59,401 bases of DNA from a virus. The DNA lies in IMG/VR virus record IMGVR_UViG_3300045988_077504, positions 1 to 59,401 of that record; one strand, written 5' to 3'. Of this stretch, positions 1 through 59,401 are shown one piece after another; positions within the stretch are counted from its first letter, which is position 1, and each line of letters begins with the position of its first letter. The notes beneath the pieces were generated by a model. It saw nothing but the letters and a program-made list of their open reading frames with translations, searched no databases and was not told where the DNA came from. The position numbers were made by a program, and so were the translations under genes.

Positions 1-119
1 ATGCACGCTGTTTTATGAAAAGAATTAGGCGGAATACCTCCGTAAACACGTGATACTCCGCCTAAATAGCTAGTATTTAGGAGTTTTCTAACTTTCTTCC
101 ACTGCAGCCTGTGCCGCAG
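1..119. repeat. Left copy of an exact 119-bp terminal direct repeat (identical to 59283..59401)
   Basis: Read directly: atgcacgctgttttatgaaaag...ccactgcagcctgtgccgcag is present at both window ends. Position 120 (a) has no counterpart after 59401. Confidence 0.97.
25..65 (-). terminator. Imperfect inverted repeat or hairpin; possible minus-strand terminator or recombinase site inside the terminal repeat
   Basis: TTAGGCGGA (25..33) pairs with TCCGCCTAA (57..65) and extends to 12 of 13 positions. CACGTG lies in the loop. On the minus strand the hairpin is followed by ttcttttc. It lies between the 348..719 gene and the integrase on the circular map. Confidence 0.3.
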
Positions 120-347
120 AAAAAAATGATTGAACATCGTGCAGTTAGAGTACTTGTGTAAACAACTTATAGTCTCCATTTCTTGATATTTAATTCATTG
201 TTTTTGCTTTATTATTTGTGCCGGCTGTGAGTTATCTCGTAAAATCGCAAATTTGCCCATTTCCTTTCGTTTCTAGCGCTTCAAACGTCAAAGATGATAA
301 AGTAATCGTTCGCAAATTTTTAACGGCTTAAAACGGTTATTTTTATC

Positions 348-719
348 CTATTCAAGTGGTGGAAAATCCGTAACCACACTGTCAATAGGTTCTGCTTCAT
401 ATCCTTTCCCTGCTAATTCTTCATAAATTTTCTCTGTTACACATAGTGGGCAATAGTAGCGAAAGTATGCGGAGTCTAGTTGTTTAACATTTACAAACAG
501 CATACCTACAACTTTTTTATCTCCCTCTCCATAATGGCACAAGAGGGAGCATTTTCTATTGGCATGAAGGCAATCATTCCTGTCTATATACACATACTTT
601 CCAAGTCTACGCTCAGCTTCGTTGTTCTCCTGCGATACATTCTTGTTGTTAGGCAGATTAGTACACGACGAAACCATTGACGTCAATATACTAAAAAATA
701 GAAAAGCAATATACTTCAT
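348..719 (-). CDS. Putative Cys-rich lipoprotein (lysogeny-operon cargo)
   Basis: 123-aa ORF. The N-terminus MKYIAFLFFSILTSMVSSC looks like a signal peptide with a lipobox Cys. A cysteine cluster follows (CLHANRKCSLLC...YYCPLC). No family recognised. Confidence 0.6.
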   Translation of the reverse strand: MKYIAFLFFSILTSMVSSCTNLPNNKNVSQENNEAERRLGKYVYIDRNDCLHANRKCSLLCHYGEGDKKVVGMLFVNVKQLDSAYFRYYCPLCVTEKIYEELAGKGYEAEPIDSVVTDFPPLE

Positions 720-725
720 TTTTCT

Positions 726-1094
726 TTAATCATTTTTTGTTCCAGTATCTTTGTATCGTTCTATCAATTGTTTTTCGGTATATTGTTTGAAGAATTTGGC
801 TCCGACAACAATTCCATACAATATAACCCCAATCAAAATCAATACAATAGCACTTGTTTTGCGAAAAGTGGCTATCTCTCTAAAACATATTCGATATACA
901 GTTGGACGCAAGATCTGTACAACCCCCAAACTTATCATCATTAAAGGAATCGATGGCATTGTTCCGCCTATTCGATAACCGAATGTTCCAAATGCAATTG
1001 GAGACACACCTATTGCGACAAGAATCACAGAAACCAGCAACCATATTGCAATAAATAGCACGAAAAGGATGCCATAATAAATAATTTTCTTCAT
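726..1094 (-). CDS. Small integral membrane protein, function unknown
   Basis: 122-aa ORF with about three long hydrophobic segments (ILFVLFIAIWLLVSVILVAIGV, IPLMMISLGVV, AIVLILIGVILYGIVVG). Tightly packed with its neighbours. Confidence 0.6.
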   Translation of the reverse strand: MKKIIYYGILFVLFIAIWLLVSVILVAIGVSPIAFGTFGYRIGGTMPSIPLMMISLGVVQILRPTVYRICFREIATFRKTSAIVLILIGVILYGIVVGAKFFKQYTEKQLIERYKDTGTKND

Positions 1095-1133
1095 TTCCCA
1101 ATTATAAATTATATTTAATATTTTATTATTTTC

Positions 1134-1451
1134 CTATATCATCTTTAATAAAGATAAATACATGCCAATCAATAATATATCACAAATGACAGACCCAATC
1201 ATTGATGTAGTACGCAATCTTGCCCCTATAACAGAAGGATCTACTTTCGGAAGAAGTATTGGTACTATCAGGTATATCGCAATTGAAACGAGACCATACC
1301 ACCAATGACTTCCAATAATAAAGCATAGCACAATAAATATTAGTTCCGCGATAACTGCTACATATCCGACTTTCGCAAGAAATTGTGATGTAAAAGGACA
1401 AAAGTTATTGATAACTTTCTTTGCTAACATTAAAATTATCCAAAGCTCCAT
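1134..1451 (-). CDS. Small integral membrane protein, function unknown
   Basis: 105-aa ORF with three to four hydrophobic segments (VAVIAELIFIVLCFIIG, LVSIAIYLIVPILL, IGSVICDILLIGMYLSLL). Confidence 0.55.
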   Translation of the reverse strand: MELWIILMLAKKVINNFCPFTSQFLAKVGYVAVIAELIFIVLCFIIGSHWWYGLVSIAIYLIVPILLPKVDPSVIGARLRTTSMIGSVICDILLIGMYLSLLKMI

Positions 1452-1463
1452 AGCGACTTAATT

Positions 1464-1730
1464 TTATTTGTTGGTTAGTTTATCAATTATCTTTATCAAG
1501 TTACTTTTCTGCTGCTGGCTCGTCTCAAGTTCTCTCGTCAGCGTGGCAACTGACTCTGTCAATGTAGCAACAACTTGAGGGGGTTGTCCGTTACCGCAAC
1601 TATCTCCATAATTATTAGTTGTATTTGTTGTCTGTGTATTCATTTTCTGGTGTAATGTATCACTATTAAAATTTGGAGGCTCTGTGCGCGATAATTTTGC
1701 AAAAAGTTCTGCAAGCCGTTCATACAGCAT
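1464..1730 (-). CDS. Hypothetical protein (Thr/Asn/Gln-rich centre, heptad-like C-terminus)
   Basis: 88-aa ORF on the same strand and in the same tight spacing as the rest of the cassette. No motif recognised. Confidence 0.5.
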   Translation of the reverse strand: MLYERLAELFAKLSRTEPPNFNSDTLHQKMNTQTTNTTNNYGDSCGNGQPPQVVATLTESVATLTRELETSQQQKSNLIKIIDKLTNK

Positions 1731-1751
1731 AACAGTTCTCTTAAGTTAATT

Positions 1752-2201
1752 CTACCTAAAATCTTTATAATCCAAAGTCACAACTCCTATTAATCTTCCA
1801 TTTTCATCAATATAGTTGCATCGGAATTTAAGACCTAGCAACTTACATACTTCTGAAAAATTCTTCATCCCAAAGCTGTATTTCCCTTTTGCATATAGTC
1901 GTTTCAGCTGTGCCTTCTTGTTAATCTTCATGTTATACATTATCTCTTTTATTTCAGTCTCTTCGAAAAGACTCCAGTCTATATTCGTAACATAATTAGT
2001 TGTTACAGTCCAATTATAGAACACCATCGAGTTTAACTCGGTAACTTCATCAACACGTATAGGACATTGCTGATTTATGGTACGACACATATCAATCCAT
2101 AGCTTTTTATAATAACCTTTCTCTTGTGCCGTTATATGGACTTGCGAGAAGGAAAATAAAAAGCACATAGAAGCTATAAATAACAAAAGTATTCTCTTCA
2201 T
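1752..2201 (-). CDS. Secreted hypothetical protein
   Basis: 149-aa ORF. The N-terminus MKRILLLFIASMCFLFSFSQV resembles a cleavable signal peptide. It is the first gene downstream of the repressor. Confidence 0.6.
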   Translation of the reverse strand: MKRILLLFIASMCFLFSFSQVHITAQEKGYYKKLWIDMCRTINQQCPIRVDEVTELNSMVFYNWTVTTNYVTNIDWSLFEETEIKEIMYNMKINKKAQLKRLYAKGKYSFGMKNFSEVCKLLGLKFRCNYIDENGRLIGVVTLDYKDFR

Positions 2202-2235
2202 ACATCAAAAACTAATAATGCCTTTCTCATCGTTA

Positions 2236-2637
2236 CTACAAATCAAAATTGTTCATTTTCTCATACACTCTTATCAATCGCTCCTTTTCCTCCAGCAACG
2301 CCTCAAGTGACTTGATGCGCTCCTGCATCACAGCCACGTCCGCCAACGTCACGTTAGTGGCATTGCCGTGAACACTACTGTTGTCTCCTGTGGCGATACT
2401 TCCATTATCCGCTTTGATTATCTTGGTAGCACGAAGCATTTCGCCCTCACCTCCACTAAGAAGCCAGTCTCCTGACAAATATTCGCATTTTGAATATATT
2501 AGTTCTATATCGAAAGAGTTGCGACCTAACCATGTGTTTATGGTTTGTGGCTTTATTCCCAACTTTGCTGCAAATTTAGCCTTATTACCATTAGTATAGT
2601 AATTTACTAGGCTTTCAAGAATGTCTTTCTTTTCCAT
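2236..2637 (-). CDS. CI-like phage repressor (HTH DNA-binding protein)
   Basis: GNKAKFAAKLGIKPQTINTWLGRNSFDIELIYSKCEYLSGDWLLSGGEGEM matches the Phage_CI_repr-type HTH pattern common in Bacteroidota, followed by a C-terminal coiled coil. The start is moved to the internal MEKKD (cat at 2635..2637) rather than 2682. It is divergent from the early operon. Confidence 0.75.
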   Translation of the reverse strand: MEKKDILESLVNYYTNGNKAKFAAKLGIKPQTINTWLGRNSFDIELIYSKCEYLSGDWLLSGGEGEMLRATKIIKADNGSIATGDNSSVHGNATNVTLADVAVMQERIKSLEALLEEKERLIRVYEKMNNFDL

Positions 2638-2710
2638 ATTGTAAATGTTAAATAATTCAAAATGAATATATAAAGTTCGCAATACGCTTGCTTTTTAGTT
2701 TCAAAACGAA

Positions 2711-2718
2711 TATCTTTG
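2711..2718 (+). promoter_or_regulatory. Bacteroidota-type -7 promoter box (TAnnTTTG) for the early plus-strand operon
   Basis: TATCTTTG lies 41 nt upstream of the ATG at 2759, in the repressor/early divergent gap. The same 13-mer TATCTTTGCACCA recurs at 56872. Confidence 0.4.
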
Positions 2719-2758
2719 CACCATAAAGTTAAACAAATAATTCATAGGAACAAAAATT

Positions 2759-2947
2759 ATGGCAAGAAAAAACAGTCTAACAAACTCCATTCGAGAAATG
2801 AGAGTGGGACAAATTATAGAGTTCCCTATTGAACGCTGTACTAGTGTTCAAAGCGTTGCGAGTGTTACAGGACTTCGCTATGATAGGCATTACACAACAG
2901 AGACCTTTCGTGAAAAGAGAGTTATCAAAGTTAAACGATTAAAGTAA
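2759..2947 (+). CDS. Small hypothetical protein in the Cro position
   Basis: 62-aa ORF, the first gene divergent from the repressor. The assignment rests on position only. Confidence 0.45.
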   Translation: MARKNSLTNSIREMRVGQIIEFPIERCTSVQSVASVTGLRYDRHYTTETFREKRVIKVKRLK

Positions 2948-2953
2948 ATCAAG

Positions 2954-3181
2954 ATGGAAAAATATATCTCAATTTGCAAGAACTGGCGCAATGACGTATT
3001 GTTTGCCATCTTCGCCGTTTTACTATTCTTTTTGTTTAGTGATACAAACAATATGTTGATATTGTTGTTAACAAAAACTTTTGCTTTAGTCGGCTTTGCT
3101 GCTTTCTACAAACTGTTCAAGCACTGGGATAGCCTCGGCAAGATTAAGGAACTGTCAGACTTGGCAAAAGAAGAGGATTAA
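2954..3181 (+). CDS. Small membrane protein
   Basis: 75-aa ORF with two hydrophobic helices (VLFAIFAVLLFFLF, LILLLTKTFALVGFAAF). Confidence 0.5.
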   Translation: MEKYISICKNWRNDVLFAIFAVLLFFLFSDTNNMLILLLTKTFALVGFAAFYKLFKHWDSLGKIKELSDLAKEED

Positions 3182-3184
3182 GCT

Positions 3185-3454
3185 ATGGTTCAATTAGTAT
3201 TCTCTGACAAGGTGGTTTCATACGACACGTTTATGAACGACTTAGCTGCTCGTTTAGCTTCGTTTTTACAGCAAGACAGGAATGAGCCTGAAATGATAAG
3301 CCAACGAAAAGCCTACAGTATGTTCGGACGTGGCAATGTTGACAGGTGGCGTAAGAAAGGGTTGATACATCCATATAAGAGACCTGGCAAGGTAGAATAT
3401 TCCACAAAAAGGTTAAGAGTACTTCAGCGCACAGAGCAAGACTACTTCGAGTAG
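3185..3454 (+). CDS. Putative excisionase-like / MerR-type HTH DNA-binding protein
   Basis: 89-aa ORF. ISQRKAYSMFGRGNVDRWRKKGLIHPYKRPGKVEYSTKRL fits the Xis/HTH_17 pattern (short HTH, RW, basic wing). Confidence 0.45.
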   Translation: MVQLVFSDKVVSYDTFMNDLAARLASFLQQDRNEPEMISQRKAYSMFGRGNVDRWRKKGLIHPYKRPGKVEYSTKRLRVLQRTEQDYFE

Positions 3455-3575
3455 TCTATTAGGCTCGGTAGTGTACGCAGGGCACGCTCGATAAGTGGAG
3501 ATTTGGGTCGAATGAGGAATTGGTGCAACTCCAATCCGAGCCACAACGATTTTATAACAAACAAAATTAATAATT

Positions 3576-4553
3576 ATGAGTGAGACTATCAATCAAGCAA
3601 AACATCTGCAAACACTTTCTGCAACAGAAGTGGTGCGTGATGAGTATGTACGCTCCCAGTTTATCAATGTCTATGACATGATATGGAAGCAAGGTGGAGA
3701 AGCTGCCTATGAACGAGAAGCAATCAACTTCAATAAGCAGTTGAGAGATAACGAGAAATTGCGTAAGTGTACTGGTATATCGGTATTCTTTGCATTCATA
3801 GACCTCGCTGTACGTGGTCTATCTTTGGAACAAGGCGCACAGGCATTATGTTACCTCTTACCTCGTAACCATAAGGCTGGTGTAAACCCACAGAATGGTA
3901 AGGATATGTGGGAAAGTCGCTGTAATCTTACCATTTCGGGGTATGGAGAATTGGTACTTCGGGCAAGAGCAGGACAAATTAGACATGCAGATAATCCTGT
4001 TATTGTGTATGAGGGTGATGAGTTCTCTTACGGAGAAACGGACGGACACAAGTATGTAAACTATCGTTGTAATCTTCCTCGTACATCTGAGAATATTATT
4101 GCTTGCTTTATGAAAATAACACGCATAGATGGGAGCGTAGATTATTCTGTAATGTTGAAGGGCGACTGGCAGCGTCTTGCCAATTATTCGGCAAAGAATA
4201 ATGCTTACTATGATCAGAACACACATCAACGTGTAGAAAAAGCCAACGAGCTTTATTCTTCCGTTAATGGTCAGATTGATACAGGTTTCCTTATGGCAAA
4301 GTGCATCAAGCATGCTTTCAAGTCTTACCCTAAGATTGCTATCGGTAAGGGTACACAGTTTGAAAGTGATGTTATTGATGACCCAACAAAGGACTTCGAC
4401 CCATACGGAGGCGTAACGGAAACGGAAACAGAACCTGAGTCTCAGCCTCAGCCTGTGCAAGCAGAGGAAGAGAGTTTCGCTGCTCCACAAGATATGTCGG
4501 CAGGTGTAACCATTGACCCTGCAAAGCAGGGAGACAATGACGATACTTTCTAA
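3576..4553 (+). CDS. recT: RecT-family single-strand annealing protein
   Basis: GLSLEQGAQALCYLLPR...ISGYGELVLRARAGQIRHADNPVIVYEGDEFSY parallels the E. coli RecT core (GLEPG..GHAYLLPF...IGYRGMIDLARRSGQI...VVREGDEFSF). Confidence 0.8.
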   Translation: MSETINQAKHLQTLSATEVVRDEYVRSQFINVYDMIWKQGGEAAYEREAINFNKQLRDNEKLRKCTGISVFFAFIDLAVRGLSLEQGAQALCYLLPRNHKAGVNPQNGKDMWESRCNLTISGYGELVLRARAGQIRHADNPVIVYEGDEFSYGETDGHKYVNYRCNLPRTSENIIACFMKITRIDGSVDYSVMLKGDWQRLANYSAKNNAYYDQNTHQRVEKANELYSSVNGQIDTGFLMAKCIKHAFKSYPKIAIGKGTQFESDVIDDPTKDFDPYGGVTETETEPESQPQPVQAEEESFAAPQDMSAGVTIDPAKQGDNDDTF

Positions 4554-4556
4554 CGA

Positions 4557-5885
4557 ATGCCATCAGATATTTGTAAGCAATGTAAAGATGTACGCCAACA
4601 AATCAATGGTTTGTACTGTCTCAAATTAGATAGATATATGGAGTACACTAAAATACCAATGTGTACTCCCTTAAAAACAAAAGATATGAATAACGAACTT
4701 GCAATAGTAAAACAAGAAAATATTGCGCAGATTGTGCAAACTGCACCGCAATCATACAAGGATAATTCCCTATCGCATGATAAGTGTGTCGAGGCTGGAC
4801 TGAAGATACTTAGCCTAATCGAGCAGAACGGTGGTAACATGACCGATGAACTCGACCAGCAAGCAGCTGTCTTCATAGAAAAAGCACGTAAGACAGTTAA
4901 GAAGATGAACGAACGTCGTTCTCCAGTTACTAAGTTGTTCGACCAGATACGCACGGAATTTACCGTTATTGAGAACGATATTGACCCAACGAAAGCCAAT
5001 ACTGTATCTTACAAGTTGCAGCAGCTCCGTAATGCTTTTGCAGCAAAGAAACGTGCAGAGGAAGAGAAACGCCGTCAGGAAGAACTTGCAAAGCAACAAG
5101 CTGCTCAAGCTCGTGAGCGTTTCAAACTCGATGTTGAGGATAACCTAAAGGTTCAGTTTCAGTCTGAACTCAATAAGAATATCAATGCGCTAAAAGACAT
5201 TGACTATGCGGTTACTCTTGAGAATTACGAGAAGTCATTAAATGACATCAATACATACTCAACTAGTTTATCTCCTATGTGGATTAACAACCTACGAGCT
5301 ACTGTACGTGCGCCTTATAACATTACAGCTGCCGAGGCAGAAGCTATAGAAATGGGCATTAGCCATAGTCTGTGTAAAAAGTTCAAGGAGCAGTACGGCT
5401 TTGAAGTAGGAGAAATAAAGACTTATATCCTTGACCGTCTTCCATCAAAGAAAGCTAACCTCGAACAAATTGCAAAATCTAACGAGGCAGAGGCTGCACG
5501 ACTCAAAGAGGAAATGCAAAAGAAAGAAAGTGAGGAAGCTGCTCGATTGGAACAGGAACGTATGAAGCGTGAGGAGGAAGAACGTAAGCAAGCTGAAATG
5601 AAGAAACAAGCAGCCGAAATGGACGGTTTGTTTGCTGGACAGGCTACTATGGCAGCATATCAGCCTAAGACCAAGGTAACTAAGAAGCTGCATCTACTCA
5701 ATCCTGAAGGTATTCTACCTGTTATCACAATGTGGTGGAGCCATGAGGGATGCAAGATGTCTGTTGATGAGCTTACTAAAACATTTAAGAAGCAAATCAC
5801 TTTCTGTGAGAAACAAGCTAACAAGGAAGGTACCTTCATTCAGGACGAAAGTGTCGAGTACATTGACAGTGTAAAGGCAAAGTAA
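4557..5885 (+). CDS. Coiled-coil protein with an N-terminal CxxC cluster, function unknown
   Basis: 442-aa ORF. The N-terminus is CKQCKDV...YCLK...MC, followed by long charged heptad regions (EEEKRRQEELAKQQAAQARE, EEAARLEQERMKREEEERKQAEMKKQ). It lies between recT and the exonuclease. Confidence 0.6.
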   Translation: MPSDICKQCKDVRQQINGLYCLKLDRYMEYTKIPMCTPLKTKDMNNELAIVKQENIAQIVQTAPQSYKDNSLSHDKCVEAGLKILSLIEQNGGNMTDELDQQAAVFIEKARKTVKKMNERRSPVTKLFDQIRTEFTVIENDIDPTKANTVSYKLQQLRNAFAAKKRAEEEKRRQEELAKQQAAQARERFKLDVEDNLKVQFQSELNKNINALKDIDYAVTLENYEKSLNDINTYSTSLSPMWINNLRATVRAPYNITAAEAEAIEMGISHSLCKKFKEQYGFEVGEIKTYILDRLPSKKANLEQIAKSNEAEAARLKEEMQKKESEEAARLEQERMKREEEERKQAEMKKQAAEMDGLFAGQATMAAYQPKTKVTKKLHLLNPEGILPVITMWWSHEGCKMSVDELTKTFKKQITFCEKQANKEGTFIQDESVEYIDSVKAK

Positions 5886-5886
5886 T

Positions 5887-6555
5887 ATGAACCATAATCC
5901 CGATACATACTATAACCGCAGTGAGGTCAGTAACTCAGACCTCACTGCACTCAAAGAGGTAATGCACCCACGACCGATGTTCGGAGATAGAGAGGCTGCT
6001 TTCCGTTTCGGGACACTGGTTGATGCACTGATAACAGAACCTGATAGAGTAGATTACTATCATCTTACTGTTGATGATGTAGAATATACTGATGATGAGT
6101 TCAGACACGCAAAGGAAATGCAACGCTCACTTAGGTTGGAAGCTCAGAAAGACCCATTCTTAGCAAAGGTCTTGGAATTATCAGACACACAAAAGTGCAT
6201 GGTAAACAAAGGACAGCAGTTCTATTATTGCGAGTTTCCTTTCTCTCTCGATACGCGTTGCAAATGGGATTGGTGGTTGGAAGCGTTTCACTTCGGTGGA
6301 GACTTAAAGACAACCTTTGCCTCATCTCAACAGGAATTTGATGAGGCTGTAGATTTCTTCGATTGGGATAGAAGCCGTGCATGGTATATGGATATAGCAC
6401 ATTCTGATAAGGACTTTATCTATGCTATCTCAAAAAAGAACTGTAAAGTATTCAAAAAGTTCATCAACCGTGGTGATGCAATCTACCAACATGGACGTGA
6501 GAAATATGAAGAACTGGCTTTTGCCTATTGGTGTATGACACCTCAAAACAATTGA
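5887..6555 (+). CDS. PD-(D/E)XK-family exonuclease (likely RecT partner)
   Basis: 222-aa ORF with FGTLVDALITEPD and GGDLKTT (D...DxK-type motif), as in RecE/DUF3799-like exonucleases. Adjacent to recT. Confidence 0.6.
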   Translation: MNHNPDTYYNRSEVSNSDLTALKEVMHPRPMFGDREAAFRFGTLVDALITEPDRVDYYHLTVDDVEYTDDEFRHAKEMQRSLRLEAQKDPFLAKVLELSDTQKCMVNKGQQFYYCEFPFSLDTRCKWDWWLEAFHFGGDLKTTFASSQQEFDEAVDFFDWDRSRAWYMDIAHSDKDFIYAISKKNCKVFKKFINRGDAIYQHGREKYEELAFAYWCMTPQNN

Positions 6556-6556
6556 T

Positions 6557-7990
6557 ATGACTACAACATTAAAACATCATCTCCGTATTGAGCCTTATCC
6601 TTATCAAGCTGAGGGTATTCGTTTCGGACTTGAAAACAAACGAATACTTATCGGTGATGAGCCTGGACTTGGAAAAACGTTGCAGTCTATCGGCATTGTA
6701 GATACCGCTAACGCATATCCCTGCCTCGTAATCTGTCCGTCATCTTTGAAAATCAATTGGCAAAGAGAGTTTGAGAAATTCACGGATAAGTCCGCTCTTG
6801 TGCTTGATAATAGTGTACAGACTACTTGGGGGTATCTTATGAAGATGGGAGTGCATCAGGTTGCAATCGTCAATTATGAGAGCCTTCGCAAATACTTTGT
6901 TTGGGATATTAAAGGTAATCGAAAGTCTTTCCGACTTAAAGATGTTGTTTTCCACCCAGCAATTAAAGTGTTCAGGTCTATTATTATTGACGAAAGCCAC
7001 CGTGTAAAAGACCCATCTGCACAACAGACAATTTTTGCAAAAGGTCTTTCAGTTGGTAAGGAATGGATAACACTCCTTTCAGGAACTCCAGTTGTTAATC
7101 GTCCCGAAGATTTGATAGCGCAGCTTTCAATAATGGGTAGGCTTGGCGAGTTTGGTGGACGTTCTCAATTTGTTGCCGATTATTGCACCGACCCAAAGGA
7201 TAAGGATGCAACACCAGCCGTACCTCTATCAGAACTAAGCGAAAAACTGTATAGCTCATGTATGATACGCAGAGAAAAGGCAAAGGTGCTGCCTCAACTT
7301 CCAGACAAGACACGCACCGACCTTTATGTGGATATATCTAACAGAGAGGAATATAACACGGCTGCTACAGACCTTGTTGCATACCTAGAACAGTACACGG
7401 AGTGTACCGACTGGGAGATAAGACGAAAGATGCGTATGGAGGCTCTTGTTAAGTTTATGACGTTGCGTGCGCTTGCCACAAAAGGAAAGATTGCACAGGC
7501 TATTGACTTCATCAGCACATTCCTTGAAAGTGGTAAGAAGCTAATAGTGTTCTGCTCTCTCCATGAGATTGTCGATGAGCTATGTAAGGCGTTTCCAAAA
7601 GCCGTAACGGTTACAGGTCGTGATAGTGCTGTAAACAAACAAGCTGCTGTCGATGCTTTTCAGACTGGCGAAAATACACGCCTCATCATCTGTTCTATCA
7701 AAGCTGCTGGTGTTGGACTTACCCTTACCGCTGCTTCGGACGTAGCTTTCTGTGAATTGCCATGGACAATGGCAGATTGTTATCAATGTGAAGACCGTGC
7801 GCACCGTATCGGGCAAAATGATAATGTAAACTGTTATTATCTGCTCGGTCGTGGTACAATCGACAATACTATCTACTCTCTTATTCAGCGCAAAAAGTCT
7901 ATTGCTAATGAGATTATGAACTCAGAAGATGATATTCCTACTGATGAAGTGTACTTTGACGAATTGGTTTCATCTTTCTTGAACAAATGA
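6557..7990 (+). CDS. SNF2-family helicase
   Basis: Motif I GDEPGLGKT, motif II IIIDESH, motif III LSGTPVVNRPEDL, motif VI QCEDRAHRIGQ. Confidence 0.9.
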   Translation: MTTTLKHHLRIEPYPYQAEGIRFGLENKRILIGDEPGLGKTLQSIGIVDTANAYPCLVICPSSLKINWQREFEKFTDKSALVLDNSVQTTWGYLMKMGVHQVAIVNYESLRKYFVWDIKGNRKSFRLKDVVFHPAIKVFRSIIIDESHRVKDPSAQQTIFAKGLSVGKEWITLLSGTPVVNRPEDLIAQLSIMGRLGEFGGRSQFVADYCTDPKDKDATPAVPLSELSEKLYSSCMIRREKAKVLPQLPDKTRTDLYVDISNREEYNTAATDLVAYLEQYTECTDWEIRRKMRMEALVKFMTLRALATKGKIAQAIDFISTFLESGKKLIVFCSLHEIVDELCKAFPKAVTVTGRDSAVNKQAAVDAFQTGENTRLIICSIKAAGVGLTLTAASDVAFCELPWTMADCYQCEDRAHRIGQNDNVNCYYLLGRGTIDNTIYSLIQRKKSIANEIMNSEDDIPTDEVYFDELVSSFLNK

Positions 7991-7991
7991 A

Positions 7992-8174
7992 ATGGAGATA
8001 TGCAAAACCGATATGGAGAAAATCATCAAATACTTGGAGGATGCTGCCAGTCTGTATGATAAGACGAAAGGACAAAGATACGTTTCTCGTGCATGGTGTA
8101 TCAGACAACTGGTAACGAAACTTAAACGCAAATTAGTATTAACTTTTAATAATAAGCAAAATGACAAAAAATGA
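7992..8174 (+). CDS. Small hypothetical protein
   Basis: 60-aa ORF filling the gap between the helicase and HU genes. It overlaps the HU start by 14 nt. No motif recognised. Confidence 0.35.
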   Translation: MEICKTDMEKIIKYLEDAASLYDKTKGQRYVSRAWCIRQLVTKLKRKLVLTFNNKQNDKK

Positions 8175-8430
8175 AATTCTATCTGAGGTAATGGACACAA
8201 CCGACCTTACACGCTCACAAGCTGTCAAGGCTTATGAAGCAATCATCAATGCTATCAAGAAGTCACTCATTAAGGGTGAAGATGTTACTCTTCGTGGGTT
8301 CGCTACTCTAAAAGTAGTACACGTGAAAGAACGTGTGTCAGGACTGCATGGAAAGAAGACGGTTATCCCTGCACACAAGACTGTAAAGATTAAGGCGTGT
8401 CAGGAGTTGAAAAAACTCATAAACAAATAA
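8161..8430 (+). CDS. HU/IHF-family DNA-binding protein
   Basis: 89 aa. MTKNEILSEVMD...SQAVKAYEAIINAIKKSLIKGEDVTLRGFATLKVVHVKER...IPAHKTVKIKACQELK is a typical HU fold sequence. Confidence 0.85.
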   Translation: MTKNEILSEVMDTTDLTRSQAVKAYEAIINAIKKSLIKGEDVTLRGFATLKVVHVKERVSGLHGKKTVIPAHKTVKIKACQELKKLINK

Positions 8431-8442
8431 ATACTCATCACT

Positions 8443-8898
8443 ATGCAAAGCGAAATAGGAAAAGAGTACAAGAACCCTGCTGAACGCATGAGGTTCTTAA
8501 AAGACAACTGCGATAAGGTTGAGGAGAAATTCTACATGAAGTCTTACTCTCCAGAAGAATTGCAGCAACATAAAGAGAACCTTGCAAATCTCTCAATTGA
8601 AATTCAAGACATTGAAGAGGAGCTGAAGGCAGCAAAGGAACACTTCAAGGAGATGCTTAAACCGCTTAAGGAAGACAGAAAAGAAATGGTCGATAACATT
8701 AAGCAAAAAGCTGAAATGGTGAAAGAGCAGTGTTATGCCTTTGTAGACAGAGACACAAGACGAACTGCTTATTACAACTCTGATGGCGATCTTGTCGAAG
8801 AACGTCCATCTACGGCAGATGAGTTGCAACCAACATTGTTCCATACGATGCCAACGGCTGGTAACGACACACCAGCAAAGACTGGTACTGAAGCATAA
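8443..8898 (+). CDS. Hypothetical coiled-coil protein
   Basis: 151-aa ORF with a charged heptad-rich centre. No motif recognised. Confidence 0.55.
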   Translation: MQSEIGKEYKNPAERMRFLKDNCDKVEEKFYMKSYSPEELQQHKENLANLSIEIQDIEEELKAAKEHFKEMLKPLKEDRKEMVDNIKQKAEMVKEQCYAFVDRDTRRTAYYNSDGDLVEERPSTADELQPTLFHTMPTAGNDTPAKTGTEA

Positions 8899-8933
8899 GC
8901 AAATTAGTATAATTCTTTTAATATTAAGAAAAA

Positions 8934-9662
8934 ATGGAAGAACAAAAATTTCAAATCAATTTGGAGAAAGGTATCAAAGAGTTGGTTATTCGTGAAGGGG
9001 AAGCTCCGGAAAAGCTTCCAGAGAAAGCTCCAATCCCTGTTAGTCTTTATGGCAACATTGATAGTGTTGCTCGTTTTCTTGAAAAGCGTGTAGAACTTAT
9101 CAATATTGATAATGCTCACATTATTGTTAATCGAGAGCAGGTAAGTATTACGCTCATCATTAACGAGTCTGATGCATACAAGCGTGGGACTATTGGAGGC
9201 AAACTGCAAGTACATCCAGCTTTTGAGGCTTTTGGTATCAATAGCAATAAGGTTTGGACACCTAACGAGTTGGGAATGTTCTGTAAGATGAACCGTTCAT
9301 TCTTCGCTGACAGAAGTGAGAATATGAAGTTAGTGGCAACACTGATGAACTTCACAGCTACCATTAACAACAAATTAGATAAGCAGTTACAGGAGAACGG
9401 AAGTCGTACTGACAATTTCTCACAAGTGGTAAACAGTAACCTCCCTGATAAGTTCACTGTTAAGCTCCCTGTTTTCAAAGGTCTACCAGCAGAAATCCTT
9501 GAAGTGGAAACATTTGCGCAAGTAGATGGCAGACAGGTACAGTTTGTTCTTCTGTCTCCAGGCGCAAAGGAAACCTTAGAGGAGCAGAGGGATAAGGTTA
9601 TTGACGAGCAAGTCACTTCTATAAAAGAGATTGCACCTGATATTGTTATCATAGAAGAGTAA
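8934..9662 (+). CDS. Hypothetical protein
   Basis: 242-aa ORF in the recombination/replication module. No catalytic motif recognised. The antisense 219-aa ORF (9116..9775) is judged a shadow. Confidence 0.6.
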   Translation: MEEQKFQINLEKGIKELVIREGEAPEKLPEKAPIPVSLYGNIDSVARFLEKRVELINIDNAHIIVNREQVSITLIINESDAYKRGTIGGKLQVHPAFEAFGINSNKVWTPNELGMFCKMNRSFFADRSENMKLVATLMNFTATINNKLDKQLQENGSRTDNFSQVVNSNLPDKFTVKLPVFKGLPAEILEVETFAQVDGRQVQFVLLSPGAKETLEEQRDKVIDEQVTSIKEIAPDIVIIEE

Positions 9663-9668
9663 GTACGA

Positions 9669-10079
9669 ATGACACTCGAAGAAATGATTGCAAAGAAAAA
9701 GGCTACCACTCGAAAGCGTCCATCCGATGAGGAACACCGCATACAATGTTCTTGCGTGCGGTGGTTCAACCTCAAACATCGGAAACTAAAAGGAAGACTA
9801 TTTGCAGTCCCTAATGGTGGTAAACGTGATGCGCTTACTGGTGCAAAACTAAAAGCTGAGGGCGTCGTGGCTGGGGTGGCTGATTTAATACTCCTTGTTC
9901 CTAATAGATTTTATGGAGCATTGCTTGTTGAAATGAAGACTCTGACAGGTAGACAAAGTGAATCGCAAAAGGACTGGGAGCAAATCATTACCTCTGAGGG
10001 AGATTATAAATACGTGGTTTGTCATTCTCTCGATGATTTTATCAGAGAAGTTGACGACTACCTTAAATACTGTGATTGA
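9669..10079 (+). CDS. VRR-NUC domain nuclease
   Basis: EEHRIQCSCVRWF...AVPNGGKRDALTGAKLKAEGVVAGVADLILLVP...LLVEMKTLTGRQSESQKDW matches the VRR-NUC pattern (E..Q, NGG.R, G.pDl, E.K...G.lS..Q). Confidence 0.8.
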   Translation: MTLEEMIAKKKATTRKRPSDEEHRIQCSCVRWFNLKHRKLKGRLFAVPNGGKRDALTGAKLKAEGVVAGVADLILLVPNRFYGALLVEMKTLTGRQSESQKDWEQIITSEGDYKYVVCHSLDDFIREVDDYLKYCD

Positions 10080-10684
10080 TTATGAGCAAAAGGGAAAGTT
10101 TCGTTTTTTACACGGAATGGCAGGACATCCTGATGGAATACCCTGCGGAGGTCAGGCTTGAGGTGTACGATGCTATCATTACGTATGCAGCAACGGGGAC
10201 ACTGGTAAAGCTGAAACCGCTAAGTAAAATGGCGTTCTCATTCATGAAAAAAACAATAGATAGAAATATTGAAAAATTCGAGACGGTCTCTGATAGGCGA
10301 AGTAGAGCAGCCAAAGCAAGATGGGATAATAATCTTTCAAAAGATGATACTAAGAGATCTCAATCTTCTTCGCTGCCAATTACAGACGCAACAACACTTG
10401 ATGATGAAATTGATGAATTGAAGTCTTCCGAAGTATGGTTAGATAGTATGCAGAACCTCCACCACATGAATGTCGATGAACTCAAAAACAAACTTGATGA
10501 GTTCAAACTTCAATGTGTTGCTGATGGTAAGACATCACACGACAATATCAATGATGCAAAGAAACATTTCAATAACTGGTTAAGAATTGTAAGCAATGAT
10601 AAAGTTAGAACCGACAGCAAAGTTGGACGTAGAGGAAATCTGCTCAAGGCTGATGAAAAGAAAACGTATTCCAACTCGTTTTAG
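10076..10684 (+). CDS. Hypothetical protein (possible replication-initiation or loader partner)
   Basis: 202-aa ORF. Its start overlaps the VRR-NUC stop by 4 nt, and it lies immediately upstream of the DnaC-like ATPase. The assignment rests on position only. Confidence 0.55.
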   Translation: MIMSKRESFVFYTEWQDILMEYPAEVRLEVYDAIITYAATGTLVKLKPLSKMAFSFMKKTIDRNIEKFETVSDRRSRAAKARWDNNLSKDDTKRSQSSSLPITDATTLDDEIDELKSSEVWLDSMQNLHHMNVDELKNKLDEFKLQCVADGKTSHDNINDAKKHFNNWLRIVSNDKVRTDSKVGRRGNLLKADEKKTYSNSF

Positions 10685-11330
10685 ATTACCTTATACAACA
10701 GAACAGGTTTATACGATGCTGTGCGCTTCCTGTAAGGTAGAAGTTACATCACGTATGCGCAAGTTCATGTTGTCTGATAAGTATAAACAACACCTTTGGG
10801 ATATATCTAAATGGCTCACTTCTACTGATTGTACATTCGGTCTGTTTCTCTCAGGCAACAAAGGCAATGGCAAAACAACTATCGTTAAAGCCCTGCAATC
10901 ACTTTACGCCTATATTCATTCAGATGAAACCTCACACACAGAAAAGGAACTGTACGAGTTACCATACAAAGGTTTTGTGATTATCACGGCAAAAGAACTG
11001 GTGCAGTATGCCAAAGCATTTGCTAACCCAACTAAAGAGAATGCAGAGGCTGTAGCGTATTTCAACAAGATAAGGAATATAGAAGTCTTATGTATTGACG
11101 ACCTTGGTGCAGAAGCACGTGAGAGTCTCCACTATGGAGAAATCATAACGGCAGTTACCGATATTATCCATCATCGCTATCAGGAACAATTCTGCACCAT
11201 AGCAACTTCTAACTTGTCGGGAAAGGAGATAGGAAAATATTACGATGAACGTCTCGCTGACCGACTAAGAGAAATGGCACATATCGTAAACTTTGATAAT
11301 GAACCGTCTTTTAGAACTAACAACGTATGA
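10596..11330 (+). CDS. DnaC/IstB-like AAA+ ATPase (helicase-loader-like)
   Basis: Walker A GLFLSGNKGNGKTT and Walker B VLCIDDLGAE. The 5' end is uncertain. The longest ORF overlaps the upstream gene by 89 nt; alternative starts are at 10653 (MKRKR) and 10716 (MLCAS). Confidence 0.75.
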   Translation: MIKLEPTAKLDVEEICSRLMKRKRIPTRFRLPYTTEQVYTMLCASCKVEVTSRMRKFMLSDKYKQHLWDISKWLTSTDCTFGLFLSGNKGNGKTTIVKALQSLYAYIHSDETSHTEKELYELPYKGFVIITAKELVQYAKAFANPTKENAEAVAYFNKIRNIEVLCIDDLGAEARESLHYGEIITAVTDIIHHRYQEQFCTIATSNLSGKEIGKYYDERLADRLREMAHIVNFDNEPSFRTNNV

Positions 11331-11503
11331 ACAACATTAGAAATGATTACGCCTACTGTTCGGGCGTAACTTGCAAGATGCGCAAGCAGTGTAACAGGTA
11401 TCTTCCTGACCCTCCTGATGCACGGTTATGGTGGGTAGATGTGAAGTATAATGAAAATACTGGAGAGTGTATACACTTTTCAGCAAGTAGAGAACAACAA
11501 TAA
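11327..11503 (+). CDS. Small Cys-rich protein (58 aa, below the ORF-track cutoff)
   Basis: Hand translation: MNNIRNDYAYCSGVTCKMRKQCNRYLPDPPDARLWWVDVKYNENTGECIHFSASREQQ*. The start overlaps the upstream stop as ATGA (11327..11330), and the ORF fills an otherwise empty 190-nt gap. Confidence 0.4.
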   Translation: MNNIRNDYAYCSGVTCKMRKQCNRYLPDPPDARLWWVDVKYNENTGECIHFSASREQQ

Positions 11504-11522
11504 ACAATCAAAATAGACAATT

Positions 11523-12263
11523 ATGAAGAAAAAACAATTTAATCTTAGTGAGTTTGTATCGAATGAGGAAACACCAGTGGTAACATCTAACAATAATGCT
11601 GTTCGCATTGTAGCTACAGATGTCAAGTGTGATAATGGTAAAACTAAAATTTTGGCTCTTATCGCAGAAGATAATGGGACGGAATATCCTATACTCTTGC
11701 CAATAGATGGTAATGCAAGCCGTTATGGTAGTCCTGGGTATAGCCTATACTTCAAGTCAAAAAGTGCTACCGACCGTATCAAGAACTTCGATGATGCCTA
11801 TCAGGAACTTGGAAGCAATCATCCTCTATGTCTTGAATATGAGAAAGCACGCCTCCTTGCAGGTATTGCAAAAGATGGTAGCGATTTGGCAGCATACTTA
11901 AAGTTACGTATTGTTGTTGCAGCTCTAAATGAGGGTTGGGAGCCTCAATTTACAGATGATGAATACAGATACTTCCCTTGGTTCTACTTCTACACCAAAC
12001 AGGAATGGGAGGAACTATCAGAAGAAGAGAAGTGCCGTGTGGTTGGTCGCTCGAACAGCAATGCGAGTGCGGGTGGCGGTCTCGTCTTTGCGGGCTCGGA
12101 TAGCGCATCATCGAGTGCGTACTCGAATGACGGTTCTCGGCTTGCCTTCAGAACTCGTGAACTCGCAGAATACGCAGGCAAACAGTTCATCGAGCTTTAT
12201 GCCGACCACTGTGTAGGAGGTGGAAAGCAAGATGAACTCGAAATTCCAGAAGGTTCAAAGTGA
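11523..12263 (+). CDS. Hypothetical protein with a C-terminal lectin-like GC-rich patch
   Basis: 246-aa ORF. Codons at 12039..12149 (VVGRSNSNASAGGGLVFAGSDSASSSAYSNDGSRLAF) are paralogous to the tail-fibre C-terminus (see findings). Confidence 0.65.
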   Translation: MKKKQFNLSEFVSNEETPVVTSNNNAVRIVATDVKCDNGKTKILALIAEDNGTEYPILLPIDGNASRYGSPGYSLYFKSKSATDRIKNFDDAYQELGSNHPLCLEYEKARLLAGIAKDGSDLAAYLKLRIVVAALNEGWEPQFTDDEYRYFPWFYFYTKQEWEELSEEEKCRVVGRSNSNASAGGGLVFAGSDSASSSAYSNDGSRLAFRTRELAEYAGKQFIELYADHCVGGGKQDELEIPEGSK

Positions 12264-12791
12264 ATGAAGAAATTAAAACAACTAATTAAATACATAAATG
12301 ATATGAAAAAGTTTTTATTATTATTGGTTTTGGTGCTCTCTTTAGCATCATGTACAGAGAACTATTCTACAGGTGCAAAGGTCGGCACTGTATCGGAGTT
12401 TACAAAGAAAGGACTTGTGTGGGAGTCGTGGGACGGCATCTTGTATGTTACCCAAAATGGATATATCAAAACGTCAGAGCCTCTTTACTTCGCTTTCGAC
12501 AATGACAGGACAGACCAAGATAGTCTTATTAAACTTGTCGAACTGGCACAGGAAAAAGGCTACAAGGTCAAAATTAGTTATCACAAGACATTCGGCAAGA
12601 ACTGGTTTGATAACAGAGGCGGTTCAGATTATTTCGTTACTGGCGTTGAGATTGTGGACAAAGACCCATTTAAGGGTGCTAAGCCAGCCGATGTTGCAGC
12701 AGCGTTGAATGAGCAACAGTTGGAAGACGAAGCAAAAAAGAAAGAACAAGAGGATACGCAAACTGCTATCGAGATTAGTTCTGAAGAATAA
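12264..12791 (+). CDS. Putative lipoprotein
   Basis: 175-aa ORF. MKKFLLLLVLVLSLASCTENY is a signal peptide with a lipobox Cys. An alternative start is the ATG at 12303. Confidence 0.65.
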   Translation: MKKLKQLIKYINDMKKFLLLLVLVLSLASCTENYSTGAKVGTVSEFTKKGLVWESWDGILYVTQNGYIKTSEPLYFAFDNDRTDQDSLIKLVELAQEKGYKVKISYHKTFGKNWFDNRGGSDYFVTGVEIVDKDPFKGAKPADVAAALNEQQLEDEAKKKEQEDTQTAIEISSEE

Positions 12792-12794
12792 CCA

Positions 12795-12826
12795 ATATTC
12801 TCACCGCCTTAGGGCGGTGAGAATAT
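12795..12826 (+). terminator. Perfect 14-bp stem, 4-nt loop hairpin
   Basis: ATATTCTCACCGCC (12795..12808), loop TTAG, GGCGGTGAGAATAT (12813..12826). It starts 4 nt after the lipoprotein stop. There is no long T-run, so it may act as an attenuator or stabiliser. Confidence 0.6.
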
Positions 12827-12841
12827 CTAAGAAAAATCGTT

Positions 12842-13150
12842 ATGTCAGAAAAAATAAAAAGGTGCGAAGTGTGTGGGGAGGAAAAGCCACTATCAGAGTT
12901 CTCTAAATCATACAAGCATCGCTGTAAAAAATGTGTTGCAGAGGAAACAAGGTTCAAAAGACATGGGAATACAAACAAACCAGTACTTGCTATTCCAACA
13001 ATCGACTGGGAACAAAGACGGTATGAAATTGCAAAAGACATAGTGGCTTATTCATTCTCTACACCAATGCATGGTATGAGTATGGCTTCGTATATTCATA
13101 ACTGTGTAGAGGTAGCTGATATGTTGATTGAAGAACTTAAAATGAAGTAA
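12842..13150 (+). CDS. Zinc-ribbon protein, function unknown
   Basis: 102-aa ORF with CEVCGEEK...CKKC (two CxxC pairs) at the N-terminus. Confidence 0.55.
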   Translation: MSEKIKRCEVCGEEKPLSEFSKSYKHRCKKCVAEETRFKRHGNTNKPVLAIPTIDWEQRRYEIAKDIVAYSFSTPMHGMSMASYIHNCVEVADMLIEELKMK

Positions 13151-13152
13151 TT

Positions 13153-13276
13153 ATGACACGGGAGTATAAGTTTAGGAGGAAAGCGATTAGATAATGGCGA
13201 GTGGATATATGGATATCTCCATCGTTATTATAATGGCACATCCTTCATCGCAGAATATGATATGACAACTCGTTAA
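13153..13276 (+). pseudogene. Frameshifted and truncated YopX-like gene remnant
   Basis: The frame from the ATG at 13153 gives MTREYKFRRKAIR*. The +1 frame from 13184 continues RLDNGEWIYGYLHRYYNGTSFIAEYDMTTR*. Joined, they resemble the YopX N-terminus (..KFR..d.g.W.YG). There is no ATG in the second frame. Confidence 0.4.
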
Positions 13277-13349
13277 GTTAAAAAGGAAACTATCAAACAT
13301 GTTCCTTATGAAGTTGGCAAAAATGTTTAACAATATAAACTTATAAATT

Positions 13350-13565
13350 ATGCAAACAACAGTATTAAAAGAAGTAATTGCGTTCCTGCTTGGGCGCAAG
13401 TATTATGCAAATATCGTAGCAACAAAGGGAACTGGCAAAACAGAACTCTGTTCTTACATCTTCAAAAGCAAGGAGGAAGCCGATAAGCATAGAGCAGATT
13501 TGCAAACAACGCTCTCATTCCTCTTCATTGAAACAGTTTCTTTCCGTTCTCGTAAAGAGTATTAA
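13350..13565 (+). CDS. Hypothetical protein
   Basis: 71-aa ORF on the operon strand. No motif recognised. Confidence 0.45.
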   Translation: MQTTVLKEVIAFLLGRKYYANIVATKGTGKTELCSYIFKSKEEADKHRADLQTTLSFLFIETVSFRSRKEY

Positions 13566-13596
13566 GAGATAAACCGAAGTTGTCGGTTATGTATAA

Positions 13597-13604
13597 TATA
13601 TTTG
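13597..13604 (+). promoter_or_regulatory. Candidate TAnnTTTG -7 box
   Basis: TATATTTG ends 6 nt before the ATG at 13611, which would imply a near-leaderless transcript for the 13611..16818 pair. Confidence 0.3.
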
Positions 13605-13610
13605 CATATT

Positions 13611-14012
13611 ATGGTAACAATCTTCAATAAAATACAGAACTGGTATAGGTCTTTACGTCTATTCGTTATACTTGACCCTGCCGACAACTCTGTAACATTA
13701 TCAAAGCATCTTTTCAGCCACATTCGTAACAATTCGGGGGTGGCTGAAAAAGCCACAGTTTTTGTATTCCGTGTGTCTGGTACAGGCTCGTTTGGCTTCA
13801 TGGTCAATCCTGATATAGATAAACCGACACAACTATGCGACATTCAGTATAACGGTAAATACAAGTGTATAGGATTTGAAACGCTCAATCCCTCTGTTGG
13901 GCGTATTCTTTACGACTACGGACTGTCTGCCCAGCACTGCTACAAACTGTCTGTGTCGGTAAAAGAAACAAATGGAAAGCTATTTTACCAAATAGATAAA
14001 CCAAGCAAGTAA
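13611..14012 (+). CDS. Hypothetical protein
   Basis: The ORF track starts at TTG 13602, and the first ATG is at 13611. It runs directly into the 934-aa gene (stop TAA 14010..14012, next ATG at 14014). Confidence 0.5.
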   Translation: MVTIFNKIQNWYRSLRLFVILDPADNSVTLSKHLFSHIRNNSGVAEKATVFVFRVSGTGSFGFMVNPDIDKPTQLCDIQYNGKYKCIGFETLNPSVGRILYDYGLSAQHCYKLSVSVKETNGKLFYQIDKPSK

Positions 14013-14013
14013 T

Positions 14014-16818
14014 ATGATAAAGGAAATTAAGTATAACGGACTTACAACCGTCCCACCAGATAACTTGTGTCCTGATGGTGATGCTGCTTTTTTGCTTAAT
14101 CTTGTGCCTGAAGACGGTGCATTGAAACCAGTGTTGCCTCCAAAGACGGTCATGGAGTTATCGGCAAATATGCGTATCGTCTATATACATAAGTCCTCAA
14201 CCTACAAGCATTATATCATACATGATACCGAAAGTAAAAAGCTGGTATGGACTTCTAATGGTAAGGAGTTCGCAGATATGTGTGCTTTAGACACAAAAGA
14301 ATTGCATCAAGTTGTTGGTGTTGGTAATACGCTTATAGCCCTTACAGATAATGGTATGTTATACTTTCTGTGGAAAGGAGAACAAGCAAAGTATCTATTC
14401 CTTGGCAATGGTATTCCTGAGTTATCTTTATCTTTTGGGTTACAAGGAGAAATGAAGCTAAGTGATAGGTTTACAATAAATTTTGATAAACTAGAATATT
14501 GGCTAAAGGAGGGACGCATGTACTTTTATGAATTTTCATCCGAAAACAAGAAAAAAGTATCTTCACAGGTTCTTGCTAAAGTAAACAAGTTTATATCTGA
14601 TAAGTCCACAAACAAAGGAAAATTCCTATATCCATTTTTTTTGAGGTATGCATATAGACTATATGATGGTAGCCTCATCAGGCATTCAGCACCTATACTA
14701 ATGATTTGTTCAACCAGTTGCACACCTATTGTGATTTGGAGTAGGGTATATGGAGACGGGTATGATACTGCCGACCTTCGTGTCATAGGTATGTTACATA
14801 AACTCGACTATGCTGTTATCAATGAAAGCGAATTGAATTTGCTTAAGAATTGGTCAGATATAGTTAAGTCAGTAGACATCTTTGTTTCGAGACCTATTTA
14901 TACTTACGACCAAAACGGAGAGTGCGATAGATTCTATAACTATGACGAGCTCGAAGAAGAGGATTGGGGGTATTCTGTTTGTAAACATATCAATGAAGAT
15001 GCCGACGTAGATACTGAATGTCCAATACGCTATCAAATGAAAGATATGGGCTATCTTTTTCAAATGACCTTTGATAAAGATAGTCTTGGGGACCGTCCTG
15101 GAGGTATTCTCGGACTTCCAATGAAAGATGCATCTACTATAAAAAAGGATATTCGAAATTGTTCTAACTTTTATCTCCTTAAAAGCATTAAGGTTGAAGA
15201 GCTAACAACGACTCGTACAATAATCGACATAAAAGAAGATTATTTGCAGTCGCTTGTTACTCGTGAGGTTATGACTGATGATTATGACAGTCACAATACG
15301 TTAATCCCGAAGTATGCATTTGTCTATAACTCACGTGTAAACCTTGCCAATATAAGGAAAAGGTTGTTTGAAGGTTTTAATGCTGCCTCTATATTGCCTT
15401 TTACAGATGGAAATATAAAATACGAGAGACGTAGAAAAGACAAAGGATATATTCCTCTTACTGAATATGATAAAAAAATCGTGCTATCATTTTATATATA
15501 TATTAAGCAAGATGGAAAGGATATAGTCGTTCATGGTAAAGCAGGGGTATTAGGATATGGTTCTCCCATTTTATTTATATATTACCCAAACGTGAATGCT
15601 TATAAGGCTGTTTTGGAATATTACGACTATAATGACGGTTCGAGAGTATTCTACGAAATACCGTTAGAACGACATGCTTTCCTAAATGGTTCTTTCTATT
15701 TCGGAGGATTTAGAAAAATAATAACGAAGAATGTTCCTTTATGTTTCGCAGGATGGGGAAAAATAACGGGGCAAGTTTCTCCTATTCCTACAGTATCTAA
15801 CGATAACGAACGTACAATAGATTTTCCAAACAAAATTTACACATCGGAGATAAACAATCCTTTCTATTATCCATTATTAGGTATCAATACTGTTGGTACT
15901 GGTAATATTATAGGAATTTGTTCAGCAGTTAAGGCTCTTAGTGAAGGTCAGTTCGGACAGTTCCCATTATATGCGTTTACAACAGAAGGAGTTTGGGCTT
16001 TGGAAATATCAAAGACTGGGACATATACAGCACGACAACCCATTACTCGTGATGTGTGTCTTAATGCAAAGTCTCTTACGCAGATTGACTCTGCTGTCTT
16101 GTTTGCCACAGATAGAGGAATAATGATGCTACAAGGTTCTCAATCAACATGTATATCAGATATTCTTAATGGAGATAATACGGTGTCGGTGCTGAACTTA
16201 CCAAAGATAGATAAAATTTTAGGTTTCGCAGGACAAAACAAAAGCTCGTTGCAGCTTCTTCCTTTTATGGAGTTTGTTAAGGACTGCCGTATGATATACG
16301 ACTACGAGCATCAGCGTATTATCGTGTACAATGATAGCAAGGATACAAGTACTAATAAGCTCCGATGCAACTACGCTTATGTATGGTCGCTGAAATCAAA
16401 GCAGTGGGGTATGATGCAATCAAACATAGCAGATAGTGTAAACGCTTACCCTGATGCACTAGCAGTAATTGATAATGGTAGTCTTGTAAATTTCTCTGAT
16501 GAGTCTGATGACACATATAAAAATATTGTTATATCTCGCCCTATAAAACTTGACGCATTCGATATACACAAGTCTGTCGATACCATTATACAACGTGGTG
16601 TATTCCATAAAGGACATGTAAAATCGGTATTGTTTGCTTCTAATGATTTGTATAATTGGGTTCCTGTATGGTCTTCTGTAGACCATTACTTGCGTGGGTT
16701 TAGAGGTACACCGTATAAGTACTTGCGTATAGCTTTACTTACTGGGCTTACGAAAGATGAAGGTATTACTGGTTGTTCTGTACAGTTCACTCCACGACTG
16801 AACAACCAACCACGATAG
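14014..16818 (+). CDS. Large hypothetical protein with propeller-like repeats (possible virion or tail component)
   Basis: 934-aa ORF. It has recurrent blade-like motifs: LIALTDNGMLYFLW, YAFTTEGVWALE, LFATDRGIMMLQ, LAVIDNGSLVNF. No enzymatic motif recognised. Confidence 0.75.
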   Translation: MIKEIKYNGLTTVPPDNLCPDGDAAFLLNLVPEDGALKPVLPPKTVMELSANMRIVYIHKSSTYKHYIIHDTESKKLVWTSNGKEFADMCALDTKELHQVVGVGNTLIALTDNGMLYFLWKGEQAKYLFLGNGIPELSLSFGLQGEMKLSDRFTINFDKLEYWLKEGRMYFYEFSSENKKKVSSQVLAKVNKFISDKSTNKGKFLYPFFLRYAYRLYDGSLIRHSAPILMICSTSCTPIVIWSRVYGDGYDTADLRVIGMLHKLDYAVINESELNLLKNWSDIVKSVDIFVSRPIYTYDQNGECDRFYNYDELEEEDWGYSVCKHINEDADVDTECPIRYQMKDMGYLFQMTFDKDSLGDRPGGILGLPMKDASTIKKDIRNCSNFYLLKSIKVEELTTTRTIIDIKEDYLQSLVTREVMTDDYDSHNTLIPKYAFVYNSRVNLANIRKRLFEGFNAASILPFTDGNIKYERRRKDKGYIPLTEYDKKIVLSFYIYIKQDGKDIVVHGKAGVLGYGSPILFIYYPNVNAYKAVLEYYDYNDGSRVFYEIPLERHAFLNGSFYFGGFRKIITKNVPLCFAGWGKITGQVSPIPTVSNDNERTIDFPNKIYTSEINNPFYYPLLGINTVGTGNIIGICSAVKALSEGQFGQFPLYAFTTEGVWALEISKTGTYTARQPITRDVCLNAKSLTQIDSAVLFATDRGIMMLQGSQSTCISDILNGDNTVSVLNLPKIDKILGFAGQNKSSLQLLPFMEFVKDCRMIYDYEHQRIIVYNDSKDTSTNKLRCNYAYVWSLKSKQWGMMQSNIADSVNAYPDALAVIDNGSLVNFSDESDDTYKNIVISRPIKLDAFDIHKSVDTIIQRGVFHKGHVKSVLFASNDLYNWVPVWSSVDHYLRGFRGTPYKYLRIALLTGLTKDEGITGCSVQFTPRLNNQPR

Positions 16819-16865
16819 TTTAGGTTAGTTTTTACTAAGGTTAGTTAAGATTGTTATTCATGGAA

Positions 16866-16898
16866 AAAGGCAGGGCTACGTGATGTAACTCTGCCTTT
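16866..16898. terminator. Bidirectional hairpin terminator between the convergent early and late blocks
   Basis: AAAGGCAG (16866..16873) pairs with CTGCCTTT (16891..16898). T-runs follow on both strands (tgcttttt on plus, tttttcc on minus). Confidence 0.5.
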
Positions 16899-16903
16899 GC
16901 TTT

Positions 16904-17443
16904 TTACCACGGCTTTAGTTTCCGCCTTATCTTTCCAGTTCTTGACACAAGTGATGTCCGTATCTTTGTTTTCAGTTCGTCCACTTTATCTATCCAGTGT
17001 CCAGTACTCGCAGGAAGCGTGATGCTCATCCAGTCTGCAAGAACTCTACAAACCAAAAACTCATGTATCAAATGCTCTAACATCTTAACGGTGGTCATAG
17101 AGAATGTAGACGGTAAAGATAGACATACCTTGTACTCATCAGGTTCTACGAGAACATCATTAAGCGTCTGTTCCGTATCTGGTATATCTTCCTTTGCGTA
17201 TGGAAATAGCAACTCAACACATTCAGAATGGGCTAAATTTAGGACTCGTGTAACGCGATCTACATTACCGTCTTGTGCAATATCAAACACCTGATGCTTC
17301 GTGTGTTCCTCATCCTGTGGCATAATATCAGCCTCAACGAAAGAGTAATTACTCGCATCATACAACAACTCGGCACGTTTGAATGTAAGCGTTACCAATT
17401 TGTTACTTTTTTCAGCTATGTTCTGATTTTGGCAATATCCCAT
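16904..17443 (-). CDS. Paralog 3 of a tandem three-gene family, function unknown
   Basis: 179 aa. The C-terminal half (YKVCLSLPSTF...RVLADWMSIT...KIRRKLKPW) aligns with the two upstream genes. Confidence 0.7.
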   Translation of the reverse strand: MGYCQNQNIAEKSNKLVTLTFKRAELLYDASNYSFVEADIMPQDEEHTKHQVFDIAQDGNVDRVTRVLNLAHSECVELLFPYAKEDIPDTEQTLNDVLVEPDEYKVCLSLPSTFSMTTVKMLEHLIHEFLVCRVLADWMSITLPASTGHWIDKVDELKTKIRTSLVSRTGKIRRKLKPW

Positions 17444-17454
17444 ATTACAGAAGA

Positions 17455-17967
17455 TTAGTAGGTAGGACGTGTAGGACGGCTGCGCTTGTACAAAGCACGC
17501 TTTACATTCTCCAGACTAATCTTCGAGTGGCTTGCATACGTTTCTGCGTCTTCCTTGTTGGTTATGGCAAACCAGTCGGCAAGTGCCATATCAACCAAAT
17601 ACGAATGTATGCCATTACCTAAGCTATCTGCTGAAGCATTGTTGTAGTTAGATGGTAGCCTAAATGTAAGAGTAAGCTGTCCGCTATTATCAATCTCACT
17701 TTGCATACGGTTATTGCTTGTGGTCTTATCTTCATACAGATATTCGCCAAGCAGACTTTTGAGAGACGAAAAAGCATTGGCGAGTGAACGGCGTACCTGA
17801 TAACTGTTTTCATCATCATCACTTGCTTGCATATTCGATGCAGCCTCATAAGTCTTCTTTCCCTCAGCCTCACGTGCCTGTCCTGTTAGATAGGCTTTGT
17901 TCTGAATGTCATAGATAAGCTCTTTAACCTCTTCCGTTATAACGAGGTTCTTCTTGTTTTCTGCCAT
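17455..17967 (-). CDS. Paralog 2 of a tandem three-gene family, function unknown
   Basis: 170 aa. LTLTFRLPSNY...MALADWFAITNKEDAETYASHSK...KRALYKRSRPTRPTY. Confidence 0.7.
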   Translation of the reverse strand: MAENKKNLVITEEVKELIYDIQNKAYLTGQAREAEGKKTYEAASNMQASDDDENSYQVRRSLANAFSSLKSLLGEYLYEDKTTSNNRMQSEIDNSGQLTLTFRLPSNYNNASADSLGNGIHSYLVDMALADWFAITNKEDAETYASHSKISLENVKRALYKRSRPTRPTY

Positions 17968-17987
17968 ATTATTTATAATTAGATGAA

Positions 17988-18440
17988 TTATTCGTATGTT
18001 GGACGTATCGGCTTCTTCTTAAAATAAGCCTTACGCAGAATATCTTCCATGTCGGTTGCAGCAGATTTCGCATAACTTTCTGCTTCTTTCTTGTTTGTGA
18101 ATGTATACCACTTACTCGTGATGTTCATAACAAAGAAGCTGAATAGGCTACGCTGCATACTCTCTTTCAGGTTTTCATCGAAAGAGTTAGATAATTCTAA
18201 TTCCAATGTGTATAGGTCGCTTACCTCCTGTTCTATTCCAAGTACTTTCTTTAAGCTGCCAGCAACCATATTCTTGCTCTCATTCCAAAAGCGTTCAAGC
18301 ATTGCTTTATCTTCATCAGTTGTGAAGATACGGTTGTAAGCGTCTTCGTCATTTTCCATCTTGGCACCAGTATAAGAAGTTGTCTTTGCAACTTCATTAT
18401 AAACTTCGCCCTTAGCTATTTGAAATTCAATCCTTTTCAT
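17988..18440 (-). CDS. Paralog 1 of a tandem three-gene family, function unknown
   Basis: 150 aa. YTLELELSNSF...ITSKWYTFTNKKEAESYAKSAA...RKAYFKKKPIRPTYE. Confidence 0.7.
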   Translation of the reverse strand: MKRIEFQIAKGEVYNEVAKTTSYTGAKMENDEDAYNRIFTTDEDKAMLERFWNESKNMVAGSLKKVLGIEQEVSDLYTLELELSNSFDENLKESMQRSLFSFFVMNITSKWYTFTNKKEAESYAKSAATDMEDILRKAYFKKKPIRPTYE

Positions 18441-18441
18441 A

Positions 18442-19017
18442 TTACCATTTTGCGATATTATAGTTAATGCCTATACCAATATATGGTTGTAGGCTGTTTT
18501 TACCAATACCATAGCCTACCTGCACCCCCAATCCCCAACGCTTCTCTTTGCTTTTGAAATAATGATTGATAACATTAGTCTTTTGGTATACAAAGATGCT
18601 ATCTACCTTTGGATTGTAGCCACTCACCCAAACTTTGTACGTGCTATCCTCATACATCTTTTGTGTTATTGGTATCACCACCTTAGCACTGTCAGGAGTA
18701 TTCTTAACACAACTATCAGATGGCATTATATAATTTCCGCCTAAAAATGTATTTTTTAGCATATAATTTTCAGCAGAATTTGTATTTCTGTCACTAACTG
18801 GGAGTGATACAGTATCAAACCTTAACACGGTACTGTCTTTTGGTACTGGCAAATAGTACGGTATTGTGTCTCGATAATGGATAGTATCTGTAACCTCGTT
18901 CATCTTCGGTGGAGGCAACTTGTAGTGTCGTAGGAAAATGTAAGCAAGAGAAATCACGCCAACAAACAATACTCCTACAGTCACTAATACGCTTGTTAAT
19001 TTACTCTTCTTTTTCAT
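18442..19017 (-). CDS. N-terminally membrane-anchored protein with an OMP-like C-terminal beta signature (possible lysis accessory or spanin analogue)
   Basis: 191 aa. TM helix LTSVLVTVGVLFVGVISLAYIFL. The C-terminus GLGVQVGYGIGKNSLQPYIGIGINYNIAKW has alternating residues and ends in an aromatic residue. It lies directly downstream of the endolysin. Confidence 0.6.
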   Translation of the reverse strand: MKKKSKLTSVLVTVGVLFVGVISLAYIFLRHYKLPPPKMNEVTDTIHYRDTIPYYLPVPKDSTVLRFDTVSLPVSDRNTNSAENYMLKNTFLGGNYIMPSDSCVKNTPDSAKVVIPITQKMYEDSTYKVWVSGYNPKVDSIFVYQKTNVINHYFKSKEKRWGLGVQVGYGIGKNSLQPYIGIGINYNIAKW

Positions 19018-19020
19018 ACA

Positions 19021-19473
19021 CTAACTATTTTGAATGTCTGAATACTCTTCTTTTGCGTTGAAACATGGACATGCCTTAATATACTCGAAAGGTTCTATTT
19101 TGCCATTTCTGTTAAGGTCGGGTGAAAAGTCCCTATGCCCTTGAATGATAGCATTCGGATATTTTTTATGTAACATCTTCAATAAGATGCGCAAAGATTT
19201 CTTTTGCTCTGCAGTTCGATTATCAATAGGCTTTCCGTTACTATCAATACCACCGATATAGGCTACATTGATACTAATAGAGTTAAAGCCCTTAACACCA
19301 TTACTTACTTTATCTTCATCAAGCAGCTGTGTAATCTTGCCGTCTGGGCTGACTACGTAATGATAGCCTGGATTAACCCAGCCTTTTCGCTTGAACTCTT
19401 GCTTTAAGCCCTCAATCGTCTGTGACTGATGACTTGCGGTGCAATGAACCGCAATGTATTGTATATTTCTCAT
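19021..19473 (-). CDS. N-acetylmuramoyl-L-alanine amidase (endolysin, Amidase_2/PGRP type)
   Basis: IAVHCTAS...GWVNPGYHYVVSPDGKI...NSISINVAYIGG...IQGHRD...ACPCF is the T7-lysozyme-like amidase pattern. Confidence 0.9.
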   Translation of the reverse strand: MRNIQYIAVHCTASHQSQTIEGLKQEFKRKGWVNPGYHYVVSPDGKITQLLDEDKVSNGVKGFNSISINVAYIGGIDSNGKPIDNRTAEQKKSLRILLKMLHKKYPNAIIQGHRDFSPDLNRNGKIEPFEYIKACPCFNAKEEYSDIQNS

Positions 19474-19474
19474 C

Positions 19475-19702
19475 TTACTTCTCCCTTGTTAATTTTGCCA
19501 CTGCTGCCATACCTGCTGCTGCCCCTACGAGGTATGGATAAATCTTTATCCACCATTCTGGAGGTGTTGCTGCTGCTGCTGTCATAGCGGTATGAATAGC
19601 TACGGCTATAATACTGATACCTGAACTCAATACAACAATATTTTTAAAAAACTTCGGGGTTGTAGCCCTCCACCTCTCTGATAAAGTCTTAAATCGTTTC
19701 AA
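19475..19702 (-). CDS. Putative holin
   Basis: 75 aa with two hydrophobic helices (NIVVLSSGISIIAVAIHTAM, IYPYLVGAAAGMAAVA) and a basic C-terminus. It lies immediately upstream of the endolysin. Confidence 0.55.
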   Translation of the reverse strand: MKRFKTLSERWRATTPKFFKNIVVLSSGISIIAVAIHTAMTAAAATPPEWWIKIYPYLVGAAAGMAAVAKLTREK

Positions 19703-19968
19703 AATCCACCTCCTTTCGGCATACCTGGACGGTCCATTTTCACATCGTTAAGGTGCGTAACCTTAACATTTATCTCGTCTAGTTTAGCCTTAATCTCCTT
19801 CATATTGTCCTGCGCCTTTTGGTTATTCTCGTTATAGAGCAAGTGGTCGTTGTTCACTTGCACCTCCAATATAGAGATGCGAGAATTTAACTGCACCCAA
19901 GCACCTACAAAAGCGATAATAACTGTGCCTAATATGCCTAATAGCGTGTTTCGTATTCCTTTATCCAT
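19699..19968 (-). CDS. Membrane-anchored coiled-coil protein (antiholin-like or i-spanin-like)
   Basis: 89 aa. N-terminal TM helix LLGILGTVIIAFVGAWV followed by a heptad region. It overlaps the holin start by 4 nt. Confidence 0.5.
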   Translation of the reverse strand: MDKGIRNTLLGILGTVIIAFVGAWVQLNSRISILEVQVNNDHLLYNENNQKAQDNMKEIKAKLDEINVKVTHLNDVKMDRPGMPKGGGF

Positions 19969-20263
19969 CTGTCATTTTTTTTGTTTTATAGTTAAAATAA
20001 TGCCAGCCGAATACTCTTACACTGGCGTAATACATCATTGCCACGAATACCATCCAAAGGATATGTATAGGACTATTTGGCTGCCTACCTATAACCGTCA
20101 GCATCCTATGGAATAGACCAAGATCTGCTACCTTCCTATCGAAAGCCTCACCGCCCCTGTCGTAGTCATCATCGTGGACTACACAAGCAGCGTAGAAGAG
20201 CTTTGTGTAAGGGGGCTTAATATACTTTAGCAGCCCCTTACTACAACCGCATCCGTTACTCAT
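19961..20263 (-). CDS. HD-motif small protein (DUF1353-like or phospholipase-A2-like) with a C-terminal hydrophobic helix
   Basis: The start is moved to the internal MSNGCGC (cat at 20261..20263), which overlaps the upstream stop as ATGAGTAA. Motifs: YAACVVHDDDYDRGG, RKVADLGLFHRML, YYASVRVFGWHYF. Confidence 0.5.
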   Translation of the reverse strand: MSNGCGCSKGLLKYIKPPYTKLFYAACVVHDDDYDRGGEAFDRKVADLGLFHRMLTVIGRQPNSPIHILWMVFVAMMYYASVRVFGWHYFNYKTKKMTDG

Positions 20264-20744
20264 CACATTTGAATTTATCCCATTCGATACTATCCTTCTC
20301 TTCCCAGCCTTCTTGCAAGTGCTTTTGAATGAAACTAATAGCACCTGTATAGAACTCGGTAAACTCTTCCAGTGTCTCGAAGGTTTCGTACTCTGCATTC
20401 TCCACCGTTCCGAGTTTTAGCTTTACTGGTAACGTCTTGCCGTTCATCTGGATAGCCAAATCAAATGCAGCCTTGTAATTGAATTGGTTTTCCATAGAAA
20501 GCCAAACCTGCTTGCCCTTGTAGCTGTACCCTGATAATATCTTTTCATCAACAGCCTTATTGACGATAGTTATTATCTCTTCTTTCAGCTCTTCCAAAGT
20601 AGGCTTGTATCGGTATTGCTTACGATAATTATAGCCGTTTTCGCCGTCAGTGCCGTAACCGAAACGTGCTTCATACTTACTACGTCCTATCTTAAAAAGT
20701 CCGTCTTGACGCTCCTTTGCGCCGTATATTTTTTCAAAATTCAT
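20256..20744 (-). CDS. Hypothetical protein (position suggests a tail-fibre accessory or chaperone)
   Basis: 162-aa ORF downstream of the giant fibre gene. No catalytic motif recognised. Confidence 0.6.
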   Translation of the reverse strand: MNFEKIYGAKERQDGLFKIGRSKYEARFGYGTDGENGYNYRKQYRYKPTLEELKEEIITIVNKAVDEKILSGYSYKGKQVWLSMENQFNYKAAFDLAIQMNGKTLPVKLKLGTVENAEYETFETLEEFTEFYTGAISFIQKHLQEGWEEKDSIEWDKFKCDE

Positions 20745-20915
20745 AGTTAGGTCTCCTTTCTCTCCTTCTTCAATCCTCCTACAACCTCATCAAACACAGC
20801 TCCCATATTGTCTGCATCTATTATCTGAGGTATCATATTACCATATCTTTTCATAATCTTTAATTTTCATTCGTTTCGCAATCGTTAAGGTTTTCCAGCC
20901 TCCCCGCTTTTCGTT

Positions 20916-23900
20916 TTACTCTTCGCAGTCGATTTCGCTTTCGTTCTCCAATTCTCCATCGAAGGCAAGGCGAGCACCCCAGTACGAATACCAGTACGAA
21001 TCATCGCTACCCGCGTTCGCACCCACGAGACCGCCACGCTCATTCGCACCGGCATACGCACGCCCAACATACCGCCCTCTTGAAGGGCTATACCGCTGGC
21101 AAGCAGCGTAGCCAGTTGAGAACGCTCTTTCACTAATCGAGAACGAAGAGCCTATCACATCACAGAACCTGCCATGCTTCAATCGTGCGATATTATAGCC
21201 TTCACTAGCAATACCCTGCACAATTCTTTCCGACTTTGTTCTATCATCATAGATATGCCACTTTGCATCTACTGGCATTGATTCGTCGTTATTTGGTCTC
21301 TTTGCAGCCTTCCAAGCAGCGAACGTGGAGATATTCACGCCTACATTATCCATCATCTCCCACACACAACCGACAAAGCCTTCAAGCCCCCAAATCTTAT
21401 TGGGTACTTTGTTAGCACTGCCATAGACAGTGTCAGCCTTACCGATAGCGTCCTGACTTCCAGTAATGTAGTCAGAACTACAGCCAAAGCCATATATTCG
21501 CTGGTCATCCCTATTGCCATAGTAGCATCTTGACAAGATGGCGATAATCTTCGACTGCTCATAGCTGATAGAGTGGTAGCCCTTACCTCTGTATCGGCAC
21601 AAGTTCAGCAAGTCTAGGAAGGAATAGTTAAGCGAACCGACAGGCATATTTGTAGGATTTCCCTCTTTATCGTATATCCATTCCTCCGAGGTCTTATTTG
21701 TTTGATTACCTCGTCTCGTCCTCTTACCACTCACAGAACGGAACAGCCCGAAATCGTCCGTAGTACCTCCATAGATACCGATTAACTCTGCCTTATGCTC
21801 AACCCATCCTGGCTCGATAGCCTCTATATCCTCACTATCCACAGACAAGACGATATGCTCATCATCAGACAAAGCACGAAAGCAAGTAAAGTACAGGTAC
21901 TTCGCACCTGAAGGAACTGCATTATAAACGTAGTCTCCGTTCTCATTCTTGAAGTCGAGCGGACTACCAGAGATACTAGTAATAGCCAATACCTGCTTTT
22001 CAATTATCCTACCTCTACCATCCACGAATACGGCGCAATAGGTAGCATTATTCAGACCAATATATCGAGCCTGTTTCATACCCTCCACATCGAGCCTGTA
22101 AACAGCACACGAAACCAAATCGCCCATACACTCATCGCCAAACTGCACACCTACCTTTGCCTTATCGCTTATCACACCCTTTGTATCGGCAAATAGGCAC
22201 TCACTTAGTAGAGGTTGGTTTTTCTTCGTATATGTCGCCTCTGGCTCTTCTCTGTTAGAGCTTAGTAAGGTATGTTTCTCCTGTGCCTTGAAGTCATTGA
22301 TACCCTTATACCAGAAGTGAGGAATGAACATAAAGCAGTCGTACTGCTCACCGAGTAAATCCTTATTATCGAAGGTGCTATTATCGGCATACTTTGTATA
22401 GTCACTCTCACTAATCTTAGTGAGGTGCATCTTTCCGTTTGCTTTGTTGAATTTTCCCTTTACCGGTACACTCTTCTTTCTTATCTTTAATATGTGACCA
22501 CTTGCTACATAGTCTTTACTGAAATCATAACCTGTAGAATTATCCACATTCGTTATATTTTCCGTATCTTCTACATTGTCAAACTCTTTGTAATCGCTAT
22601 AAGCCTGCTGCTTAATAGATAGTAATGGTAGCGAAGTTCTCCATCCTTCTAACGTCGTATCATCAGTGTACCTCGTCAAACGATAGGTACCTGATAATAC
22701 AGGCTGTGCGCTTACAGACAACGTGGCATCAATTCCTTGCAGGTTAAGGCTCTTCAACTTCTCCAGCTCGTTTCCATCTCCAGATGTCTTTATGCCTGTA
22801 ATTCTTACGTACTTTAACGATGTATTAGTAGCGCCTACACACTTCATCATCAATGCCCACTGGTCTATCTTCTCACATCCTTCTACTACCAATGTCTCAA
22901 TACTTCCAGAATTTTCTAATACTATACCTGTATTAGTTAATTTTGGTAGATAGCGTAAAACGAGCTTCTTATAAGTTGCAGGTACTTCCAATCTTTCAAT
23001 ATTACCAGCCTCGGCAACATTTATCTTTGTCAGCTGTGATCCGGTAGCCTGCACTCTCTTCAAACGTGGGCAATAACGAGCATCGATAGTTGTAATAGCG
23101 GTGTTACGCACATCTAATACCTCCAAGAACGGGAGATTACCGAGCGCAAGATTGGTAAGATACCCCTCGTTGTTATTTTGCAGCTTATAATTAGCTCCAC
23201 CGATAACCAACTCCTTTACCAAAGTAAGTGCGGAAATATCCCACGAAGCAGGGGACGGTGTACAGCCGCTTATATCCAACATCTCCAGCTTATCTGCTCC
23301 GAACACATATAACATCGTACCGCTACCTGTATTAGTCATTCCTGATTGTAGCGTGTAAGTCTGACCAGCTTTCAGATAACAGCTATCTGTCGCAACGTTT
23401 GCACGGTCTACACCGATACCAAAATAACCATCTTTAGCTGCCCTTATCCTCACGCTTACCAGCTTACCAGTAGCACGCATCGAAACAACAGAGCTGTAAA
23501 GGTCTCCAGTCTGATAGAAGCCATCACGGAACAGGAAGCGAGTTTTAATAAAGTCCTTCAATCTCTGGATAGATAGACCGTGCAAAGCATAGAAGTAGTT
23601 AGCAGTAGCCTTGCTATGCTCGATATACTTTCTTTCTCCATCGAAAGAGCTTACCACCTTCGGCCACTTAGTCAGTCGGTCAGTTATCCAATACTTCACA
23701 AGACCAGAGTACGAGAAAGGCACAAGACCATCTGCCGTTGTCAGCTTACGCATAGTCTGTGCAACAGCACGCATCGTAACTGTTTTCTGTCCTTCGTCAT
23801 CGAGCCAAAAGTCATCATTGCCTACGGCTGCATTCTGAACGAACAACACGCTATCGTGTCCTTGATATACACCTGCATCATCGTTGTTCGGGTCGAGTAG

Positions 23901-26900
23901 TGCGGGGATGGTCAGCCCACAGTCGTTATCGCTTCCCAGAATTGTATCGCCATCGTAAAGGTGGTTAAGGTACATTCTTACGACACCGTCCCTATCGAGG
24001 TAGAAACCTACCATCATATTTTTGCTTCGTTGGTCCACCGCAGCTATATAGTCGGTAAAGATATGATAGCAAAGTACAGAGTACACATTTGCCACCGTAT
24101 GTAGTTCCTGTTTCCACTTCTTTAATCGGTTTGCCTTCGTTCCAGCAGTAGAGACACCACCTATCGTAATAGTCCCGTTCTCTTCCGTTAGGTGCTGATT
24201 ACAATCTTGACAGAAACGCAACCATCTATAAAGCTGGTATGGTACTTTCTTTCCTGCCTCATAGAGTGCATTAAGCGCATCATCATCAGGGTAACGGCTT
24301 TCAAAGTACTGTAACCAAATAGGCTTGCCCTCTGTGTCTGGCGTTAGCATATCTTCGACCGTATTAACACCTTGGAACCAGTCCAAAGCATCGTACTTCA
24401 ATAGCTCGTAATTTTCAACAGGATTGACCACATCGCCTGAAATAACCCACTTCGAGCCATCAAAAGACATTGTGCCTGTGGTCTCTTTCCAGTCTCCACC
24501 TTCTTGCCTACGGAATACTCTATGTTTCGGACCGCAAAACTCACTTACCACAACGACATCAAATGTTATTGCTTTCTTCTCATCAGAGTAGAACACCCAT
24601 TGCGATTTATCCTGCGCCTTTACAAAGTCATCGAGAGACTGGTTTTTTGCCGCTACAAGCTCGTAAAAGTCTCCGTAGTTAAGACACTTCTTGTTATAGC
24701 CTTCAACGCCCTCAAAGCCGTAAATCTTAGCGTCTCCCTTATCCTCGTTCCAGTTTCCCTTTGCGTGGAAATATCCATAACTTGGCGAAGTAGCATCGGG
24801 GCTAAATCTATCGGTACGGAAAAAAGCACAAGGGACTGAACAGATAGAGCTGTTAATGGTATATCTCGTAGTACCATTATAAGCCATCTGTGCTGGTGTA
24901 ATATAGTTTACTCCCAGTTCTCTCTGCAAGTCATTATACAGGTTCGTTGAAGCACCATTATTAGCGCCTCCGCTCTCCGAATAGTCCACCTTTACGGTAA
25001 TGATATTCGTAGGCAAAGAGGTATCGAGTACCTGTACCTTTCTCTTTCCAGCATTAGCAAGGCAATCGTTGTACTTCTCCAACTCCTTACCGCTGAACTC
25101 TTCCGCAGTATGAAGCAGGGTAATTACCGCACCCTTAAACTTCATCTTTATGTTTTTGATAGGTCTCTTAGACGAAGTCGTACCCTGGTTAGTAACCTTT
25201 ACCCCAACAGCTTTGAAGTCTTGCCAGGGACGATTTGGGAAGTAAGCATAAACATCGTATGTTCTCTTCGTCTTTTTGTCTCCGTCCAAGCCTTCCAGGT
25301 ACTCTGGGTAATTGTCTTTGGCTTCATTATCCGCTGTGTCCTTATTCTTACACAAAACGAAATAAGGGATGCCAATATCGTAGAGCTTCTTTGCCTGAGG
25401 TCTATTCTTAGTCGTATTCTCTGCCGTTACGGAAGCCATTACATCATTAAAACCATACTCGGTAATCATCGCATCGGTATCAACCATAGTAAGCAGGTAG
25501 TTATTAAACTCCTGCTCGAAGCCAAAGTATGTGCGCCAAGCCTTCACATTGTATAGATAGAGGTCGCCCAGAGTACCATCGAAAGCTACTTCTGCATCGT
25601 GGGCTATCAAAGAACCTGCTGTATAATAACATACTCCTACTTCTTCTCCGTCAAAGTACATTTTTGCCACACCGATACCGGGATAGGGTGCTACGGTAGA
25701 AGGCTCGATAACAATAGCCACATTTGTGCGCTCGCTATCATCGAGGGCTGCCGTAATGGTATGTGCTACCGTCTTACCTCCATCGAAGGTAAATACCACA
25801 TTTTTGCCATCAACCCAGAAGCCAAAGCCATTTTTAATACAAGAGATAAGTCGGGCATCGTCATTGGCTATATTCTTCTTCATCACAGTGAACTGAATAG
25901 CCATACCGTTTTGCCCCATAGCTGCATCATTGAACGGACTATAATGTAACTTTCCTGTAGCATTTTCGGCTATTCTCAAAGACATATTACCCTCGATAGC
26001 ACTCGTACCAAAGTTGTCAGTTACAAAGCCATTAGTGGACCAGTTCACACCCTCGACATCAAGGACTACACCTGTATCGCTGATAGTATGATCCGACTCC
26101 GTATTTGAGCGACCTGCAAAGTCAATACTAAACTGCCTTTGTGTCTTAACCTCCTCGATAGCTAACATAGTACCAGATACACGGAAACTTGCCTTTTGGC
26201 TTGCTCCCTTGCCACTCTTCACAACTACACCCAGCGTGACACTACCGTCTATATTCACATTTGTAACCTTCTTCATAAAGGTGTAGGTTTGAGAACGATA
26301 AGCCACACGCTGTGCCTCTCTATCATCGTTTATAAAAACTTCTGCCACTGGCTCTGAACTCTGACTATCATAGACAGCATAATCGACCGATATAGTCTCA
26401 TAGAGCTTCTTCGTTCCTTCTTCTCCTTCACTATACCACCGTGTGGCTACAATAGGGGTCTTGTTCCCTTCTTCTACAACCATCACAGCCGTATGAAGAT
26501 AGTTACCAATAACACCAGTACCAACGACACCATTTTCACGGCTTCCTATATCCTCCCCGTGTATGCGAATGGGATATGCGCCATGTGTCAGAACCTCACC
26601 ACCCCCCAACACATCGTTTGGGTTAAAGCTCACTGGGTGCGAATAGGTATCTAATACCGTAGCCTCTCCCAGTTTCTGCCATCTTCCAGAAAGGAATATC
26701 TCGGTAGTTGCTAATATGCCCTTATCGCTCGCATTATTAGCGAACTTATACATTTGTAAGGACTTCACACCACCACCAGCATTAAGCACGGTGTTAGCCG
26801 TGTAATTCAGCGTTTGAACGCTCTCTATGGTTACATCTACAGCATTAACATTAGTGTTCTTACTTCCTGAATGCTCGCTATCATCATAGGCTACAAGCTG

Positions 26901-28931
26901 GAAGCGCCTTGCTCCAGCCTTAGTAAAGTATGCACTAACATCAATTCGATAATCGAAGGTTTCAGCATCAGCACTCGAAGCCTTGTTTACGTTCAACGTC
27001 TCCAATACCTGCTTCGTATCTCTGTCGATAAGCTCCAGCCTCTCGATATTGTTAGTAACCTCCTTATTGCCCTGCATCTGCACAGACCTTACAGATGCTT
27101 CCATTATCACAGAGCCACCAGCTTTGACATACAATGGGTTTTCCTTAAAAGCTATGGCAATGGTTGTTCCACTTGTGTTTCCACTTGTACCAACAGTAAA
27201 CTGTTGCTCATCTCCTACACCCTCATTGGCTTCATTGACAAGCTGCAACTTCACAACACCTTCGGTCTCTGTGTTGAGTTTGATGTTTGTTGGTATCTTC
27301 GAGTAAGCACCACCAGTAGAAAATGCCTTTTCTCCATTTTGCTCAGGGGTGTCAGATACTTCTACTTTTGCTGTTCCTCCACCACCAAATGCTACCCACG
27401 GCTTAGTGTCGGCAGGGTTGATGTCAGGAACTTCACGTGTGAACTGGAATGTTGCCCAAACAGGCGCACCGTTGCTATTCTTGTCGGCTGTCTTGAATGT
27501 AAGTACAACACCACTTTTGAAGTAAGAGAAACCGCTTTCGGTCTGCAAGTCTTGAACGGCTTTGATAGCTGTGCTTAATGTATATTCCACATCGGGACAA
27601 ATAGTATTGACATTGAGAATGTTTCCAATGTTACTACCATTTGCACCAAAATCTTTCCAATTTCCCTCTTTATTCCATGCCTCGGTATTCACCCACTGCT
27701 TTGACTGCCATCCATTGTTAGGGGTGTTGAAAGTAAGGACAATGCCAGGTATCTGATAGTCTGCTTTATTTGGTAACTCGTCAATCTTTGACAGTGCAAC
27801 GGAGAACGTCATATCTCCATTCTCTTGCCCTAATAGTTTATTGACATTGATAACGCCACGTGCCTTAATCTGCGTTGCCGTATTAGAATTACTGCTCTCC
27901 AACGTAGAAACACGCTTCTTGACATCGGTCATATCATCTTGCAGCTGCTTTCCTTCGTTACCAGGAAATGCAGTACCACTTGTGTGTCCAAGTGCAAGGT
28001 CAGAACCGATAGGGGCTAACTTTGTTCCACTCCAACGATACGTGATATTATCGGAGTTGTCAATGTAAACTTTTCCACTTACAGGGACACGGCCATTAGA
28101 AGATGCTGTCCCGAATGTATCTGCATCAGCCCAGTCAGCATAATAGGTTGTTGTAGCCGGCTCTTCTTCTGTTGTAATTGCCAATACAAACAGGTTGTTA
28201 TCCTTGTTATATATTACCTTGCAATTAACATCGGTAGAGTTCTTTGGGGAAGAAGATTGCTGTGCGGTAATACCTGTTACCGTGCTATCAAACTCTATAA
28301 CATCATCAACATAACTCGGCAAATGGGCAGCTGGTACTTTGCCTTCTTCATCTAAAGGCGCAATACCATTTGCTTTGCCTTTTGAGTCTTTTATAGTGGT
28401 TAATTCAGCATTCACATCAGATGCTGCTTTCTTAGCATTTTCGGCAGTCTGCTGTACTGTCTCAACGGCTGTGCGAGTTTGGTTCACACTATCGCCTTGT
28501 GTCGTCACTTGTGTTTTGAGTGCCTTTACATCATCTTTGATACCCTTAACATCTGTCTTCGTAGCGTTTAGGTCACCCTGCAATTCAGATATGTTGCTAT
28601 TGTACTGCTCACTATCTACTGTAGGATTACCACCACTTTCTCCAGTAGCTACCCATGCTCCACCGTCTGCAACGTAAATAGGACTGGGGAGGGAGCGCCC
28701 TACAATAGCCCACCAACCATCATGTGGCAATGGATAGGCTTCACGTAATTTCTCAACAGTGGTAAATATACCCTTGTTCGCACCCTTTATATTTTTGGCT
28801 TCAAGCCAACCATCTACCTTGAAACCGCCTTTTATATGACCATTTCCTTGAATAGTTGTGTTACCACCAATAGAGACATTGCGCCCAACGGATACATCAC
28901 CGTCTATCTGTGTTGTTTTTATTGAACTCAT
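20916..28931 (-). CDS. Giant multidomain tail fibre / receptor-binding protein (2671 aa)
   Basis: N-terminal beta-helix-like GDVSVGRNVSIGGNTTIQGNGHIKGG plus a coiled coil. LamG-like, CotH-like, LRR and FGE/C-type-lectin-like modules follow (listed separately below). Confidence 0.85.
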   Translation of the reverse strand: MSSIKTTQIDGDVSVGRNVSIGGNTTIQGNGHIKGGFKVDGWLEAKNIKGANKGIFTTVEKLREAYPLPHDGWWAIVGRSLPSPIYVADGGAWVATGESGGNPTVDSEQYNSNISELQGDLNATKTDVKGIKDDVKALKTQVTTQGDSVNQTRTAVETVQQTAENAKKAASDVNAELTTIKDSKGKANGIAPLDEEGKVPAAHLPSYVDDVIEFDSTVTGITAQQSSSPKNSTDVNCKVIYNKDNNLFVLAITTEEEPATTTYYADWADADTFGTASSNGRVPVSGKVYIDNSDNITYRWSGTKLAPIGSDLALGHTSGTAFPGNEGKQLQDDMTDVKKRVSTLESSNSNTATQIKARGVINVNKLLGQENGDMTFSVALSKIDELPNKADYQIPGIVLTFNTPNNGWQSKQWVNTEAWNKEGNWKDFGANGSNIGNILNVNTICPDVEYTLSTAIKAVQDLQTESGFSYFKSGVVLTFKTADKNSNGAPVWATFQFTREVPDINPADTKPWVAFGGGGTAKVEVSDTPEQNGEKAFSTGGAYSKIPTNIKLNTETEGVVKLQLVNEANEGVGDEQQFTVGTSGNTSGTTIAIAFKENPLYVKAGGSVIMEASVRSVQMQGNKEVTNNIERLELIDRDTKQVLETLNVNKASSADAETFDYRIDVSAYFTKAGARRFQLVAYDDSEHSGSKNTNVNAVDVTIESVQTLNYTANTVLNAGGGVKSLQMYKFANNASDKGILATTEIFLSGRWQKLGEATVLDTYSHPVSFNPNDVLGGGEVLTHGAYPIRIHGEDIGSRENGVVGTGVIGNYLHTAVMVVEEGNKTPIVATRWYSEGEEGTKKLYETISVDYAVYDSQSSEPVAEVFINDDREAQRVAYRSQTYTFMKKVTNVNIDGSVTLGVVVKSGKGASQKASFRVSGTMLAIEEVKTQRQFSIDFAGRSNTESDHTISDTGVVLDVEGVNWSTNGFVTDNFGTSAIEGNMSLRIAENATGKLHYSPFNDAAMGQNGMAIQFTVMKKNIANDDARLISCIKNGFGFWVDGKNVVFTFDGGKTVAHTITAALDDSERTNVAIVIEPSTVAPYPGIGVAKMYFDGEEVGVCYYTAGSLIAHDAEVAFDGTLGDLYLYNVKAWRTYFGFEQEFNNYLLTMVDTDAMITEYGFNDVMASVTAENTTKNRPQAKKLYDIGIPYFVLCKNKDTADNEAKDNYPEYLEGLDGDKKTKRTYDVYAYFPNRPWQDFKAVGVKVTNQGTTSSKRPIKNIKMKFKGAVITLLHTAEEFSGKELEKYNDCLANAGKRKVQVLDTSLPTNIITVKVDYSESGGANNGASTNLYNDLQRELGVNYITPAQMAYNGTTRYTINSSICSVPCAFFRTDRFSPDATSPSYGYFHAKGNWNEDKGDAKIYGFEGVEGYNKKCLNYGDFYELVAAKNQSLDDFVKAQDKSQWVFYSDEKKAITFDVVVVSEFCGPKHRVFRRQEGGDWKETTGTMSFDGSKWVISGDVVNPVENYELLKYDALDWFQGVNTVEDMLTPDTEGKPIWLQYFESRYPDDDALNALYEAGKKVPYQLYRWLRFCQDCNQHLTEENGTITIGGVSTAGTKANRLKKWKQELHTVANVYSVLCYHIFTDYIAAVDQRSKNMMVGFYLDRDGVVRMYLNHLYDGDTILGSDNDCGLTIPALLDPNNDDAGVYQGHDSVLFVQNAAVGNDDFWLDDEGQKTVTMRAVAQTMRKLTTADGLVPFSYSGLVKYWITDRLTKWPKVVSSFDGERKYIEHSKATANYFYALHGLSIQRLKDFIKTRFLFRDGFYQTGDLYSSVVSMRATGKLVSVRIRAAKDGYFGIGVDRANVATDSCYLKAGQTYTLQSGMTNTGSGTMLYVFGADKLEMLDISGCTPSPASWDISALTLVKELVIGGANYKLQNNNEGYLTNLALGNLPFLEVLDVRNTAITTIDARYCPRLKRVQATGSQLTKINVAEAGNIERLEVPATYKKLVLRYLPKLTNTGIVLENSGSIETLVVEGCEKIDQWALMMKCVGATNTSLKYVRITGIKTSGDGNELEKLKSLNLQGIDATLSVSAQPVLSGTYRLTRYTDDTTLEGWRTSLPLLSIKQQAYSDYKEFDNVEDTENITNVDNSTGYDFSKDYVASGHILKIRKKSVPVKGKFNKANGKMHLTKISESDYTKYADNSTFDNKDLLGEQYDCFMFIPHFWYKGINDFKAQEKHTLLSSNREEPEATYTKKNQPLLSECLFADTKGVISDKAKVGVQFGDECMGDLVSCAVYRLDVEGMKQARYIGLNNATYCAVFVDGRGRIIEKQVLAITSISGSPLDFKNENGDYVYNAVPSGAKYLYFTCFRALSDDEHIVLSVDSEDIEAIEPGWVEHKAELIGIYGGTTDDFGLFRSVSGKRTRRGNQTNKTSEEWIYDKEGNPTNMPVGSLNYSFLDLLNLCRYRGKGYHSISYEQSKIIAILSRCYYGNRDDQRIYGFGCSSDYITGSQDAIGKADTVYGSANKVPNKIWGLEGFVGCVWEMMDNVGVNISTFAAWKAAKRPNNDESMPVDAKWHIYDDRTKSERIVQGIASEGYNIARLKHGRFCDVIGSSFSISERAFSTGYAACQRYSPSRGRYVGRAYAGANERGGLVGANAGSDDSYWYSYWGARLAFDGELENESEIDCEE
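20952..21614 (-). other. Domain in the tail fibre: FGE-sulfatase / C-type-lectin-fold C-terminal module (aa ~2440-2660)
   Basis: WGLEGFVGCVWEMMDNVG resembles G..D..GNVWEW..D; I verified GCVWEM at 21354..21371. The terminal ...RGGLVGANAGSDDSYWYSYWGARLAF resembles the ..RGGSW....GFRLA ending. Confidence 0.65.
22722..23294 (-). other. Domain in the tail fibre: leucine-rich repeats (aa ~1880-2070)
   Basis: LEMLDISGC.., LVKELVIGG.., LTNLALGNLPFLEVLDVRNTAITTIDARYCPRLKRVQATGSQLTKINVAEAGNIERLEVP.., with a period of about 22-24 aa. Confidence 0.7.
23532..25394 (-). other. Domain in the tail fibre: CotH-kinase-like module (aa ~1180-1800)
   Basis: VKVTNQGTTSSKRPIKNIKMKF resembles RGNSS..pKKsyklkf. Also VKVDYSESGGANNGASTNLYNDL and DQRSKNMMVGFYLDRDG...YDGDTILGSDNDCG, which resemble the D...N.Y.Y.d...WD.D..fG pattern. 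Confidence 0.45.
25527..26144 (-). other. Domain in the tail fibre: LamG/concanavalin-A-like lectin module (aa ~930-1135)
   Basis: The segment ends with GTLGDLYLYNVKAWRTYF, the typical LamG_3 closing motif (G.idev.iyn.al). The sequence is beta-rich. Confidence 0.5.
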
Positions 28932-29566
28932 ATTAATGCTGATTTAGCCAATTCCGACAAAGCCTTACTTTGGTCTGCATTGCCGTATGTTGTTAATACT
29001 AATGATGCTATAGTATATATTACCGCTTGATAGCATCGCTCGCATATCTCTATACTCTCATCGTTGTCTATCTTTGGATAGGGAAGATAAACGGCTTTAC
29101 TTACCATGGCATCGGTACTTTTGCAAGAATAAAACTCTAACACCCTACCCTCGGGGTGTATGGCAATGGCACACACAGGCTTCTGCGAAGTGCCGCGTAT
29201 GCCTTTGAAATGACTGCTTTGCAGCTCGTACAGCTCATCATCTTCGCTGATGGAATGATACACTGCTCGCTCCCAATCGTCCATCTGAAACACCACGAGA
29301 CGCATAAAATCTTCCGGGAGTAACACCCAGCCGCTTTCAAGCTCTTTCCAGTAGATGGCGTCGCCGAAATTATAGCCTCCATCGAGCAGATATGACGGGG
29401 CGCTACTGTGGATACGTTTCACGGCATCGACGATCTTTGACCTGATGATGTCATTTAGGGAAAGAGTATCTACATCGCCAAAGTCCTCTAAAACATTACT
29501 CTGCATGTTTTGGTCGATGGCGATGCGGACATCTCTTGCTATTTCGTCAAGACGATATACTTTCAT
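28928..29566 (-). CDS. Hypothetical virion protein (adaptor or neck candidate by position)
   Basis: 212-aa ORF. Its stop overlaps the fibre start by 4 nt, suggesting translational coupling. It lies between the capsid module and the fibre. Confidence 0.65.
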   Translation of the reverse strand: MKVYRLDEIARDVRIAIDQNMQSNVLEDFGDVDTLSLNDIIRSKIVDAVKRIHSSAPSYLLDGGYNFGDAIYWKELESGWVLLPEDFMRLVVFQMDDWERAVYHSISEDDELYELQSSHFKGIRGTSQKPVCAIAIHPEGRVLEFYSCKSTDAMVSKAVYLPYPKIDNDESIEICERCYQAVIYTIASLVLTTYGNADQSKALSELAKSALI

Positions 29567-29576
29567 TTCTTATCGG

Positions 29577-30002
29577 TTATAAACCCTCGAACTCGATATT
29601 ATTAGCCTTTGCAGCTTCCAAGATGGCTTTCTGACTTCTGAGCGATGTACGGCTTACGCCGAACGTATCTGCAAGATAGTCTTTGGCTTCGCCGATGTCG
29701 CTTACTTTTACCTTACGTGTACCGCTTTCATCAAGATTGGTCGCTTCGTTGTCATTATCCTTGCCCTCGTCGATAGCTACAACTTTAGTAGGGTTATCCT
29801 CTTCATCTTCTTCTGTTCTGTCGAGATTGAACAGGCTGCCGAATCTATAATGGCGCTCCAATGCTTCTTGCACGTCTTCATTATCCGTAGAATAGACACT
29901 GCCGCCATTCGATAGTGCAACAAAGGCAATATGCATGCTATTGCTGTTTTTCAGAACAACATTGATGCTGATATGCGAGTCTGAACTATAATGTTTTTTC
30001 AT
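29577..30002 (-). CDS. Hypothetical acidic protein with a C-terminal HeH/SAP-like motif
   Basis: The start is moved to the internal MKKHYSS (cat at 30000..30002), so the gene no longer overlaps the capsid gene or the hairpin. The C-terminus is VSDIGEAKDYLADTFGVSRTSLRSQKAILEAAKANNIEF. Confidence 0.55.
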   Translation of the reverse strand: MKKHYSSDSHISINVVLKNSNSMHIAFVALSNGGSVYSTDNEDVQEALERHYRFGSLFNLDRTEEDEEDNPTKVVAIDEGKDNDNEATNLDESGTRKVKVSDIGEAKDYLADTFGVSRTSLRSQKAILEAAKANNIEFEGL

Positions 30003-30020
30003 CTTCCTGTGAATTTTAAA

Positions 30021-30051
30021 GGGGTGGGATGTTTTGTAAATATCCCACCCC
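30021..30051 (-). terminator. Hairpin downstream of the capsid gene (attenuator or terminator)
   Basis: GGGGTGGGAT (30021..30030) pairs with ATCCCACCCC (30042..30051). It lies 32 nt after the capsid stop on the minus strand. Confidence 0.45.
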
Positions 30052-30082
30052 TTATTTTTTGTTATACTGATAATGTAGTACC

Positions 30083-31516
30083 TTATGCGTGAGCAAGTTT
30101 CATACGTGCGTGTGCCTTTGCATAGCGCAGATACAGACAACTTACCTCCTGAATGACAACAGCATCGGTTCTGCGAATACCTGCCTTTTGCAAGTCGAGT
30201 ACGTTACGTGCCCATGATACATGGACTTTCTTCGACAGATATTCCGGATCCATGGCAAAGCCGCAGTCGCTCATACCGTTCACATCGAATAACTCATGAT
30301 GAATGGTAAGCACCTCGCCGAAGTCGGTATCCCACGACTTGAATTTCAAGTTCCACACCTCTACAGTATCTTTCAGACGGAACTTTTCGCTCTTAATCTT
30401 AGAGAAAGCCGAAAGCATGTCGGAACCGCAGAGCAAAATCTTACGCTTGTTACCGATGCCAGTGCCTACAAACAAATCCTTAGTGATGTCTACAAGGTTA
30501 TCATCGGTAATTTCCGCACAATTCCTCGCAGTATTCCATGTACCTACTTCGATATCTTTTCCTGCCATCCACCAAATACCGCCGGTAAACCAAGTGTTCA
30601 TGCCCTCTTTGGCAACGTGCTTGATAACGTTCTTTACACCGAACAGATAAGTATTCTCCATGGCCAGACGCATGTCGTAAACACCGTCCTCCTCCAAGTC
30701 GGAGAAATTCCAGTTCACTTCCTTTGCGGCAATCTTGTCGAAAGTAGACTGCTCCACCTGTATCATGAAGTTCTGGCAATACTGCGTCTCGGGCATCGGA
30801 ATGTTGTTGAAACGGCCCGTCTGCACATCTAATTCGCCACAGGCTTTACCCATTCTTACAAGGGTAGTACCGCTCGGGATTTCAGGAACAAGGATAGGCT
30901 GCTTGCTCGATGTATCCATGGCACCGTTTACCGCATAGACGGTAGGAACGTTGGTTGAGCTGTCCTTGCCACACACACACAACACAAGGTCCGGAATATT
31001 GCTTCCGCTGTAAGCCTTACCGGTATTCGGGTCGGTAACACCCTTTACGCCTACCACTCGGATGGTGTCATCGAGTGTAAACATGTTGGTATCGCTGACA
31101 GGGAGCGAAGTACTTGCACCGCTTGTCATGGCGGTTACCTTTGCACTTGTGGTACACTTGATTTCACGCGTGCCGACACTGTAATACTTAACCTCAAACG
31201 AATTAGTATTGCTCGACTTGGCATAACGACTGATTTGGTCTACAGGAGTAGCCATTGGTCGAATTTTAACGATGCGCTGGTCTACATCGCTCATGTAGAA
31301 GTTGCCATCACCGTCAGTACGTCCCTGTGTTTCGGTAGCAATACCTGCGGTGCTCTGTTTACTTCCATCTCCCTCAGCTCCTGCGCTGGTCTTTCCTGCA
31401 TCGGGAAGTGCAGAGGCATCAGCCATAAGCACACCATTTGATGCACCCATCACAAATGCCAACACCGTCAGCATAATGCGATAAAGAAAACTTGAACTTT
31501 TTCGTAATGTTTTCAT
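30083..31516 (-). CDS. Putative major capsid protein
   Basis: 477 aa from M63 of the tracked ORF (cat at 31514..31516); the longer form would overlap the scaffold gene. It follows a scaffold-like gene and is followed by a strong hairpin. The N-terminus of this form is hydrophobic (FLYRIMLTVLAFVMGASNGVLMA). An alternative start is MADASALP at 31426. Confidence 0.6.
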   Translation of the reverse strand: MKTLRKSSSFLYRIMLTVLAFVMGASNGVLMADASALPDAGKTSAGAEGDGSKQSTAGIATETQGRTDGDGNFYMSDVDQRIVKIRPMATPVDQISRYAKSSNTNSFEVKYYSVGTREIKCTTSAKVTAMTSGASTSLPVSDTNMFTLDDTIRVVGVKGVTDPNTGKAYSGSNIPDLVLCVCGKDSSTNVPTVYAVNGAMDTSSKQPILVPEIPSGTTLVRMGKACGELDVQTGRFNNIPMPETQYCQNFMIQVEQSTFDKIAAKEVNWNFSDLEEDGVYDMRLAMENTYLFGVKNVIKHVAKEGMNTWFTGGIWWMAGKDIEVGTWNTARNCAEITDDNLVDITKDLFVGTGIGNKRKILLCGSDMLSAFSKIKSEKFRLKDTVEVWNLKFKSWDTDFGEVLTIHHELFDVNGMSDCGFAMDPEYLSKKVHVSWARNVLDLQKAGIRRTDAVVIQEVSCLYLRYAKAHARMKLAHA

Positions 31517-31556
31517 TGCTTTTGTTATTATGAAATTTATATATGAGTGATATTTG

Positions 31557-32345
31557 TTATCGGTTATAGGCTTTTCGTTTCTCACCTCCTCGTTCCCAAA
31601 TAGTTTGATTGCCATCGTACCGTCCAATGGCTCCAAGGTCTGGAAGTGGCTTCTGTGCCTTTCCGCCTCCATTCTTTCCATTGAGATTGGCAGTACCATC
31701 ATTACGTGAGGACTTTTTCAACTTCTCGTCAATCTTTGCGTTTCGTCCTCTTACCTCGCCCTCGTGTGCAGCTTCTTCGACGTTGGCATCATGGTTAATA
31801 GCTTTTGATGCCATTTCTATACTCTCACGTGAAAATTTGCCGAGGATACCATCTTTCATAATGTTTACAAGGAACTCCATAATTTGGTCTACCTCTTCAT
31901 CGCTCCAGCCTTTCTCTTCTTGAATTGCAGTAATGGTATCGTAAGTTTCGGAGATGTTTTTTTGATATTGTTCATCAAAGTCTTTCTCCTTAGCAACTCG
32001 CTCAGCATATTCTTGACTTGCCTTTGCAACTTCTTCTTGCTTTGCAGGGTCTTGAAGCTCCTCTACAAAGTCTTCTCCAAACATACGTACCAATTCAATG
32101 GCAGGATTACCACCCTTACGCCAATTGGTAAGGAAGGCTGCACTACGAGGGTCGCTCGTAAATAGGTCGGAAAAAGCCTTTTCTCTTTCCTGATACCCTG
32201 CTGCCTCTTTGTCATAATTATCGTAATCGTCATTGATTTGACCAAATAAAGTCTCATCATCATCAAATTGTCGGTCAGGATATTTATTTTTCATCCTTTC
32301 CGAAAACTTGTCTCGATTACTTCTAACTGTTGTACTATCAGCCAT
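31557..32345 (-). CDS. Putative scaffolding protein
   Basis: 262 aa, strongly acidic and helical (DDDETLFGQINDDYDNYDKEAAGYQEREKAF..., EEVAKASQEYAERVAKEKDFDEQYQK) with a basic tail. It is the first gene of its block, upstream of the capsid gene. Confidence 0.55.
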   Translation of the reverse strand: MADSTTVRSNRDKFSERMKNKYPDRQFDDDETLFGQINDDYDNYDKEAAGYQEREKAFSDLFTSDPRSAAFLTNWRKGGNPAIELVRMFGEDFVEELQDPAKQEEVAKASQEYAERVAKEKDFDEQYQKNISETYDTITAIQEEKGWSDEEVDQIMEFLVNIMKDGILGKFSRESIEMASKAINHDANVEEAAHEGEVRGRNAKIDEKLKKSSRNDGTANLNGKNGGGKAQKPLPDLGAIGRYDGNQTIWERGGEKRKAYNR

Positions 32346-32439
32346 AATCTTTTAAAATTTTATATTTTGATGATTGTTTTACTGCAAATATACATTGTAA
32401 ATTATTAGTTTTAGGTATAACTATTATTGTTTTTATTAG

Positions 32440-32447
32440 TAACTTTG
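32440..32447 (+). promoter_or_regulatory. Candidate TAnnTTTG -7 box for the packaging island
   Basis: TAACTTTG lies 20 nt upstream of the ATG at 32467, in the divergent gap 32346..32466. Confidence 0.3.
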
Positions 32448-32466
32448 GAACGCAGATAAGACAAAT

Positions 32467-32901
32467 ATGAAGAGACGAGGTTCTTTAATGGAGTATTCTC
32501 AAGAGCGCATTGAAAGTATAATGCGCATCTATGATGAATATATTTCATCATGTGAATACATCGACACATCTTATATTTGTAAACATATAGCTAATATGCC
32601 TGCACCACGTTTTTGGGTGTCAAGTATATGGGCAAGCAAGATGATGTATGCAATGTTTAAGGGAAGCCAGCTTAAAAATATGTTACCGTCTAAAAGAGAA
32701 ATGTTTCAAGAGATATTCAGACGAGTTAAGACTTTGCGAAAGCTGCACCCTAATTGGACAATAAAAAAATGTTGTGAGATTGTTGTAGAACAACCTGCTC
32801 CGAAGTTTTATCTTACAGCAGAAAGTATAGGAGTAATGATATGCAAGGAAAAGAAAAGACGTTTCGAAGAAAGAAAGAAAAGGCTACGTCATTGCTTTTA
32901 G
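32467..32901 (+). CDS. Hypothetical protein (small-terminase candidate by position only)
   Basis: 144-aa basic ORF, the first gene of the terminase-containing island. No motif recognised. Confidence 0.5.
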   Translation: MKRRGSLMEYSQERIESIMRIYDEYISSCEYIDTSYICKHIANMPAPRFWVSSIWASKMMYAMFKGSQLKNMLPSKREMFQEIFRRVKTLRKLHPNWTIKKCCEIVVEQPAPKFYLTAESIGVMICKEKKRRFEERKKRLRHCF

Positions 32902-33377
32902 CATTTGCAGTTATTGTACTTTCTTTGATAGGTTCCTCTAATTGGTACTCGATTGGTATCTATGCAGGAGGATCGTGGGTAGGGAGATTACTCTATCCTT
33001 TTTTTCATGCCAGTGTGGTGCATGCCTCACTTAATGCTTGGTGTTTTATATGCCTAATGTTTATCTATGACATAAAACTTACGAGGGTATTCGTAGCGTA
33101 TATTGTATCTGTAAGTTTTCCTATTGATACTTTATCATCCTTTATATCATTTCCACCTTTGCCAACGGTGGGAATGTCGGGTATTGTATTTTTTTTATTT
33201 GGTTCTATCTCCTTTGAAGTAAGAAAGAAACTTTACTACCAGTCGTGGATGCTGTTCTATCTTATTGTTGGTTTCTTCTTCCCCAACACTAATGCTTGGT
33301 TACATCTGTATTGTTATTTGTGTGGGGTCGTGTTTTCACTTCTTAACTATCCTATAACAATATGCAGAAAGAAGTAG
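32841..33377 (+). CDS. Rhomboid-family intramembrane serine protease
   Basis: 178 aa with about 6 TM helices. It has the HxxxxHxxxN motif (HASVVHASLN, H56 at 33006..33008 and N65 at 33033..33035), GxSG (GMSG, Ser113 at 33177..33179) and a late His (WLHLYCYLCG). It overlaps the upstream ORF by 61 nt and terL by 16 nt. Confidence 0.7.
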   Translation: MQGKEKTFRRKKEKATSLLLAFAVIVLSLIGSSNWYSIGIYAGGSWVGRLLYPFFHASVVHASLNAWCFICLMFIYDIKLTRVFVAYIVSVSFPIDTLSSFISFPPLPTVGMSGIVFFLFGSISFEVRKKLYYQSWMLFYLIVGFFFPNTNAWLHLYCYLCGVVFSLLNYPITICRKK

Positions 33378-35455
33378 TAAACATATTAAAGGAAAACAAC
33401 AAGCGCAATGCCGAGGTCTATCAGAAGTTCGACCCTATCAGTGGTATTGGCTCTATAGGGAAACGTACGGAAGTACATATTGATGATTTTCCTTTAGAGA
33501 CACAATACCTACCCGTCGAAATGCTTAATATTCCATTGGTTAAATTACTGATGAAATGCGGAAGTATCGAAAAGTTTCTAACTATTGAACTGGCGGTAGA
33601 GTATAGCGAGGAAGACCGTCTGAAAGTTATAGAACAATTCGTGCGCCTACGATGTAGGTATGATTTTGCATTTTGGGCTGCTATGTATGTGTACATCAAG
33701 AACAAAGGTGGTGGAGATGATGTTCTATTCCACCTGACACGTCCGCAGAGAAAGTTTATAGAACGTCTTGAAGCACTTCGCAAAGCCAACAAGCCTATAC
33801 GAATAGTGTTGTTAAAGGCTCGCCAGTGGGGTGGTTCTACAACTTCACAGCTGTATATGGCATGGTTACAACTCATTCATAAAGTCGGACTTAATTCTCT
33901 TATCATTGCTCATCAAGGTGCAGGTTCTGATGAAATCAAGGATATGTTCGACCGTATGATTAAGGCTTACCCTATATCTATGCTCTATAAGCTGGGGGAA
34001 ACATACAATGAGAACGAGTCTAAACTGGTAGGTGTAGGACATTCAGGCTCTATACATCGTGTACCACAACGTAATTGTAAGATAAAGATTGGTACTGCTG
34101 AACGCCCAGACTCTTGTCGTGGTGGAGATTACAACCTTGTGCATTTGTCCGAGGTTGGACTATGGAAGACTACTGACGGGAAAAAACCTGAAGATATTGT
34201 GCGTTCTGCCTGTTCGGGTATTTTGTTAAAGCCCTATACGATGATTGTTTATGAGAGTACAGCTAATGGTACGGGAAACTTCTTCCAACGTGAATACGAT
34301 GCAGCAAAGCGTGGAACTTCACAGTTTGAAGCTATGTTTGTATCTTGGTTTGATATTGAACAGTATTCTTTACCATTTGAAAATGATGATGAAAAAGCAG
34401 ACTTCGCTATATGGCTTTGGAAAAATAAAAACAACGCAACACCATCTTCTGCACGTGCGGAAAGTGGTAGGTATCTTTGGTGGCTTTGGCAGAAGGGTGC
34501 AACTTTGGAAGCTATCAATTGGTATGTACAAGAACGTGCGAAGTACAACGAACACGCACCAATGGCTTCTGAATATCCATCTGATGATGTTGAGGCTTTT
34601 GTTCATTCAGGTGAACGTGTATTCGATAAGTATAAGGTTGATACTTTCCGAACTTCATGTAAACCTCCTAAGCTAATTGGTGATGTTTATGCTGATGAAG
34701 ATGAAGGTAAGAATGCTTTGAAGAACCTGCGCTTTACAGAAGACTCACAAGGGCTTCTGTGGGTATGGGATTTGCCTGAAATAGACGATAAGGAAATTGT
34801 AACCAATAGATACGTTACTATTGTTGATATTGGTGGACGTTCTAAAAAAGCAGACTGGTCTGTAATATTGGTAATCGACCGCCTTTTCATGATGGACGGT
34901 GGTAGACCGCAAGTAGTAGCGCAGTGGTATGGACATATTGATATGGATATACTTGCATGGAAAGCTGCACAGATAGCTGCGTTCTATGACAACTCCCTGT
35001 TGGTAATCGAGAGCAACACGCTTGAAACGCACGACAAGGAGCGTTCTGTTGATGGTGATTTGTCTCACTTCATCCTCAATCAGATTAAAGACGTTTATCC
35101 TAACCTCTATGCACGCAAGCAGACGGAAGATGAGATACGAGAGGGTATTCCTCGCAAATACGGCTTCCATACAAATGTATCCACCAAGCCAATGATTATA
35201 TCAACGCTTATCAAGGTAGTGCGTGAACATCTATACATAGAACGTGATGAGCGTTGCTTAGATGAATATGTGGTATATGAGAAGAAACAGAACGGTGCAT
35301 TTGGAGCTATCATAGGCAAGCATGACGACTTATTAATGACACGTGCTATTGGTTTACATATTTGTTTCTACGAAATGCCTATACCAACAATTGTTCTGCG
35401 TGTCAATAGAATAATGCCAAAGAAAAAAAAAGCAGTATCTGCTGCCACCATATAA
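33362..35455 (+). CDS. terL: Terminase large subunit
   Basis: 697 aa. The ATPase has a Walker-A-like LLKARQWGGSTT, and the C-terminal RNase-H-like nuclease has VTIVDIGGRSKKADWSVILVID and GKHDDLLMTRAIG. Confidence 0.85.
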   Translation: MQKEVVNILKENNKRNAEVYQKFDPISGIGSIGKRTEVHIDDFPLETQYLPVEMLNIPLVKLLMKCGSIEKFLTIELAVEYSEEDRLKVIEQFVRLRCRYDFAFWAAMYVYIKNKGGGDDVLFHLTRPQRKFIERLEALRKANKPIRIVLLKARQWGGSTTSQLYMAWLQLIHKVGLNSLIIAHQGAGSDEIKDMFDRMIKAYPISMLYKLGETYNENESKLVGVGHSGSIHRVPQRNCKIKIGTAERPDSCRGGDYNLVHLSEVGLWKTTDGKKPEDIVRSACSGILLKPYTMIVYESTANGTGNFFQREYDAAKRGTSQFEAMFVSWFDIEQYSLPFENDDEKADFAIWLWKNKNNATPSSARAESGRYLWWLWQKGATLEAINWYVQERAKYNEHAPMASEYPSDDVEAFVHSGERVFDKYKVDTFRTSCKPPKLIGDVYADEDEGKNALKNLRFTEDSQGLLWVWDLPEIDDKEIVTNRYVTIVDIGGRSKKADWSVILVIDRLFMMDGGRPQVVAQWYGHIDMDILAWKAAQIAAFYDNSLLVIESNTLETHDKERSVDGDLSHFILNQIKDVYPNLYARKQTEDEIREGIPRKYGFHTNVSTKPMIISTLIKVVREHLYIERDERCLDEYVVYEKKQNGAFGAIIGKHDDLLMTRAIGLHICFYEMPIPTIVLRVNRIMPKKKKAVSAATI

Positions 35456-35481
35456 GTTTCATTTATCAAAATTGTTAAACT

Positions 35482-35811
35482 ATGAATGTATTTAAGAAAT
35501 TCAAAGCCTATCTGCGTTATCGTGAAGCGGTTAAGAAAGCTGATGAGGCTCACGCAAAGACAGGCGAGCGTTACTATGTAATGCCCTCATCAGGTAAGAA
35601 GACACTCCTAATTATGGATAGGTTCAATTTCCGCAAGCTGAAGCATAAGGGCTATATCAACAACAAGGCTTTTGTTGCCGACCTTGAAAGGGAGTGCTTC
35701 TATGCTACACCGTATAAGGACGGCTCGGCGGAGTTATCTACTTTAGTCATTGAGTTTAAGAAACGACAGTATTACACATGGTATGATGGGAAGATACAGC
35801 ACAAAGAGTAA
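35482..35811 (+). CDS. Hypothetical basic protein
   Basis: 109-aa ORF after terL. No motif recognised. Confidence 0.5.
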   Translation: MNVFKKFKAYLRYREAVKKADEAHAKTGERYYVMPSSGKKTLLIMDRFNFRKLKHKGYINNKAFVADLERECFYATPYKDGSAELSTLVIEFKKRQYYTWYDGKIQHKE

Positions 35812-35902
35812 GCAAGGCATTGATGGTGTTGCTACACTTACGAATGATGCACTGGCATTAGAGAATATCCGAAAGGGGAAGAATAATAATGGTAAATAAT
35901 AT

Positions 35903-35933
35903 AAAAGGCGTAGGAATAAATCTTACGCCTTTT
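35903..35933. terminator. Bidirectional hairpin terminator (packaging island versus portal block)
   Basis: AAAAGGCGTA (35903..35912) pairs with TACGCCTTTT (35924..35933). T-rich tracts follow on both strands. Confidence 0.6.
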
Positions 35934-35937
35934 ATTG

Positions 35938-37938
35938 TTATGATGCGATTGCTTGGTGTAATTGGTTTACAGCTTGCATATTCGCTCCCTGCTGCGCCTG
36001 TTGCATGATTTCAGGAGAAACGCCCTGCGGTGTCTGCCCCTGCTGCACTTGCTCTTTCTGTGATTGTATGCTCTGCAACAATTCGTCCGCAAATGGGAAA
36101 TTACCATGTTCAAGTAACTGTTCCACGCTGATGGCATTTGCTTGCCATAACTGCATCAATACATCATTTGCAAGCTGACGATAAGCAGGAGTTGTTGTGC
36201 TTTCTGTTATCGACAAGTCAAACTCAACGTCTCTAATCTTCTTTGGGTCATATTCAATTTGTGCGCCTGCCTTACCAGCAATGTTGAATACTCGCTTGCC
36301 ATCATAGAACTGTTGAATATTCTTTACGTCTTTGTAGGCACCATCGACAACGAAATACGAGAAACATTCCAACATGTCAAGAAGAGACATTGTAGCGTTT
36401 TGCGTTTCTTGGTTGTACTTAGCTGCACTTGTGCCAGCATACCCAGGCTTACCCTGCAAAGCTCCATTCACACCTGATATATCCTCGAAGAATTTGAGCT
36501 GCAAATTAAGTAGTTCGGTTATACCTATATTTGTAGAGTTATTAGCTACCTGATGGGGGATTTGACCGCTTTTTGATGGCTTGAAGACAATAACACCATT
36601 AAACTCTGCCCAACTCTCTGCAATATCTTCCATGCTTACTCCATCAGGTAAACTATCCTCAGGCATAAGCAATACACCTTTGGCACTGGCACGCATAATC
36701 CAGTCGTAAAGAGTGATAAGACGATTTGTGTATCGCTGCTGGTCTATCACATCTGCCACAAACGAATGTATCTCTCCATCAATAAATGGATATGCCTTGA
36801 ACACGTACGGATGGCTACCATGTTCAAAAGGAGTTTCTCCCTCTTTCAGAATATCACCGAATGGAGAAAGGTAGTAGAAATACCAATAATCGTCCATAAA
36901 CCAAGTAGCTTTGACAAGTGGTACTTCTTCTGGTGGCATCCCTGTAGCCTCAGCCATTTGCATACGCTGTGCATTGACCAAAGTAACCTCTTTCTCAAAA
37001 TCTTCTTCCTCAATCTTGTATATATCGCCATTTTGATAATCATGACATCGGTAGCGAGGCTTTTGTTCTTTGCGCCATACTTCGATTACTCTACATCGAC
37101 CAGGCTCACTTGTAAATAGGAAATCGTAATTATTAAGCCTGCTGTAACCAAAACGTTCTGCATAATTGGCAAGAAATTCTTTGCGTGCTGCCCATTTGTA
37201 AATATCTTTTAGCTTTTGATAGTCTTTGGGAGACTCGGCAAACTGCTCACACAATTGTCCAAAGCTCACATCGTGAACCTCTCCTAAACAACTAACATCC
37301 CAACCTCTGAAATCTCTCATATTGTTATCTATGAAGAAATTGTTTGGCTGAACATAGTCCGTCCAACAATCTTCCTTACCATTGCGCCAGCCATAACTCT
37401 TACGATGTACAATAAAGCCTGATATAAGAAACTCTTCCATAGTACGTGCAAAGACTTCATTCATTCGATTAAGCTGCATATTGCATTGTAAAATGGTAGA
37501 CATTGTTTCTCCCAGTTTCTGTTCGTCTCTGTCCCGTGCGGTGCAAGTCGGCTCTTTCGACTGGGAACGGTAAACCCCCAACACATTACGCACAAGCCTA
37601 CGAATAAGATTGTTTTTTAGAGGAACATTACCTTGCTGCTTAATATATTCTTCCTCTGTCATAGATTTACCATCTACACATATCATATCGTCCCATTGGC
37701 TTCCGTATGTATAACGCTTGTTACGTTGTCTATCCTTTCTAAATTGCTCCATTTGGTTCCAGTAATGCTGCGCTTCCATAAGAATATCAAAAGCCCTGCG
37801 ACTGCCAAAGTTATGCGAACGAAAAGAAACTGTATCCATTTCTTCTCTATCTGCCTTTGGCGCAATCTGGCTCATCGGTAGTAATTTTTCGTTTTTCTTT
37901 GTAACTGTATGCATATCTTCTTGTTTTAGGTGGCACAA
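35938..37938 (-). CDS. Putative portal protein
   Basis: 666-aa ORF. The size and its position beside the terminase island and directly downstream of the ejection/polyvalent genes suggest a portal. It has a Gln-rich C-terminal tail. No diagnostic motif could be read, so the call rests on context. Confidence 0.5.
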   Translation of the reverse strand: MCHLKQEDMHTVTKKNEKLLPMSQIAPKADREEMDTVSFRSHNFGSRRAFDILMEAQHYWNQMEQFRKDRQRNKRYTYGSQWDDMICVDGKSMTEEEYIKQQGNVPLKNNLIRRLVRNVLGVYRSQSKEPTCTARDRDEQKLGETMSTILQCNMQLNRMNEVFARTMEEFLISGFIVHRKSYGWRNGKEDCWTDYVQPNNFFIDNNMRDFRGWDVSCLGEVHDVSFGQLCEQFAESPKDYQKLKDIYKWAARKEFLANYAERFGYSRLNNYDFLFTSEPGRCRVIEVWRKEQKPRYRCHDYQNGDIYKIEEEDFEKEVTLVNAQRMQMAEATGMPPEEVPLVKATWFMDDYWYFYYLSPFGDILKEGETPFEHGSHPYVFKAYPFIDGEIHSFVADVIDQQRYTNRLITLYDWIMRASAKGVLLMPEDSLPDGVSMEDIAESWAEFNGVIVFKPSKSGQIPHQVANNSTNIGITELLNLQLKFFEDISGVNGALQGKPGYAGTSAAKYNQETQNATMSLLDMLECFSYFVVDGAYKDVKNIQQFYDGKRVFNIAGKAGAQIEYDPKKIRDVEFDLSITESTTTPAYRQLANDVLMQLWQANAISVEQLLEHGNFPFADELLQSIQSQKEQVQQGQTPQGVSPEIMQQAQQGANMQAVNQLHQAIAS

Positions 37939-37971
37939 ATCTAATTAAAATTTGTGCCACCGTGGGTTTAA

Positions 37972-40900
37972 CTATTTACGTGTAGCATTCATCTCCTCAA
38001 TCATCTGCTTTTTCAATGCTGTAAGTTCATTATCGATAACCTTACGTTCGTCATCGTCTGTTGCCTCTTTCATTTCAGCATAGAGACCGTCAATTTCTTT
38101 GTTATAGTCCTCGAAAATCTCATAGCGTGCATATTCAAGAGAGTTATAGAGGAAGTCAATCTTCTCGGCATAGTCAAAAACACCATTATCTGTGTCTTTT
38201 TCGTAATGCTTTATCCTTGCCTTTAGCTTGTCATGTTCCTCTTTTGCTCGGTAGTACTCGTTGTTAATGGCACGCGACTCTGTACGTTCGTCTCCATTCT
38301 TCAAAATTCTATTGAGTACCAAGAAACTTCTTGGGTCATATTCTCTTTGCCCTGCAATAGTCTCCGCACTCTTAGTAAGTTTGTCGATAGTATTAGAGAC
38401 ACCACCGAAATAACCATTAAGAATGTATTCAATCTTTGCAGGATTGAGGTCAATCGCCCCCTTTGTGTAAGCATCGCCTCTAGTTGCTTCATTGAGCAGC
38501 TTTGATAATCCTAAAAGGTATTTGTTAGCACTCTTGTAAGCCTTTGTCCATTCTGGCATATCTTTATTATAAGGAGTGTCTTTATAGATAGGCATACCCG
38601 TCCAACTCTTATTGGTATAAACTTCAGCAAATGGTTTTGCTGCACTTGGTATAAACGCTTTCAAACCTCCTTCACCCTCTAAGAAATCTATAGGAAGAAT
38701 CTGTGTAGCCTGACCAGCAATGGCTCTGCCGAGTTCTTCGTTGGTGAAATGTTCCTTACCACTCATTGCGCTAACCATTAACTCGCCCATGCCATATATA
38801 GCACGGTATTCTGTAGGTAATGGTATAGATACCCATTGGTCGCCAGCCTTAAACAAGATATTGCTACGTCTTACATATTCAGGTAAGTTCCAATAACTAT
38901 TCTTGTTGTCATCGTCGCCGTCTCCCATACCCATTCCTGCTACCAAAGCACCGAGTATGAACATCGTTGCTGCTGCCGTAAATGCTTTTGCAGGGTATTT
39001 CTTGAATTGTCTGCCAAAGTTTGTTGTTCCTTGTATGGCTGCATTCCAGAATACAAAGCCACTACGTCCAAGTCCTGAAAGGAAAGCACTTGTATTGCCA
39101 AGTTTCGTCTGACCAACTGCTCCCATAAACTTTGCGCCACTGCCTTTCTTATTGAAATTCACAGAGATTTCCTTTGCATCATAGATAGAACGGTCTATTG
39201 TTCTTCCCATTTCTCGTGATGTGAGGAATGCTGCAAAACGTGCGCTGTTCTCAACGGCACGGTTGTACTCGTCCAATCTCTCTCCAAGCAAATTGATAGC
39301 CTTTGTTATACCAAGCTTGCCATTAGCACGCTTCAACTCTCTGCGAATGTCGTTCTTATGCTGCTCTATATCTCTCATATTGGCATAACCAGTTTCGCCA
39401 CCATTCATCATAAATTGATAGAATGAACGTTCGAGGTCGTTATCCATATTGAGCTTACCGTTTATATGCTTAGTAAGAAGTATCTTTACCTGTACCGGAT
39501 TGCATCTTCCAATGTTACGATGGAATCGCAACGCATAGTTTGGACTCTCCTTTACCCATACCATTGAGTTAGCATAAAGCATATCTCGAATGAAGTTCGA
39601 CACAACAAAATCAGGGTTACGTGTTGTATAGAATGCGCTCAACTGTCTATTTACCATTTCGCCAACTTTTAAAATAGCACCGATAGGACCTGAATTGTCA
39701 TTATCAGGATTAGTTTGTCCGTTAAGGGCTTGTGCTGCTCTTGGGTTGCCGTTAATAGTCAAGACATAATCTCTACCACCACGTTTAACAAGAACCTGAT
39801 GCTGCTTCAAATCCCTACTTTCTACGACACGATATGGTACATTGATGGTATCCTTGCCATGCTTATACTTTTCGGGTTCTTTCTCTGCGAGTTCTTCCAT
39901 ACGTGCCTCAAAGTCTTGCAGCTTCTTTTCAATATCATCTGCTGAGTCTGTGTCTTCTATGTTATTAGGGAAGACTGGTTTCCACTCATCGGTTACATCG
40001 TCATACTTCAACCATAAATCACTCACACTAACAAGGTCGCTTGGGTGGTTAAGAGCAAAGTTTAAGAATTTCTGCTTTACCAGTTTATTCCTATTACCTT
40101 GTGTTATCGCACTTTCTGCCATACTTTGCATGTTTGCAAATGGGTCATCTGCTTTTGAAGTACGACCCCTTGCAACCTTAATCGGAGCATTAAAAGCACT
40201 TTGACGATGAGTAAGGTATGCGTATGCTTCGCCACTTGTCTTTTCATCAAAGCCACGAAGTGGAATGTAAAACTGATACATACTCTTTATTTTATCGTAT
40301 GTATCCTTATTCATCATACCGCACTCATAACTTTTTGATAGAGTGGCATTCGTAACATCGTTTACCTTTTTCCATAACGCTGTTGTATCATTGTTCTGCT
40401 CGTAATCTGCAACCATTCTTCCAGCCTCCGCTTCTGCGTCTTCCACAGTATCTGTTCCTGTTAAGGCAGTGAGACCTGCATAATCACGCTGTCGAGCATC
40501 TGCAAGATAATCATCGAAACTTTTCGTACTATTAGGGTGTGCCTGTTCATTTGCTTTGAACGCCTCAGTAGCATCACGTTCCGCCATAACCTCGTTACGC
40601 TCCAAACCATGTTTTGCCATCATATAATCAACAAGCTCTACACACTCTTGCTCATTCTTTGAAAGCTTAGCAACCTCATCAAGCATTGGCTTAAAAACAA
40701 GGTGTGCAAAAGCATCTGCCTCAGCCTTATTGACAGAAGATAATCTATTTTCTCCTAAATAGGCATTCTCAAACCCTGCTATATCTGCAATATCCGTTTT
40801 CGTACCTTCCGCTTTCAGCACTGCCTCCATAGCCTCTTTGAGTCCAAGCATACTATCCTGCAAAGCCTCCTGAGTTTGGAACATTGCTCTGCTTACACGA

Positions 40901-43900
40901 TGCTCATAAATATCACGAGCGTCAACGCTATCCTCTCCCTCACGGAACAAAACATCATCTTCCTCAACATTTTCTTCCGAAATATTTGGATTCTCAAAAT
41001 CTTTCACTATATTTGCAACAGAAATGAGTTTCTTTCTAACGTCCGCGGAATTGTACTGCGGTTTAGATAGAAGCTCATTTTTCGTTTCTTCTATCCAACT
41101 ATTACGAAAATCTTCACTCATATAATCAGCAAGACCGTCATTAATCCAACCAATAATATTCATACTATTGCGATAATGAACACTACGTACACTATTAACG
41201 AATATTCTACCAGCCTTACGGTTAGTTTCGATAGCTACAACATAATTACGACCACCATGTTTAAGGTTTGTAAGAATAACATTACTACCAATATGAGTTG
41301 CACTTCTAAAGACTGCAAATGGATTTTGAATCGCATTAGGCAAGTCTTTGACCTCATTCAAATCAAATGGATGATTTTCCTGCATTGATTTATCTGACAA
41401 TCTGCTTGCAACAAGTTCGATAGGAAGATTAGGAATACCAGTACTTAAAAGAATACTGCTCGGCATTCCCAAATCATAAACATAACCTTTTGGCAATGTT
41501 CCGTCAATCTGTTGTTGCAAAGCATCATTAAACCGCTCATTCACCTCGTCAAATCCAACAGAAGCCTCTGCAACCTCGTCCGACGTTACCTCTGTCTGCT
41601 CTGCATAATTACCCACCTTTAACTCATACTGCTTTGCCACATCTTCCGCTTCTCCTAAGATACTGCGGTATCTTCCTGGCTCTTTTAGGTTCTGATAGCT
41701 GCGCCAAAGGATATAGCGAAGTTCGTTATCACTCAACTCGCCTCCTTGCCAGTTTTCAAAACCAATAGAGTGGAGTAGCTTCATAAATAGTTGTTTAATC
41801 TTTGTCCAGAAACTATAAGGCATGCGCTCAAAGTCGGTTTGCTCTGCAAGTGATGCAAGGTATTCCTCTGTCGCTGTGCGGAAGTCCCAGCCGTTCTTGG
41901 TTGCAAGTTTTACAATTTCACGTCTAATCTCAGGCTCTGCATTTTGGTAAACATTATCAAGGAATGTATCGAAATGGTCGCCAAAGAGTTTGCGCAAGCC
42001 ATAATGTGCTACAGCTTCGTGTAATAAAGTTTTTTCTACATCTGCTATATTGGCATGATTAGGGATAACTATAGTTATCTTACCTGTACTCTTTGAGTAG
42101 AAACCTTTAGCGTTTGCACGCTTACCGTCTAACTGGCTGGCATCTGTAACCACTTCTACATTGTCAAGATGTAATGTGTCTGCAAGCTCCCCTACACGAT
42201 TAGTCATTCTACTACGTTCACGTTCGGCAAATGCTGCACGTTGCTTGGCTGTACGGTTAGACTTACCCATCATTTTTGCCCAAGGGTCGTTGATGAAACT
42301 CAACTCATCATCGGTTAATGTTCCCTGACCATCACGCATAAGGTATTCTTCGTCTTCTGATGCTTCAGAAAGAGTAGAAACAGCCTCAACATCTTTATCC
42401 ATTTCGGCATACTTCTTTTCTTTTTCCTCCATCTCCTGTTTCATCAGCTCGGTGTATTCCTCGTATTTCGCCTTAGCTTCTTCAAGTTCTTTTTCGAATT
42501 CAAAAGGCTTACCCTCTCTTGCTTGCATCTGCTCAAGTTCGGATTTATGGCGAGCTATGTTCTGCTCTGCATATCCAACGATATTCTCGAAATCATTACC
42601 ATTAATAACATTTTCGGTAATATCCTCAATAGCATTGCGAAGCAAGCCATTCTTTACAGGTACATCTGTAAGACCTAATTCCTTTTGAGAATACAACATC
42701 TTACGTGTAGCCTTAGTAAATATGTTGATGCCCTGCGATGTTGTTTCCTTAGCAACTTCTGTGCGCACAACAAAATCTAAGCCGTCAATATTTACGTTGA
42801 GGTTACTCGTGTATGAGGCATTTGCACTATCCTTAACCTTTTCGCCCTCGTCTTTGACCTTTTTGTTATGCTCCTTAAAGAAGTCTGCCATAGCTTCTAC
42901 ACTGTCAAACTTCTGCTTGCCGATGGTAATAGTCTTGAACGTGCCATCAGGATAAGTTTTGCGTACAAGAGAAAGGTTCTTTTCATTTGTGTCCTTACGC
43001 TCCTGCTCCTGCTTTATCTGACCGTTAAGACGTGGTTTTGCGTTATGGATATACGTTTGGTCGGCTTCCCACTGACGCTTTCTGCTCTCAAACTTACGTG
43101 CATTCTTCTCGGCTTGATTTTTCAGCATAGCATACTCGCTTCCTGAAAGTTGTGCTACGGTGTCTCCAAAAGCATCTTCTTCCTCTTCGAGAATACGGTT
43201 CTCCATACTGTTTGCCATAAGCTGCTTGCCGTTCATAATACTGTCTGCAATAGCACCTTTGGTTTTCAAACGCTGATATGCAGTAACATCAAGACTGTCT
43301 TCAACGCCAAAACGAAGCACACGTACAGGCTTATTCATTTCCTTGTGAATATTGCCTTGTCTTAGAATACGTCCGTTACGCTGTGTGTAGTCCATAGGTC
43401 GGTTTGGTGCATCAAGATGTATAAGTGTATGCAAGCGTTCCTGAATATTCACACCAGTACCGAGGGTGAATGTACTACCCATGATAACACGAACCTCCCC
43501 ACGATTTACCTTGTCAAAGATTTCAAGTTTCTTCTTCACAGTCATTCCCGACTTCATTACAATAATCTGCTTCTCTGGAACACCTGCCTTGATAAGTTTC
43601 TCTCTAACATCTTCGTATAGATTGAAACCGCTCGTCTTATTCTGATAGTTATCTGCAAAGATAGCAATAGTACCCTTATAGTCTGCCGTTTCTTTCAGAG
43701 TACGCAATGTTTGGCGCACAGCCTCATTGGTTTTGCTGTTAGCATCATCTTCTGCACTTGCATCAACCAAACGGGCATCCACGGCTGCTGCTTTGGCAAT
43801 ACCATACATAGTAAGTGGAATATGAGAATTCTCTTTCTTCTCCTTGCCACTCATATTGTCGTACTTTTCAAGCTCGCCCTTTACAAACTTCATAATACCA

Positions 43901-46900
43901 CGTAAAGCCTTTGTCTGTGACAGATAAAGGTCTTGTGCCTTTCCTGTCTCCATTTCAGGTATCTTATCGCTCACACCTCCTGCATCCTTTGTGCGAACAG
44001 TATCAGACACACTTGACCAAATACGCACGAGTTCAGGCAAGTCAATGTAACCTGCAAAACGGTTATTCTCTTTGAATTTGCCACTGGTGGTAAATTCCAA
44101 CATCTGTTGGATATTACCGAAGTTGCGCACGAAGTCATCAAAGTAGTAGATACCATAGTCTTTCATTGTGTCGGCTGGCATCAGATAACGCATGAAAGTC
44201 CATATCTCTGCTGCTGTATTACTGATAGGAGTACCAGTAGCAAAGATAACATTACGTCCATGGTTCTTTTGCAATACGGCTTGTGTCTTCAAATAAACAC
44301 CTTGCGACTTCTTTGAATACGATGGGTCTACACCCTTAACGCCACGCTGCATAGCTGTAGCAAATCCGAGGTGCTTGTATTCGTGAGCCTCATCAACGAG
44401 TAGGGCGTCAATACCCATATCGTCAAAGTTTTCCGTATCGTCTGTTCTTCGGTCGAGCATTTCACGTGCCTTTACCTCTGTATTCTGCTTAGTAACTGCA
44501 CGCTTCTTCTCATCTTTTGCTGTACGCTTATCTGCGAGTTGTCCAGAGATAGATGCAAGCTCGTCTTCCAACTGTTGGATTTCTTTTTCTGCCTGTCGAG
44601 TAATAGGGTTGCGCTCTGAGTCATCAGCTTCTTTCATTTTTTCAAGAACAAGCATCTTCTCCTCTATCTTGTCTTTAATGAAAGCCATCTGACGCTCTTC
44701 GCTATCAGGAATAAACTCAAAGGTGGATTGAGGAACGACTATCATATCCCAATCGTTGTAACGTATCTTGGCATAGAAATTCTTTCTACCCTCTGCGCTA
44801 CGGTCGCTATCCTCCAATGTGAGTATCTTTGCATTAGGATATAATTGCTTTGCACTGGCAACAAACTGACCAACGGTAGCATTCTGTACTACAATCATAG
44901 GCTTATGGGCTGTTCCCAGTCTGCGCATTTCCATTGCCGTTGAAATGAGAGTAAAGGTCTTACCTGTTCCTACCTCATGGGCAAGCATCAAAGGTTGCAT
45001 AGTGCCACGTACTACCGCCTTTGCCTGATGAGGGCGAAGGGTAATACTGTGTGTTGCACTTCCAAAATGTTCTGGGATATATTCAGAAGGAATATCAACA
45101 GGGACATAGTTATTGAAGAGGTCGTTGTAAACGGCTTCCATTCTTTCGGACATTGCAGGGTCGCTCTGCATCTTATTTCTTGCCCAATCCTTGAAGTCCT
45201 GACGGATTTCATCAATCTTAGATGCACAAGCCTGTGTAGCCTCCTTGTCTGTTATAGTCTCTGTGGAACCATCGTAATGTTTTTGTACCCTTGAAACTGA
45301 AACGGTCTTATTTTGGATAGCAGCCTCGATAAGTTTATGCCCATAGATATACTCATTGAATACCTCACTATGTACACCGCTAGTGCGGTTCTTGTCGTTA
45401 TTCAATCCCCAATCTGGTGCTTTCATGAACCATGTACCACCTGCTGCCGTAAACTTTACGTCAATATCAGTCTTTTCCTTTACAAATTCGTTATAAAGCT
45501 CAGGAGCAATCCATGATGAACCGAGGTTGAATTCAATAAGGTGTGCAGGGATGCTGTTAGGAACTACCTCCTTAAGAGCCTTGATGTTGCCATTATAAGT
45601 TCCATTTTCATTATTAGCCTCTGCCTGTTTCAGTTTTTCTCTGACATTACCGCTAAGGTATTGATAAGAAACGACTACCTGTTTGCTCGTTGGGTCTTCA
45701 AAGCCTAAGCCACAGCTAATGATTTCTTCTTTCACATCGTCCTCACTCATGCTAAGTTGTGTACTGATGTAAGGAATATCAATTTTACCAGTCTTATAAA
45801 TGCTAACAATAATACCGTCTTTTACGTTCTTAGGTTGAGGCTCAACGTCTTTCTCTATAACACGTTTGCCAAACACATCAGTCTTACTGAATTTCTGCAC
45901 ACGCTTTCCATCCTTGTCTCCAGTTTCCTCATATCTTTCAAGTGAGAATACATTAGGATAATCAACATCATTGCGCAAGAAAGCAATAGAAACATTCTTG
46001 TTAAGGTGTCCGTAAGTATTAACAAAGTCATCATAAACCTTGTTGAGTTCGTCAAGTAAAGGCTGTAACCCCTTATCGTCTTCATTCTCCGACTGATAAT
46101 GCAATACATCATCTAAGGCTTTTTTAATAGCAGTATAAGCCTTAAAGCATTCTTCCTTTGTGTGTCCTTTTACCTTATTTGTATTCAAATCAAGTGGAAC
46201 GGCTTGTCCCAGTTGAGCAACACAAAGCTTACCGTCCTTGTTGATAAGCATACTTCCCTCCTTGACATCATCGCCAAGCGCTTCATATACATTGACAGGC
46301 TTTTCCTCTTTCTTTGCCTGTGATTCGTCTTTCATGTGAGCAAAAGAGTTCACGAAATCTTGCAACATCTTCTCTTGTTGCTTATCACTGGTTGGATAAA
46401 GTCCTTTTGAGGTAGCACGATAGGTATCGCCATGCTCGAAAGCAAACTCCATCTTACCTGCCATCATTTCAGGGTGTTCAATGAAATACTTATTATAATC
46501 CATTGACAAATGTTTGATAACAGGAACATACGTGCCTTTTACCTTCTTTTCTTTCCCAGTATTATAATCAACGCTGCGCTCACCTGTTACAGTGCTAACA
46601 TCAATAGCATTAGGAGAAACCTTGCCACCTACACGCTTTCTGATAACAATAATATCAGATGTTACACCAGTACCGCCAAAGGTTTTGTTGTTGAGGCGGA
46701 ATGCTCCGATAATATCGGCATTACCATCGCTAACCAGCCAATCACGCAACTTCTGCGAGCTGTCAAGTGTACCATTTGAAGATATAAAGATGCCGATACC
46801 ACCATCACGCAATTTGCGGACATTCTTTGCAATACAGAAATCGTGAATGTTGTGGAACTTCTTTGACAGGTCGCTATCTCCTGTTGTGTCATTCACACGA

Positions 46901-49900
46901 AGCCCTGTTACAAAAGGCACATTGGTAATAGCTAAATCTACACTACCATTTGGTACTCGTGTTTGCTCAAAACCCTGTATCTCAACATTAGCTTCAGGAT
47001 ATAGAAGTGATAAGATATTGCCAGACGTGCCGTCAATCTCTACGGCTTGTATATGGCTATTATCGCTAATATCCATAGGCATTTGCCCTATAATATTACC
47101 GATACCTGCCGAACCCTCTAAAACATTGCCTCCCTTAAATCCAAGTTGTTTTGCTACGTCCCATAACGTATCAATAACGTAGGCTGGTGTATAATAAGCA
47201 CTATTGGCACTCATTACGGCTTGCTCGTATGCTTCTGCACCTAACATTTGTTGTAGTTTGCGAGAAATAGGTGTACCTATAGAGAAAGCTTTTCCAAGAC
47301 CACCCCAACCACTGAACTTTCTAAGCACACGCATTTTTTCGGGAGTTGCTTTTTCACCACTCTCGACAAGGTCGTTAGCTAACTCAATAGCCTTGATGTT
47401 AGCTTCGATACGTGCATCAACGGATATAGGCGCATAGTCTACACCACGCTCTGCATGGTTGTTGGTTGTGTTTAGTCTCGATAAGCGTCCAGTGGGTCGT
47501 TCATCGCTGCTGCGTTTTTCTGTTGTTCCGCTCTGTACTCCGCTATCTCCTTTTCGCTCAGTCCTGCGTTCTGTAGGATTTGCGTCCAGTTGTTCTGGGT
47601 CAGCTGTCCTGCGCTCAGAAGATTGTCGTTGCGAAACTCCATCATCGCTTTTTCTATTCTCTCTTCGAGTTCTTTGGTTATCTTCATTGTCTTGTGATTT
47701 TGGTTCGCTTTCAGAGAACAGACCTCCAAATAGGTCATTTTCTACATGCGAAGATACGTTATTTTGCTTTTGGTTGCCACTTTTTGGCTGATTTTCTTTT
47801 GTTTTTTCTCCCTTTTCTTCTTCGATAGGTTCTTCGTGGTCGCTAAGTTTAACTTTACCCTCTGATTTGAGTTGCTCCATTAGAGACGCTACGTTTATTT
47901 TCTTCGGAATGTTCGAGGTATCAGCAGGCTTTTCTACCTCTTTTCCTACAGGTTGCTCATCAAAGACATTCTCGGCAAATGCTTGTGCATCTTCAGGAGT
48001 GTTGAATACAAAGCCGTTTACACCTCTGAATGATGAATAATAACCGTCATGTTCCTTTGCAATCTGCTTACGCTGCATATAAACATCTTTATCGCTGCGT
48101 TCCTTACCACGTACAACCCAAATATCAACATCTTTCTTGTTGTTGTGCTGCTTAGTGATAGAGTACACATCGTTATCAACATCGCCAGTCTCTGTTGTCT
48201 GTTTGGCTTCCTCCTGTGCGTTATGCTCAACAGTAGCTTCATTACTAATCTGCTCTGCGGTGTCGAATACAGTAGGCTTTACCTCTTCGCCCTCATTGCC
48301 GATAGTAGCTACATCAAAAGCACTAACATCACTATAAGAGGTCATTTCCTTAGATAGTTCTGCCATCTCTGGTAAATCTCTTGCACCATTGTAGAATGCC
48401 TTTAGGTAAGGTCGAATAGCATCGCCTAAGTCTGCAATCATTCCTTTTGCATACTCACTGAAAGCACGTGCGCCCTTTTCGATATGGTACACAGCCATCT
48501 CTGCACCGATAGCGAGCATTTCAGGGTCTACACCCATATTAAGTTGCCCACGTAGCTTTGCTTTCATGCGCTTTTTCAGCTCCTCATAGCGTTCATCCGT
48601 TACCAGTCTATTCTTGGTCTCTGGCTTCGTTCTCTCGCTGCTCTCAATAGGATGCTCCACCTTAACATCACCCTCTGTTTTCACAGAAGAGTATTCTGCA
48701 AAAGGCTTGGTCTTGCACTTGCTACTGTCTATCCACTTTTTAAACTCTTCTTTGCTAACCTCTGTAATGTTGCCCAGTCCCTGCCAACCATCTTCATAGT
48801 TGGAAAGGTAGGCTTTCTTTGCACTCTCCATGTCGGAGAAGCCATACATTACTTTATGTTCGTCAAAAGAACCGTCTTTGTTCACTTGGTCGATGACGAA
48901 TACATTGCCGGTCTCAGGAGTATCAGAAAGGAAGATGTCGATGTGGTCACCGTCCACGCTCTCAGTGCCACGAATGTAGCCGTAAGTGTTGTGCATTTCG
49001 CTTTCCCACTCTTTACCGTCTGCATCCTTGCCACGTCTGATGCTGCCCTTTGGCTGCTCAATAGTAACGTCCATACCGGCTACCTTGATATGCCCCTTCG
49101 TGTAAATCCCTGCTTCTTTCTGTGCATCTGTAGGATTGATATCAACTTTTGCTTCTTCTGCCTTTCGTGTACGTTTAGCCTTATCTTCTGCTGCAACACG
49201 TTCAGCCATAGCAAACAAATCTTCTCTAACTTCATTGTTTTGAGAAGTTTTGCGCTCTTTTTCTTGCTTTGTATCAGAAGATTGCTTATCTTTGTCGGCA
49301 GAAGTAGTGGGTACATTACCGTTAGGAGAAATAGGAGTGTCGGCTTTATCCTTTTCTCGCAAAGTACTATCAGCAACCGACTGCTTACTCTGCACCTCGG
49401 ACGCAGGCCATACTTCTTTCTTATTTTTTCCGTATCCTTTTCTGAAAACGCCACCACTATTTACACCCCAATACTTACCATCTGTTGATAATTCAATATA
49501 GAGGGTATTGTTATGTTCATCTTCTATTTGTATAAGATAAGTCCCATTTTGCTCACCTAAGCTGTTTTCACCTTGTTTTATCTGCTTGTAATTCTTACAT
49601 ACAAACTCAACAAATTCTTCAACTGTGTCAAATCCTGCACCTCTTATTTGGTCTCCATGTCTCTTTTCAAGATGAATTAAACCATACTTACTATTTCCAA
49701 GACTAAGTTTTATAGGAGCAGGTGTAAGCCCACTTTCCTTTTTTATTTCACCAAATACGGTTGTACCAGTAGATGTCTTTACAAAAGGAGAACCATCTTC
49801 GTCTACTTCATCTGAAATTTTTACTTCTTTGGTCTCTCCCAAATAACCTTGCCTTTCTGCAAGACTTTCCAAGTTTCCTTGTCCTCGGTTTCCTCTACTT

Positions 49901-52900
49901 TCTCTTTCAGTTCCTCCTTGATGGGCTTCTGTCCCATCGCTATTCTCACTTCGTCCTCCTGTTGTAGAGTCTCCAGTGCTTCCTTGTTCCCCTCGTTGGC
50001 TTGTTGTAGTACCGCCAACCAGTACATCGTTTCTTTGTTGTCCATTGTAATCTATGTTTAATACTTCTTTTATCGCTTCCGCCAACGTCCGTGGTGTGTT
50101 GTCTGGCTGCTCAAATAATGTTTCCTCTTGAGTACCTTGAATAAGGTCGTACATCTTGTTGAACGTACCTTGTATAAAGCTCTGATTGTCGCCCTTATAC
50201 ATTGTAACAAGCAACAGCGCAAAGTTACTATATTTCTCCGCAGGAAGATAGCTTTCACCTGTGTTATCGTCAATAGCATACTGACGCTTCCATGACTCAA
50301 CAGCCATTCGAGCATCCTTGTGATTGGTTGCAGCCATAAACTGAGCATCATGCGAAAGCGCATAATAAGCCATAATAGAGTTTTGAAGTTCCTCTATCAT
50401 ACGTTCACTCTGTGGACTATCATAATCTCTATAAGCAGTTGCAAGGATAGCCTTTTGCGCCTTGGCAGGTAAAGCATTGAACATTTCTTCGAGTTGCGTG
50501 CTGCCACCCTCGAAGATGCTCTGATACATTATGCCTTTAAGGTCATTCTTGGCTTCTGCCGTCAAGTTACCTCTGCTATCAAATGCACTCTTATACTGTG
50601 TAGGAGTGATTGAGCCATTGGAGTTCATCCACTTTAGCACATCAACGCCATTGCGGTCTATGAGTTCAGAGAAAGACATATCTTCATCTGTAGAACGTAA
50701 AAGAAGACTTGCAAAATTCTTCATCTTATCGCCCAACTTCTTCACTACATTCTTAGGCTTGATGCGTTCTACACCTCCGCTTTCAGTGTCGCTTGCCACG
50801 AATTGACCCAGTGCAATGGCATCATCATCGTTCACATCAAGCATATTAACGAGTATAGGTTTCTCCATAGCTCTGACCTCATCAGGATTAAGTCCCAATT
50901 CTGCTGCATGGTCTATTAAGTACTGTTTGTATTTCTCGGCTTGGTCTTGATGCGCTGCCCACATCTCTTTCAATGCAGCACTTCTGTTATTACCTTGAAT
51001 AACCTCACCTCGGCTGTTTACCGTTGGCGCACCTGTGTATGCAGTAACAGACGATGTTATTTCCTCGGGACGAATGTTTGAAGCAATCTTACGTGCAGCC
51101 TCCTTACTTGCATCGTCCTTGCGCTCCTTTGGCTGAGCCTCGTCAATGAAGTGTAGTGGGTTACGCTGCCCGTTCTTATGGCTTGGCTGTAATTCATCAG
51201 CGTCAATAAGTGCTACATGTCCAGATGGAATATTCTTATCATCAAACTTTACCTGCACATCTTTTCCTTGTACGGCTGCAAGTGGCTCTTGTCTGTCCAC
51301 CTTATCACCGTTTACACGTCTGTAACCTCTTGCACGTGCATCACTCGCCTTGTCTTCCACAAAATCAGGAACACCGTTCAATGCTTCACGCTTCTGTCGC
51401 TCAGCTTCCTCACGCTCTGCACGCTCCTTATCCTCCTGCTCCTTGCGAAGACGTGTAGCTTCTCCCGCTTTACGGTTCTCTTCTGCATGAATAGCAGCTT
51501 GACGCATACGATTGGTTGATGCAATCTTCTTCCAATGTGCAAGAGTTTGCTTCGCCTGTTCTATGGCTGCACTGCGTTCTTTCTCGGCTGCAATCTTCTC
51601 GGCAATGGTTGTGCCACCCTTTGTCTTGGCTTTCCCTGCCTTTTTAACGGCAGCCTCCATGTCGGCTACCATATCATCGGCAACCGTCTGCGCCATTGCT
51701 TCATCGCCTCCAGTCTGCTCTACAATAGCATCCCATGCTGTCTCAGGTTCTGCCTGTTCATATATAGGCTGTCCTTGCTCGTCTTTTGGAATACGCTCAA
51801 AGGCTGATAGGGATTGCTGAGGATTTTCCGCACTTTCTACACTTTCGGTTTGTGCTAGTTCGCCCTCAAATTCATTGTTGGACGTCTGCGGTGTTTCCTC
51901 CTTTGTCTGAACATCAGGATTGAGTGCATCAAGTTCTTCTGCGCTGAACAGATTAACCTTTTTGCCATTGATTGGCTCTTCTGTGTAAACCTCAAACTTT
52001 CCGTCTTCGTTTTGGTCTGCCGTGATGCTTCCACGTACTGGCATTCCCTCTTCATTAGTGAGCGTTACCTCATCGTTGAGGCTGTACGTGTTGGAATGCT
52101 GGCTTTCTGCCGCCTTTGCCTCCTCACGCTGTTTCAACGACTGACTTAAACGCAACATATTATCACCATCACTCATCTCCTGCACCTGCGCCTTGGGCAA
52201 CATTGTAGGCTGCTGTGAACCGTCTACACTTACCATTACCATATTTGGTATTGGCTGACCTGTCTTTTCATCAACTGCATCGCCTATTACCTGTAATGTA
52301 TGCTGCGAGTTGTCTTCTCCAATAACTGAATAGGTGTCTCCAACATTGAACTCAAGTGTTCCGTCAATCTTATTTGCTTCCTGCTGTGCATAAGTCTGAC
52401 GTATGCTTTCCGCTGCATTAGCTTTCTCTTCTTCTGCGTTGGTAGCCTCATCAACAGATAAGATTGCAGCAGGTGCTACCATTTCTGTTTTTCCAGTTTC
52501 GGCATCACGTACCATAATACTTTCACTTGATTTAGCATGATCAATGCCTGTTCCGTCATCATTCATCTGTGCATAACCACCAACAACATACACCTTTCGG
52601 TTATCCACCTTCATAGTGGCAGGATAGATATTGCCATCTTCGTGTGTATGGTTATCAATAGCCATATCGCTTGCCTTAATTGCATCGTCGATGTTGTCCT
52701 TAACCTGACTAATCATACCATTGTATGCAGATTTGGCGTTTAGGTAGTCAATTGCAGCTTGCTTCTGTTTATCGTTGAGGTTCTCCTTATTATCAAGGAA
52801 GTCATCAACGCTATAACCTGAGACATCTTCTGTGCCTAATGCTTCGCTTAACTGTTGTTCAGTATACTCATAGCGTGTCTTGATGTCATTCTTCTGTTCA

Positions 52901-55077
52901 TCGCTCGCTTCGTGTCCCTGAATATAAGCATTATCCATAGACTGATGAATAATAGTCTCATCATCTTTTGCTCCCGTCTCTTCTAACTCTTTAGCCTTTG
53001 TAGATTGGGCAGTGTTGAAGCCTCTGAACTTAATAAGATTACCTGCATAGTTCAACGCTGCTTTCTTCTCTTGCTCATGGAGGTTAGGATTTTGAATGAT
53101 ACCATAAACAACGTCTGCCATTTCCTCGTTGGTAGCATTGTCTATTTTTTCTCTAAGAGGTTGCCATTTCCCCTGTGTCATTCTATAAGCAGCAACGGTA
53201 TCGGCATCCTTAACGCTTTTCTTCGTTTTGTAGTAGTCTACTGCGCCAGCAAGCTTCGGAGCTGCTTCCATTGCGCCAGCAGAGAATAACATACCACCCC
53301 AAATATCTGCCTGTGTACGACCATCAAACAAGTCGCTCATCTTATTGTCGCCAACAAACATGGAGTTGAGGACGATGTTTGCCTCTTCCTCTACAACTTC
53401 ATTGATATATCCATTAACTCCTACACGGTTCATCACTTTGGTTCCCAATTGAGCGTACTGCGAAGTACCAGCACGATTTAACGCTGCTGTTACCTTACTA
53501 AGACCTATTTTATCAAGACCTTTTGCAATAGTTTTACCAATGGGTAAGCCTTCAAGGTGCGCACCGAGCTTTTCTGTATAGTATTCAAGTGTCTGTGCTA
53601 TCTCTCCTTTACGAATAGCTGTACCCCAGTCTTCGCCACCAGCAAAACGATAATTGCCATGCTCGTCCTGTTCTACATGTCCGAGGTGTCGTTGTCCAAT
53701 ATCCGATGCAGTACGTGCTGCACCAGTAGTATTAGCCATAACAACACCTGCAGCAATGTCTCCCAGAGTAGTACCAGTGTATTTGATTAACTTCTTTGCC
53801 AATGCCTTAGTAGCTACCTTTTCGGCTATCTTTGTTCCTAACTTAGTTCCTGCTCGTGTTAATCCTGAAAGACCGTCTGTTGCAGCGAACTCTATCATAA
53901 AAGGAATAGCTTGTGCGGTAATTCCACCTGCACGATACATAAAGTTACGATTGTTGCCATACTTATTTTGCGCCACTTGGTTCTTGTAAGTATTCTCTAT
54001 CATCGCTTGGTCAGCATATTTCTCTCGCTGTTTCTTCTTGCCACCATAGTTGAGCATAGCAGAAGTATCAAGCATATCAGTGTAGCCAAAAGTCCAAAAA
54101 GAAGGGTTCTTAAAAGTATCTGTTACACCACGCCAAAAACCAGCCTCAGCCTTATCACGTTCAGCTTCGAGTGCAACTATACGCTGTTGGTTCTGATTTT
54201 TTGCTGCTAATAAGGCTTTCCATTCATTGTCTGCCAAACGTCCATTACTTGTTGCTGAGTTGAAAGTATGAATAGCACCGCCACTACCACGTGGCATGTC
54301 TCGCCAACTTGGTTTAAGTGCTTCTGCATCAAGTTCTGTTCCTCTTCTACCCAGTTCACGTGCTAAACGTTTCCTTTCAGCGTATGCCTCCTTTAATTCG
54401 TGGTCGATTGGGTGTAGTTTTGCTTCTTTAGCGTCATCAATCTGATTTTGTTCAATATCTGCCAGTGTGCGGTCGCCCTGATAGACATTACCAGCCTCGG
54501 TAATGTAGGTAGGTTCTAACTTACCTGTTTTTGCGTTTAGCTTGTTCTCTCCCTGCACTACATGCTTGTTTGCAGTCATTGTAGGCTTCGTCCCACCTAT
54601 ACCCAAAGTAACACGTTGTACGTTAAATGGGTTCTTCTGTTGTGCCTTAGCACGCTGCATGATTGCGTCGGACTGCTGTTTTCTGCGCTGAATTCCTTGC
54701 TGAATACCTGCTACAAAATTCATTGCTTGTGCCTTTTCTGCTGCGGTCATTGGTCTACCACCAGTGGTAGGCTTGCTTACAGATGTAGTATGTGGCTTAT
54801 GTGGTGCTGCTTGGCGTGGCTGTTGTTTTGGTTGAGGCTTAGCAGGTGCTGAAGGAAGATGCTCTAATGAAAAAGCGTGCAGCCCTTGCGCCTTAGCATC
54901 ATGGTAATGCGACAATGGTATGTCGTAATCTCCCTTTTTGCTATCACGCATACGAATGGTTGCACCTTTATAGGCATCTGCATACGACTGAATGCCGTAC
55001 TTATCCACATTCTCTTTTGATACCTGATGTTGCTTACCATCGGATGTTGTAATCGTGTATGTAATCTTATTTGGCAT
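37972..55077 (-). CDS. Giant polyvalent virion-associated protein (5701 aa)
   Basis: A single uninterrupted 17,106-nt ORF. Modules were read by eye and several were confirmed at nucleotide level (NVPF 46912..46923, DEAH 44383..44394, HEAVAH 42004..42021). It is flanked by the portal-like gene and internal-virion-like genes. Confidence 0.9.
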   Translation of the reverse strand: MPNKITYTITTSDGKQHQVSKENVDKYGIQSYADAYKGATIRMRDSKKGDYDIPLSHYHDAKAQGLHAFSLEHLPSAPAKPQPKQQPRQAAPHKPHTTSVSKPTTGGRPMTAAEKAQAMNFVAGIQQGIQRRKQQSDAIMQRAKAQQKNPFNVQRVTLGIGGTKPTMTANKHVVQGENKLNAKTGKLEPTYITEAGNVYQGDRTLADIEQNQIDDAKEAKLHPIDHELKEAYAERKRLARELGRRGTELDAEALKPSWRDMPRGSGGAIHTFNSATSNGRLADNEWKALLAAKNQNQQRIVALEAERDKAEAGFWRGVTDTFKNPSFWTFGYTDMLDTSAMLNYGGKKKQREKYADQAMIENTYKNQVAQNKYGNNRNFMYRAGGITAQAIPFMIEFAATDGLSGLTRAGTKLGTKIAEKVATKALAKKLIKYTGTTLGDIAAGVVMANTTGAARTASDIGQRHLGHVEQDEHGNYRFAGGEDWGTAIRKGEIAQTLEYYTEKLGAHLEGLPIGKTIAKGLDKIGLSKVTAALNRAGTSQYAQLGTKVMNRVGVNGYINEVVEEEANIVLNSMFVGDNKMSDLFDGRTQADIWGGMLFSAGAMEAAPKLAGAVDYYKTKKSVKDADTVAAYRMTQGKWQPLREKIDNATNEEMADVVYGIIQNPNLHEQEKKAALNYAGNLIKFRGFNTAQSTKAKELEETGAKDDETIIHQSMDNAYIQGHEASDEQKNDIKTRYEYTEQQLSEALGTEDVSGYSVDDFLDNKENLNDKQKQAAIDYLNAKSAYNGMISQVKDNIDDAIKASDMAIDNHTHEDGNIYPATMKVDNRKVYVVGGYAQMNDDGTGIDHAKSSESIMVRDAETGKTEMVAPAAILSVDEATNAEEEKANAAESIRQTYAQQEANKIDGTLEFNVGDTYSVIGEDNSQHTLQVIGDAVDEKTGQPIPNMVMVSVDGSQQPTMLPKAQVQEMSDGDNMLRLSQSLKQREEAKAAESQHSNTYSLNDEVTLTNEEGMPVRGSITADQNEDGKFEVYTEEPINGKKVNLFSAEELDALNPDVQTKEETPQTSNNEFEGELAQTESVESAENPQQSLSAFERIPKDEQGQPIYEQAEPETAWDAIVEQTGGDEAMAQTVADDMVADMEAAVKKAGKAKTKGGTTIAEKIAAEKERSAAIEQAKQTLAHWKKIASTNRMRQAAIHAEENRKAGEATRLRKEQEDKERAEREEAERQKREALNGVPDFVEDKASDARARGYRRVNGDKVDRQEPLAAVQGKDVQVKFDDKNIPSGHVALIDADELQPSHKNGQRNPLHFIDEAQPKERKDDASKEAARKIASNIRPEEITSSVTAYTGAPTVNSRGEVIQGNNRSAALKEMWAAHQDQAEKYKQYLIDHAAELGLNPDEVRAMEKPILVNMLDVNDDDAIALGQFVASDTESGGVERIKPKNVVKKLGDKMKNFASLLLRSTDEDMSFSELIDRNGVDVLKWMNSNGSITPTQYKSAFDSRGNLTAEAKNDLKGIMYQSIFEGGSTQLEEMFNALPAKAQKAILATAYRDYDSPQSERMIEELQNSIMAYYALSHDAQFMAATNHKDARMAVESWKRQYAIDDNTGESYLPAEKYSNFALLLVTMYKGDNQSFIQGTFNKMYDLIQGTQEETLFEQPDNTPRTLAEAIKEVLNIDYNGQQRNDVLVGGTTTSQRGEQGSTGDSTTGGRSENSDGTEAHQGGTERESRGNRGQGNLESLAERQGYLGETKEVKISDEVDEDGSPFVKTSTGTTVFGEIKKESGLTPAPIKLSLGNSKYGLIHLEKRHGDQIRGAGFDTVEEFVEFVCKNYKQIKQGENSLGEQNGTYLIQIEDEHNNTLYIELSTDGKYWGVNSGGVFRKGYGKNKKEVWPASEVQSKQSVADSTLREKDKADTPISPNGNVPTTSADKDKQSSDTKQEKERKTSQNNEVREDLFAMAERVAAEDKAKRTRKAEEAKVDINPTDAQKEAGIYTKGHIKVAGMDVTIEQPKGSIRRGKDADGKEWESEMHNTYGYIRGTESVDGDHIDIFLSDTPETGNVFVIDQVNKDGSFDEHKVMYGFSDMESAKKAYLSNYEDGWQGLGNITEVSKEEFKKWIDSSKCKTKPFAEYSSVKTEGDVKVEHPIESSERTKPETKNRLVTDERYEELKKRMKAKLRGQLNMGVDPEMLAIGAEMAVYHIEKGARAFSEYAKGMIADLGDAIRPYLKAFYNGARDLPEMAELSKEMTSYSDVSAFDVATIGNEGEEVKPTVFDTAEQISNEATVEHNAQEEAKQTTETGDVDNDVYSITKQHNNKKDVDIWVVRGKERSDKDVYMQRKQIAKEHDGYYSSFRGVNGFVFNTPEDAQAFAENVFDEQPVGKEVEKPADTSNIPKKINVASLMEQLKSEGKVKLSDHEEPIEEEKGEKTKENQPKSGNQKQNNVSSHVENDLFGGLFSESEPKSQDNEDNQRTRRENRKSDDGVSQRQSSERRTADPEQLDANPTERRTERKGDSGVQSGTTEKRSSDERPTGRLSRLNTTNNHAERGVDYAPISVDARIEANIKAIELANDLVESGEKATPEKMRVLRKFSGWGGLGKAFSIGTPISRKLQQMLGAEAYEQAVMSANSAYYTPAYVIDTLWDVAKQLGFKGGNVLEGSAGIGNIIGQMPMDISDNSHIQAVEIDGTSGNILSLLYPEANVEIQGFEQTRVPNGSVDLAITNVPFVTGLRVNDTTGDSDLSKKFHNIHDFCIAKNVRKLRDGGIGIFISSNGTLDSSQKLRDWLVSDGNADIIGAFRLNNKTFGGTGVTSDIIVIRKRVGGKVSPNAIDVSTVTGERSVDYNTGKEKKVKGTYVPVIKHLSMDYNKYFIEHPEMMAGKMEFAFEHGDTYRATSKGLYPTSDKQQEKMLQDFVNSFAHMKDESQAKKEEKPVNVYEALGDDVKEGSMLINKDGKLCVAQLGQAVPLDLNTNKVKGHTKEECFKAYTAIKKALDDVLHYQSENEDDKGLQPLLDELNKVYDDFVNTYGHLNKNVSIAFLRNDVDYPNVFSLERYEETGDKDGKRVQKFSKTDVFGKRVIEKDVEPQPKNVKDGIIVSIYKTGKIDIPYISTQLSMSEDDVKEEIISCGLGFEDPTSKQVVVSYQYLSGNVREKLKQAEANNENGTYNGNIKALKEVVPNSIPAHLIEFNLGSSWIAPELYNEFVKEKTDIDVKFTAAGGTWFMKAPDWGLNNDKNRTSGVHSEVFNEYIYGHKLIEAAIQNKTVSVSRVQKHYDGSTETITDKEATQACASKIDEIRQDFKDWARNKMQSDPAMSERMEAVYNDLFNNYVPVDIPSEYIPEHFGSATHSITLRPHQAKAVVRGTMQPLMLAHEVGTGKTFTLISTAMEMRRLGTAHKPMIVVQNATVGQFVASAKQLYPNAKILTLEDSDRSAEGRKNFYAKIRYNDWDMIVVPQSTFEFIPDSEERQMAFIKDKIEEKMLVLEKMKEADDSERNPITRQAEKEIQQLEDELASISGQLADKRTAKDEKKRAVTKQNTEVKAREMLDRRTDDTENFDDMGIDALLVDEAHEYKHLGFATAMQRGVKGVDPSYSKKSQGVYLKTQAVLQKNHGRNVIFATGTPISNTAAEIWTFMRYLMPADTMKDYGIYYFDDFVRNFGNIQQMLEFTTSGKFKENNRFAGYIDLPELVRIWSSVSDTVRTKDAGGVSDKIPEMETGKAQDLYLSQTKALRGIMKFVKGELEKYDNMSGKEKKENSHIPLTMYGIAKAAAVDARLVDASAEDDANSKTNEAVRQTLRTLKETADYKGTIAIFADNYQNKTSGFNLYEDVREKLIKAGVPEKQIIVMKSGMTVKKKLEIFDKVNRGEVRVIMGSTFTLGTGVNIQERLHTLIHLDAPNRPMDYTQRNGRILRQGNIHKEMNKPVRVLRFGVEDSLDVTAYQRLKTKGAIADSIMNGKQLMANSMENRILEEEEDAFGDTVAQLSGSEYAMLKNQAEKNARKFESRKRQWEADQTYIHNAKPRLNGQIKQEQERKDTNEKNLSLVRKTYPDGTFKTITIGKQKFDSVEAMADFFKEHNKKVKDEGEKVKDSANASYTSNLNVNIDGLDFVVRTEVAKETTSQGINIFTKATRKMLYSQKELGLTDVPVKNGLLRNAIEDITENVINGNDFENIVGYAEQNIARHKSELEQMQAREGKPFEFEKELEEAKAKYEEYTELMKQEMEEKEKKYAEMDKDVEAVSTLSEASEDEEYLMRDGQGTLTDDELSFINDPWAKMMGKSNRTAKQRAAFAERERSRMTNRVGELADTLHLDNVEVVTDASQLDGKRANAKGFYSKSTGKITIVIPNHANIADVEKTLLHEAVAHYGLRKLFGDHFDTFLDNVYQNAEPEIRREIVKLATKNGWDFRTATEEYLASLAEQTDFERMPYSFWTKIKQLFMKLLHSIGFENWQGGELSDNELRYILWRSYQNLKEPGRYRSILGEAEDVAKQYELKVGNYAEQTEVTSDEVAEASVGFDEVNERFNDALQQQIDGTLPKGYVYDLGMPSSILLSTGIPNLPIELVASRLSDKSMQENHPFDLNEVKDLPNAIQNPFAVFRSATHIGSNVILTNLKHGGRNYVVAIETNRKAGRIFVNSVRSVHYRNSMNIIGWINDGLADYMSEDFRNSWIEETKNELLSKPQYNSADVRKKLISVANIVKDFENPNISEENVEEDDVLFREGEDSVDARDIYEHRVSRAMFQTQEALQDSMLGLKEAMEAVLKAEGTKTDIADIAGFENAYLGENRLSSVNKAEADAFAHLVFKPMLDEVAKLSKNEQECVELVDYMMAKHGLERNEVMAERDATEAFKANEQAHPNSTKSFDDYLADARQRDYAGLTALTGTDTVEDAEAEAGRMVADYEQNNDTTALWKKVNDVTNATLSKSYECGMMNKDTYDKIKSMYQFYIPLRGFDEKTSGEAYAYLTHRQSAFNAPIKVARGRTSKADDPFANMQSMAESAITQGNRNKLVKQKFLNFALNHPSDLVSVSDLWLKYDDVTDEWKPVFPNNIEDTDSADDIEKKLQDFEARMEELAEKEPEKYKHGKDTINVPYRVVESRDLKQHQVLVKRGGRDYVLTINGNPRAAQALNGQTNPDNDNSGPIGAILKVGEMVNRQLSAFYTTRNPDFVVSNFIRDMLYANSMVWVKESPNYALRFHRNIGRCNPVQVKILLTKHINGKLNMDNDLERSFYQFMMNGGETGYANMRDIEQHKNDIRRELKRANGKLGITKAINLLGERLDEYNRAVENSARFAAFLTSREMGRTIDRSIYDAKEISVNFNKKGSGAKFMGAVGQTKLGNTSAFLSGLGRSGFVFWNAAIQGTTNFGRQFKKYPAKAFTAAATMFILGALVAGMGMGDGDDDNKNSYWNLPEYVRRSNILFKAGDQWVSIPLPTEYRAIYGMGELMVSAMSGKEHFTNEELGRAIAGQATQILPIDFLEGEGGLKAFIPSAAKPFAEVYTNKSWTGMPIYKDTPYNKDMPEWTKAYKSANKYLLGLSKLLNEATRGDAYTKGAIDLNPAKIEYILNGYFGGVSNTIDKLTKSAETIAGQREYDPRSFLVLNRILKNGDERTESRAINNEYYRAKEEHDKLKARIKHYEKDTDNGVFDYAEKIDFLYNSLEYARYEIFEDYNKEIDGLYAEMKEATDDDERKVIDNELTALKKQMIEEMNATRK
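41758..42180 (-). other. Domain in the polyvalent protein: zincin-like metallopeptidase (aa ~4300-4440)
   Basis: KTLLHEAVAHYGLRKLFG carries an HExxH motif (HEAVAH at 42004..42021). Confidence 0.6.
43258..45060 (-). other. Domain in the polyvalent protein: SNF2/DEAD-like helicase (aa ~3340-3940)
   Basis: Motif I LAHEVGTGKTF, motif II LLVDEAHEYK, motif III IFATGTPISN, motif VI YTQRNGRILRQGN. Confidence 0.85.
46633..47445 (-). other. Domain in the polyvalent protein: N6-adenine DNA methyltransferase (aa ~2545-2815)
   Basis: Motif I VLEGSAGIGNIIG (47098..47118). Motif IV DLAITNVPF, an NPPF/Y variant (46912..46923). Confidence 0.8.
48733..49125 (-). other. Domain in the polyvalent protein: inorganic-pyrophosphatase-fold module (aa ~1985-2115)
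   Basis: VTIEQPKGSIRRGKDADG...NTYGYIRGTESVDGDHIDIFL...VFVIDQVNKDGSFDEHKVM parallels E. coli PPase (VVIEIPA...KYEIDKESG...[20 protein letters not shown]...VGVLKMTDEAGEDAKLVAV). Confidence 0.6.
49423..49740 (-). other. Domain in the polyvalent protein: small His-motif module, possibly a BECR-fold nuclease (aa ~1780-1885)
   Basis: SKYGLIHLEKRHGDQIRGAGF...TYLIQIEDEHNNTLYIELSTDGKYWGVNSGGVFRKGY. The resemblance to polyvalent-protein RNase modules is from memory only. Confidence 0.3.
50938..51270 (-). other. Domain in the polyvalent protein: ParB/sulfiredoxin-like (aa ~1270-1380)
   Basis: IDADELQPSH...IASNIRPEEITSSVTAYTGAPTVNSRGEVIQGNNRSAALKEMW resembles the ParBc pattern (...Pi.v......i.G.hR..A). 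Confidence 0.45.
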
Positions 55078-55083
55078 AATCTA

Positions 55084-56331
55084 TTAGTTTAATGGAGGTT
55101 TACTTGTTGATTTACTTGATTTTGAGTTCCCATTTCTACGATATTTTTTTACGTCAAAGCCACCTGTTGCGCCTATCACGCTGCGTACATCACCGTCCAT
55201 TGTCGGAAAGTCGCCTACATTTGAAGCTACAATTGCAGCAATAGCGTCTTTGCTCTTTGCCTTTTCAAGCGCATCAGCAATTTGTATGTAGTGCGAATAA
55301 CTCCTTCTATCTCCAGCCTTACGGTAACGCTCCGCTGCTGCCTTTGCTTTCTTTGCCATTGACGGTGCAAGTGAAGTAAGTGCGCCTTTTTTATCAGGAG
55401 AGTAGGTGTGTATACTTCCATCGTGTAACCTAATTGTCTCTTGCTTGCTACCTTTAGCACGAGAAATAGCGATACGTTCAGCCCCTTGTGCCTCTGTTAC
55501 GCTGTTATGTCTCTTTGCTTCTTTGATTTGTGCGCCTTTCAAGCCCTCGTTGGCTCTGTGAGAACGTTTTGTTTCTTCAAGAGCATCTTTCTTAATTCCT
55601 GTGGTAGTTTCAAATTGGTCTGCCTTTTGGTCGTAACTCTTCTGCCACTGGTCATCTTTAACCCCATCACGGTCTTTCTTGTATTGGAATTCCTCGTCAT
55701 CTTTCTGTTGATTGTATACGTCAATACCTAACTGACGTTGCCACTTCCTTTCATTTTCTGCATTCTCGTCATCAGCTTGCTGTGCAGCCATGAGATTTTT
55801 AATGTAGGCATTCATTTGTGCATCTCTATCTGCCCTCAATTTATCCCATTTGCTTCTAACCTTATCCGATTGTGAGTTTTCATGATTGTACATATTCGGA
55901 GCATACTGTGTGGTAAAGTATAGGTTTGACAACGCAGATATACCATCGCCAATAGCTGCAAACATCCTCTCACGCTTCTCTTTCTTGCGCTCCTTTTCCA
56001 GCTCCTCTTGTGTTGGTGGCTGATAAGGATTGAGTTGTTTGAACATATCGACATAAGACATCCGCCTTTCCTTTTCAGGTTTTGCAGGTGTCTTTGGCTG
56101 TTCAGGAGGTGGAGCGAGCGGTGGAACTATTTTGTTAGCCTCTGCTTTCTCCTTTTCCTGCTGTTGTAAGATGTCAGGTGTGAATTTAGGTTTTGAAGCT
56201 TCGTATTCTGTACCAGCCTTATTCCAATCCACCAACGGTTTAGCCCCTGTCGGCTGCTGTGTCGACTGAGGCTGCTGTGGTGGTAACGGTGTAGGCTTAT
56301 TGCCTAATATATCATCTAATGCGCTACTCAT
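55084..56331 (-). CDS. Internal-virion or ejection-like protein (Pro/Gln-rich N-terminus, Lys-rich)
   Basis: 415-aa ORF. It has a low-complexity N-terminus (PTPLPPQQPQSTQQPTG, PPLAPPPEQPKTPAKPEKE) and a charged helical remainder. It lies directly upstream of the polyvalent gene. Confidence 0.65.
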   Translation of the reverse strand: MSSALDDILGNKPTPLPPQQPQSTQQPTGAKPLVDWNKAGTEYEASKPKFTPDILQQQEKEKAEANKIVPPLAPPPEQPKTPAKPEKERRMSYVDMFKQLNPYQPPTQEELEKERKKEKRERMFAAIGDGISALSNLYFTTQYAPNMYNHENSQSDKVRSKWDKLRADRDAQMNAYIKNLMAAQQADDENAENERKWQRQLGIDVYNQQKDDEEFQYKKDRDGVKDDQWQKSYDQKADQFETTTGIKKDALEETKRSHRANEGLKGAQIKEAKRHNSVTEAQGAERIAISRAKGSKQETIRLHDGSIHTYSPDKKGALTSLAPSMAKKAKAAAERYRKAGDRRSYSHYIQIADALEKAKSKDAIAAIVASNVGDFPTMDGDVRSVIGATGGFDVKKYRRNGNSKSSKSTSKPPLN

Positions 56332-56341
56332 ACTCTAAATT

Positions 56342-56821
56342 TTAGAAAGGAAAAGAACCAGCTGCACTACTTACACCTTGTACTGCTTGCCCAATTGCCT
56401 CTGCTTTTCCTTTTTCGATTTGGTTCAACTGTTCATTTAGTGCTGCATCACGCTCCCTATACTGTCCTTCGATAGCATCTTTGCGCTGCTCTCCATTAAC
56501 GGCTATCGTTGCAGTAGCATCAGCAAGAGCCTTATTGTTGGCTTCTTTGGCAGCTGCCGTACTCTCGTCAGTTCCACCCATTACTGCTTGCGCTCCTGCT
56601 GCTGCCTTATTACGGTTCTTGATATTCTCTTGTGTCAATGTAAGAATACGCTGCGCATCAGCACGCTGTGTTGCGTCCTCATTATATCGCCTATCGTACC
56701 AATCTTGATTTGCTTTTTTCTGCGCCTCTACATTGGCTTTCATCTTCTTCATAGCCTTTGAAGCAGAGATACCACCAAATATGCTACCTACTGCTCCAAT
56801 TGCTGTTCCAATTAGTCCCAT
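56342..56821 (-). CDS. Small virion-associated protein with an N-terminal glycine-zipper membrane helix
   Basis: 159 aa. MGLIGTAIGAVGSIFGGISASKAM followed by an Ala/Gln-rich helical region. It is the first gene of the late block. Confidence 0.65.
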   Translation of the reverse strand: MGLIGTAIGAVGSIFGGISASKAMKKMKANVEAQKKANQDWYDRRYNEDATQRADAQRILTLTQENIKNRNKAAAGAQAVMGGTDESTAAAKEANNKALADATATIAVNGEQRKDAIEGQYRERDAALNEQLNQIEKGKAEAIGQAVQGVSSAAGSFPF

Positions 56822-56871
56822 AATTGTAATGCTTATTAAAAGTTATACTATACGGTGCGAAAATAAGTAAT

Positions 56872-56879
56872 TATCTTTG
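56872..56879 (+). promoter_or_regulatory. TAnnTTTG -7 box (same 13-mer as at 2711)
   Basis: TATCTTTGCACCA lies 35 nt upstream of the ATG at 56914. Confidence 0.35.
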
Positions 56880-56913
56880 CACCACAGGTTTAACTTTTAA
56901 TCATGACGAAGAT

Positions 56914-57222
56914 ATGAGTACAGAGAAAAGAAAAGTAGGACGACCTGCAGGAACACCTAAGACTGGTGGGCGTGTTGCAGGTACCCCTAACAAAGTTTCT
57001 TCAAAGGTTAGGAATATACTTGCCGAAATTACAGACGATTACTATAGTTCAGAGCAATTCAAGAATGATTTAAGCGACTTAGAGCCAAAGGATAGAATTC
57101 AGGCAATGGAGAAATTCACAAGTTATGTAGCACCGAAATTACAATCTACTACACTTGATGTTGCAACTGAAACTAAGAAGACCATTGAAGACAGGCTCAT
57201 CGCATTGTCTGGTGGCAAGTGA
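56914..57222 (+). CDS. Small basic DNA-binding-like protein with two GRP/AT-hook-like repeats (RDF or small-terminase candidate)
   Basis: 102 aa. KVGRPAGTPKTGGRVAGTPNK followed by a helical region. It is a lone plus-strand gene next to the repeat-rich region and the integrase. Confidence 0.55.
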   Translation: MSTEKRKVGRPAGTPKTGGRVAGTPNKVSSKVRNILAEITDDYYSSEQFKNDLSDLEPKDRIQAMEKFTSYVAPKLQSTTLDVATETKKTIEDRLIALSGGK

Positions 57223-57248
57223 TTTCTACAAACATCTACTGTAGAAAT
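57222..57248 (+). terminator. Hairpin overlapping the stop codon of the 102-aa gene
   Basis: ATTTCTACA (57222..57230) pairs with TGTAGAAAT (57240..57248), followed by ttattg. Confidence 0.4.
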
Positions 57249-57294
57249 TTATTGTTAGTCCATTTTTAATGAATTGTTTGTTATAAAAGTGAGT

Positions 57295-57323
57295 AAGGAG
57301 TATCCGTGAGGATGCTCCTTTTT
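57295..57323 (+). terminator. Rho-independent-type terminator
   Basis: AAGGAGTATCC (57295..57305), loop GTGA, GGATGCTCCTT (57310..57320) with one G-U pair, followed by a T-run. Confidence 0.55.
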
Positions 57324-57372
57324 CATTCGCATACCATTTTCGTGGGATTACGAAAAACGTAACAGTCGTATA

Positions 57373-57519
57373 CAAACGTAAGCAAACGTAAGCAAACGTA
57401 AGCAAAAATAGCAAACGTAAGCAAACGATGCAAATGCATACAAACTATGCATACAAACTATGCAAACGATGCAAATGCATAATTTGCATTGCAAACTATG
57501 CAAACTATGCAAATGCACC
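57373..57519. repeat. Array of 14 head-to-tail 9-20-nt units (12 of them 9-10 nt), all beginning CAAA (iteron-like)
   Basis: CAAACGTAAG occurs three times in tandem and once more. CAAACTATG occurs four times. CAAACGATGCAAATGCATA occurs twice (57422..57440 and 57463..57481). There is an embedded inverted repeat ATGCAAAT-GCATA-ATTTGCAT (57469..57489). Confidence 0.9.
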
Positions 57520-57522
57520 TAT

Positions 57523-57558
57523 ATGAGAATGAGAATGAGTATGAGTATGAGAATGAGT
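57523..57558. repeat. Hexamer tandem repeat (ATGAGW) x6
   Basis: atgaga atgaga atgagt atgagt atgaga atgagt. It overlaps by 2 nt (57557..57558) the hairpin GTAATAGAC/GTCTATTAC (57557..57580). Confidence 0.9.
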
Positions 57559-57609
57559 AATAGACTTAGTCGTCTATTACAAAAGTGAGAGTTCTTTATG
57601 AAAAAAGAA

Positions 57610-57641
57610 AAACCTACAAAAGAAAGCTCCTTTGTAGGTTT
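57610..57641 (-). terminator. Rho-independent terminator of the integrase gene
   Basis: AAACCTACAAA (57610..57620) pairs with TTTGTAGGTTT (57631..57641). On the minus strand it is followed by tttcttttttc, and it starts 7 nt after the integrase stop. Confidence 0.7.
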
Positions 57642-57647
57642 GAGAGA

Positions 57648-59129
57648 TTAAAAGCCTTTGCCTTTCGTTCTTTCGTAAACTGCGGTTTGTTTTTTGTCGT
57701 GGTTTTCGATTTTGAATAAAACCATTGAGCGAGGAGGAATGTCGTCAGGTAGTAGTGAGACAAGTTTCTCGATAACTTCATCAACATTGTTGAAGCCAAC
57801 GTCTGTCAGTTCTGCTACCTTGCGCCCTTGGAAGAATGCCGTGCCGTGAACCTGATAACGATACGAGAGTTTGAAACGTTCCTCTTTCGGCTTTTGTTCT
57901 CGCTGTGATGGTTTGTCTGAGAAGAAAATAAAATCAATTACTTTCTCGTTGAGTTCCCATGCTGGAGAGAAGTCTATCTTGATATAGCCTCGTGTTACCT
58001 TGTGTCCGCTGCTATGGTTCATAGCAAATGCCACCTCGCCAATAGTAGCCTTGCAATCGTTTTGCGCCACTGTTCCCCATGTGTGTCTGAAAGTATAAAC
58101 AGAATAATCGTGCTGCTTGTCTATGCCCATAGCCTCACACAAATTTCTGATGCCTATATTCACATTGGCACTGAAGCTATCTGTTGTCGTATGGCGTTTA
58201 GCAAAGTTGAATAGATGCACGTCAGCCTCATCGGTATTCTTGTATTTGTCGAACAAAGGAAGTAGGATAGGAGGGACACGCATTTCCATATATGCGCCAT
58301 CGGCACGAAACTTCTTTGTCTTGGCACGTTGGTAATGGATGATGCCGTCATAGTAGTCTGTTTTCTTCATCTGAAACAAATCAACCGTGTTGATACCTGC
58401 AAGACAAAGCACCATCATTGCCACATCTCTGCCAATCTCTGTGGTAGGGTGCGCCATCTTACTTTCAGGAAGTGGAAAGAAAAAGAACTCCCTGCACGCT
58501 TCGGGAGTGATTGCCAGTTTCTCAGGGCGGTCAGCCTTTGGAATTTCCACCTTCACCCACGGATTTGTCTTTATCTTGATGATGCCATTATCGTAATCGT
58601 TGAACTCCACCTGTGCAGCTTTGAATATCTGCCTAATGCAAATAGGGTACATTTCTTTGGCACGCTTTGTTGTTTCGAGGCTCTTTATCCATCTGTTTAC
58701 AAACATCGAGGTTAGATGCGAGAACTTGACACAGTTTGTCCCTGCAAATCGTTCGAGGTGCTGTAAGGCAAGTTCATAGTTGCGAGCGTTGCGCTGCTGC
58801 CCTCGGTCAATCATTCGGTCTATGTGCTTTCTGGCATATTTCGAAAAATCTATATCATCATCGCCGCTCACAAGAAAGTCGGACACTTCTTTTGCGTTCC
58901 AGTTCCTAATATCCTTTTTGTTGAGACGCTCCATGTAGTCAATGATAATAGGAGAGAGCAGACCAACCACGTATGGGTCTTTAACTTCTTTGGTTTTCGT
59001 GATGCCCTTATCGTTCACCATCTTGTCAGTTTTGATATAGGCGAGTTCCCTATGATGTGTTACCCTGATATAAACAGGATAAAAACCATCGCTACGTTTA
59101 CTCCTTACGCATATTTTCAGTGTTGCCAT
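57648..59129 (-). CDS. int: Tyrosine recombinase / phage integrase (Bacteroidota type, atypical)
   Basis: 493 aa. N-terminal arm-binding-like MATLKICVRSKRSDGFYPVYIRV, a SAM-like core, and a catalytic region YTFRHTWGT...MNHSSGHKVTRGYIK (R348, H372, Y382). See findings for the N247/Y345 substitutions and the 111-aa tail. Confidence 0.9.
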   Translation of the reverse strand: MATLKICVRSKRSDGFYPVYIRVTHHRELAYIKTDKMVNDKGITKTKEVKDPYVVGLLSPIIIDYMERLNKKDIRNWNAKEVSDFLVSGDDDIDFSKYARKHIDRMIDRGQQRNARNYELALQHLERFAGTNCVKFSHLTSMFVNRWIKSLETTKRAKEMYPICIRQIFKAAQVEFNDYDNGIIKIKTNPWVKVEIPKADRPEKLAITPEACREFFFFPLPESKMAHPTTEIGRDVAMMVLCLAGINTVDLFQMKKTDYYDGIIHYQRAKTKKFRADGAYMEMRVPPILLPLFDKYKNTDEADVHLFNFAKRHTTTDSFSANVNIGIRNLCEAMGIDKQHDYSVYTFRHTWGTVAQNDCKATIGEVAFAMNHSSGHKVTRGYIKIDFSPAWELNEKVIDFIFFSDKPSQREQKPKEERFKLSYRYQVHGTAFFQGRKVAELTDVGFNNVDEVIEKLVSLLPDDIPPRSMVLFKIENHDKKQTAVYERTKGKGF

Positions 59130-59197
59130 AATTCATCCGTGTTCCAATTGTTTGTGATAAAAATACCTAAACTTGTTATAACTTGCAGAATTGCAGT

Positions 59198-59249
59198 TGT
59201 AAACACGCTGTAAACAGTGTATTCCAAAATAGTAAACTTACTGTAAACA
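59198..59249. repeat. Cluster of direct (T)GTAAAC(A) repeats upstream of the integrase
   Basis: TGTAAACA at 59198, 59209 and 59242, and GTAAAC at 59232. A further CGTAAACAC lies inside the terminal repeat (41..49, equivalent to 59323..59331). Confidence 0.6.
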
Positions 59250-59282
59250 TTTACGTTTATTCTGCTCAAATAGTGTGTATAG

Positions 59283-59401
59283 ATGCACGCTGTTTTATGA
59301 AAAGAATTAGGCGGAATACCTCCGTAAACACGTGATACTCCGCCTAAATAGCTAGTATTTAGGAGTTTTCTAACTTTCTTCCACTGCAGCCTGTGCCGCA
59401 G
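59283..59401. repeat. Right copy of the exact 119-bp terminal direct repeat
   Basis: Identical to 1..119 by direct reading. Confidence 0.97.

Follow-up and report, generated by a model that had tools for sequence, protein, structure and literature searches.

Gene organization at the locus

The stretch of DNA that we analysed, the window, is 59 401 nt long. Its source is a temperate gut Bacteroidales phage of a widespread, podovirus-like clade, and its temperate genes include an integrase (57648–59129) and a CI-like repressor. The clade is reported to be common in human guts, and BS-TP4 was found in 31% of 930 viromes (PMC12694917). Three relatives, BS-TP4, BKO1-TP3 and BF1-TP2, have been cultured together with their hosts.

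The original prediction placed a rhomboid protease gene between a small ORF and the gene of the large terminase subunit (terL). A 178-aa ORF with an ATG start does occupy this position, overlapping the upstream ORF by 61 nt and, at its stop codon, terL by 16 nt (Table 1). The upstream 144-aa protein matches phrog_27246, a family of unknown function; its only PDB match, to an HTH protein, is non-significant (E = 0.39), and it is possibly TerS or a late regulator. A homologous partner is found in all seven divergent lineages (7/7) and in 13 further loci. In the opposite direction run the genes of the capsid protein and of a scaffold-like protein, whose role is inferred from position and composition; the scaffold-like gene lies upstream of the capsid gene across all phage lineages. 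In the intergenic region from which the two operons diverge, the Bacteroides −7 promoter motif TAnnTTTG occurs once per strand in the correct orientation (32385–32392, minus; 32440–32447, plus). Window-wide, however, there are 62 matches to this motif versus 57 expected. Since the motif is not enriched, it supports promoters in this region only weakly.

Table 1
Features of the rhomboid locus and of the virion genes discussed, with positions in the window
Feature	Position	Strand	Description
Major capsid protein	30083..31516	−	477 aa; HK97 fold; SU10_MCP/DUF5309 family
Capsid residues 33–74	31295..31420	−	Acidic, Gly/Thr/Ala-rich disordered linker
Capsid residues 1–32	31421..31516	−	Basic n-region and hydrophobic helix ending GASNGVLMA; signal/anchor-like; candidate rhomboid substrate
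Scaffold-like protein	31557..32345	−	262 aa; acidic; phrog_22323; upstream of capsid gene
Divergent intergenic region	32346..32466		Between scaffold/capsid operon and small-ORF/rhomboid/terL operon
Small soluble ORF	32467..32901	+	144 aa; duplicated PAPxF[WY]-type HTH-like motif; always 5′ of the rhomboid gene and overlapping it
Rhomboid-family intramembrane serine protease gene	32841..33377	+	178 aa; minimal six-TM core; predicted N-in topology
TM2 motif HASVVHASLN	33006..33035	+	H56, H61, N65; oxyanion-hole region; aligns with GlpG MHFSLMHILFN
TM4 motif GMSG	33171..33182	+	Putative nucleophile Ser113; aligns with GlpG GLSG
TM6 motif HLYCYLCG	33303..33326	+	Putative general base His155, packing Gly162; aligns with GlpG AHIAGLAVG
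Large terminase subunit (terL)	33362..35455	+	phrog_2 and other terminase PHROGs
T7 gp14-like internal virion protein	56342..56821	−	159 aa; Gly/Ala/Ser-rich N-terminal helix; alternative candidate substrate

To place the rhomboid gene in its wider context, we compared its neighbourhood between lineages. TerL homologs were found in 318 phage records. The link to terL that had been proposed from the overlap is only partly borne out: the 16-nt overlap is real in the window, but the adjacency is specific to this lineage, and terL lies 7–8 kb away in L085, L087 and most of L095–L107. These lineages rule out rhomboid–terL synteny as the defining linkage; in them, the small ORF and the rhomboid gene still adjoin the scaffold and capsid genes. 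The conserved arrangement is thus the pair of small HTH-like ORF and rhomboid gene, divergent from the pair of scaffold and major capsid genes. It is found in 80 IMG/VR loci, three cultured Bacteroides phages, four metagenomic lineages and 13 further loci in which the capsid protein is only 27–34% identical. The rhomboid gene keeps its place beside the scaffold and capsid genes despite rearrangements that move terL and the portal gene. In the neighbourhoods of the window, L085 and L087 it shows no linkage to genes for lysis, repressor or integrase; the lysis cassette is 13 kb away in the window and lies past the tail genes in L085 and L087. These data support co-transcription of the rhomboid with packaging and head genes, and the rhomboid gene is very probably a core gene of the head/packaging module. 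The conserved gene order might partly stem from common descent.

Fold and conservation of the rhomboid

The hallmark motifs of the rhomboid family are found in the 178-aa protein where the original prediction had located them, at residues 56–65, 111–114 and 155–162. The Pfam profile PF01694 (Rhomboid) matches residues 46–165 at E = 1.9e-5. The score, 25.3 bits, lies above the gathering cutoff of 22.6 but is marginal for this ORF alone; most family members have a precomputed PF01694 match. PDB sequence searches with the rhomboid, as a single sequence or as a profile, gave no matches, and a PHROGs search assigned it to no family. The GlpG-like fold is borne out by the structural comparison. The AF2 model has a pLDDT of 89 and a pTM of 0.86, and the best 37 Foldseek matches in the PDB are all GlpG or iRhom (probability 1.0, TM 0.5–0.64). 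In the hhalign alignment, the TM2, TM4 and TM6 motifs of the phage protein are paired with the corresponding motifs of GlpG. The loops assigned to the cytoplasm carry 15 Lys/Arg residues and the remaining loops carry one. From the sequence, the protein is predicted to be N-in, with the Ser113/His155 active site open to the periplasmic side.

We then compared the homologs from 101 phage loci (66 unique ORFs), some of which are only 20–27% identical. The residues His56, His61, Asn65, Gly111, Ser113 and His155 are unchanged in 101 of the 101 loci, Gly162 is kept in all but one (100/101), and position 114 is Gly, Ala or Ser. The L1 loop is very short; in its WR motif, Trp is replaced by Gly, and the Arg is found in 82 of the 101 loci and His in 18. 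Given the invariance of the catalytic residues, we rejected a reading as a pseudoprotease. The dN/dS value of 0.10–0.18 indicates purifying selection. Sequence change is quicker in the rhomboid than in the capsid protein (52% versus 84% identity). Together, the invariant catalytic residues and the dN/dS value argue for a core gene that probably encodes an active protease, not a moron. On motifs and model, we are highly confident that the ORF is a rhomboid of the active kind, with catalysis as a prediction.

The N-terminus of the major capsid protein

The capsid ORF matches PF17236 (SU10_MCP) with 109 bits. In the AF2 model, the body is confident from about residue 75, a helix is predicted at residues 10–22, and residues 25–74 have a pLDDT below 50, leaving a linker of about 50 residues before the HK97 body. 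The best Foldseek match is a phage VP1 capsid (E = 8e-22), and the capsids of crAss001, SU10 and HK97 are also matched. The longer form of this protein, on which the original prediction relied, is genuine: translation from 31516 begins with the Met of an MK..KK motif that opens the ORF in all 40 variants compared. Two other starts were rejected. At 31426, the downstream Met gives way to other residues in L031, L061, L099–L101 and P0271, and the 539-aa ORF from 31702 has 62 unconserved first residues that overlap the scaffold gene.

The capsid ORF contains the N-terminal segment FLYRIMLTVLAFVMGASNGVLMA, followed by DASALP. A hydrophobic N-terminus is present in 101 of 119 family representatives (~85%) and is kept in frame in all phage lineages. 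It is found in every rhomboid-bearing phage, so that the two are co-inherited in 101/101 loci. The motif that closes the helix is conserved as Met or Thr, a small P1 residue (Ala), then Asp or Glu, then Ala or Val; the linker behind it differs among lineages in length and sequence. The N-termini carry on average +2.8 Lys/Arg before the hydrophobic core and 2.5 Asp/Glu after it (99/101 representatives). These flanking charges predict an N-in/C-out orientation, as in a Sec signal peptide; the capsid body would then lie on the far side of the membrane from the cytoplasm.

Capsid proteins of this family without a hydrophobic N-terminus, where placed on contigs, all belong to small chromosomal islands and not to phages. 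Close relatives without the N-terminal module start just ahead of the conserved body; thus, the module behaves as a separable pro-sequence. In three chromosomal islands, a capsid protein with the N-terminal segment is encoded with no rhomboid gene inside 10 kb, which shows that the segment does not depend on a rhomboid encoded in cis for its presence.

Candidate substrates and proposed role

The reading that we tentatively prefer is a core late rhomboid that clips the capsid propeptide. The rhomboid would be expressed from a promoter region shared, divergently, with the scaffold and capsid genes, and translationally coupled to the small HTH-like protein and, in the source lineage, also to terL. 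We infer that it would clip a late phage protein with a hydrophobic helix rich in small residues. The best candidate is the signal/anchor-like N-terminal propeptide of the major capsid protein, which would be cut at or near the closing motif ..GASNGVLMA|DA.. Cleavage there would separate the membrane-associated helix from the flexible linker and the HK97 body, and the rhomboid would stand in for the missing prohead protease. On the evidence, which is comparative throughout, the assignment of the propeptide as the substrate is itself somewhat doubtful. That head assembly in this clade begins from capsid subunits held at the inner membrane by this helix, with the phage rhomboid as the maturation protease that releases them, is rather unlikely.

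The main objection concerns polarity. Canonical rhomboid substrates have a single TM helix in the N-out orientation (type I/III) and, close to the outer end of that helix, a P4/P1/P2′ motif (PMC2941825). The capsid helix has the small P1 residue, Ala, but its predicted orientation is N-in, the opposite of these substrates, and this speaks against cleavage. The earlier proposal of substrate-like helices in virion proteins stands in part: both sequences exist, and the 159-aa protein is N-out, but the capsid helix lacks the polarity of a canonical substrate.

As regards the missing prohead protease, we scanned 40 proteins or segments with Pfam profiles, including the giant proteins of 2671 and 5701 aa and leaving aside nine ORFs shorter than ~105 aa, and found no protease domain; the window may lack ~5 kb of the genome, which bears on this absence. 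Hence the earlier statement that the phage has no canonical prohead protease agrees with the window ORFs scanned. Scaffold-dependent podoviruses of the P22/T7 type normally have no prohead protease. Because the absence is normal for podoviruses with a separate scaffold protein, it is weak evidence for a substitute.

A different account holds that the late rhomboid acts on host inner-membrane proteins and not on virion proteins, and we consider it rather unlikely. Possible targets would be a defence effector in the membrane, a factor that times lysis, the translocon or the machinery of quality control, and location among the head genes would serve only for late expression. Bacterial rhomboids cut membrane proteins of their host, for example orphan subunits of complexes (PMC7232013). 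Compared with the structural genes, those of the rhomboid and the small partner evolve more rapidly, which is often so for host-interaction genes, and with a host target the polarity of the capsid helix would cease to be a difficulty. Against this, the rhomboid is strictly core (101/101 loci), its position beside the scaffold and capsid genes survives rearrangements without linkage to lysis, repressor or integrase genes, and no candidate host protein was identified.

Another virion protein with an N-out helix is an improbable substrate, although its polarity would suit the enzyme better. The two candidates are the 159-aa gp14-like protein and the 5701-aa polyvalent ejection protein, which has one hydrophobic helix near residue 5366; either would insert into the membrane of the producer cell, with trimming or extraction to follow ahead of packaging. 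The 159-aa protein matches PF24072 (T7_gp14) weakly, with 23.5 bits where the cutoff is 27. Its N-terminus, MGLIGTAIGAVGSIFGGISASKAM, is an uncharged helix followed by the basic KAMKKMK, and this N-out polarity fits canonical substrates and the topology of TatA, so that the pair would resemble AarA–TatA (PMC3712462). On the other hand, detection of a homolog of the 159-aa protein was confined to the two closest cultured phages, with none in BF1-TP2, and the two genes are 20 kb from the rhomboid gene, with no conserved linkage to it. A cut near the periplasmic end would also remove only a small part of the helix. T7 gp14-like proteins characteristically have a hydrophobic N-terminus, and T7 is not known to encode a rhomboid. 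Consequently, the helix of the 159-aa protein does not call for one.

It is very unlikely that the rhomboid is a non-proteolytic dock, chaperone or membrane-thinning factor that handles the capsid N-terminus in the manner of derlins and iRhoms. Such a role would sidestep the orientation problem, and the superfamily does contain non-catalytic binders of client proteins, with iRhom and Der1 among the Foldseek matches; however, invariant catalytic and oxyanion-hole residues in 101 loci, down to 20% identity, are unexpected in a pseudoprotease. Least probable of all is that the phage carries the gene as a moron or for lysogenic conversion, with superinfection exclusion or modification of the host envelope as examples. 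Such a role was proposed in Stenotrophomonas phage DLP5 for its 'rhomboid membrane protein' (PMC5834331) and would be in keeping with a temperate phage (integrase, CI-like repressor; PMC12694917). Morons, however, are patchy, lie at module borders and have their own signals, whereas this gene is universal in the clade and overlaps both neighbours in a late operon without a promoter of its own.

Returning to the clipping of the capsid propeptide by a core late rhomboid, its appeal is that a core rhomboid with an intact catalytic signature comes with just one candidate substrate that stands out, and a most unusual one: the capsid protein with its signal-anchor-like N-terminus. The rhomboid family itself is already annotated, and its role in the head module is unstudied. 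Our literature search found no report on the function of a phage rhomboid or on a capsid leader, and neither the linkage of a rhomboid to scaffold and capsid genes nor a signal-like capsid N-terminus was reported there. To our knowledge, a physiological substrate is established for few bacterial rhomboids and for no viral one. If the proposal is true, this would be the first intramembrane protease known in virion morphogenesis, and the capsid N-terminus would be a membrane-targeting pro-sequence with unconventional topology or handling. Cleavage would define a new class of capsid maturation enzyme together with a rhomboid–substrate pair; if there is no cleavage, a Sec-like leader on an HK97 capsid and the target of a late rhomboid remain as puzzles. 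The role is testable in the cultured relatives.

Comparison with known systems

The closest structural reference is GlpG of E. coli and H. influenzae (MEROPS S54). The phage rhomboid has the same six-TM core (Foldseek TM ~0.6), and the TM2 HxxxxHxxxN, TM4 GxSx and TM6 H...G motifs of GlpG align with it residue for residue. The predicted topology is also the same, N-in with the active site toward the periplasm. The two proteins are, however, only 13–17% identical. The phage protein has no cytoplasmic N-domain and a much shorter L1 loop, and of the WR motif it keeps only the Arg, as GR, with His in distant lineages. Unlike GlpG, it is encoded inside a head/packaging operon.

Rhombosortase (TIGR03902) has a similar minimal size and is the best NCBIfam match of the phage rhomboid, but the score of 23 bits is far below the cutoff of 84. 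The BFVD structural neighbours include a phage protein annotated as a rhombosortase. A hydrophobicity scan of the window found no substrate of the GlyGly-CTERM type (C-terminal Gly-Gly, TM helix and basic tail). Other rhomboid-fold proteins of viruses are annotated in uncultured Podoviridae and Siphoviridae, giant viruses, DLP5 and BS-TP4 (gp8), and we know of none with a studied function.

The closest mechanistic model is AarA and its substrate TatA in Providencia stuartii, where a short N-terminal piece is removed at a small-residue motif. This removal activates TatA (PMC2941825; PMC3712462). In TatA, which is N-out, the piece lost is just 8 residues long, whereas the capsid segment is predicted to be N-in and comprises a full hydrophobic helix.

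Lastly, the prohead proteases HK97 gp4 (S78/U35), the ClpP-like enzymes (S14), lambda C (S49) and T4 gp21 (S77/S21) share with the phage rhomboid the location in the head module and the role proposed for it, to take off an N-terminal pro-segment of the capsid protein as heads are assembled. The canonical enzymes are soluble and packaged inside the prohead, whereas the phage rhomboid is membrane-embedded. Since a membrane-embedded enzyme cannot enter the prohead, processing would have to occur at the membrane, before or during assembly. Lambda C, a relative of the membrane signal-peptide peptidase SppA, sets a precedent for the recruitment of envelope proteases.

Identity and fold of the rhomboid

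All three rhomboid motifs named in the original prediction are present in the 178-residue product: HASVVHASLN at residues 56–65, GMSG at 111–114 and HLYCYLCG at 155–162. Residues 46–165 match the Pfam rhomboid family (PF01694) with an E value of 1.9e-5, and the score of 25.3 bits narrowly exceeds the gathering score of 22.6. The PDB gave no match by sequence to the single query or to the family profile. The AlphaFold2 model from a 45-sequence alignment is confident (pLDDT 89, pTM 0.86), with helices at residues 2–30, 46–54/59–75, 80–91, 113–122, 130–144 and 152–168, and every one of its best 37 Foldseek matches in the PDB is a chain of GlpG or iRhom (probability 1.0, TM 0.5–0.64). A profile alignment with E. 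coli GlpG pairs FHASVVHASLN with MHFSLMHILFN, VGMSG with GGLSG and LHLYCYLCG with AHIAGLAVG. Given the Pfam match, the confident model, the GlpG and iRhom matches and the motif pairing, the resemblance is genuine and not due to chance. The loop charges are strongly divided, with 15 K/R on the N-terminus, the TM2–3 and TM4–5 loops and the C-terminus, and one on L1, L3 and L5. This division points to the canonical N-in topology, in which the active site should face the periplasm as in GlpG.

The family assignment is already in the databases, so the identity is confirmed here and is not new. Public assemblies contain the exact protein in 27 blocks, with contigs reaching 114 kb; a cluster 95% identical to it carries the name 'rhomboid family intramembrane serine protease [Prevotella bivia]', whereas others are called 'GlpG-like protein [Caudoviricetes sp.]'. 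A handful of further viral rhomboid-fold proteins are found in BFVD. In PHROGs v4, each of the four neighbours belongs to a strong family (phrog_27246, 22323, 26635, 22658), but there is no family for the rhomboid, which may have been missed or left a singleton in genome clustering, perhaps through its overlap with both neighbours.

Features of the rhomboid locus and of the surrounding phage genome
Feature	Position	Strand	Remarks
CI-like repressor	2236–2637
Amidase with DUF6808 partner	18442–19017 (DUF6808)	−
SU10-type HK97-fold capsid protein	30083–31516	−	477 aa; PF17236, 109 bits
Acidic scaffold-like protein	31557–32345	−	262 aa; adjoins capsid gene
Small ORF	32467–32901	+	144 aa
Rhomboid ORF	32841–33377	+	ATG start, 178 aa
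Large terminase (terL)	33362–35455	+	697 aa; PHROG terminase families
P22-type portal	35938–37914		PF16510
Polyvalent protein	37972–55077	−	5701 aa; InPase, ParB-like (ddrB-ParB), MuF_C, SNF2 helicase, LPD14, LPD38 domains
Pro/Lys/Glu-rich protein	55084–56331	−	415 aa
T7 gp14-like internal protein	56342–56821	−	159 aa; weak match
Integrase	57648–59129	−
RecT, SNF2 helicase			also encoded in the window

Conservation and gene linkage

The protein search returned 146 rhomboid clusters at 90% identity, and 189 loci were confirmed in IMG/VR. We assembled 108 sequences: 80 IMG/VR loci, 3 GenBank phages, 10 metagenomic contigs reached via distant capsid proteins, 13 further IMG/VR loci and the window. 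An HMM search detects the rhomboid ORF in 101 of these, with 66 unique sequences; the other seven are all chromosomal islands and none is a phage. F54, H56, H61, N65, P108, G111, S113, G121 and H155 are invariant in all 101 and G162 is kept in 100, and this invariance extends to lineages whose rhomboid is only 20–27% identical to that of the window. The dN/dS of 0.10–0.18 indicates purifying selection, looser than on terL, scaffold and capsid genes (0.03–0.07). The rhomboid is very probably an active protease and, very probably, a core gene of the clade. A pseudoenzyme is rejected on the invariance of S113, H155 and the other residues in 101 of 101 proteins, and a moron, as the rhomboid protein of Stenotrophomonas phage DLP5 is listed (PMC5834331), on the presence in 101 of 101 phage loci together with the purifying dN/dS. 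New here is its apparent standing as a universal, catalytically intact core gene across a large clade of gut phages.

The rhomboid overlaps the upstream small ORF by 61 nt and terL by 16 nt, as predicted. The proposed rhomboid–terL synteny is only partly general: every phage of the window's own lineage has the order small ORF–rhomboid–terL, but in distant phage lineages (L085, L087 and most of L095–L107) terL lies 7–8 kb away, beyond tail and lysis genes. There, the small ORF and rhomboid are still paired, directly upstream of and divergent from the scaffold and capsid genes. Since the pair stays beside scaffold and capsid where terL has moved, the conserved unit is the small ORF and rhomboid next to the scaffold and capsid genes. 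The conserved partners of the rhomboid, also a new observation, are a small HTH-like protein and the scaffold/capsid operon, not terL.

The small ORFs of all lineages are homologous to one another, and each is translationally coupled to its rhomboid; the product has no hydrophobic segment. Its duplicated PAPxF[WY]xS/T motif (residues ~45–54 and ~109–120), typical of helix-turn-helix proteins, suggests a duplicated helix-turn-helix; the PDB offers only a sigma-4-like HTH protein as a similar sequence, below significance. The product may be a small terminase, for which no other candidate was seen, or a late regulator. Each strand of the 121-nt divergent intergenic region carries one TAnnTTTG (Bacteroides −7 element) in the correct orientation. 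Because this element is no commoner in the window than in shuffles, it is only consistent with divergent late promoters.

N-terminal module of the capsid protein

The mechanical capsid ORF (30083–31702, 539 aa) overlaps the end of the scaffold gene and adds 62 codons (31517–31702, −) before the real start. In 40 unique variants, the conserved frame always opens at Met 31516 (MKTLRKSSS...), and the 539-aa form is rejected because the sequence upstream is unrelated between lineages. A start at Met 31426 is also rejected, as Thr or Val stands there, or the position is absent, in several lineages. This constant opening and the replacement of Met 31426 show that the product is the form from 31516, the longer one in which a rhomboid-substrate-like helix was originally seen. 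Gene callers disagree on the capsid length over identical contigs (463, 477 or 510 aa).

The protein opens with a basic n-region and a hydrophobic core closed by the motif GASNGVLMA/DA; ~50 disordered residues, acidic and Gly/Thr/Ala-rich, come next, and the HK97 body runs from residue ~75. In the AlphaFold2 model, a helix spans residues 10–22, pLDDT is below 50 at residues 25–74 and the body is confident; by structure, the model comes closest to the capsid of Vibrio phage VP1 (E = 8e-22). The N-terminal design is kept in the capsid of BF1-TP2 (47% identity) and in capsids only 27–34% identical, where the segment closes with G-[IV]-x-D-[AG]-x-x-[MV]-T-A-[DE]-V. Among full-length representatives of the SU10/DUF5309 family (P0121–P0270, clustered at 50% identity), 101 of 119 (~85%) have the hydrophobic segment, and the rest start right at the conserved body. 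Closely related pairs occur with and without it, the short form starting just before the 'GGxH..PLTT' body start, so the segment behaves as a separable module. Such a start, resembling a Sec signal or type II anchor, is unexpected for a cytoplasmic capsid protein, and a literature search found no paper on a signal-like N-terminus in SU10/DUF5309 capsids. That the capsid protein of these phages, and of most of the family, opens with a predicted signal-anchor-like module is likewise new.

Genomic context and chromosomal islands

The window is a temperate, podovirus-like Bacteroidales phage. Among cultured phages, BS-TP4 and BKO1-TP3 of Bacteroides are closest to it (rhomboid 52–54% identical, capsid protein 84%), and BF1-TP2 is more distant; all three are temperate gut phages, described in a paper that leaves the rhomboid unmentioned (PMC12694917). 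Near the portal, the gp14-like, 415-aa and polyvalent proteins form an operon that looks like a T7-style ejection-protein set fused to anti-defence/takeover domains. The DUF6808 protein, which has an N-terminal TM helix and may be a spanin- or holin-associated lysis protein, adjoins the amidase in the window; in L085 (19432–19902) it lies directly upstream of terL with a 7-nt overlap. Upstream of the integrase gene, an intergenic array in which repeats of ~10 bp (consensus near GCAAACGTAT) span ~160 bp, with six ATGAGA hexamers after them (57355–57557), may bind a regulator or recombination protein. By the repressor, small ORFs at 348–2201 (−), 2954–3181 (+) and 12264–12791 (+) have lipoprotein-like signals (…VSSC, …LASC) or two to three hydrophobic helices, and are plausible lysogeny-expressed envelope or exclusion genes.

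Capsid homologs also occur in small, housekeeping-flanked islands of Bacteroidales chromosomes (L090, L091, L093 and L094, 10001–13300 each; L092; L086 and L088). These encode, in addition, a ~170–190-aa protein and a truncated P22-portal-like protein (430–460 aa); terminase, tail and rhomboid genes were not found nearby. With one island capsid protein present in 463 blocks of the collection, the islands are very widespread. They could represent domesticated capsid genes, a nanocompartment or satellites.

Candidate substrates of the rhomboid

In the mechanism originally proposed, release of membrane-tethered virion precursors, the rhomboid would cut the membrane-anchor-like N-terminal module of the capsid protein. 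No other hypothesis that fits the linkage is as specific. First, rhomboid and capsid segment are co-inherited perfectly, in both directions, in the phages sampled. Second, the two genes remain neighbours in deeply diverged and rearranged lineages. Third, the module closes with a conserved small-residue motif and then a flexible linker. Finally, the rhomboid has no conserved linkage to lysis or lysogeny genes, and the scanned ORFs of the window contain no other protease domain, in agreement with the prohead protease reported missing. That no such protease was found proves little: P22- and T7-type phages, where the scaffold is a separate protein, are not known to encode a maturation protease in the first place.

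Action on host membrane proteins we consider unlikely, and action on other virion proteins decidedly improbable. Among the latter, the 159-aa gp14-like protein does have the small-residue N-terminal helix ascribed to it, uncharged and Gly/Ala/Ser-rich, followed by KAMKKMK; this gives a TatA-like N-out polarity, a good fit to rhomboids. However, T7, whose gp14 likewise begins with a hydrophobic stretch, is not known to encode a rhomboid; of the cultured phages, just the two closest have a detectable homolog of the 159-aa protein, and its gene is not linked to the rhomboid. Other candidates are the 5701-aa protein, with one hydrophobic helix near residue 5366, and several small membrane- or lipoprotein-like ORFs near the repressor.

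Cleavage of the capsid module is itself rather doubtful, because of a topology conflict and of islands that lack the rhomboid. In L086, L088 and L092, the capsid protein has the hydrophobic segment and no rhomboid lies within 10 kb; these islands could be satellites using a helper's enzyme or users of a host rhomboid, or the segment may need no cutting. Nor did the search turn up true phages of the capsid family that lack the segment and could act as a negative control; the segment-less capsid genes that could be placed on contigs all lay in four-gene islands. As for topology, the segments carry on average +2.8 K/R ahead of the core and 2.5 D/E behind it (99 of 101). Such charges are typical of a Sec signal peptide or type II anchor; the polarity is wrong for a rhomboid substrate and would place the body of the capsid protein outside the cytoplasm, on the wrong side of the membrane. 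Substrates of rhomboids normally have the N-out orientation (type I/III), and Strisovsky et al. limit their prediction to these, suggesting that a type II protein could be cut only if a motif in a flexible stretch were to loop back and reach the active site (PMC2941825). The ~50-residue capsid linker would permit such looping, although the compartment problem remains. If true, the rhomboid–capsid link would surprise specialists in both phage assembly and rhomboids, and it is directly testable in cultured phage–host pairs.

Follow-up and report, generated by a model that had tools for sequence, protein, structure and literature searches.

Phages and conjugative elements encode polyvalent proteins, in which, as set out in passages of Iyer, Burroughs, Anand, de Souza and Aravind (2017), 2 to 15 unrelated effector domains share one polypeptide. 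The hub domains of these proteins (MPTase, SNF2 helicase with methylase, DdrB-ParB and MuF-C), an HEXXXH variant and their predicted packaging are all described there. In parallel, work on podovirus DNA ejection has yielded a gp14-gp15-gp16 operon rule, by which three adjacent genes run from small through medium to large within the structural genes (PMC8954989). Phage N4 offers a parallel, as its third ejection protein is a 3500-aa enzyme (PMC13434306).

Here we analyse a viral DNA of 59,401 nt (IMG/VR record IMGVR_UViG_3300045988_077504; 'the window' denotes this whole stretch) and its largest gene. We consider it likely that the product of this gene is an internal-virion (ejection) protein, the third and largest in a temperate Prevotella phage of podovirus type whose portal is P22-type and whose capsid protein is SU10-type. 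The features discussed below are collected in Table 1.

Table 1. Features of the giant gene, its protein and the neighbouring genes in the window.
Feature	Residues	Coordinates	Strand	Basis or remark
Giant polyvalent gene	5701 aa, 638 kDa	37972..55077	-	ORF list and translation
Conserved N-terminal frame	~370-1270	51268..53970	-	in 102-103/126 long representatives
LPD14, inside N-terminal frame	~500-606	53260-53580	-	E 2e-4 here (weak)
ddrB-ParB domain	1287-1412	50842..51219	-	Pfam ddrB-ParB 1.5e-26
His-motif module, possible PBECR-type RNase	~1797-1874	49456..49689	-	PBECR3 E 0.024, sub-threshold
InPase (family-I, OB-fold inorganic pyrophosphatase)	1984-2116	48730..49128	-	Pfam InPase 2.4e-57
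Swappable central cassette with DarB-type block	2156-4246	42340..48612	-	P0121 comparison; BS-TP4 gp3
N6-adenine DNA methyltransferase	2536-2816	46630..47472	-	motif I LEGSAGIG, motif IV NVPF; PHROG 11801 DNA methyltransferase 9e-84
SNF2/SF2 helicase	3345-3908	43354..45045	-	GTGKT, DEAH; Pfam ResIII, SNF2-rel_dom, Helicase_C
Zincin-like metallopeptidase (MPTase) candidate	4244-4515	41533..42348	-	HEAVAH aa 4353-4358 (42004-42021), EEY 4404-4406
MuF-C domain (PBECR-family predicted RNase)	4562-4653	41119..41394	-	Pfam MuF_C 5.5e-19
Conserved C-terminal carrier module	4701-5701	37975..40977	-	~1000 aa, helical
TM-like helix	5366-5384	38926-38982	-	only such segment in the giant protein
LPD38	5393-5575	38353-38901	-	Pfam 4e-41
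Portal protein		35938..37938	-	Pfam P22_portal 1e-41; PHROG 156 portal 6e-108; directly downstream of giant gene, 33-nt gap
Second cassette gene, low-complexity, gp15-like ejection-protein position	415 aa	55084..56331	-	position and size only
First cassette gene, T7-gp14-like internal virion protein, Gly-rich hydrophobic N-terminus	159 aa	56342..56821	-	Pfam T7_gp14, weak
Terminase large subunit		33362-35455
SU10-type capsid protein		30083-31702

An intact giant gene beside the portal

The ends of the window are identical over 119 nt, which gives a unique genome of 59,282 bp; the giant gene takes up 28.9% of it. The original prediction of an uninterrupted 5701-aa frame covering about 29% of the genome was correct, as the frame starts with ATG and runs unbroken in both the ORF list and the translation. 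Its unusual length, and nothing else that we found, speaks for an artefact of assembly or for several genes fused in a pseudogene-like manner. Yet four independent assemblies, made from different samples with different pipelines, contain the same 5701-aa gene call, and a fifth has a 5708-aa version; three of the 5701-aa loci are 100% identical to the window over the stretch compared (blastn); relatives are collinear with the protein over its full length, and GC content and composition are even along the gene. Since the gene recurs in four assemblies of different samples and its GC content is even, misassembly, a concern raised at the outset, is excluded, and we reject the artefact reading as having practically no chance of being right.

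The giant gene sits among portal, terminase and virion genes as the third of a cassette encoding 159, 415 and 5701 aa, with gaps of 10 and 6 nt, followed after 33 nt by the P22-type portal gene; the upstream and downstream neighbours are those first claimed. The three genes appear to be co-transcribed. The 159-aa protein matches Pfam T7_gp14 over nearly its full length (E 5.7e-5) at 23.5 bits, below the curated cut-off of 27, and has a hydrophobic segment in its N-terminus. A protein identical to it (P0262) and most relatives carry PF24072, in precomputed hits marked weak, and the source names for these relatives read 'virion core protein, T7 gp14 family'. The 415-aa protein has no match in Pfam, NCBIfam or PDB; it is homologous to BKO1-TP3 gp56 and BS-TP4 gp2.

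A small/medium/giant order is also found in the phages BKO1-TP3, BS-TP4, BF1-TP2, Stx2-86, BcepIL02 and PEp14. The 159-aa and 415-aa proteins have no detectable sequence similarity to their counterparts in BcepIL02, PEp14 and Stx2-86, so the analogy with these three cassettes is one of position. The order fits the operon rule of PMC8954989, and the giant gene occupies the slot of the largest podovirus ejection protein (the gp16 slot). Searches of Pfam, PDB sequences and Foldseek returned no match between the giant protein and gp16 or other solved ejection proteins; it is a positional and functional analogue of gp16, not a member of its family.

This location bears on a quite different reading, in which the protein would stay out of the virion, be made late in infection and work in the cytoplasm as an enzyme complex, perhaps methylating progeny DNA, and would do nothing at entry. 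A methylase-helicase could indeed act on replicating DNA, and packaging of the window protein is argued by analogy with homologues. We nevertheless regard such a complex as very improbable, given a gene within the virion/ejection block, beside the portal, and homologues found in purified virions of two distant phage groups.

Domain content of the giant protein

The giant protein carries ddrB-ParB, InPase, methylase, SNF2 helicase, MuF-C, LPD14 and LPD38 domains together with a peptidase candidate. Five of these (ddrB-ParB, InPase, MuF-C, LPD14 and LPD38) are defined in passages of Iyer et al. 2017, and on this basis the chain qualifies as polyvalent by the definition of that paper, as had been proposed. 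The hub or phage-only domains DdrB-ParB, SNF2, MuF-C, InPase and LPD38 score above Pfam cut-offs, and the MPTase is a candidate by motif and predicted topology.

Towards the N-terminus, a region first described as hydrophobic helices turned out to be an LPD14 domain, weak in the giant protein itself and above cut-off in the equivalent segment of three of five relatives. The segment is not TM-like, its maximum Kyte-Doolittle score being 1.07. The ParB-like and pyrophosphatase-fold modules expected next were both borne out by strong Pfam matches. DdrB-type ParB is a predicted nuclease/NTPase according to passages of Iyer et al. 2017. The InPase match (193 bits) covers 134 of 135 profile positions, and the domain also matches the C-terminal InPase of the solved portal protein 9b41_L (1.3e-31), a fusion that provides a precedent for an InPase domain inside capsids. 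A DGDHIDI stretch in the domain, read by eye, resembles the PPase signature. The His-motif module lying between these two is present in 20 of 126 representatives; its family assignment fared less well, with 15-21 bits against a PBECR3 cut-off of 30 and, in the best-scoring relative, matches to PBECR3 (3.7e-4) and PBECR1 (3.5e-3) that are all below cut-off. The module is weakly PBECR-like, and a PBECR-type RNase is possible.

The adenine methyltransferase with NVPF, the SNF2 helicase with DEAH and the likeness of the pair to DarB of phage P1 all held up. In particular, the methyltransferase aligns with P1 DarB (LEGSAGIG/NVPF against LEPSAGTG/NVPF; 30% identity, E 2e-22), and the helicase is collinear with it, with GTGKT/GLGKT and DEAH/DEGH aligned (E 1e-17). 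Over 97% of the block, the helicase is collinear with the DarB-like giants of PEp14, BcepIL02, LASTA and PBC5. Judged by these alignments, the block is a true homologue of P1 DarB.

Further along, the 'HExxH zincin' placed near residue 4350 was a misreading. The motif is HEAVAH, that is, HExxxH and not the canonical HExxH of MPTases; its H, E and H and a downstream E-Y pair are invariant in an alignment of 42 sequences. E4405 (invariant) and E4404 (at least 90% conserved), on a helix ~50 residues past the motif, are candidates for the third metal ligand. An AF2 model of the region has a helix, three strands and then the motif helix, an order consistent with a zincin fold, with pLDDT >90. No zincin was matched by Foldseek against PDB, by a PDB profile search or by Pfam, and the similarity to the C-terminal domain of N4 gp50 is a 39-column local match at the motif with an hhalign probability of 1.5%. 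An HEXXXH clade within polyvalent-protein MPTases is described in passages of Iyer et al. 2017. We treat the region as a candidate MPTase on the strength of its motif and predicted topology. The sole literal HExxH in the giant protein is a chance match inside the DEAH box of the helicase.

If active, the peptidase could make the protein a polyprotein precursor, the 638-kDa chain being cut before packaging, as with P1 DdrB, or after ejection, so that the individual enzymes would be the working units. Its HExxxH...EEY residues are invariant, and it is the most conserved part after the C-terminal module (115 of 126 representatives); autoproteolysis is proposed, and P1 DdrB processing cited, in passages of Iyer et al. 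2017. The same passages describe N4 vRNAP, ArdC and TraC1 as having MPTase domains yet being delivered uncut. Moreover, no cleavage sites are identifiable from the sequence of the chain, and the peptidase fold is without a Foldseek or PDB-profile match. Processing of this kind is possible but short of probable, and it is compatible with the ejection-protein explanation, of which it concerns one step only.

The 'second small module' that follows is a MuF_C domain, at 68.7 bits against a family cut-off of 27.6; MuF-C is classed as PBECR in passages of Iyer et al. 2017. Beyond it lies the C-terminal module, modelled by AF2 with pLDDT 78 and pTM 0.74. No fold match was found in PDB. By Foldseek, the fold recurs at the C-terminal end of many phage giants, and the BFVD proteins that share it are annotated as LT_GEWL transglycosylase, RelA/SpoT or methylase. 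The module was matched in 6,562 protein cluster representatives.

The TM helix predicted in this C-terminal region was confirmed as a TM-like segment, and relatives keep it at a similar place. Its distance from the C-terminus is ~335 aa in the giant protein, 331-352 aa in BcepIL02 gp70 and the proteins of three Bacteroides phages, and 268 aa in PEp14; of 126 representatives, 118 have it 250-480 aa from that end. No part of Stx2-86 gp35 exceeds the threshold for hydrophobicity. The suggestion of membrane-active termini thus stands for the C-terminal module and its TM-like helix, and fails for the N-terminus on the Kyte-Doolittle maximum given above. Even so, the segment is a single hydrophobic helix that lies within a predicted helical bundle, and it may not anchor the protein in a membrane.

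Two conserved frames around an exchangeable payload

Sequence comparison reveals a frame-and-cargo architecture. In a module census of 126 long representatives, both protein ends are conserved in relatives and the middle is variable. One relative, P0121, is 95% identical over aa 1-2155 and 98.8% identical over aa 4247-5701 and carries an unrelated insert of 1.26 kaa in place of the 2.1-kaa DarB block; BS-TP4 gp3 is also without this block. The differing annotations of the BFVD proteins that share the C-terminal fold point the same way. The search for swapped modules in related phages, suggested with the original prediction, thus found one in the DarB-block cassette.

Two features initially singled out, size and domain combination, are unexceptional. 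Among the best 141 cluster representatives, 27 are at least 5701 aa long and the longest reaches 6,927 aa, and relatives of 4,515-5,553 aa occur in cultured phages. At least two relatives, P0130 and P0145, have the same module order minus the His module (P0130 also minus MuF-C). This kind of giant protein is already known and is very common in related phages.

Proposed role during infection

In the explanation that we favour, the protein has three parts. The first is a conserved N-terminal frame (aa ~370-1270) with LPD14. The second comprises variable central effectors: DdrB-type ParB, a possible PBECR RNase, InPase, the DarB-type adenine methylase and SNF2 helicase, and the MuF-C RNase, all as predicted activities. 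The third is a conserved C-terminal frame made up of the putative HExxxH metallopeptidase and the ~1000-aa helical module with LPD38 and the hydrophobic helix. A few copies would be packed in the capsid via the conserved frames. On infection, the protein would leave the capsid by way of the portal and tail, threaded like a string of beads, before or with the DNA, and the C-terminal module would contact the cytoplasmic membrane and contribute to an ejectosome. The effector domains would then act ahead of any phage gene expression. The DarB block may act in cis to shield the entering DNA from restriction, the nucleases and pyrophosphatase may blunt host nucleic-acid or nucleotide-based responses, and the metallopeptidase may cut the chain into separate units.

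Packing in the virion and injection with the DNA are probable, given the gene position and the detection of two homologues, JC1 gp69 and phi24B gp47, in virions by mass spectrometry. The suggested role as an ejection conduit is plausible in view of the gp16 slot and the positionally conserved single hydrophobic helix in the C-terminal module.

Alternatively, the protein could be pure counter-defence cargo, packaged and injected with no part in the DNA conduit, its two frames serving encapsidation only. P1 DarB is dispensable cargo, the central effectors of the giant protein are freely swapped, and searches linked it neither to gp16 nor to any ejectosome component of solved structure. A further point in favour comes from passages of Iyer et al. 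2017, according to which the C-terminal 1,400 aa of N4 vRNAP, including its MPTase domain, are required for encapsidation. On the other hand, the gp16 slot is taken by the giant gene, with no other large ejection protein candidate evident in the cassette, and the lone hydrophobic helix keeps its position. A lytic transglycosylase domain, the hallmark of the T7 gp16 N-terminus, is annotated in some of the proteins that share the C-terminal fold, and a structural homologue in phage PTXU04 is required for plaque formation. We consider a cargo-only role unlikely.

A more speculative extension of the ejection-protein explanation concerns the C-terminal ~1,450 aa (HExxxH peptidase plus LPD38 module). 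These could form an uncharacterised, very widespread carrier for podovirus-type protein injection, which would replace gp16 as the inner-membrane ejectosome component and drag any upstream cargo through the tail, the peptidase then freeing the cargo in the cytoplasm. We find this doubtful as it stands. If true, the P0121 swap, with its near-identical backbone and 2-kaa cassette, would represent whole-payload exchange by recombination between fixed frames.

For annotation, the analysis identifies the largest gene in a common group of human-associated Prevotella/Bacteroides temperate phages. GenBank relatives carry the label 'DarB-like antirestriction' at best and otherwise 'hypothetical protein'; the domains should be named and the product called a virion-borne polyvalent ejection protein. 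To specialists familiar with the Bcep22, N4 and Stx-phage cases this will be unsurprising, and the useful points are organisational, not new in kind: two fixed frames surround an exchangeable payload, and a recent payload swap documents that exchange is happening. The C-terminal module spans thousands of protein clusters, with no solved structure and a conserved lone hydrophobic helix. The family is a good system for learning how a phage packs a protein of 0.6 MDa and passes it through its tail, and a natural scaffold for the delivery of chosen enzymes into Bacteroidales.

Comparison with known phage systems

Among the closest known systems are temperate Bacteroides phages (PMC12694917, Gut Microbes 2025), with BKO1-TP3 gp55 (5553 aa), BS-TP4 gp3 (5391 aa) and BF1-TP2 gp68 (3633 aa). 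All three share the genome type and cassette of the window, and the portal gene adjoins in BKO1-TP3 and BS-TP4. BKO1-TP3 gp55 is collinear over almost its entire length at 46-66% identity, without the His module and MuF-C; BS-TP4 gp3 has a different block where the window protein has the DarB cassette; BF1-TP2 gp68 has only InPase, peptidase and C-terminal module in common with it. The article on these phages does not mention DarB or antirestriction, and passages of it do not discuss the giant gene.

The Bcep22-like (Lessievirus) and PEp14-like podoviruses encode the giants Bcep22 gp75, BcepIL02 gp70 (4667 aa), JC1 gp69 (4515 aa) and PEp14_00027 (4914 aa), which share a collinear methylase-helicase block (28-31% identity, E 1e-156 to 1e-172). 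BcepIL02 gp70 matches the DarB block (E 2e-156) and, in addition, the C-terminal module (23% identity, E 2.9e-42). The genes of these giants, each closing a small/medium/giant series of virion genes, occupy ~22% of the genome. In JC1, mass spectrometry of CsCl-purified virions detected gp69 (the BcepIL02 gp70 orthologue), gp67 and gp68 (PMC9144972). In pairwise BLAST these giants had no detectable similarity to MuF-C of the window protein, or to anything in its first 2,100 aa, which hold the LPD14 frame, ParB, the His module and InPase. These phages also differ in having Proteobacteria hosts and lysis genes, not the portal, after the giant gene.

The giants of Stx phages, phi24B gp47 (2811 aa) and Stx2-86 gp35 (2783 aa), are half the size of the window protein; their gene is preceded by small genes and one of ~420 aa. 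The alignment of Stx2-86 gp35 covers aa 4244-5571, the peptidase region and LPD38 module (22% identity, E 2.4e-52). The Stx giant has the N-terminal domains LPD5 and LPD1, and HExxH at the position aligned with HExxxH in the window protein. Abundant in the virion proteome and invisible in cryo-EM maps, phi24B gp47 has been proposed to be an encapsidated ejection protein (preprint 10.64898/2026.04.10.717836). The PTXU04 polyvalent protein, required for plaque formation (PMC11879866), has a C-terminal part that matches our model in Foldseek (E 2e-19, TM 0.54).

P1 DarB (2255 aa) has a homologous N6-adenine methylase with NVPF and then an SF2 helicase in the same order, and its gene adjoins the portal gene, as does the window giant gene. 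It differs in that the two enzymes form a protein by themselves, with neither the N-terminal nor the C-terminal frame, and identity is 21-30% over part of the block. P1 packages DarB, which counters restriction in cis; P1 is a myovirus, and DarB packaging needs DarA, Hdf, DdrA and other proteins. The window protein is more likely to be packaged through its own conserved frames than through partners of the DarA/Hdf/DdrA type.

The N4 vRNAP gp50 (3500 aa), with gp51 and gp52, is the giant third member of a three-gene ejection cassette; it is tripartite (N-terminal domain, enzyme, large C-terminal domain) and includes an MPTase domain. A few copies are packaged, and these leave through a channel of ~35 Å as loosely linked domains. 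The enzyme carried is an RNA polymerase, and there is no significant homology beyond the short peptidase-motif match. The passages of Iyer et al. 2017 treat such proteins as a domain network, from which the fixed N- and C-terminal frames, the gp14-led cassette and the conserved hydrophobic helix are absent. Finally, T7 gp14/gp15/gp16 and P22 gp7/gp20/gp16 share the gene order and size gradient of the window, which has a gp14-like first gene (weak match) and a P22-type portal; compared with the gp16 proteins of T7 and P22, the giant protein is 4 to 9 times larger and carries enzymes predicted to be directed at the cytoplasm.

The giant gene

The giant gene was confirmed by ORF calling and translation as one uninterrupted frame, and its product is calculated at 638 kDa and pI 5.4. 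The same 119 nt stand at both ends of the window, so the unique genome measures 59,282 bp, of which this gene takes up 28.9%. The original prediction named a misassembled chimera as its possible undoing, and this is excluded. An identical copy of the 159-aa protein encoded upstream occurs in 113 blocks of a public assembly collection; of the six places listed, four, which come from different samples and assemblers, share the 5701-aa gene call, and a fifth has a gene call of 5708 aa. In blastn, three of the loci with the 5701-aa call are 100% identical to the window over the compared stretch. GC content along the gene is even (0.41-0.46) and no internal repeats were found within the protein. 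Near-identical DNA of the gene has no match among 50,697 phage records, where relatives appear at the protein level only. A 278-aa ORF antisense to the gene (opposite aa ~1860-2140) most likely results from the strong purine bias of the coding strand and is no genuine gene.

Features of the window and modules of the giant protein; the last column counts the family representatives (at least 2,500 aa, drawn from the 141 best) that contain each module
Feature	Position	Strand	Description or match	Representatives (of 126)
Terminal repeat	1-119 and 59283-59401		119 nt	
SNF2-type helicase, free-standing	6557-7990	+	477 aa; within RecT/exonuclease recombination module	
934-aa ORF	14014-16818	+	PHROG 32516	
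Second giant ORF	20916-28931	-	2671 aa; PHROG 14959, 2552 bits	
Terminase large subunit	33362..35455	+	697-aa ORF; PHROG 2, 5989, 24361	
Portal	35938..37938	-	P22-type, 1e-41 (Pfam)	
Giant gene	37972..55077	-	Uninterrupted ORF, ATG start, 5701 aa	
Antisense ORF	48652-49488	+	278 aa	
415-aa gene	55084..56331	-	Low-complexity	
159-aa gene	56342..56821	-	T7_gp14 match, near full length	
Direct repeats	57367-57517		Two sets	
Integrase	57648..59129	-		
LPD14 region				103
N-terminal region following LPD14				102
ddrB-ParB	aa 1287-1412		Pfam E 1.5e-26	30
His module	aa ~1797-1874		PBECR3, PBECR1, sub-threshold	20
InPase	aa 1984-2116		Pfam E 2.4e-57	81
Methylase			PHROG 11801	24
ResIII, SNF2-related, Helicase_C	aa 3345-3908		Pfam	25
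Peptidase	aa 4353-4358 (motif)		HExxxH, probable	115
MuF_C	aa 4562-4653		Pfam E 5.5e-19	59
Hydrophobic helix	aa 5366-5384		Score 1.79	
LPD38	aa 5393-5575		Pfam E 4e-41	
C-terminal module				126

Domains of the giant protein

Domains were assigned by tiled profile searches along the giant protein (Pfam, with PHROG for the methyltransferase), and the Pfam matches bear out the ParB-like, pyrophosphatase-fold and SNF2 helicase modules read earlier from the sequence. A portal protein of solved structure (9b41 chain L) carries a C-terminal domain that the InPase also matches (1.3e-31). The proposed N6-adenine methyltransferase with its NVPF motif has no match in the Pfam copy searched; it is established by PHROG 11801 'DNA methyltransferase' (9e-84) and by a pairwise alignment in which P1 DarB is collinear with the giant protein across both enzymes. 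Motif I reads LEGSAGIG in the giant protein and LEPSAGTG in P1 DarB, both have the catalytic NVPF, and in the helicase GTGKT and DEAH stand against GLGKT and DEGH. Over 97% of its length, the 1,430-aa methylase-helicase stretch (the DarB block) can be aligned at ~30% identity with proteins annotated 'DarB-like antirestriction' in phages in culture, among them PEp14, LASTA, PBC5 and BcepIL02.

Other modules are fainter. LPD14 scores under the cut-off in the giant protein itself (E 2e-4), and because the corresponding segment exceeds it in three out of five diverse relatives (35-88 bits, cut-off 27), we accept LPD14 by transitivity. The His-motif module gives PBECR3 and PBECR1 matches that stay below threshold, in the giant protein and in relatives alike, and it has no detectable kinship to MuF-C. 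The hydrophobic, membrane-active N-terminus did not hold: the Kyte-Doolittle mean of its Gly/Ala-rich helices reaches at most 1.07, too low for membrane segments. An NCBIfam search gave weak helicase matches and nothing further, and in PDB sequence searches the two halves of the giant protein hit nothing but the InPase fused to a portal and, weakly, helicases.

A zincin with an HExxH motif had been placed near aa 4350. The motif there is HEAVAH, i.e. HExxxH; HExxH itself occurs only once in the protein, by chance, within the helicase DEAH box. In a 42-sequence alignment H4353, E4354 and H4358 are invariant, as is a downstream E-Y pair (4405-4406). An AlphaFold model of the region (pLDDT >90 for residues ~20-260) runs through a helix, three strands, the motif helix and more helices. 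A polyvalent-protein metallopeptidase clade with HEXXXH is described explicitly by Iyer et al. (2017). Neither Pfam, a PDB-sequence profile search nor Foldseek linked the region to a known zincin; the Foldseek search was handicapped by the MuF-C half of the model, which is poorly predicted because few aligned sequences contain MuF-C. What stands is a conserved metallopeptidase-like motif with a spacing other than the one first read, and the region is a probable metallopeptidase of unconfirmed fold.

The C-terminal module and its hydrophobic helix

The C-terminal module, modelled with AlphaFold on an 84-sequence alignment, is confidently predicted to be mostly helical (mean pLDDT 78, pTM 0.74). 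Foldseek found no significant match to the model in the PDB (best E 1.3), and the top hits, transporters with TM <0.1, were disregarded as unrelated. Against BFVD the model matches C-terminal pieces of many phage proteins (TM 0.5-0.74, E down to 5e-52), some of them annotated as lytic transglycosylase (LT_GEWL), RelA/SpoT or methylase. Homology with the C-terminal domain of N4 gp50 was considered and dropped, since a profile of the C-terminal 1,458 aa showed no significant similarity to it, only a local 39-column match that lines up strand and HE motifs at the peptidase (probability 1.5%).

The predicted C-terminal transmembrane helix is the sole TM-like segment of the giant protein and lies just ahead of LPD38. 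From this helix to the C-terminus there are 335 aa in the window protein, 331-352 aa in BcepIL02 gp70 and the proteins of three Bacteroides phages, and 268 aa in PEp14. Of 126 representatives, 118 have a hydrophobic segment 250-480 aa before the C-terminus, with a median of one segment per protein; Stx2-86 gp35 has none above threshold. The position of the helix is kept and its sequence is not conserved. By analogy with T7 gp16, whose C-terminal part inserts into the membrane (PMC8954989), we take this as a sign of a probable conserved membrane or hydrophobic contact.

The probable ejection cassette and its neighbours

On the minus strand the order is integrase, 159-aa gene, 415-aa gene, giant gene and portal, with gaps of 10, 6 and 33 nt between the last four; an SU10-type capsid protein (3.6e-31) is also encoded. 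Pfam T7_gp14 matches the 159-aa protein at E 5.7e-5 (23.5 bits, cut-off 27). Precomputed annotation assigns an identical protein and most of 5,206 relatives to this family, and sources name some of these 'virion core protein, T7 gp14 family'. A PDB sequence search with it returned nothing useful, and the 415-aa protein has no match in Pfam, NCBIfam or PDB sequence searches. BLAST detected no similarity between the two proteins and their equivalents in BcepIL02, PEp14 and Stx2-86. Podovirus ejection genes form a small operon of gp14-like, gp15-like and larger gp16-like ORFs, in which gp15 and gp16 homologues are often recognisable by size and synteny alone (PMC8954989). In N4-like phages the third ejection protein is a 3500-aa virion RNA polymerase, which exits via a ~35 Å channel as loosely connected domains (PMC13434306). 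The giant gene fills the third ejection-protein slot of the cassette.

In two related prophages (L010 and L011, 94.8-98.6% identical DNA) the middle protein has 438 aa, not 415 aa, and the giant protein of L011 has 5708 aa. The middle gene is their most divergent stretch (94.8% against ~98% elsewhere), which suggests that the gene at the gp15 position may evolve faster. ORFs at the place of the terminase ORF in the Bacteroides phages BKO1-TP3, BS-TP4 and BF1-TP2 are labelled 'tail spike protein' in GenBank, probably a misannotation. The 934-aa ORF, distant from the cassette and on the opposite strand, weakly matches the 'internal virion protein' family PHROG 511 (E 7e-5).

Element and host

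At loci L008, L010 and L011, among the six places listed, the integrase end is flanked by bacterial genes (pyruvate phosphate dikinase, tRNA U5-methyltransferase, DHDPS). In the integrated copies L008, L010, L011 and L013, the part homologous to the window begins with the 119-nt terminal repeat, ~30 nt before the 3' end of the pyruvate phosphate dikinase gene. In a 59.3-kb contig (L009) the sequence runs on into the window's other end, and a single 119-nt copy joins both ends. Because host-junction homology starts at the repeat and L009 holds one copy, the repeat looks most simply like an attachment-site (att) core; an assembly overlap alone is improbable. Prevotella amnii, P. bivia and uncultured Prevotella are represented in the 90%-identity cluster of the integrase, and the 159-aa protein has close relatives in P. 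salivae, P. melaninogenica and P. amnii. Together with the host-gene junctions and the probable att repeat, these identify the window as a complete temperate phage of human-associated Prevotella.

The stretch that separates the integrase gene from a divergent 102-aa ORF holds two short direct-repeat sets, the first of three overlapping 20-nt copies at 10-nt spacing (CGTAAGCAAA-like decamer) and the second of three ~26-nt units (CAAACTATGCAAACGATGCAAATGCA) at ~40-nt spacing; they may be integrase arm sites or operators. As one SNF2-type helicase gene is free-standing and another helicase lies inside the giant protein, the genome encodes two SNF2-like helicases. The second giant ORF lies downstream of the capsid gene block, a position shared with BKO1-TP3 gp44, which adjoins a reverse transcriptase, and with BS-TP4 gp14, its possible counterparts. 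BS-TP4 gp14 is reported as a diversity-generating retroelement target (PMC12694917). Such a retroelement seems absent from the window, since it has no reverse-transcriptase-sized ORF beside the 2671-aa ORF and no template/variable repeat pair.

Fixed frames, exchangeable cargo

In pairwise comparisons, the peptidase region and the C-terminal ~1,000 aa are common to all relatives. A search with aa 4701-5701 against 1.84 billion cluster representatives gave 6,562 matches at E ≤ 0.001 and 1,974 at E ≤ 1e-30, and the matched stretch is almost always the C-terminal end of a very long protein. The 141 best representatives have a median of 4,714 aa and a maximum of 6,927 aa, and 27 of them are at least 5,701 aa long, so the size held to be exceptional is not. 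The module census (see table) shows terminal frames and a central cargo.

The exchange is clearest in one relative (P0121, 4,889 aa), whose identity to the window protein is 95% across aa 1-2155 and 98.8% across aa 4247-5701. In place of the 2,091 aa between these frames, the entire DarB block included, P0121 has 1,261 unrelated aa that contain an HExxH motif of their own and a MuF-C-like domain. Payloads have here been swapped recently between genes that are nearly identical elsewhere. Nor is the domain combination singular, as had been thought: at least two relatives, P0130 and P0145, keep the same module order minus the His module, P0130 also lacking MuF-C.

Probable packaging and injection, and comparison with known systems

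We consider it likely that the giant protein is a packaged, injected polyvalent ejection protein with frames and cargo. By position and analogy, it would exit via the tail as beads on a string, with the C-terminal module contacting the inner membrane; the effectors would act ahead of phage gene expression and the DarB-type block would protect the DNA against restriction in cis. The peptidase might cleave the giant protein itself, and proteolytic processing is a tentative suggestion. That the protein truly helps to form the DNA conduit, beyond being cargo, is less likely than not.

The same cassette occurs in three isolated temperate Bacteroides phages, BKO1-TP3 (gp57/gp56/gp55; gp55 5553 aa), BS-TP4 (gp1/gp2/gp3; gp3 5391 aa) and BF1-TP2 (gp70/gp69/gp68; gp68 3633 aa). 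The paper on these phages (PMC12694917) makes no mention of DarB or antirestriction, and its passages covered here leave the giant gene undiscussed. Bcep22-like and PEp14-like podoviruses encode 'DarB-like' proteins of 4,515-4,914 aa after two virion-protein genes. BcepIL02 gp70 has in common with the window protein both the DarB block (E 2e-156) and the C-terminal module (window aa 4736-5564; 23% identity, E 2.9e-42). In JC1, gp67, gp68 and gp69 (4515 aa) were all found in CsCl-purified virions by mass spectrometry, gp69 with 51 unique peptides (PMC9144972). Stx2-86 gp35 (2783 aa) aligns with window aa 4244-5571 (E 2.4e-52) and corresponds to phi24B gp47 (2811 aa; LPD5, LPD1, LPD38, MuF-C), which is abundant in the virion proteome and invisible in cryo-EM maps; its authors propose an encapsidated ejection protein, part of a trans-periplasmic conduit (preprint 10.64898/2026.04.10.717836). 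By homology with the proteins of these two independent proteomic reports, the giant protein would be packaged in the virion. It may also be required for infection, by homology with one structural homologue: in coliphage PTXU04, plating drops strongly when the 2198-aa polyvalent protein is knocked down (PMC11879866), and the C-terminal part of that protein is a Foldseek hit to our C-terminal model (E 2e-19, TM 0.54).

The idea of packaging and injection is thus not new, having been proposed and partly tested for homologues. Every element of the packaged counter-defence interpretation has a precedent: the polyvalent-protein class (Iyer et al. 2017), the giant DarB-like virion proteins known from Bcep22-like phages (JC1 paper, 2022, PMC9144972), a PHROG 'DarB-like antirestriction' family whose 4,647 profile positions cover aa ~2150-5700, the deposited relatives of 5,391-5,553 aa and the proposal for phi24B gp47. 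To these our analysis adds the scale of the family and a clearer anatomy, in which two frames, a conserved lone hydrophobic helix and a probable HExxxH peptidase accompany an exchangeable payload.
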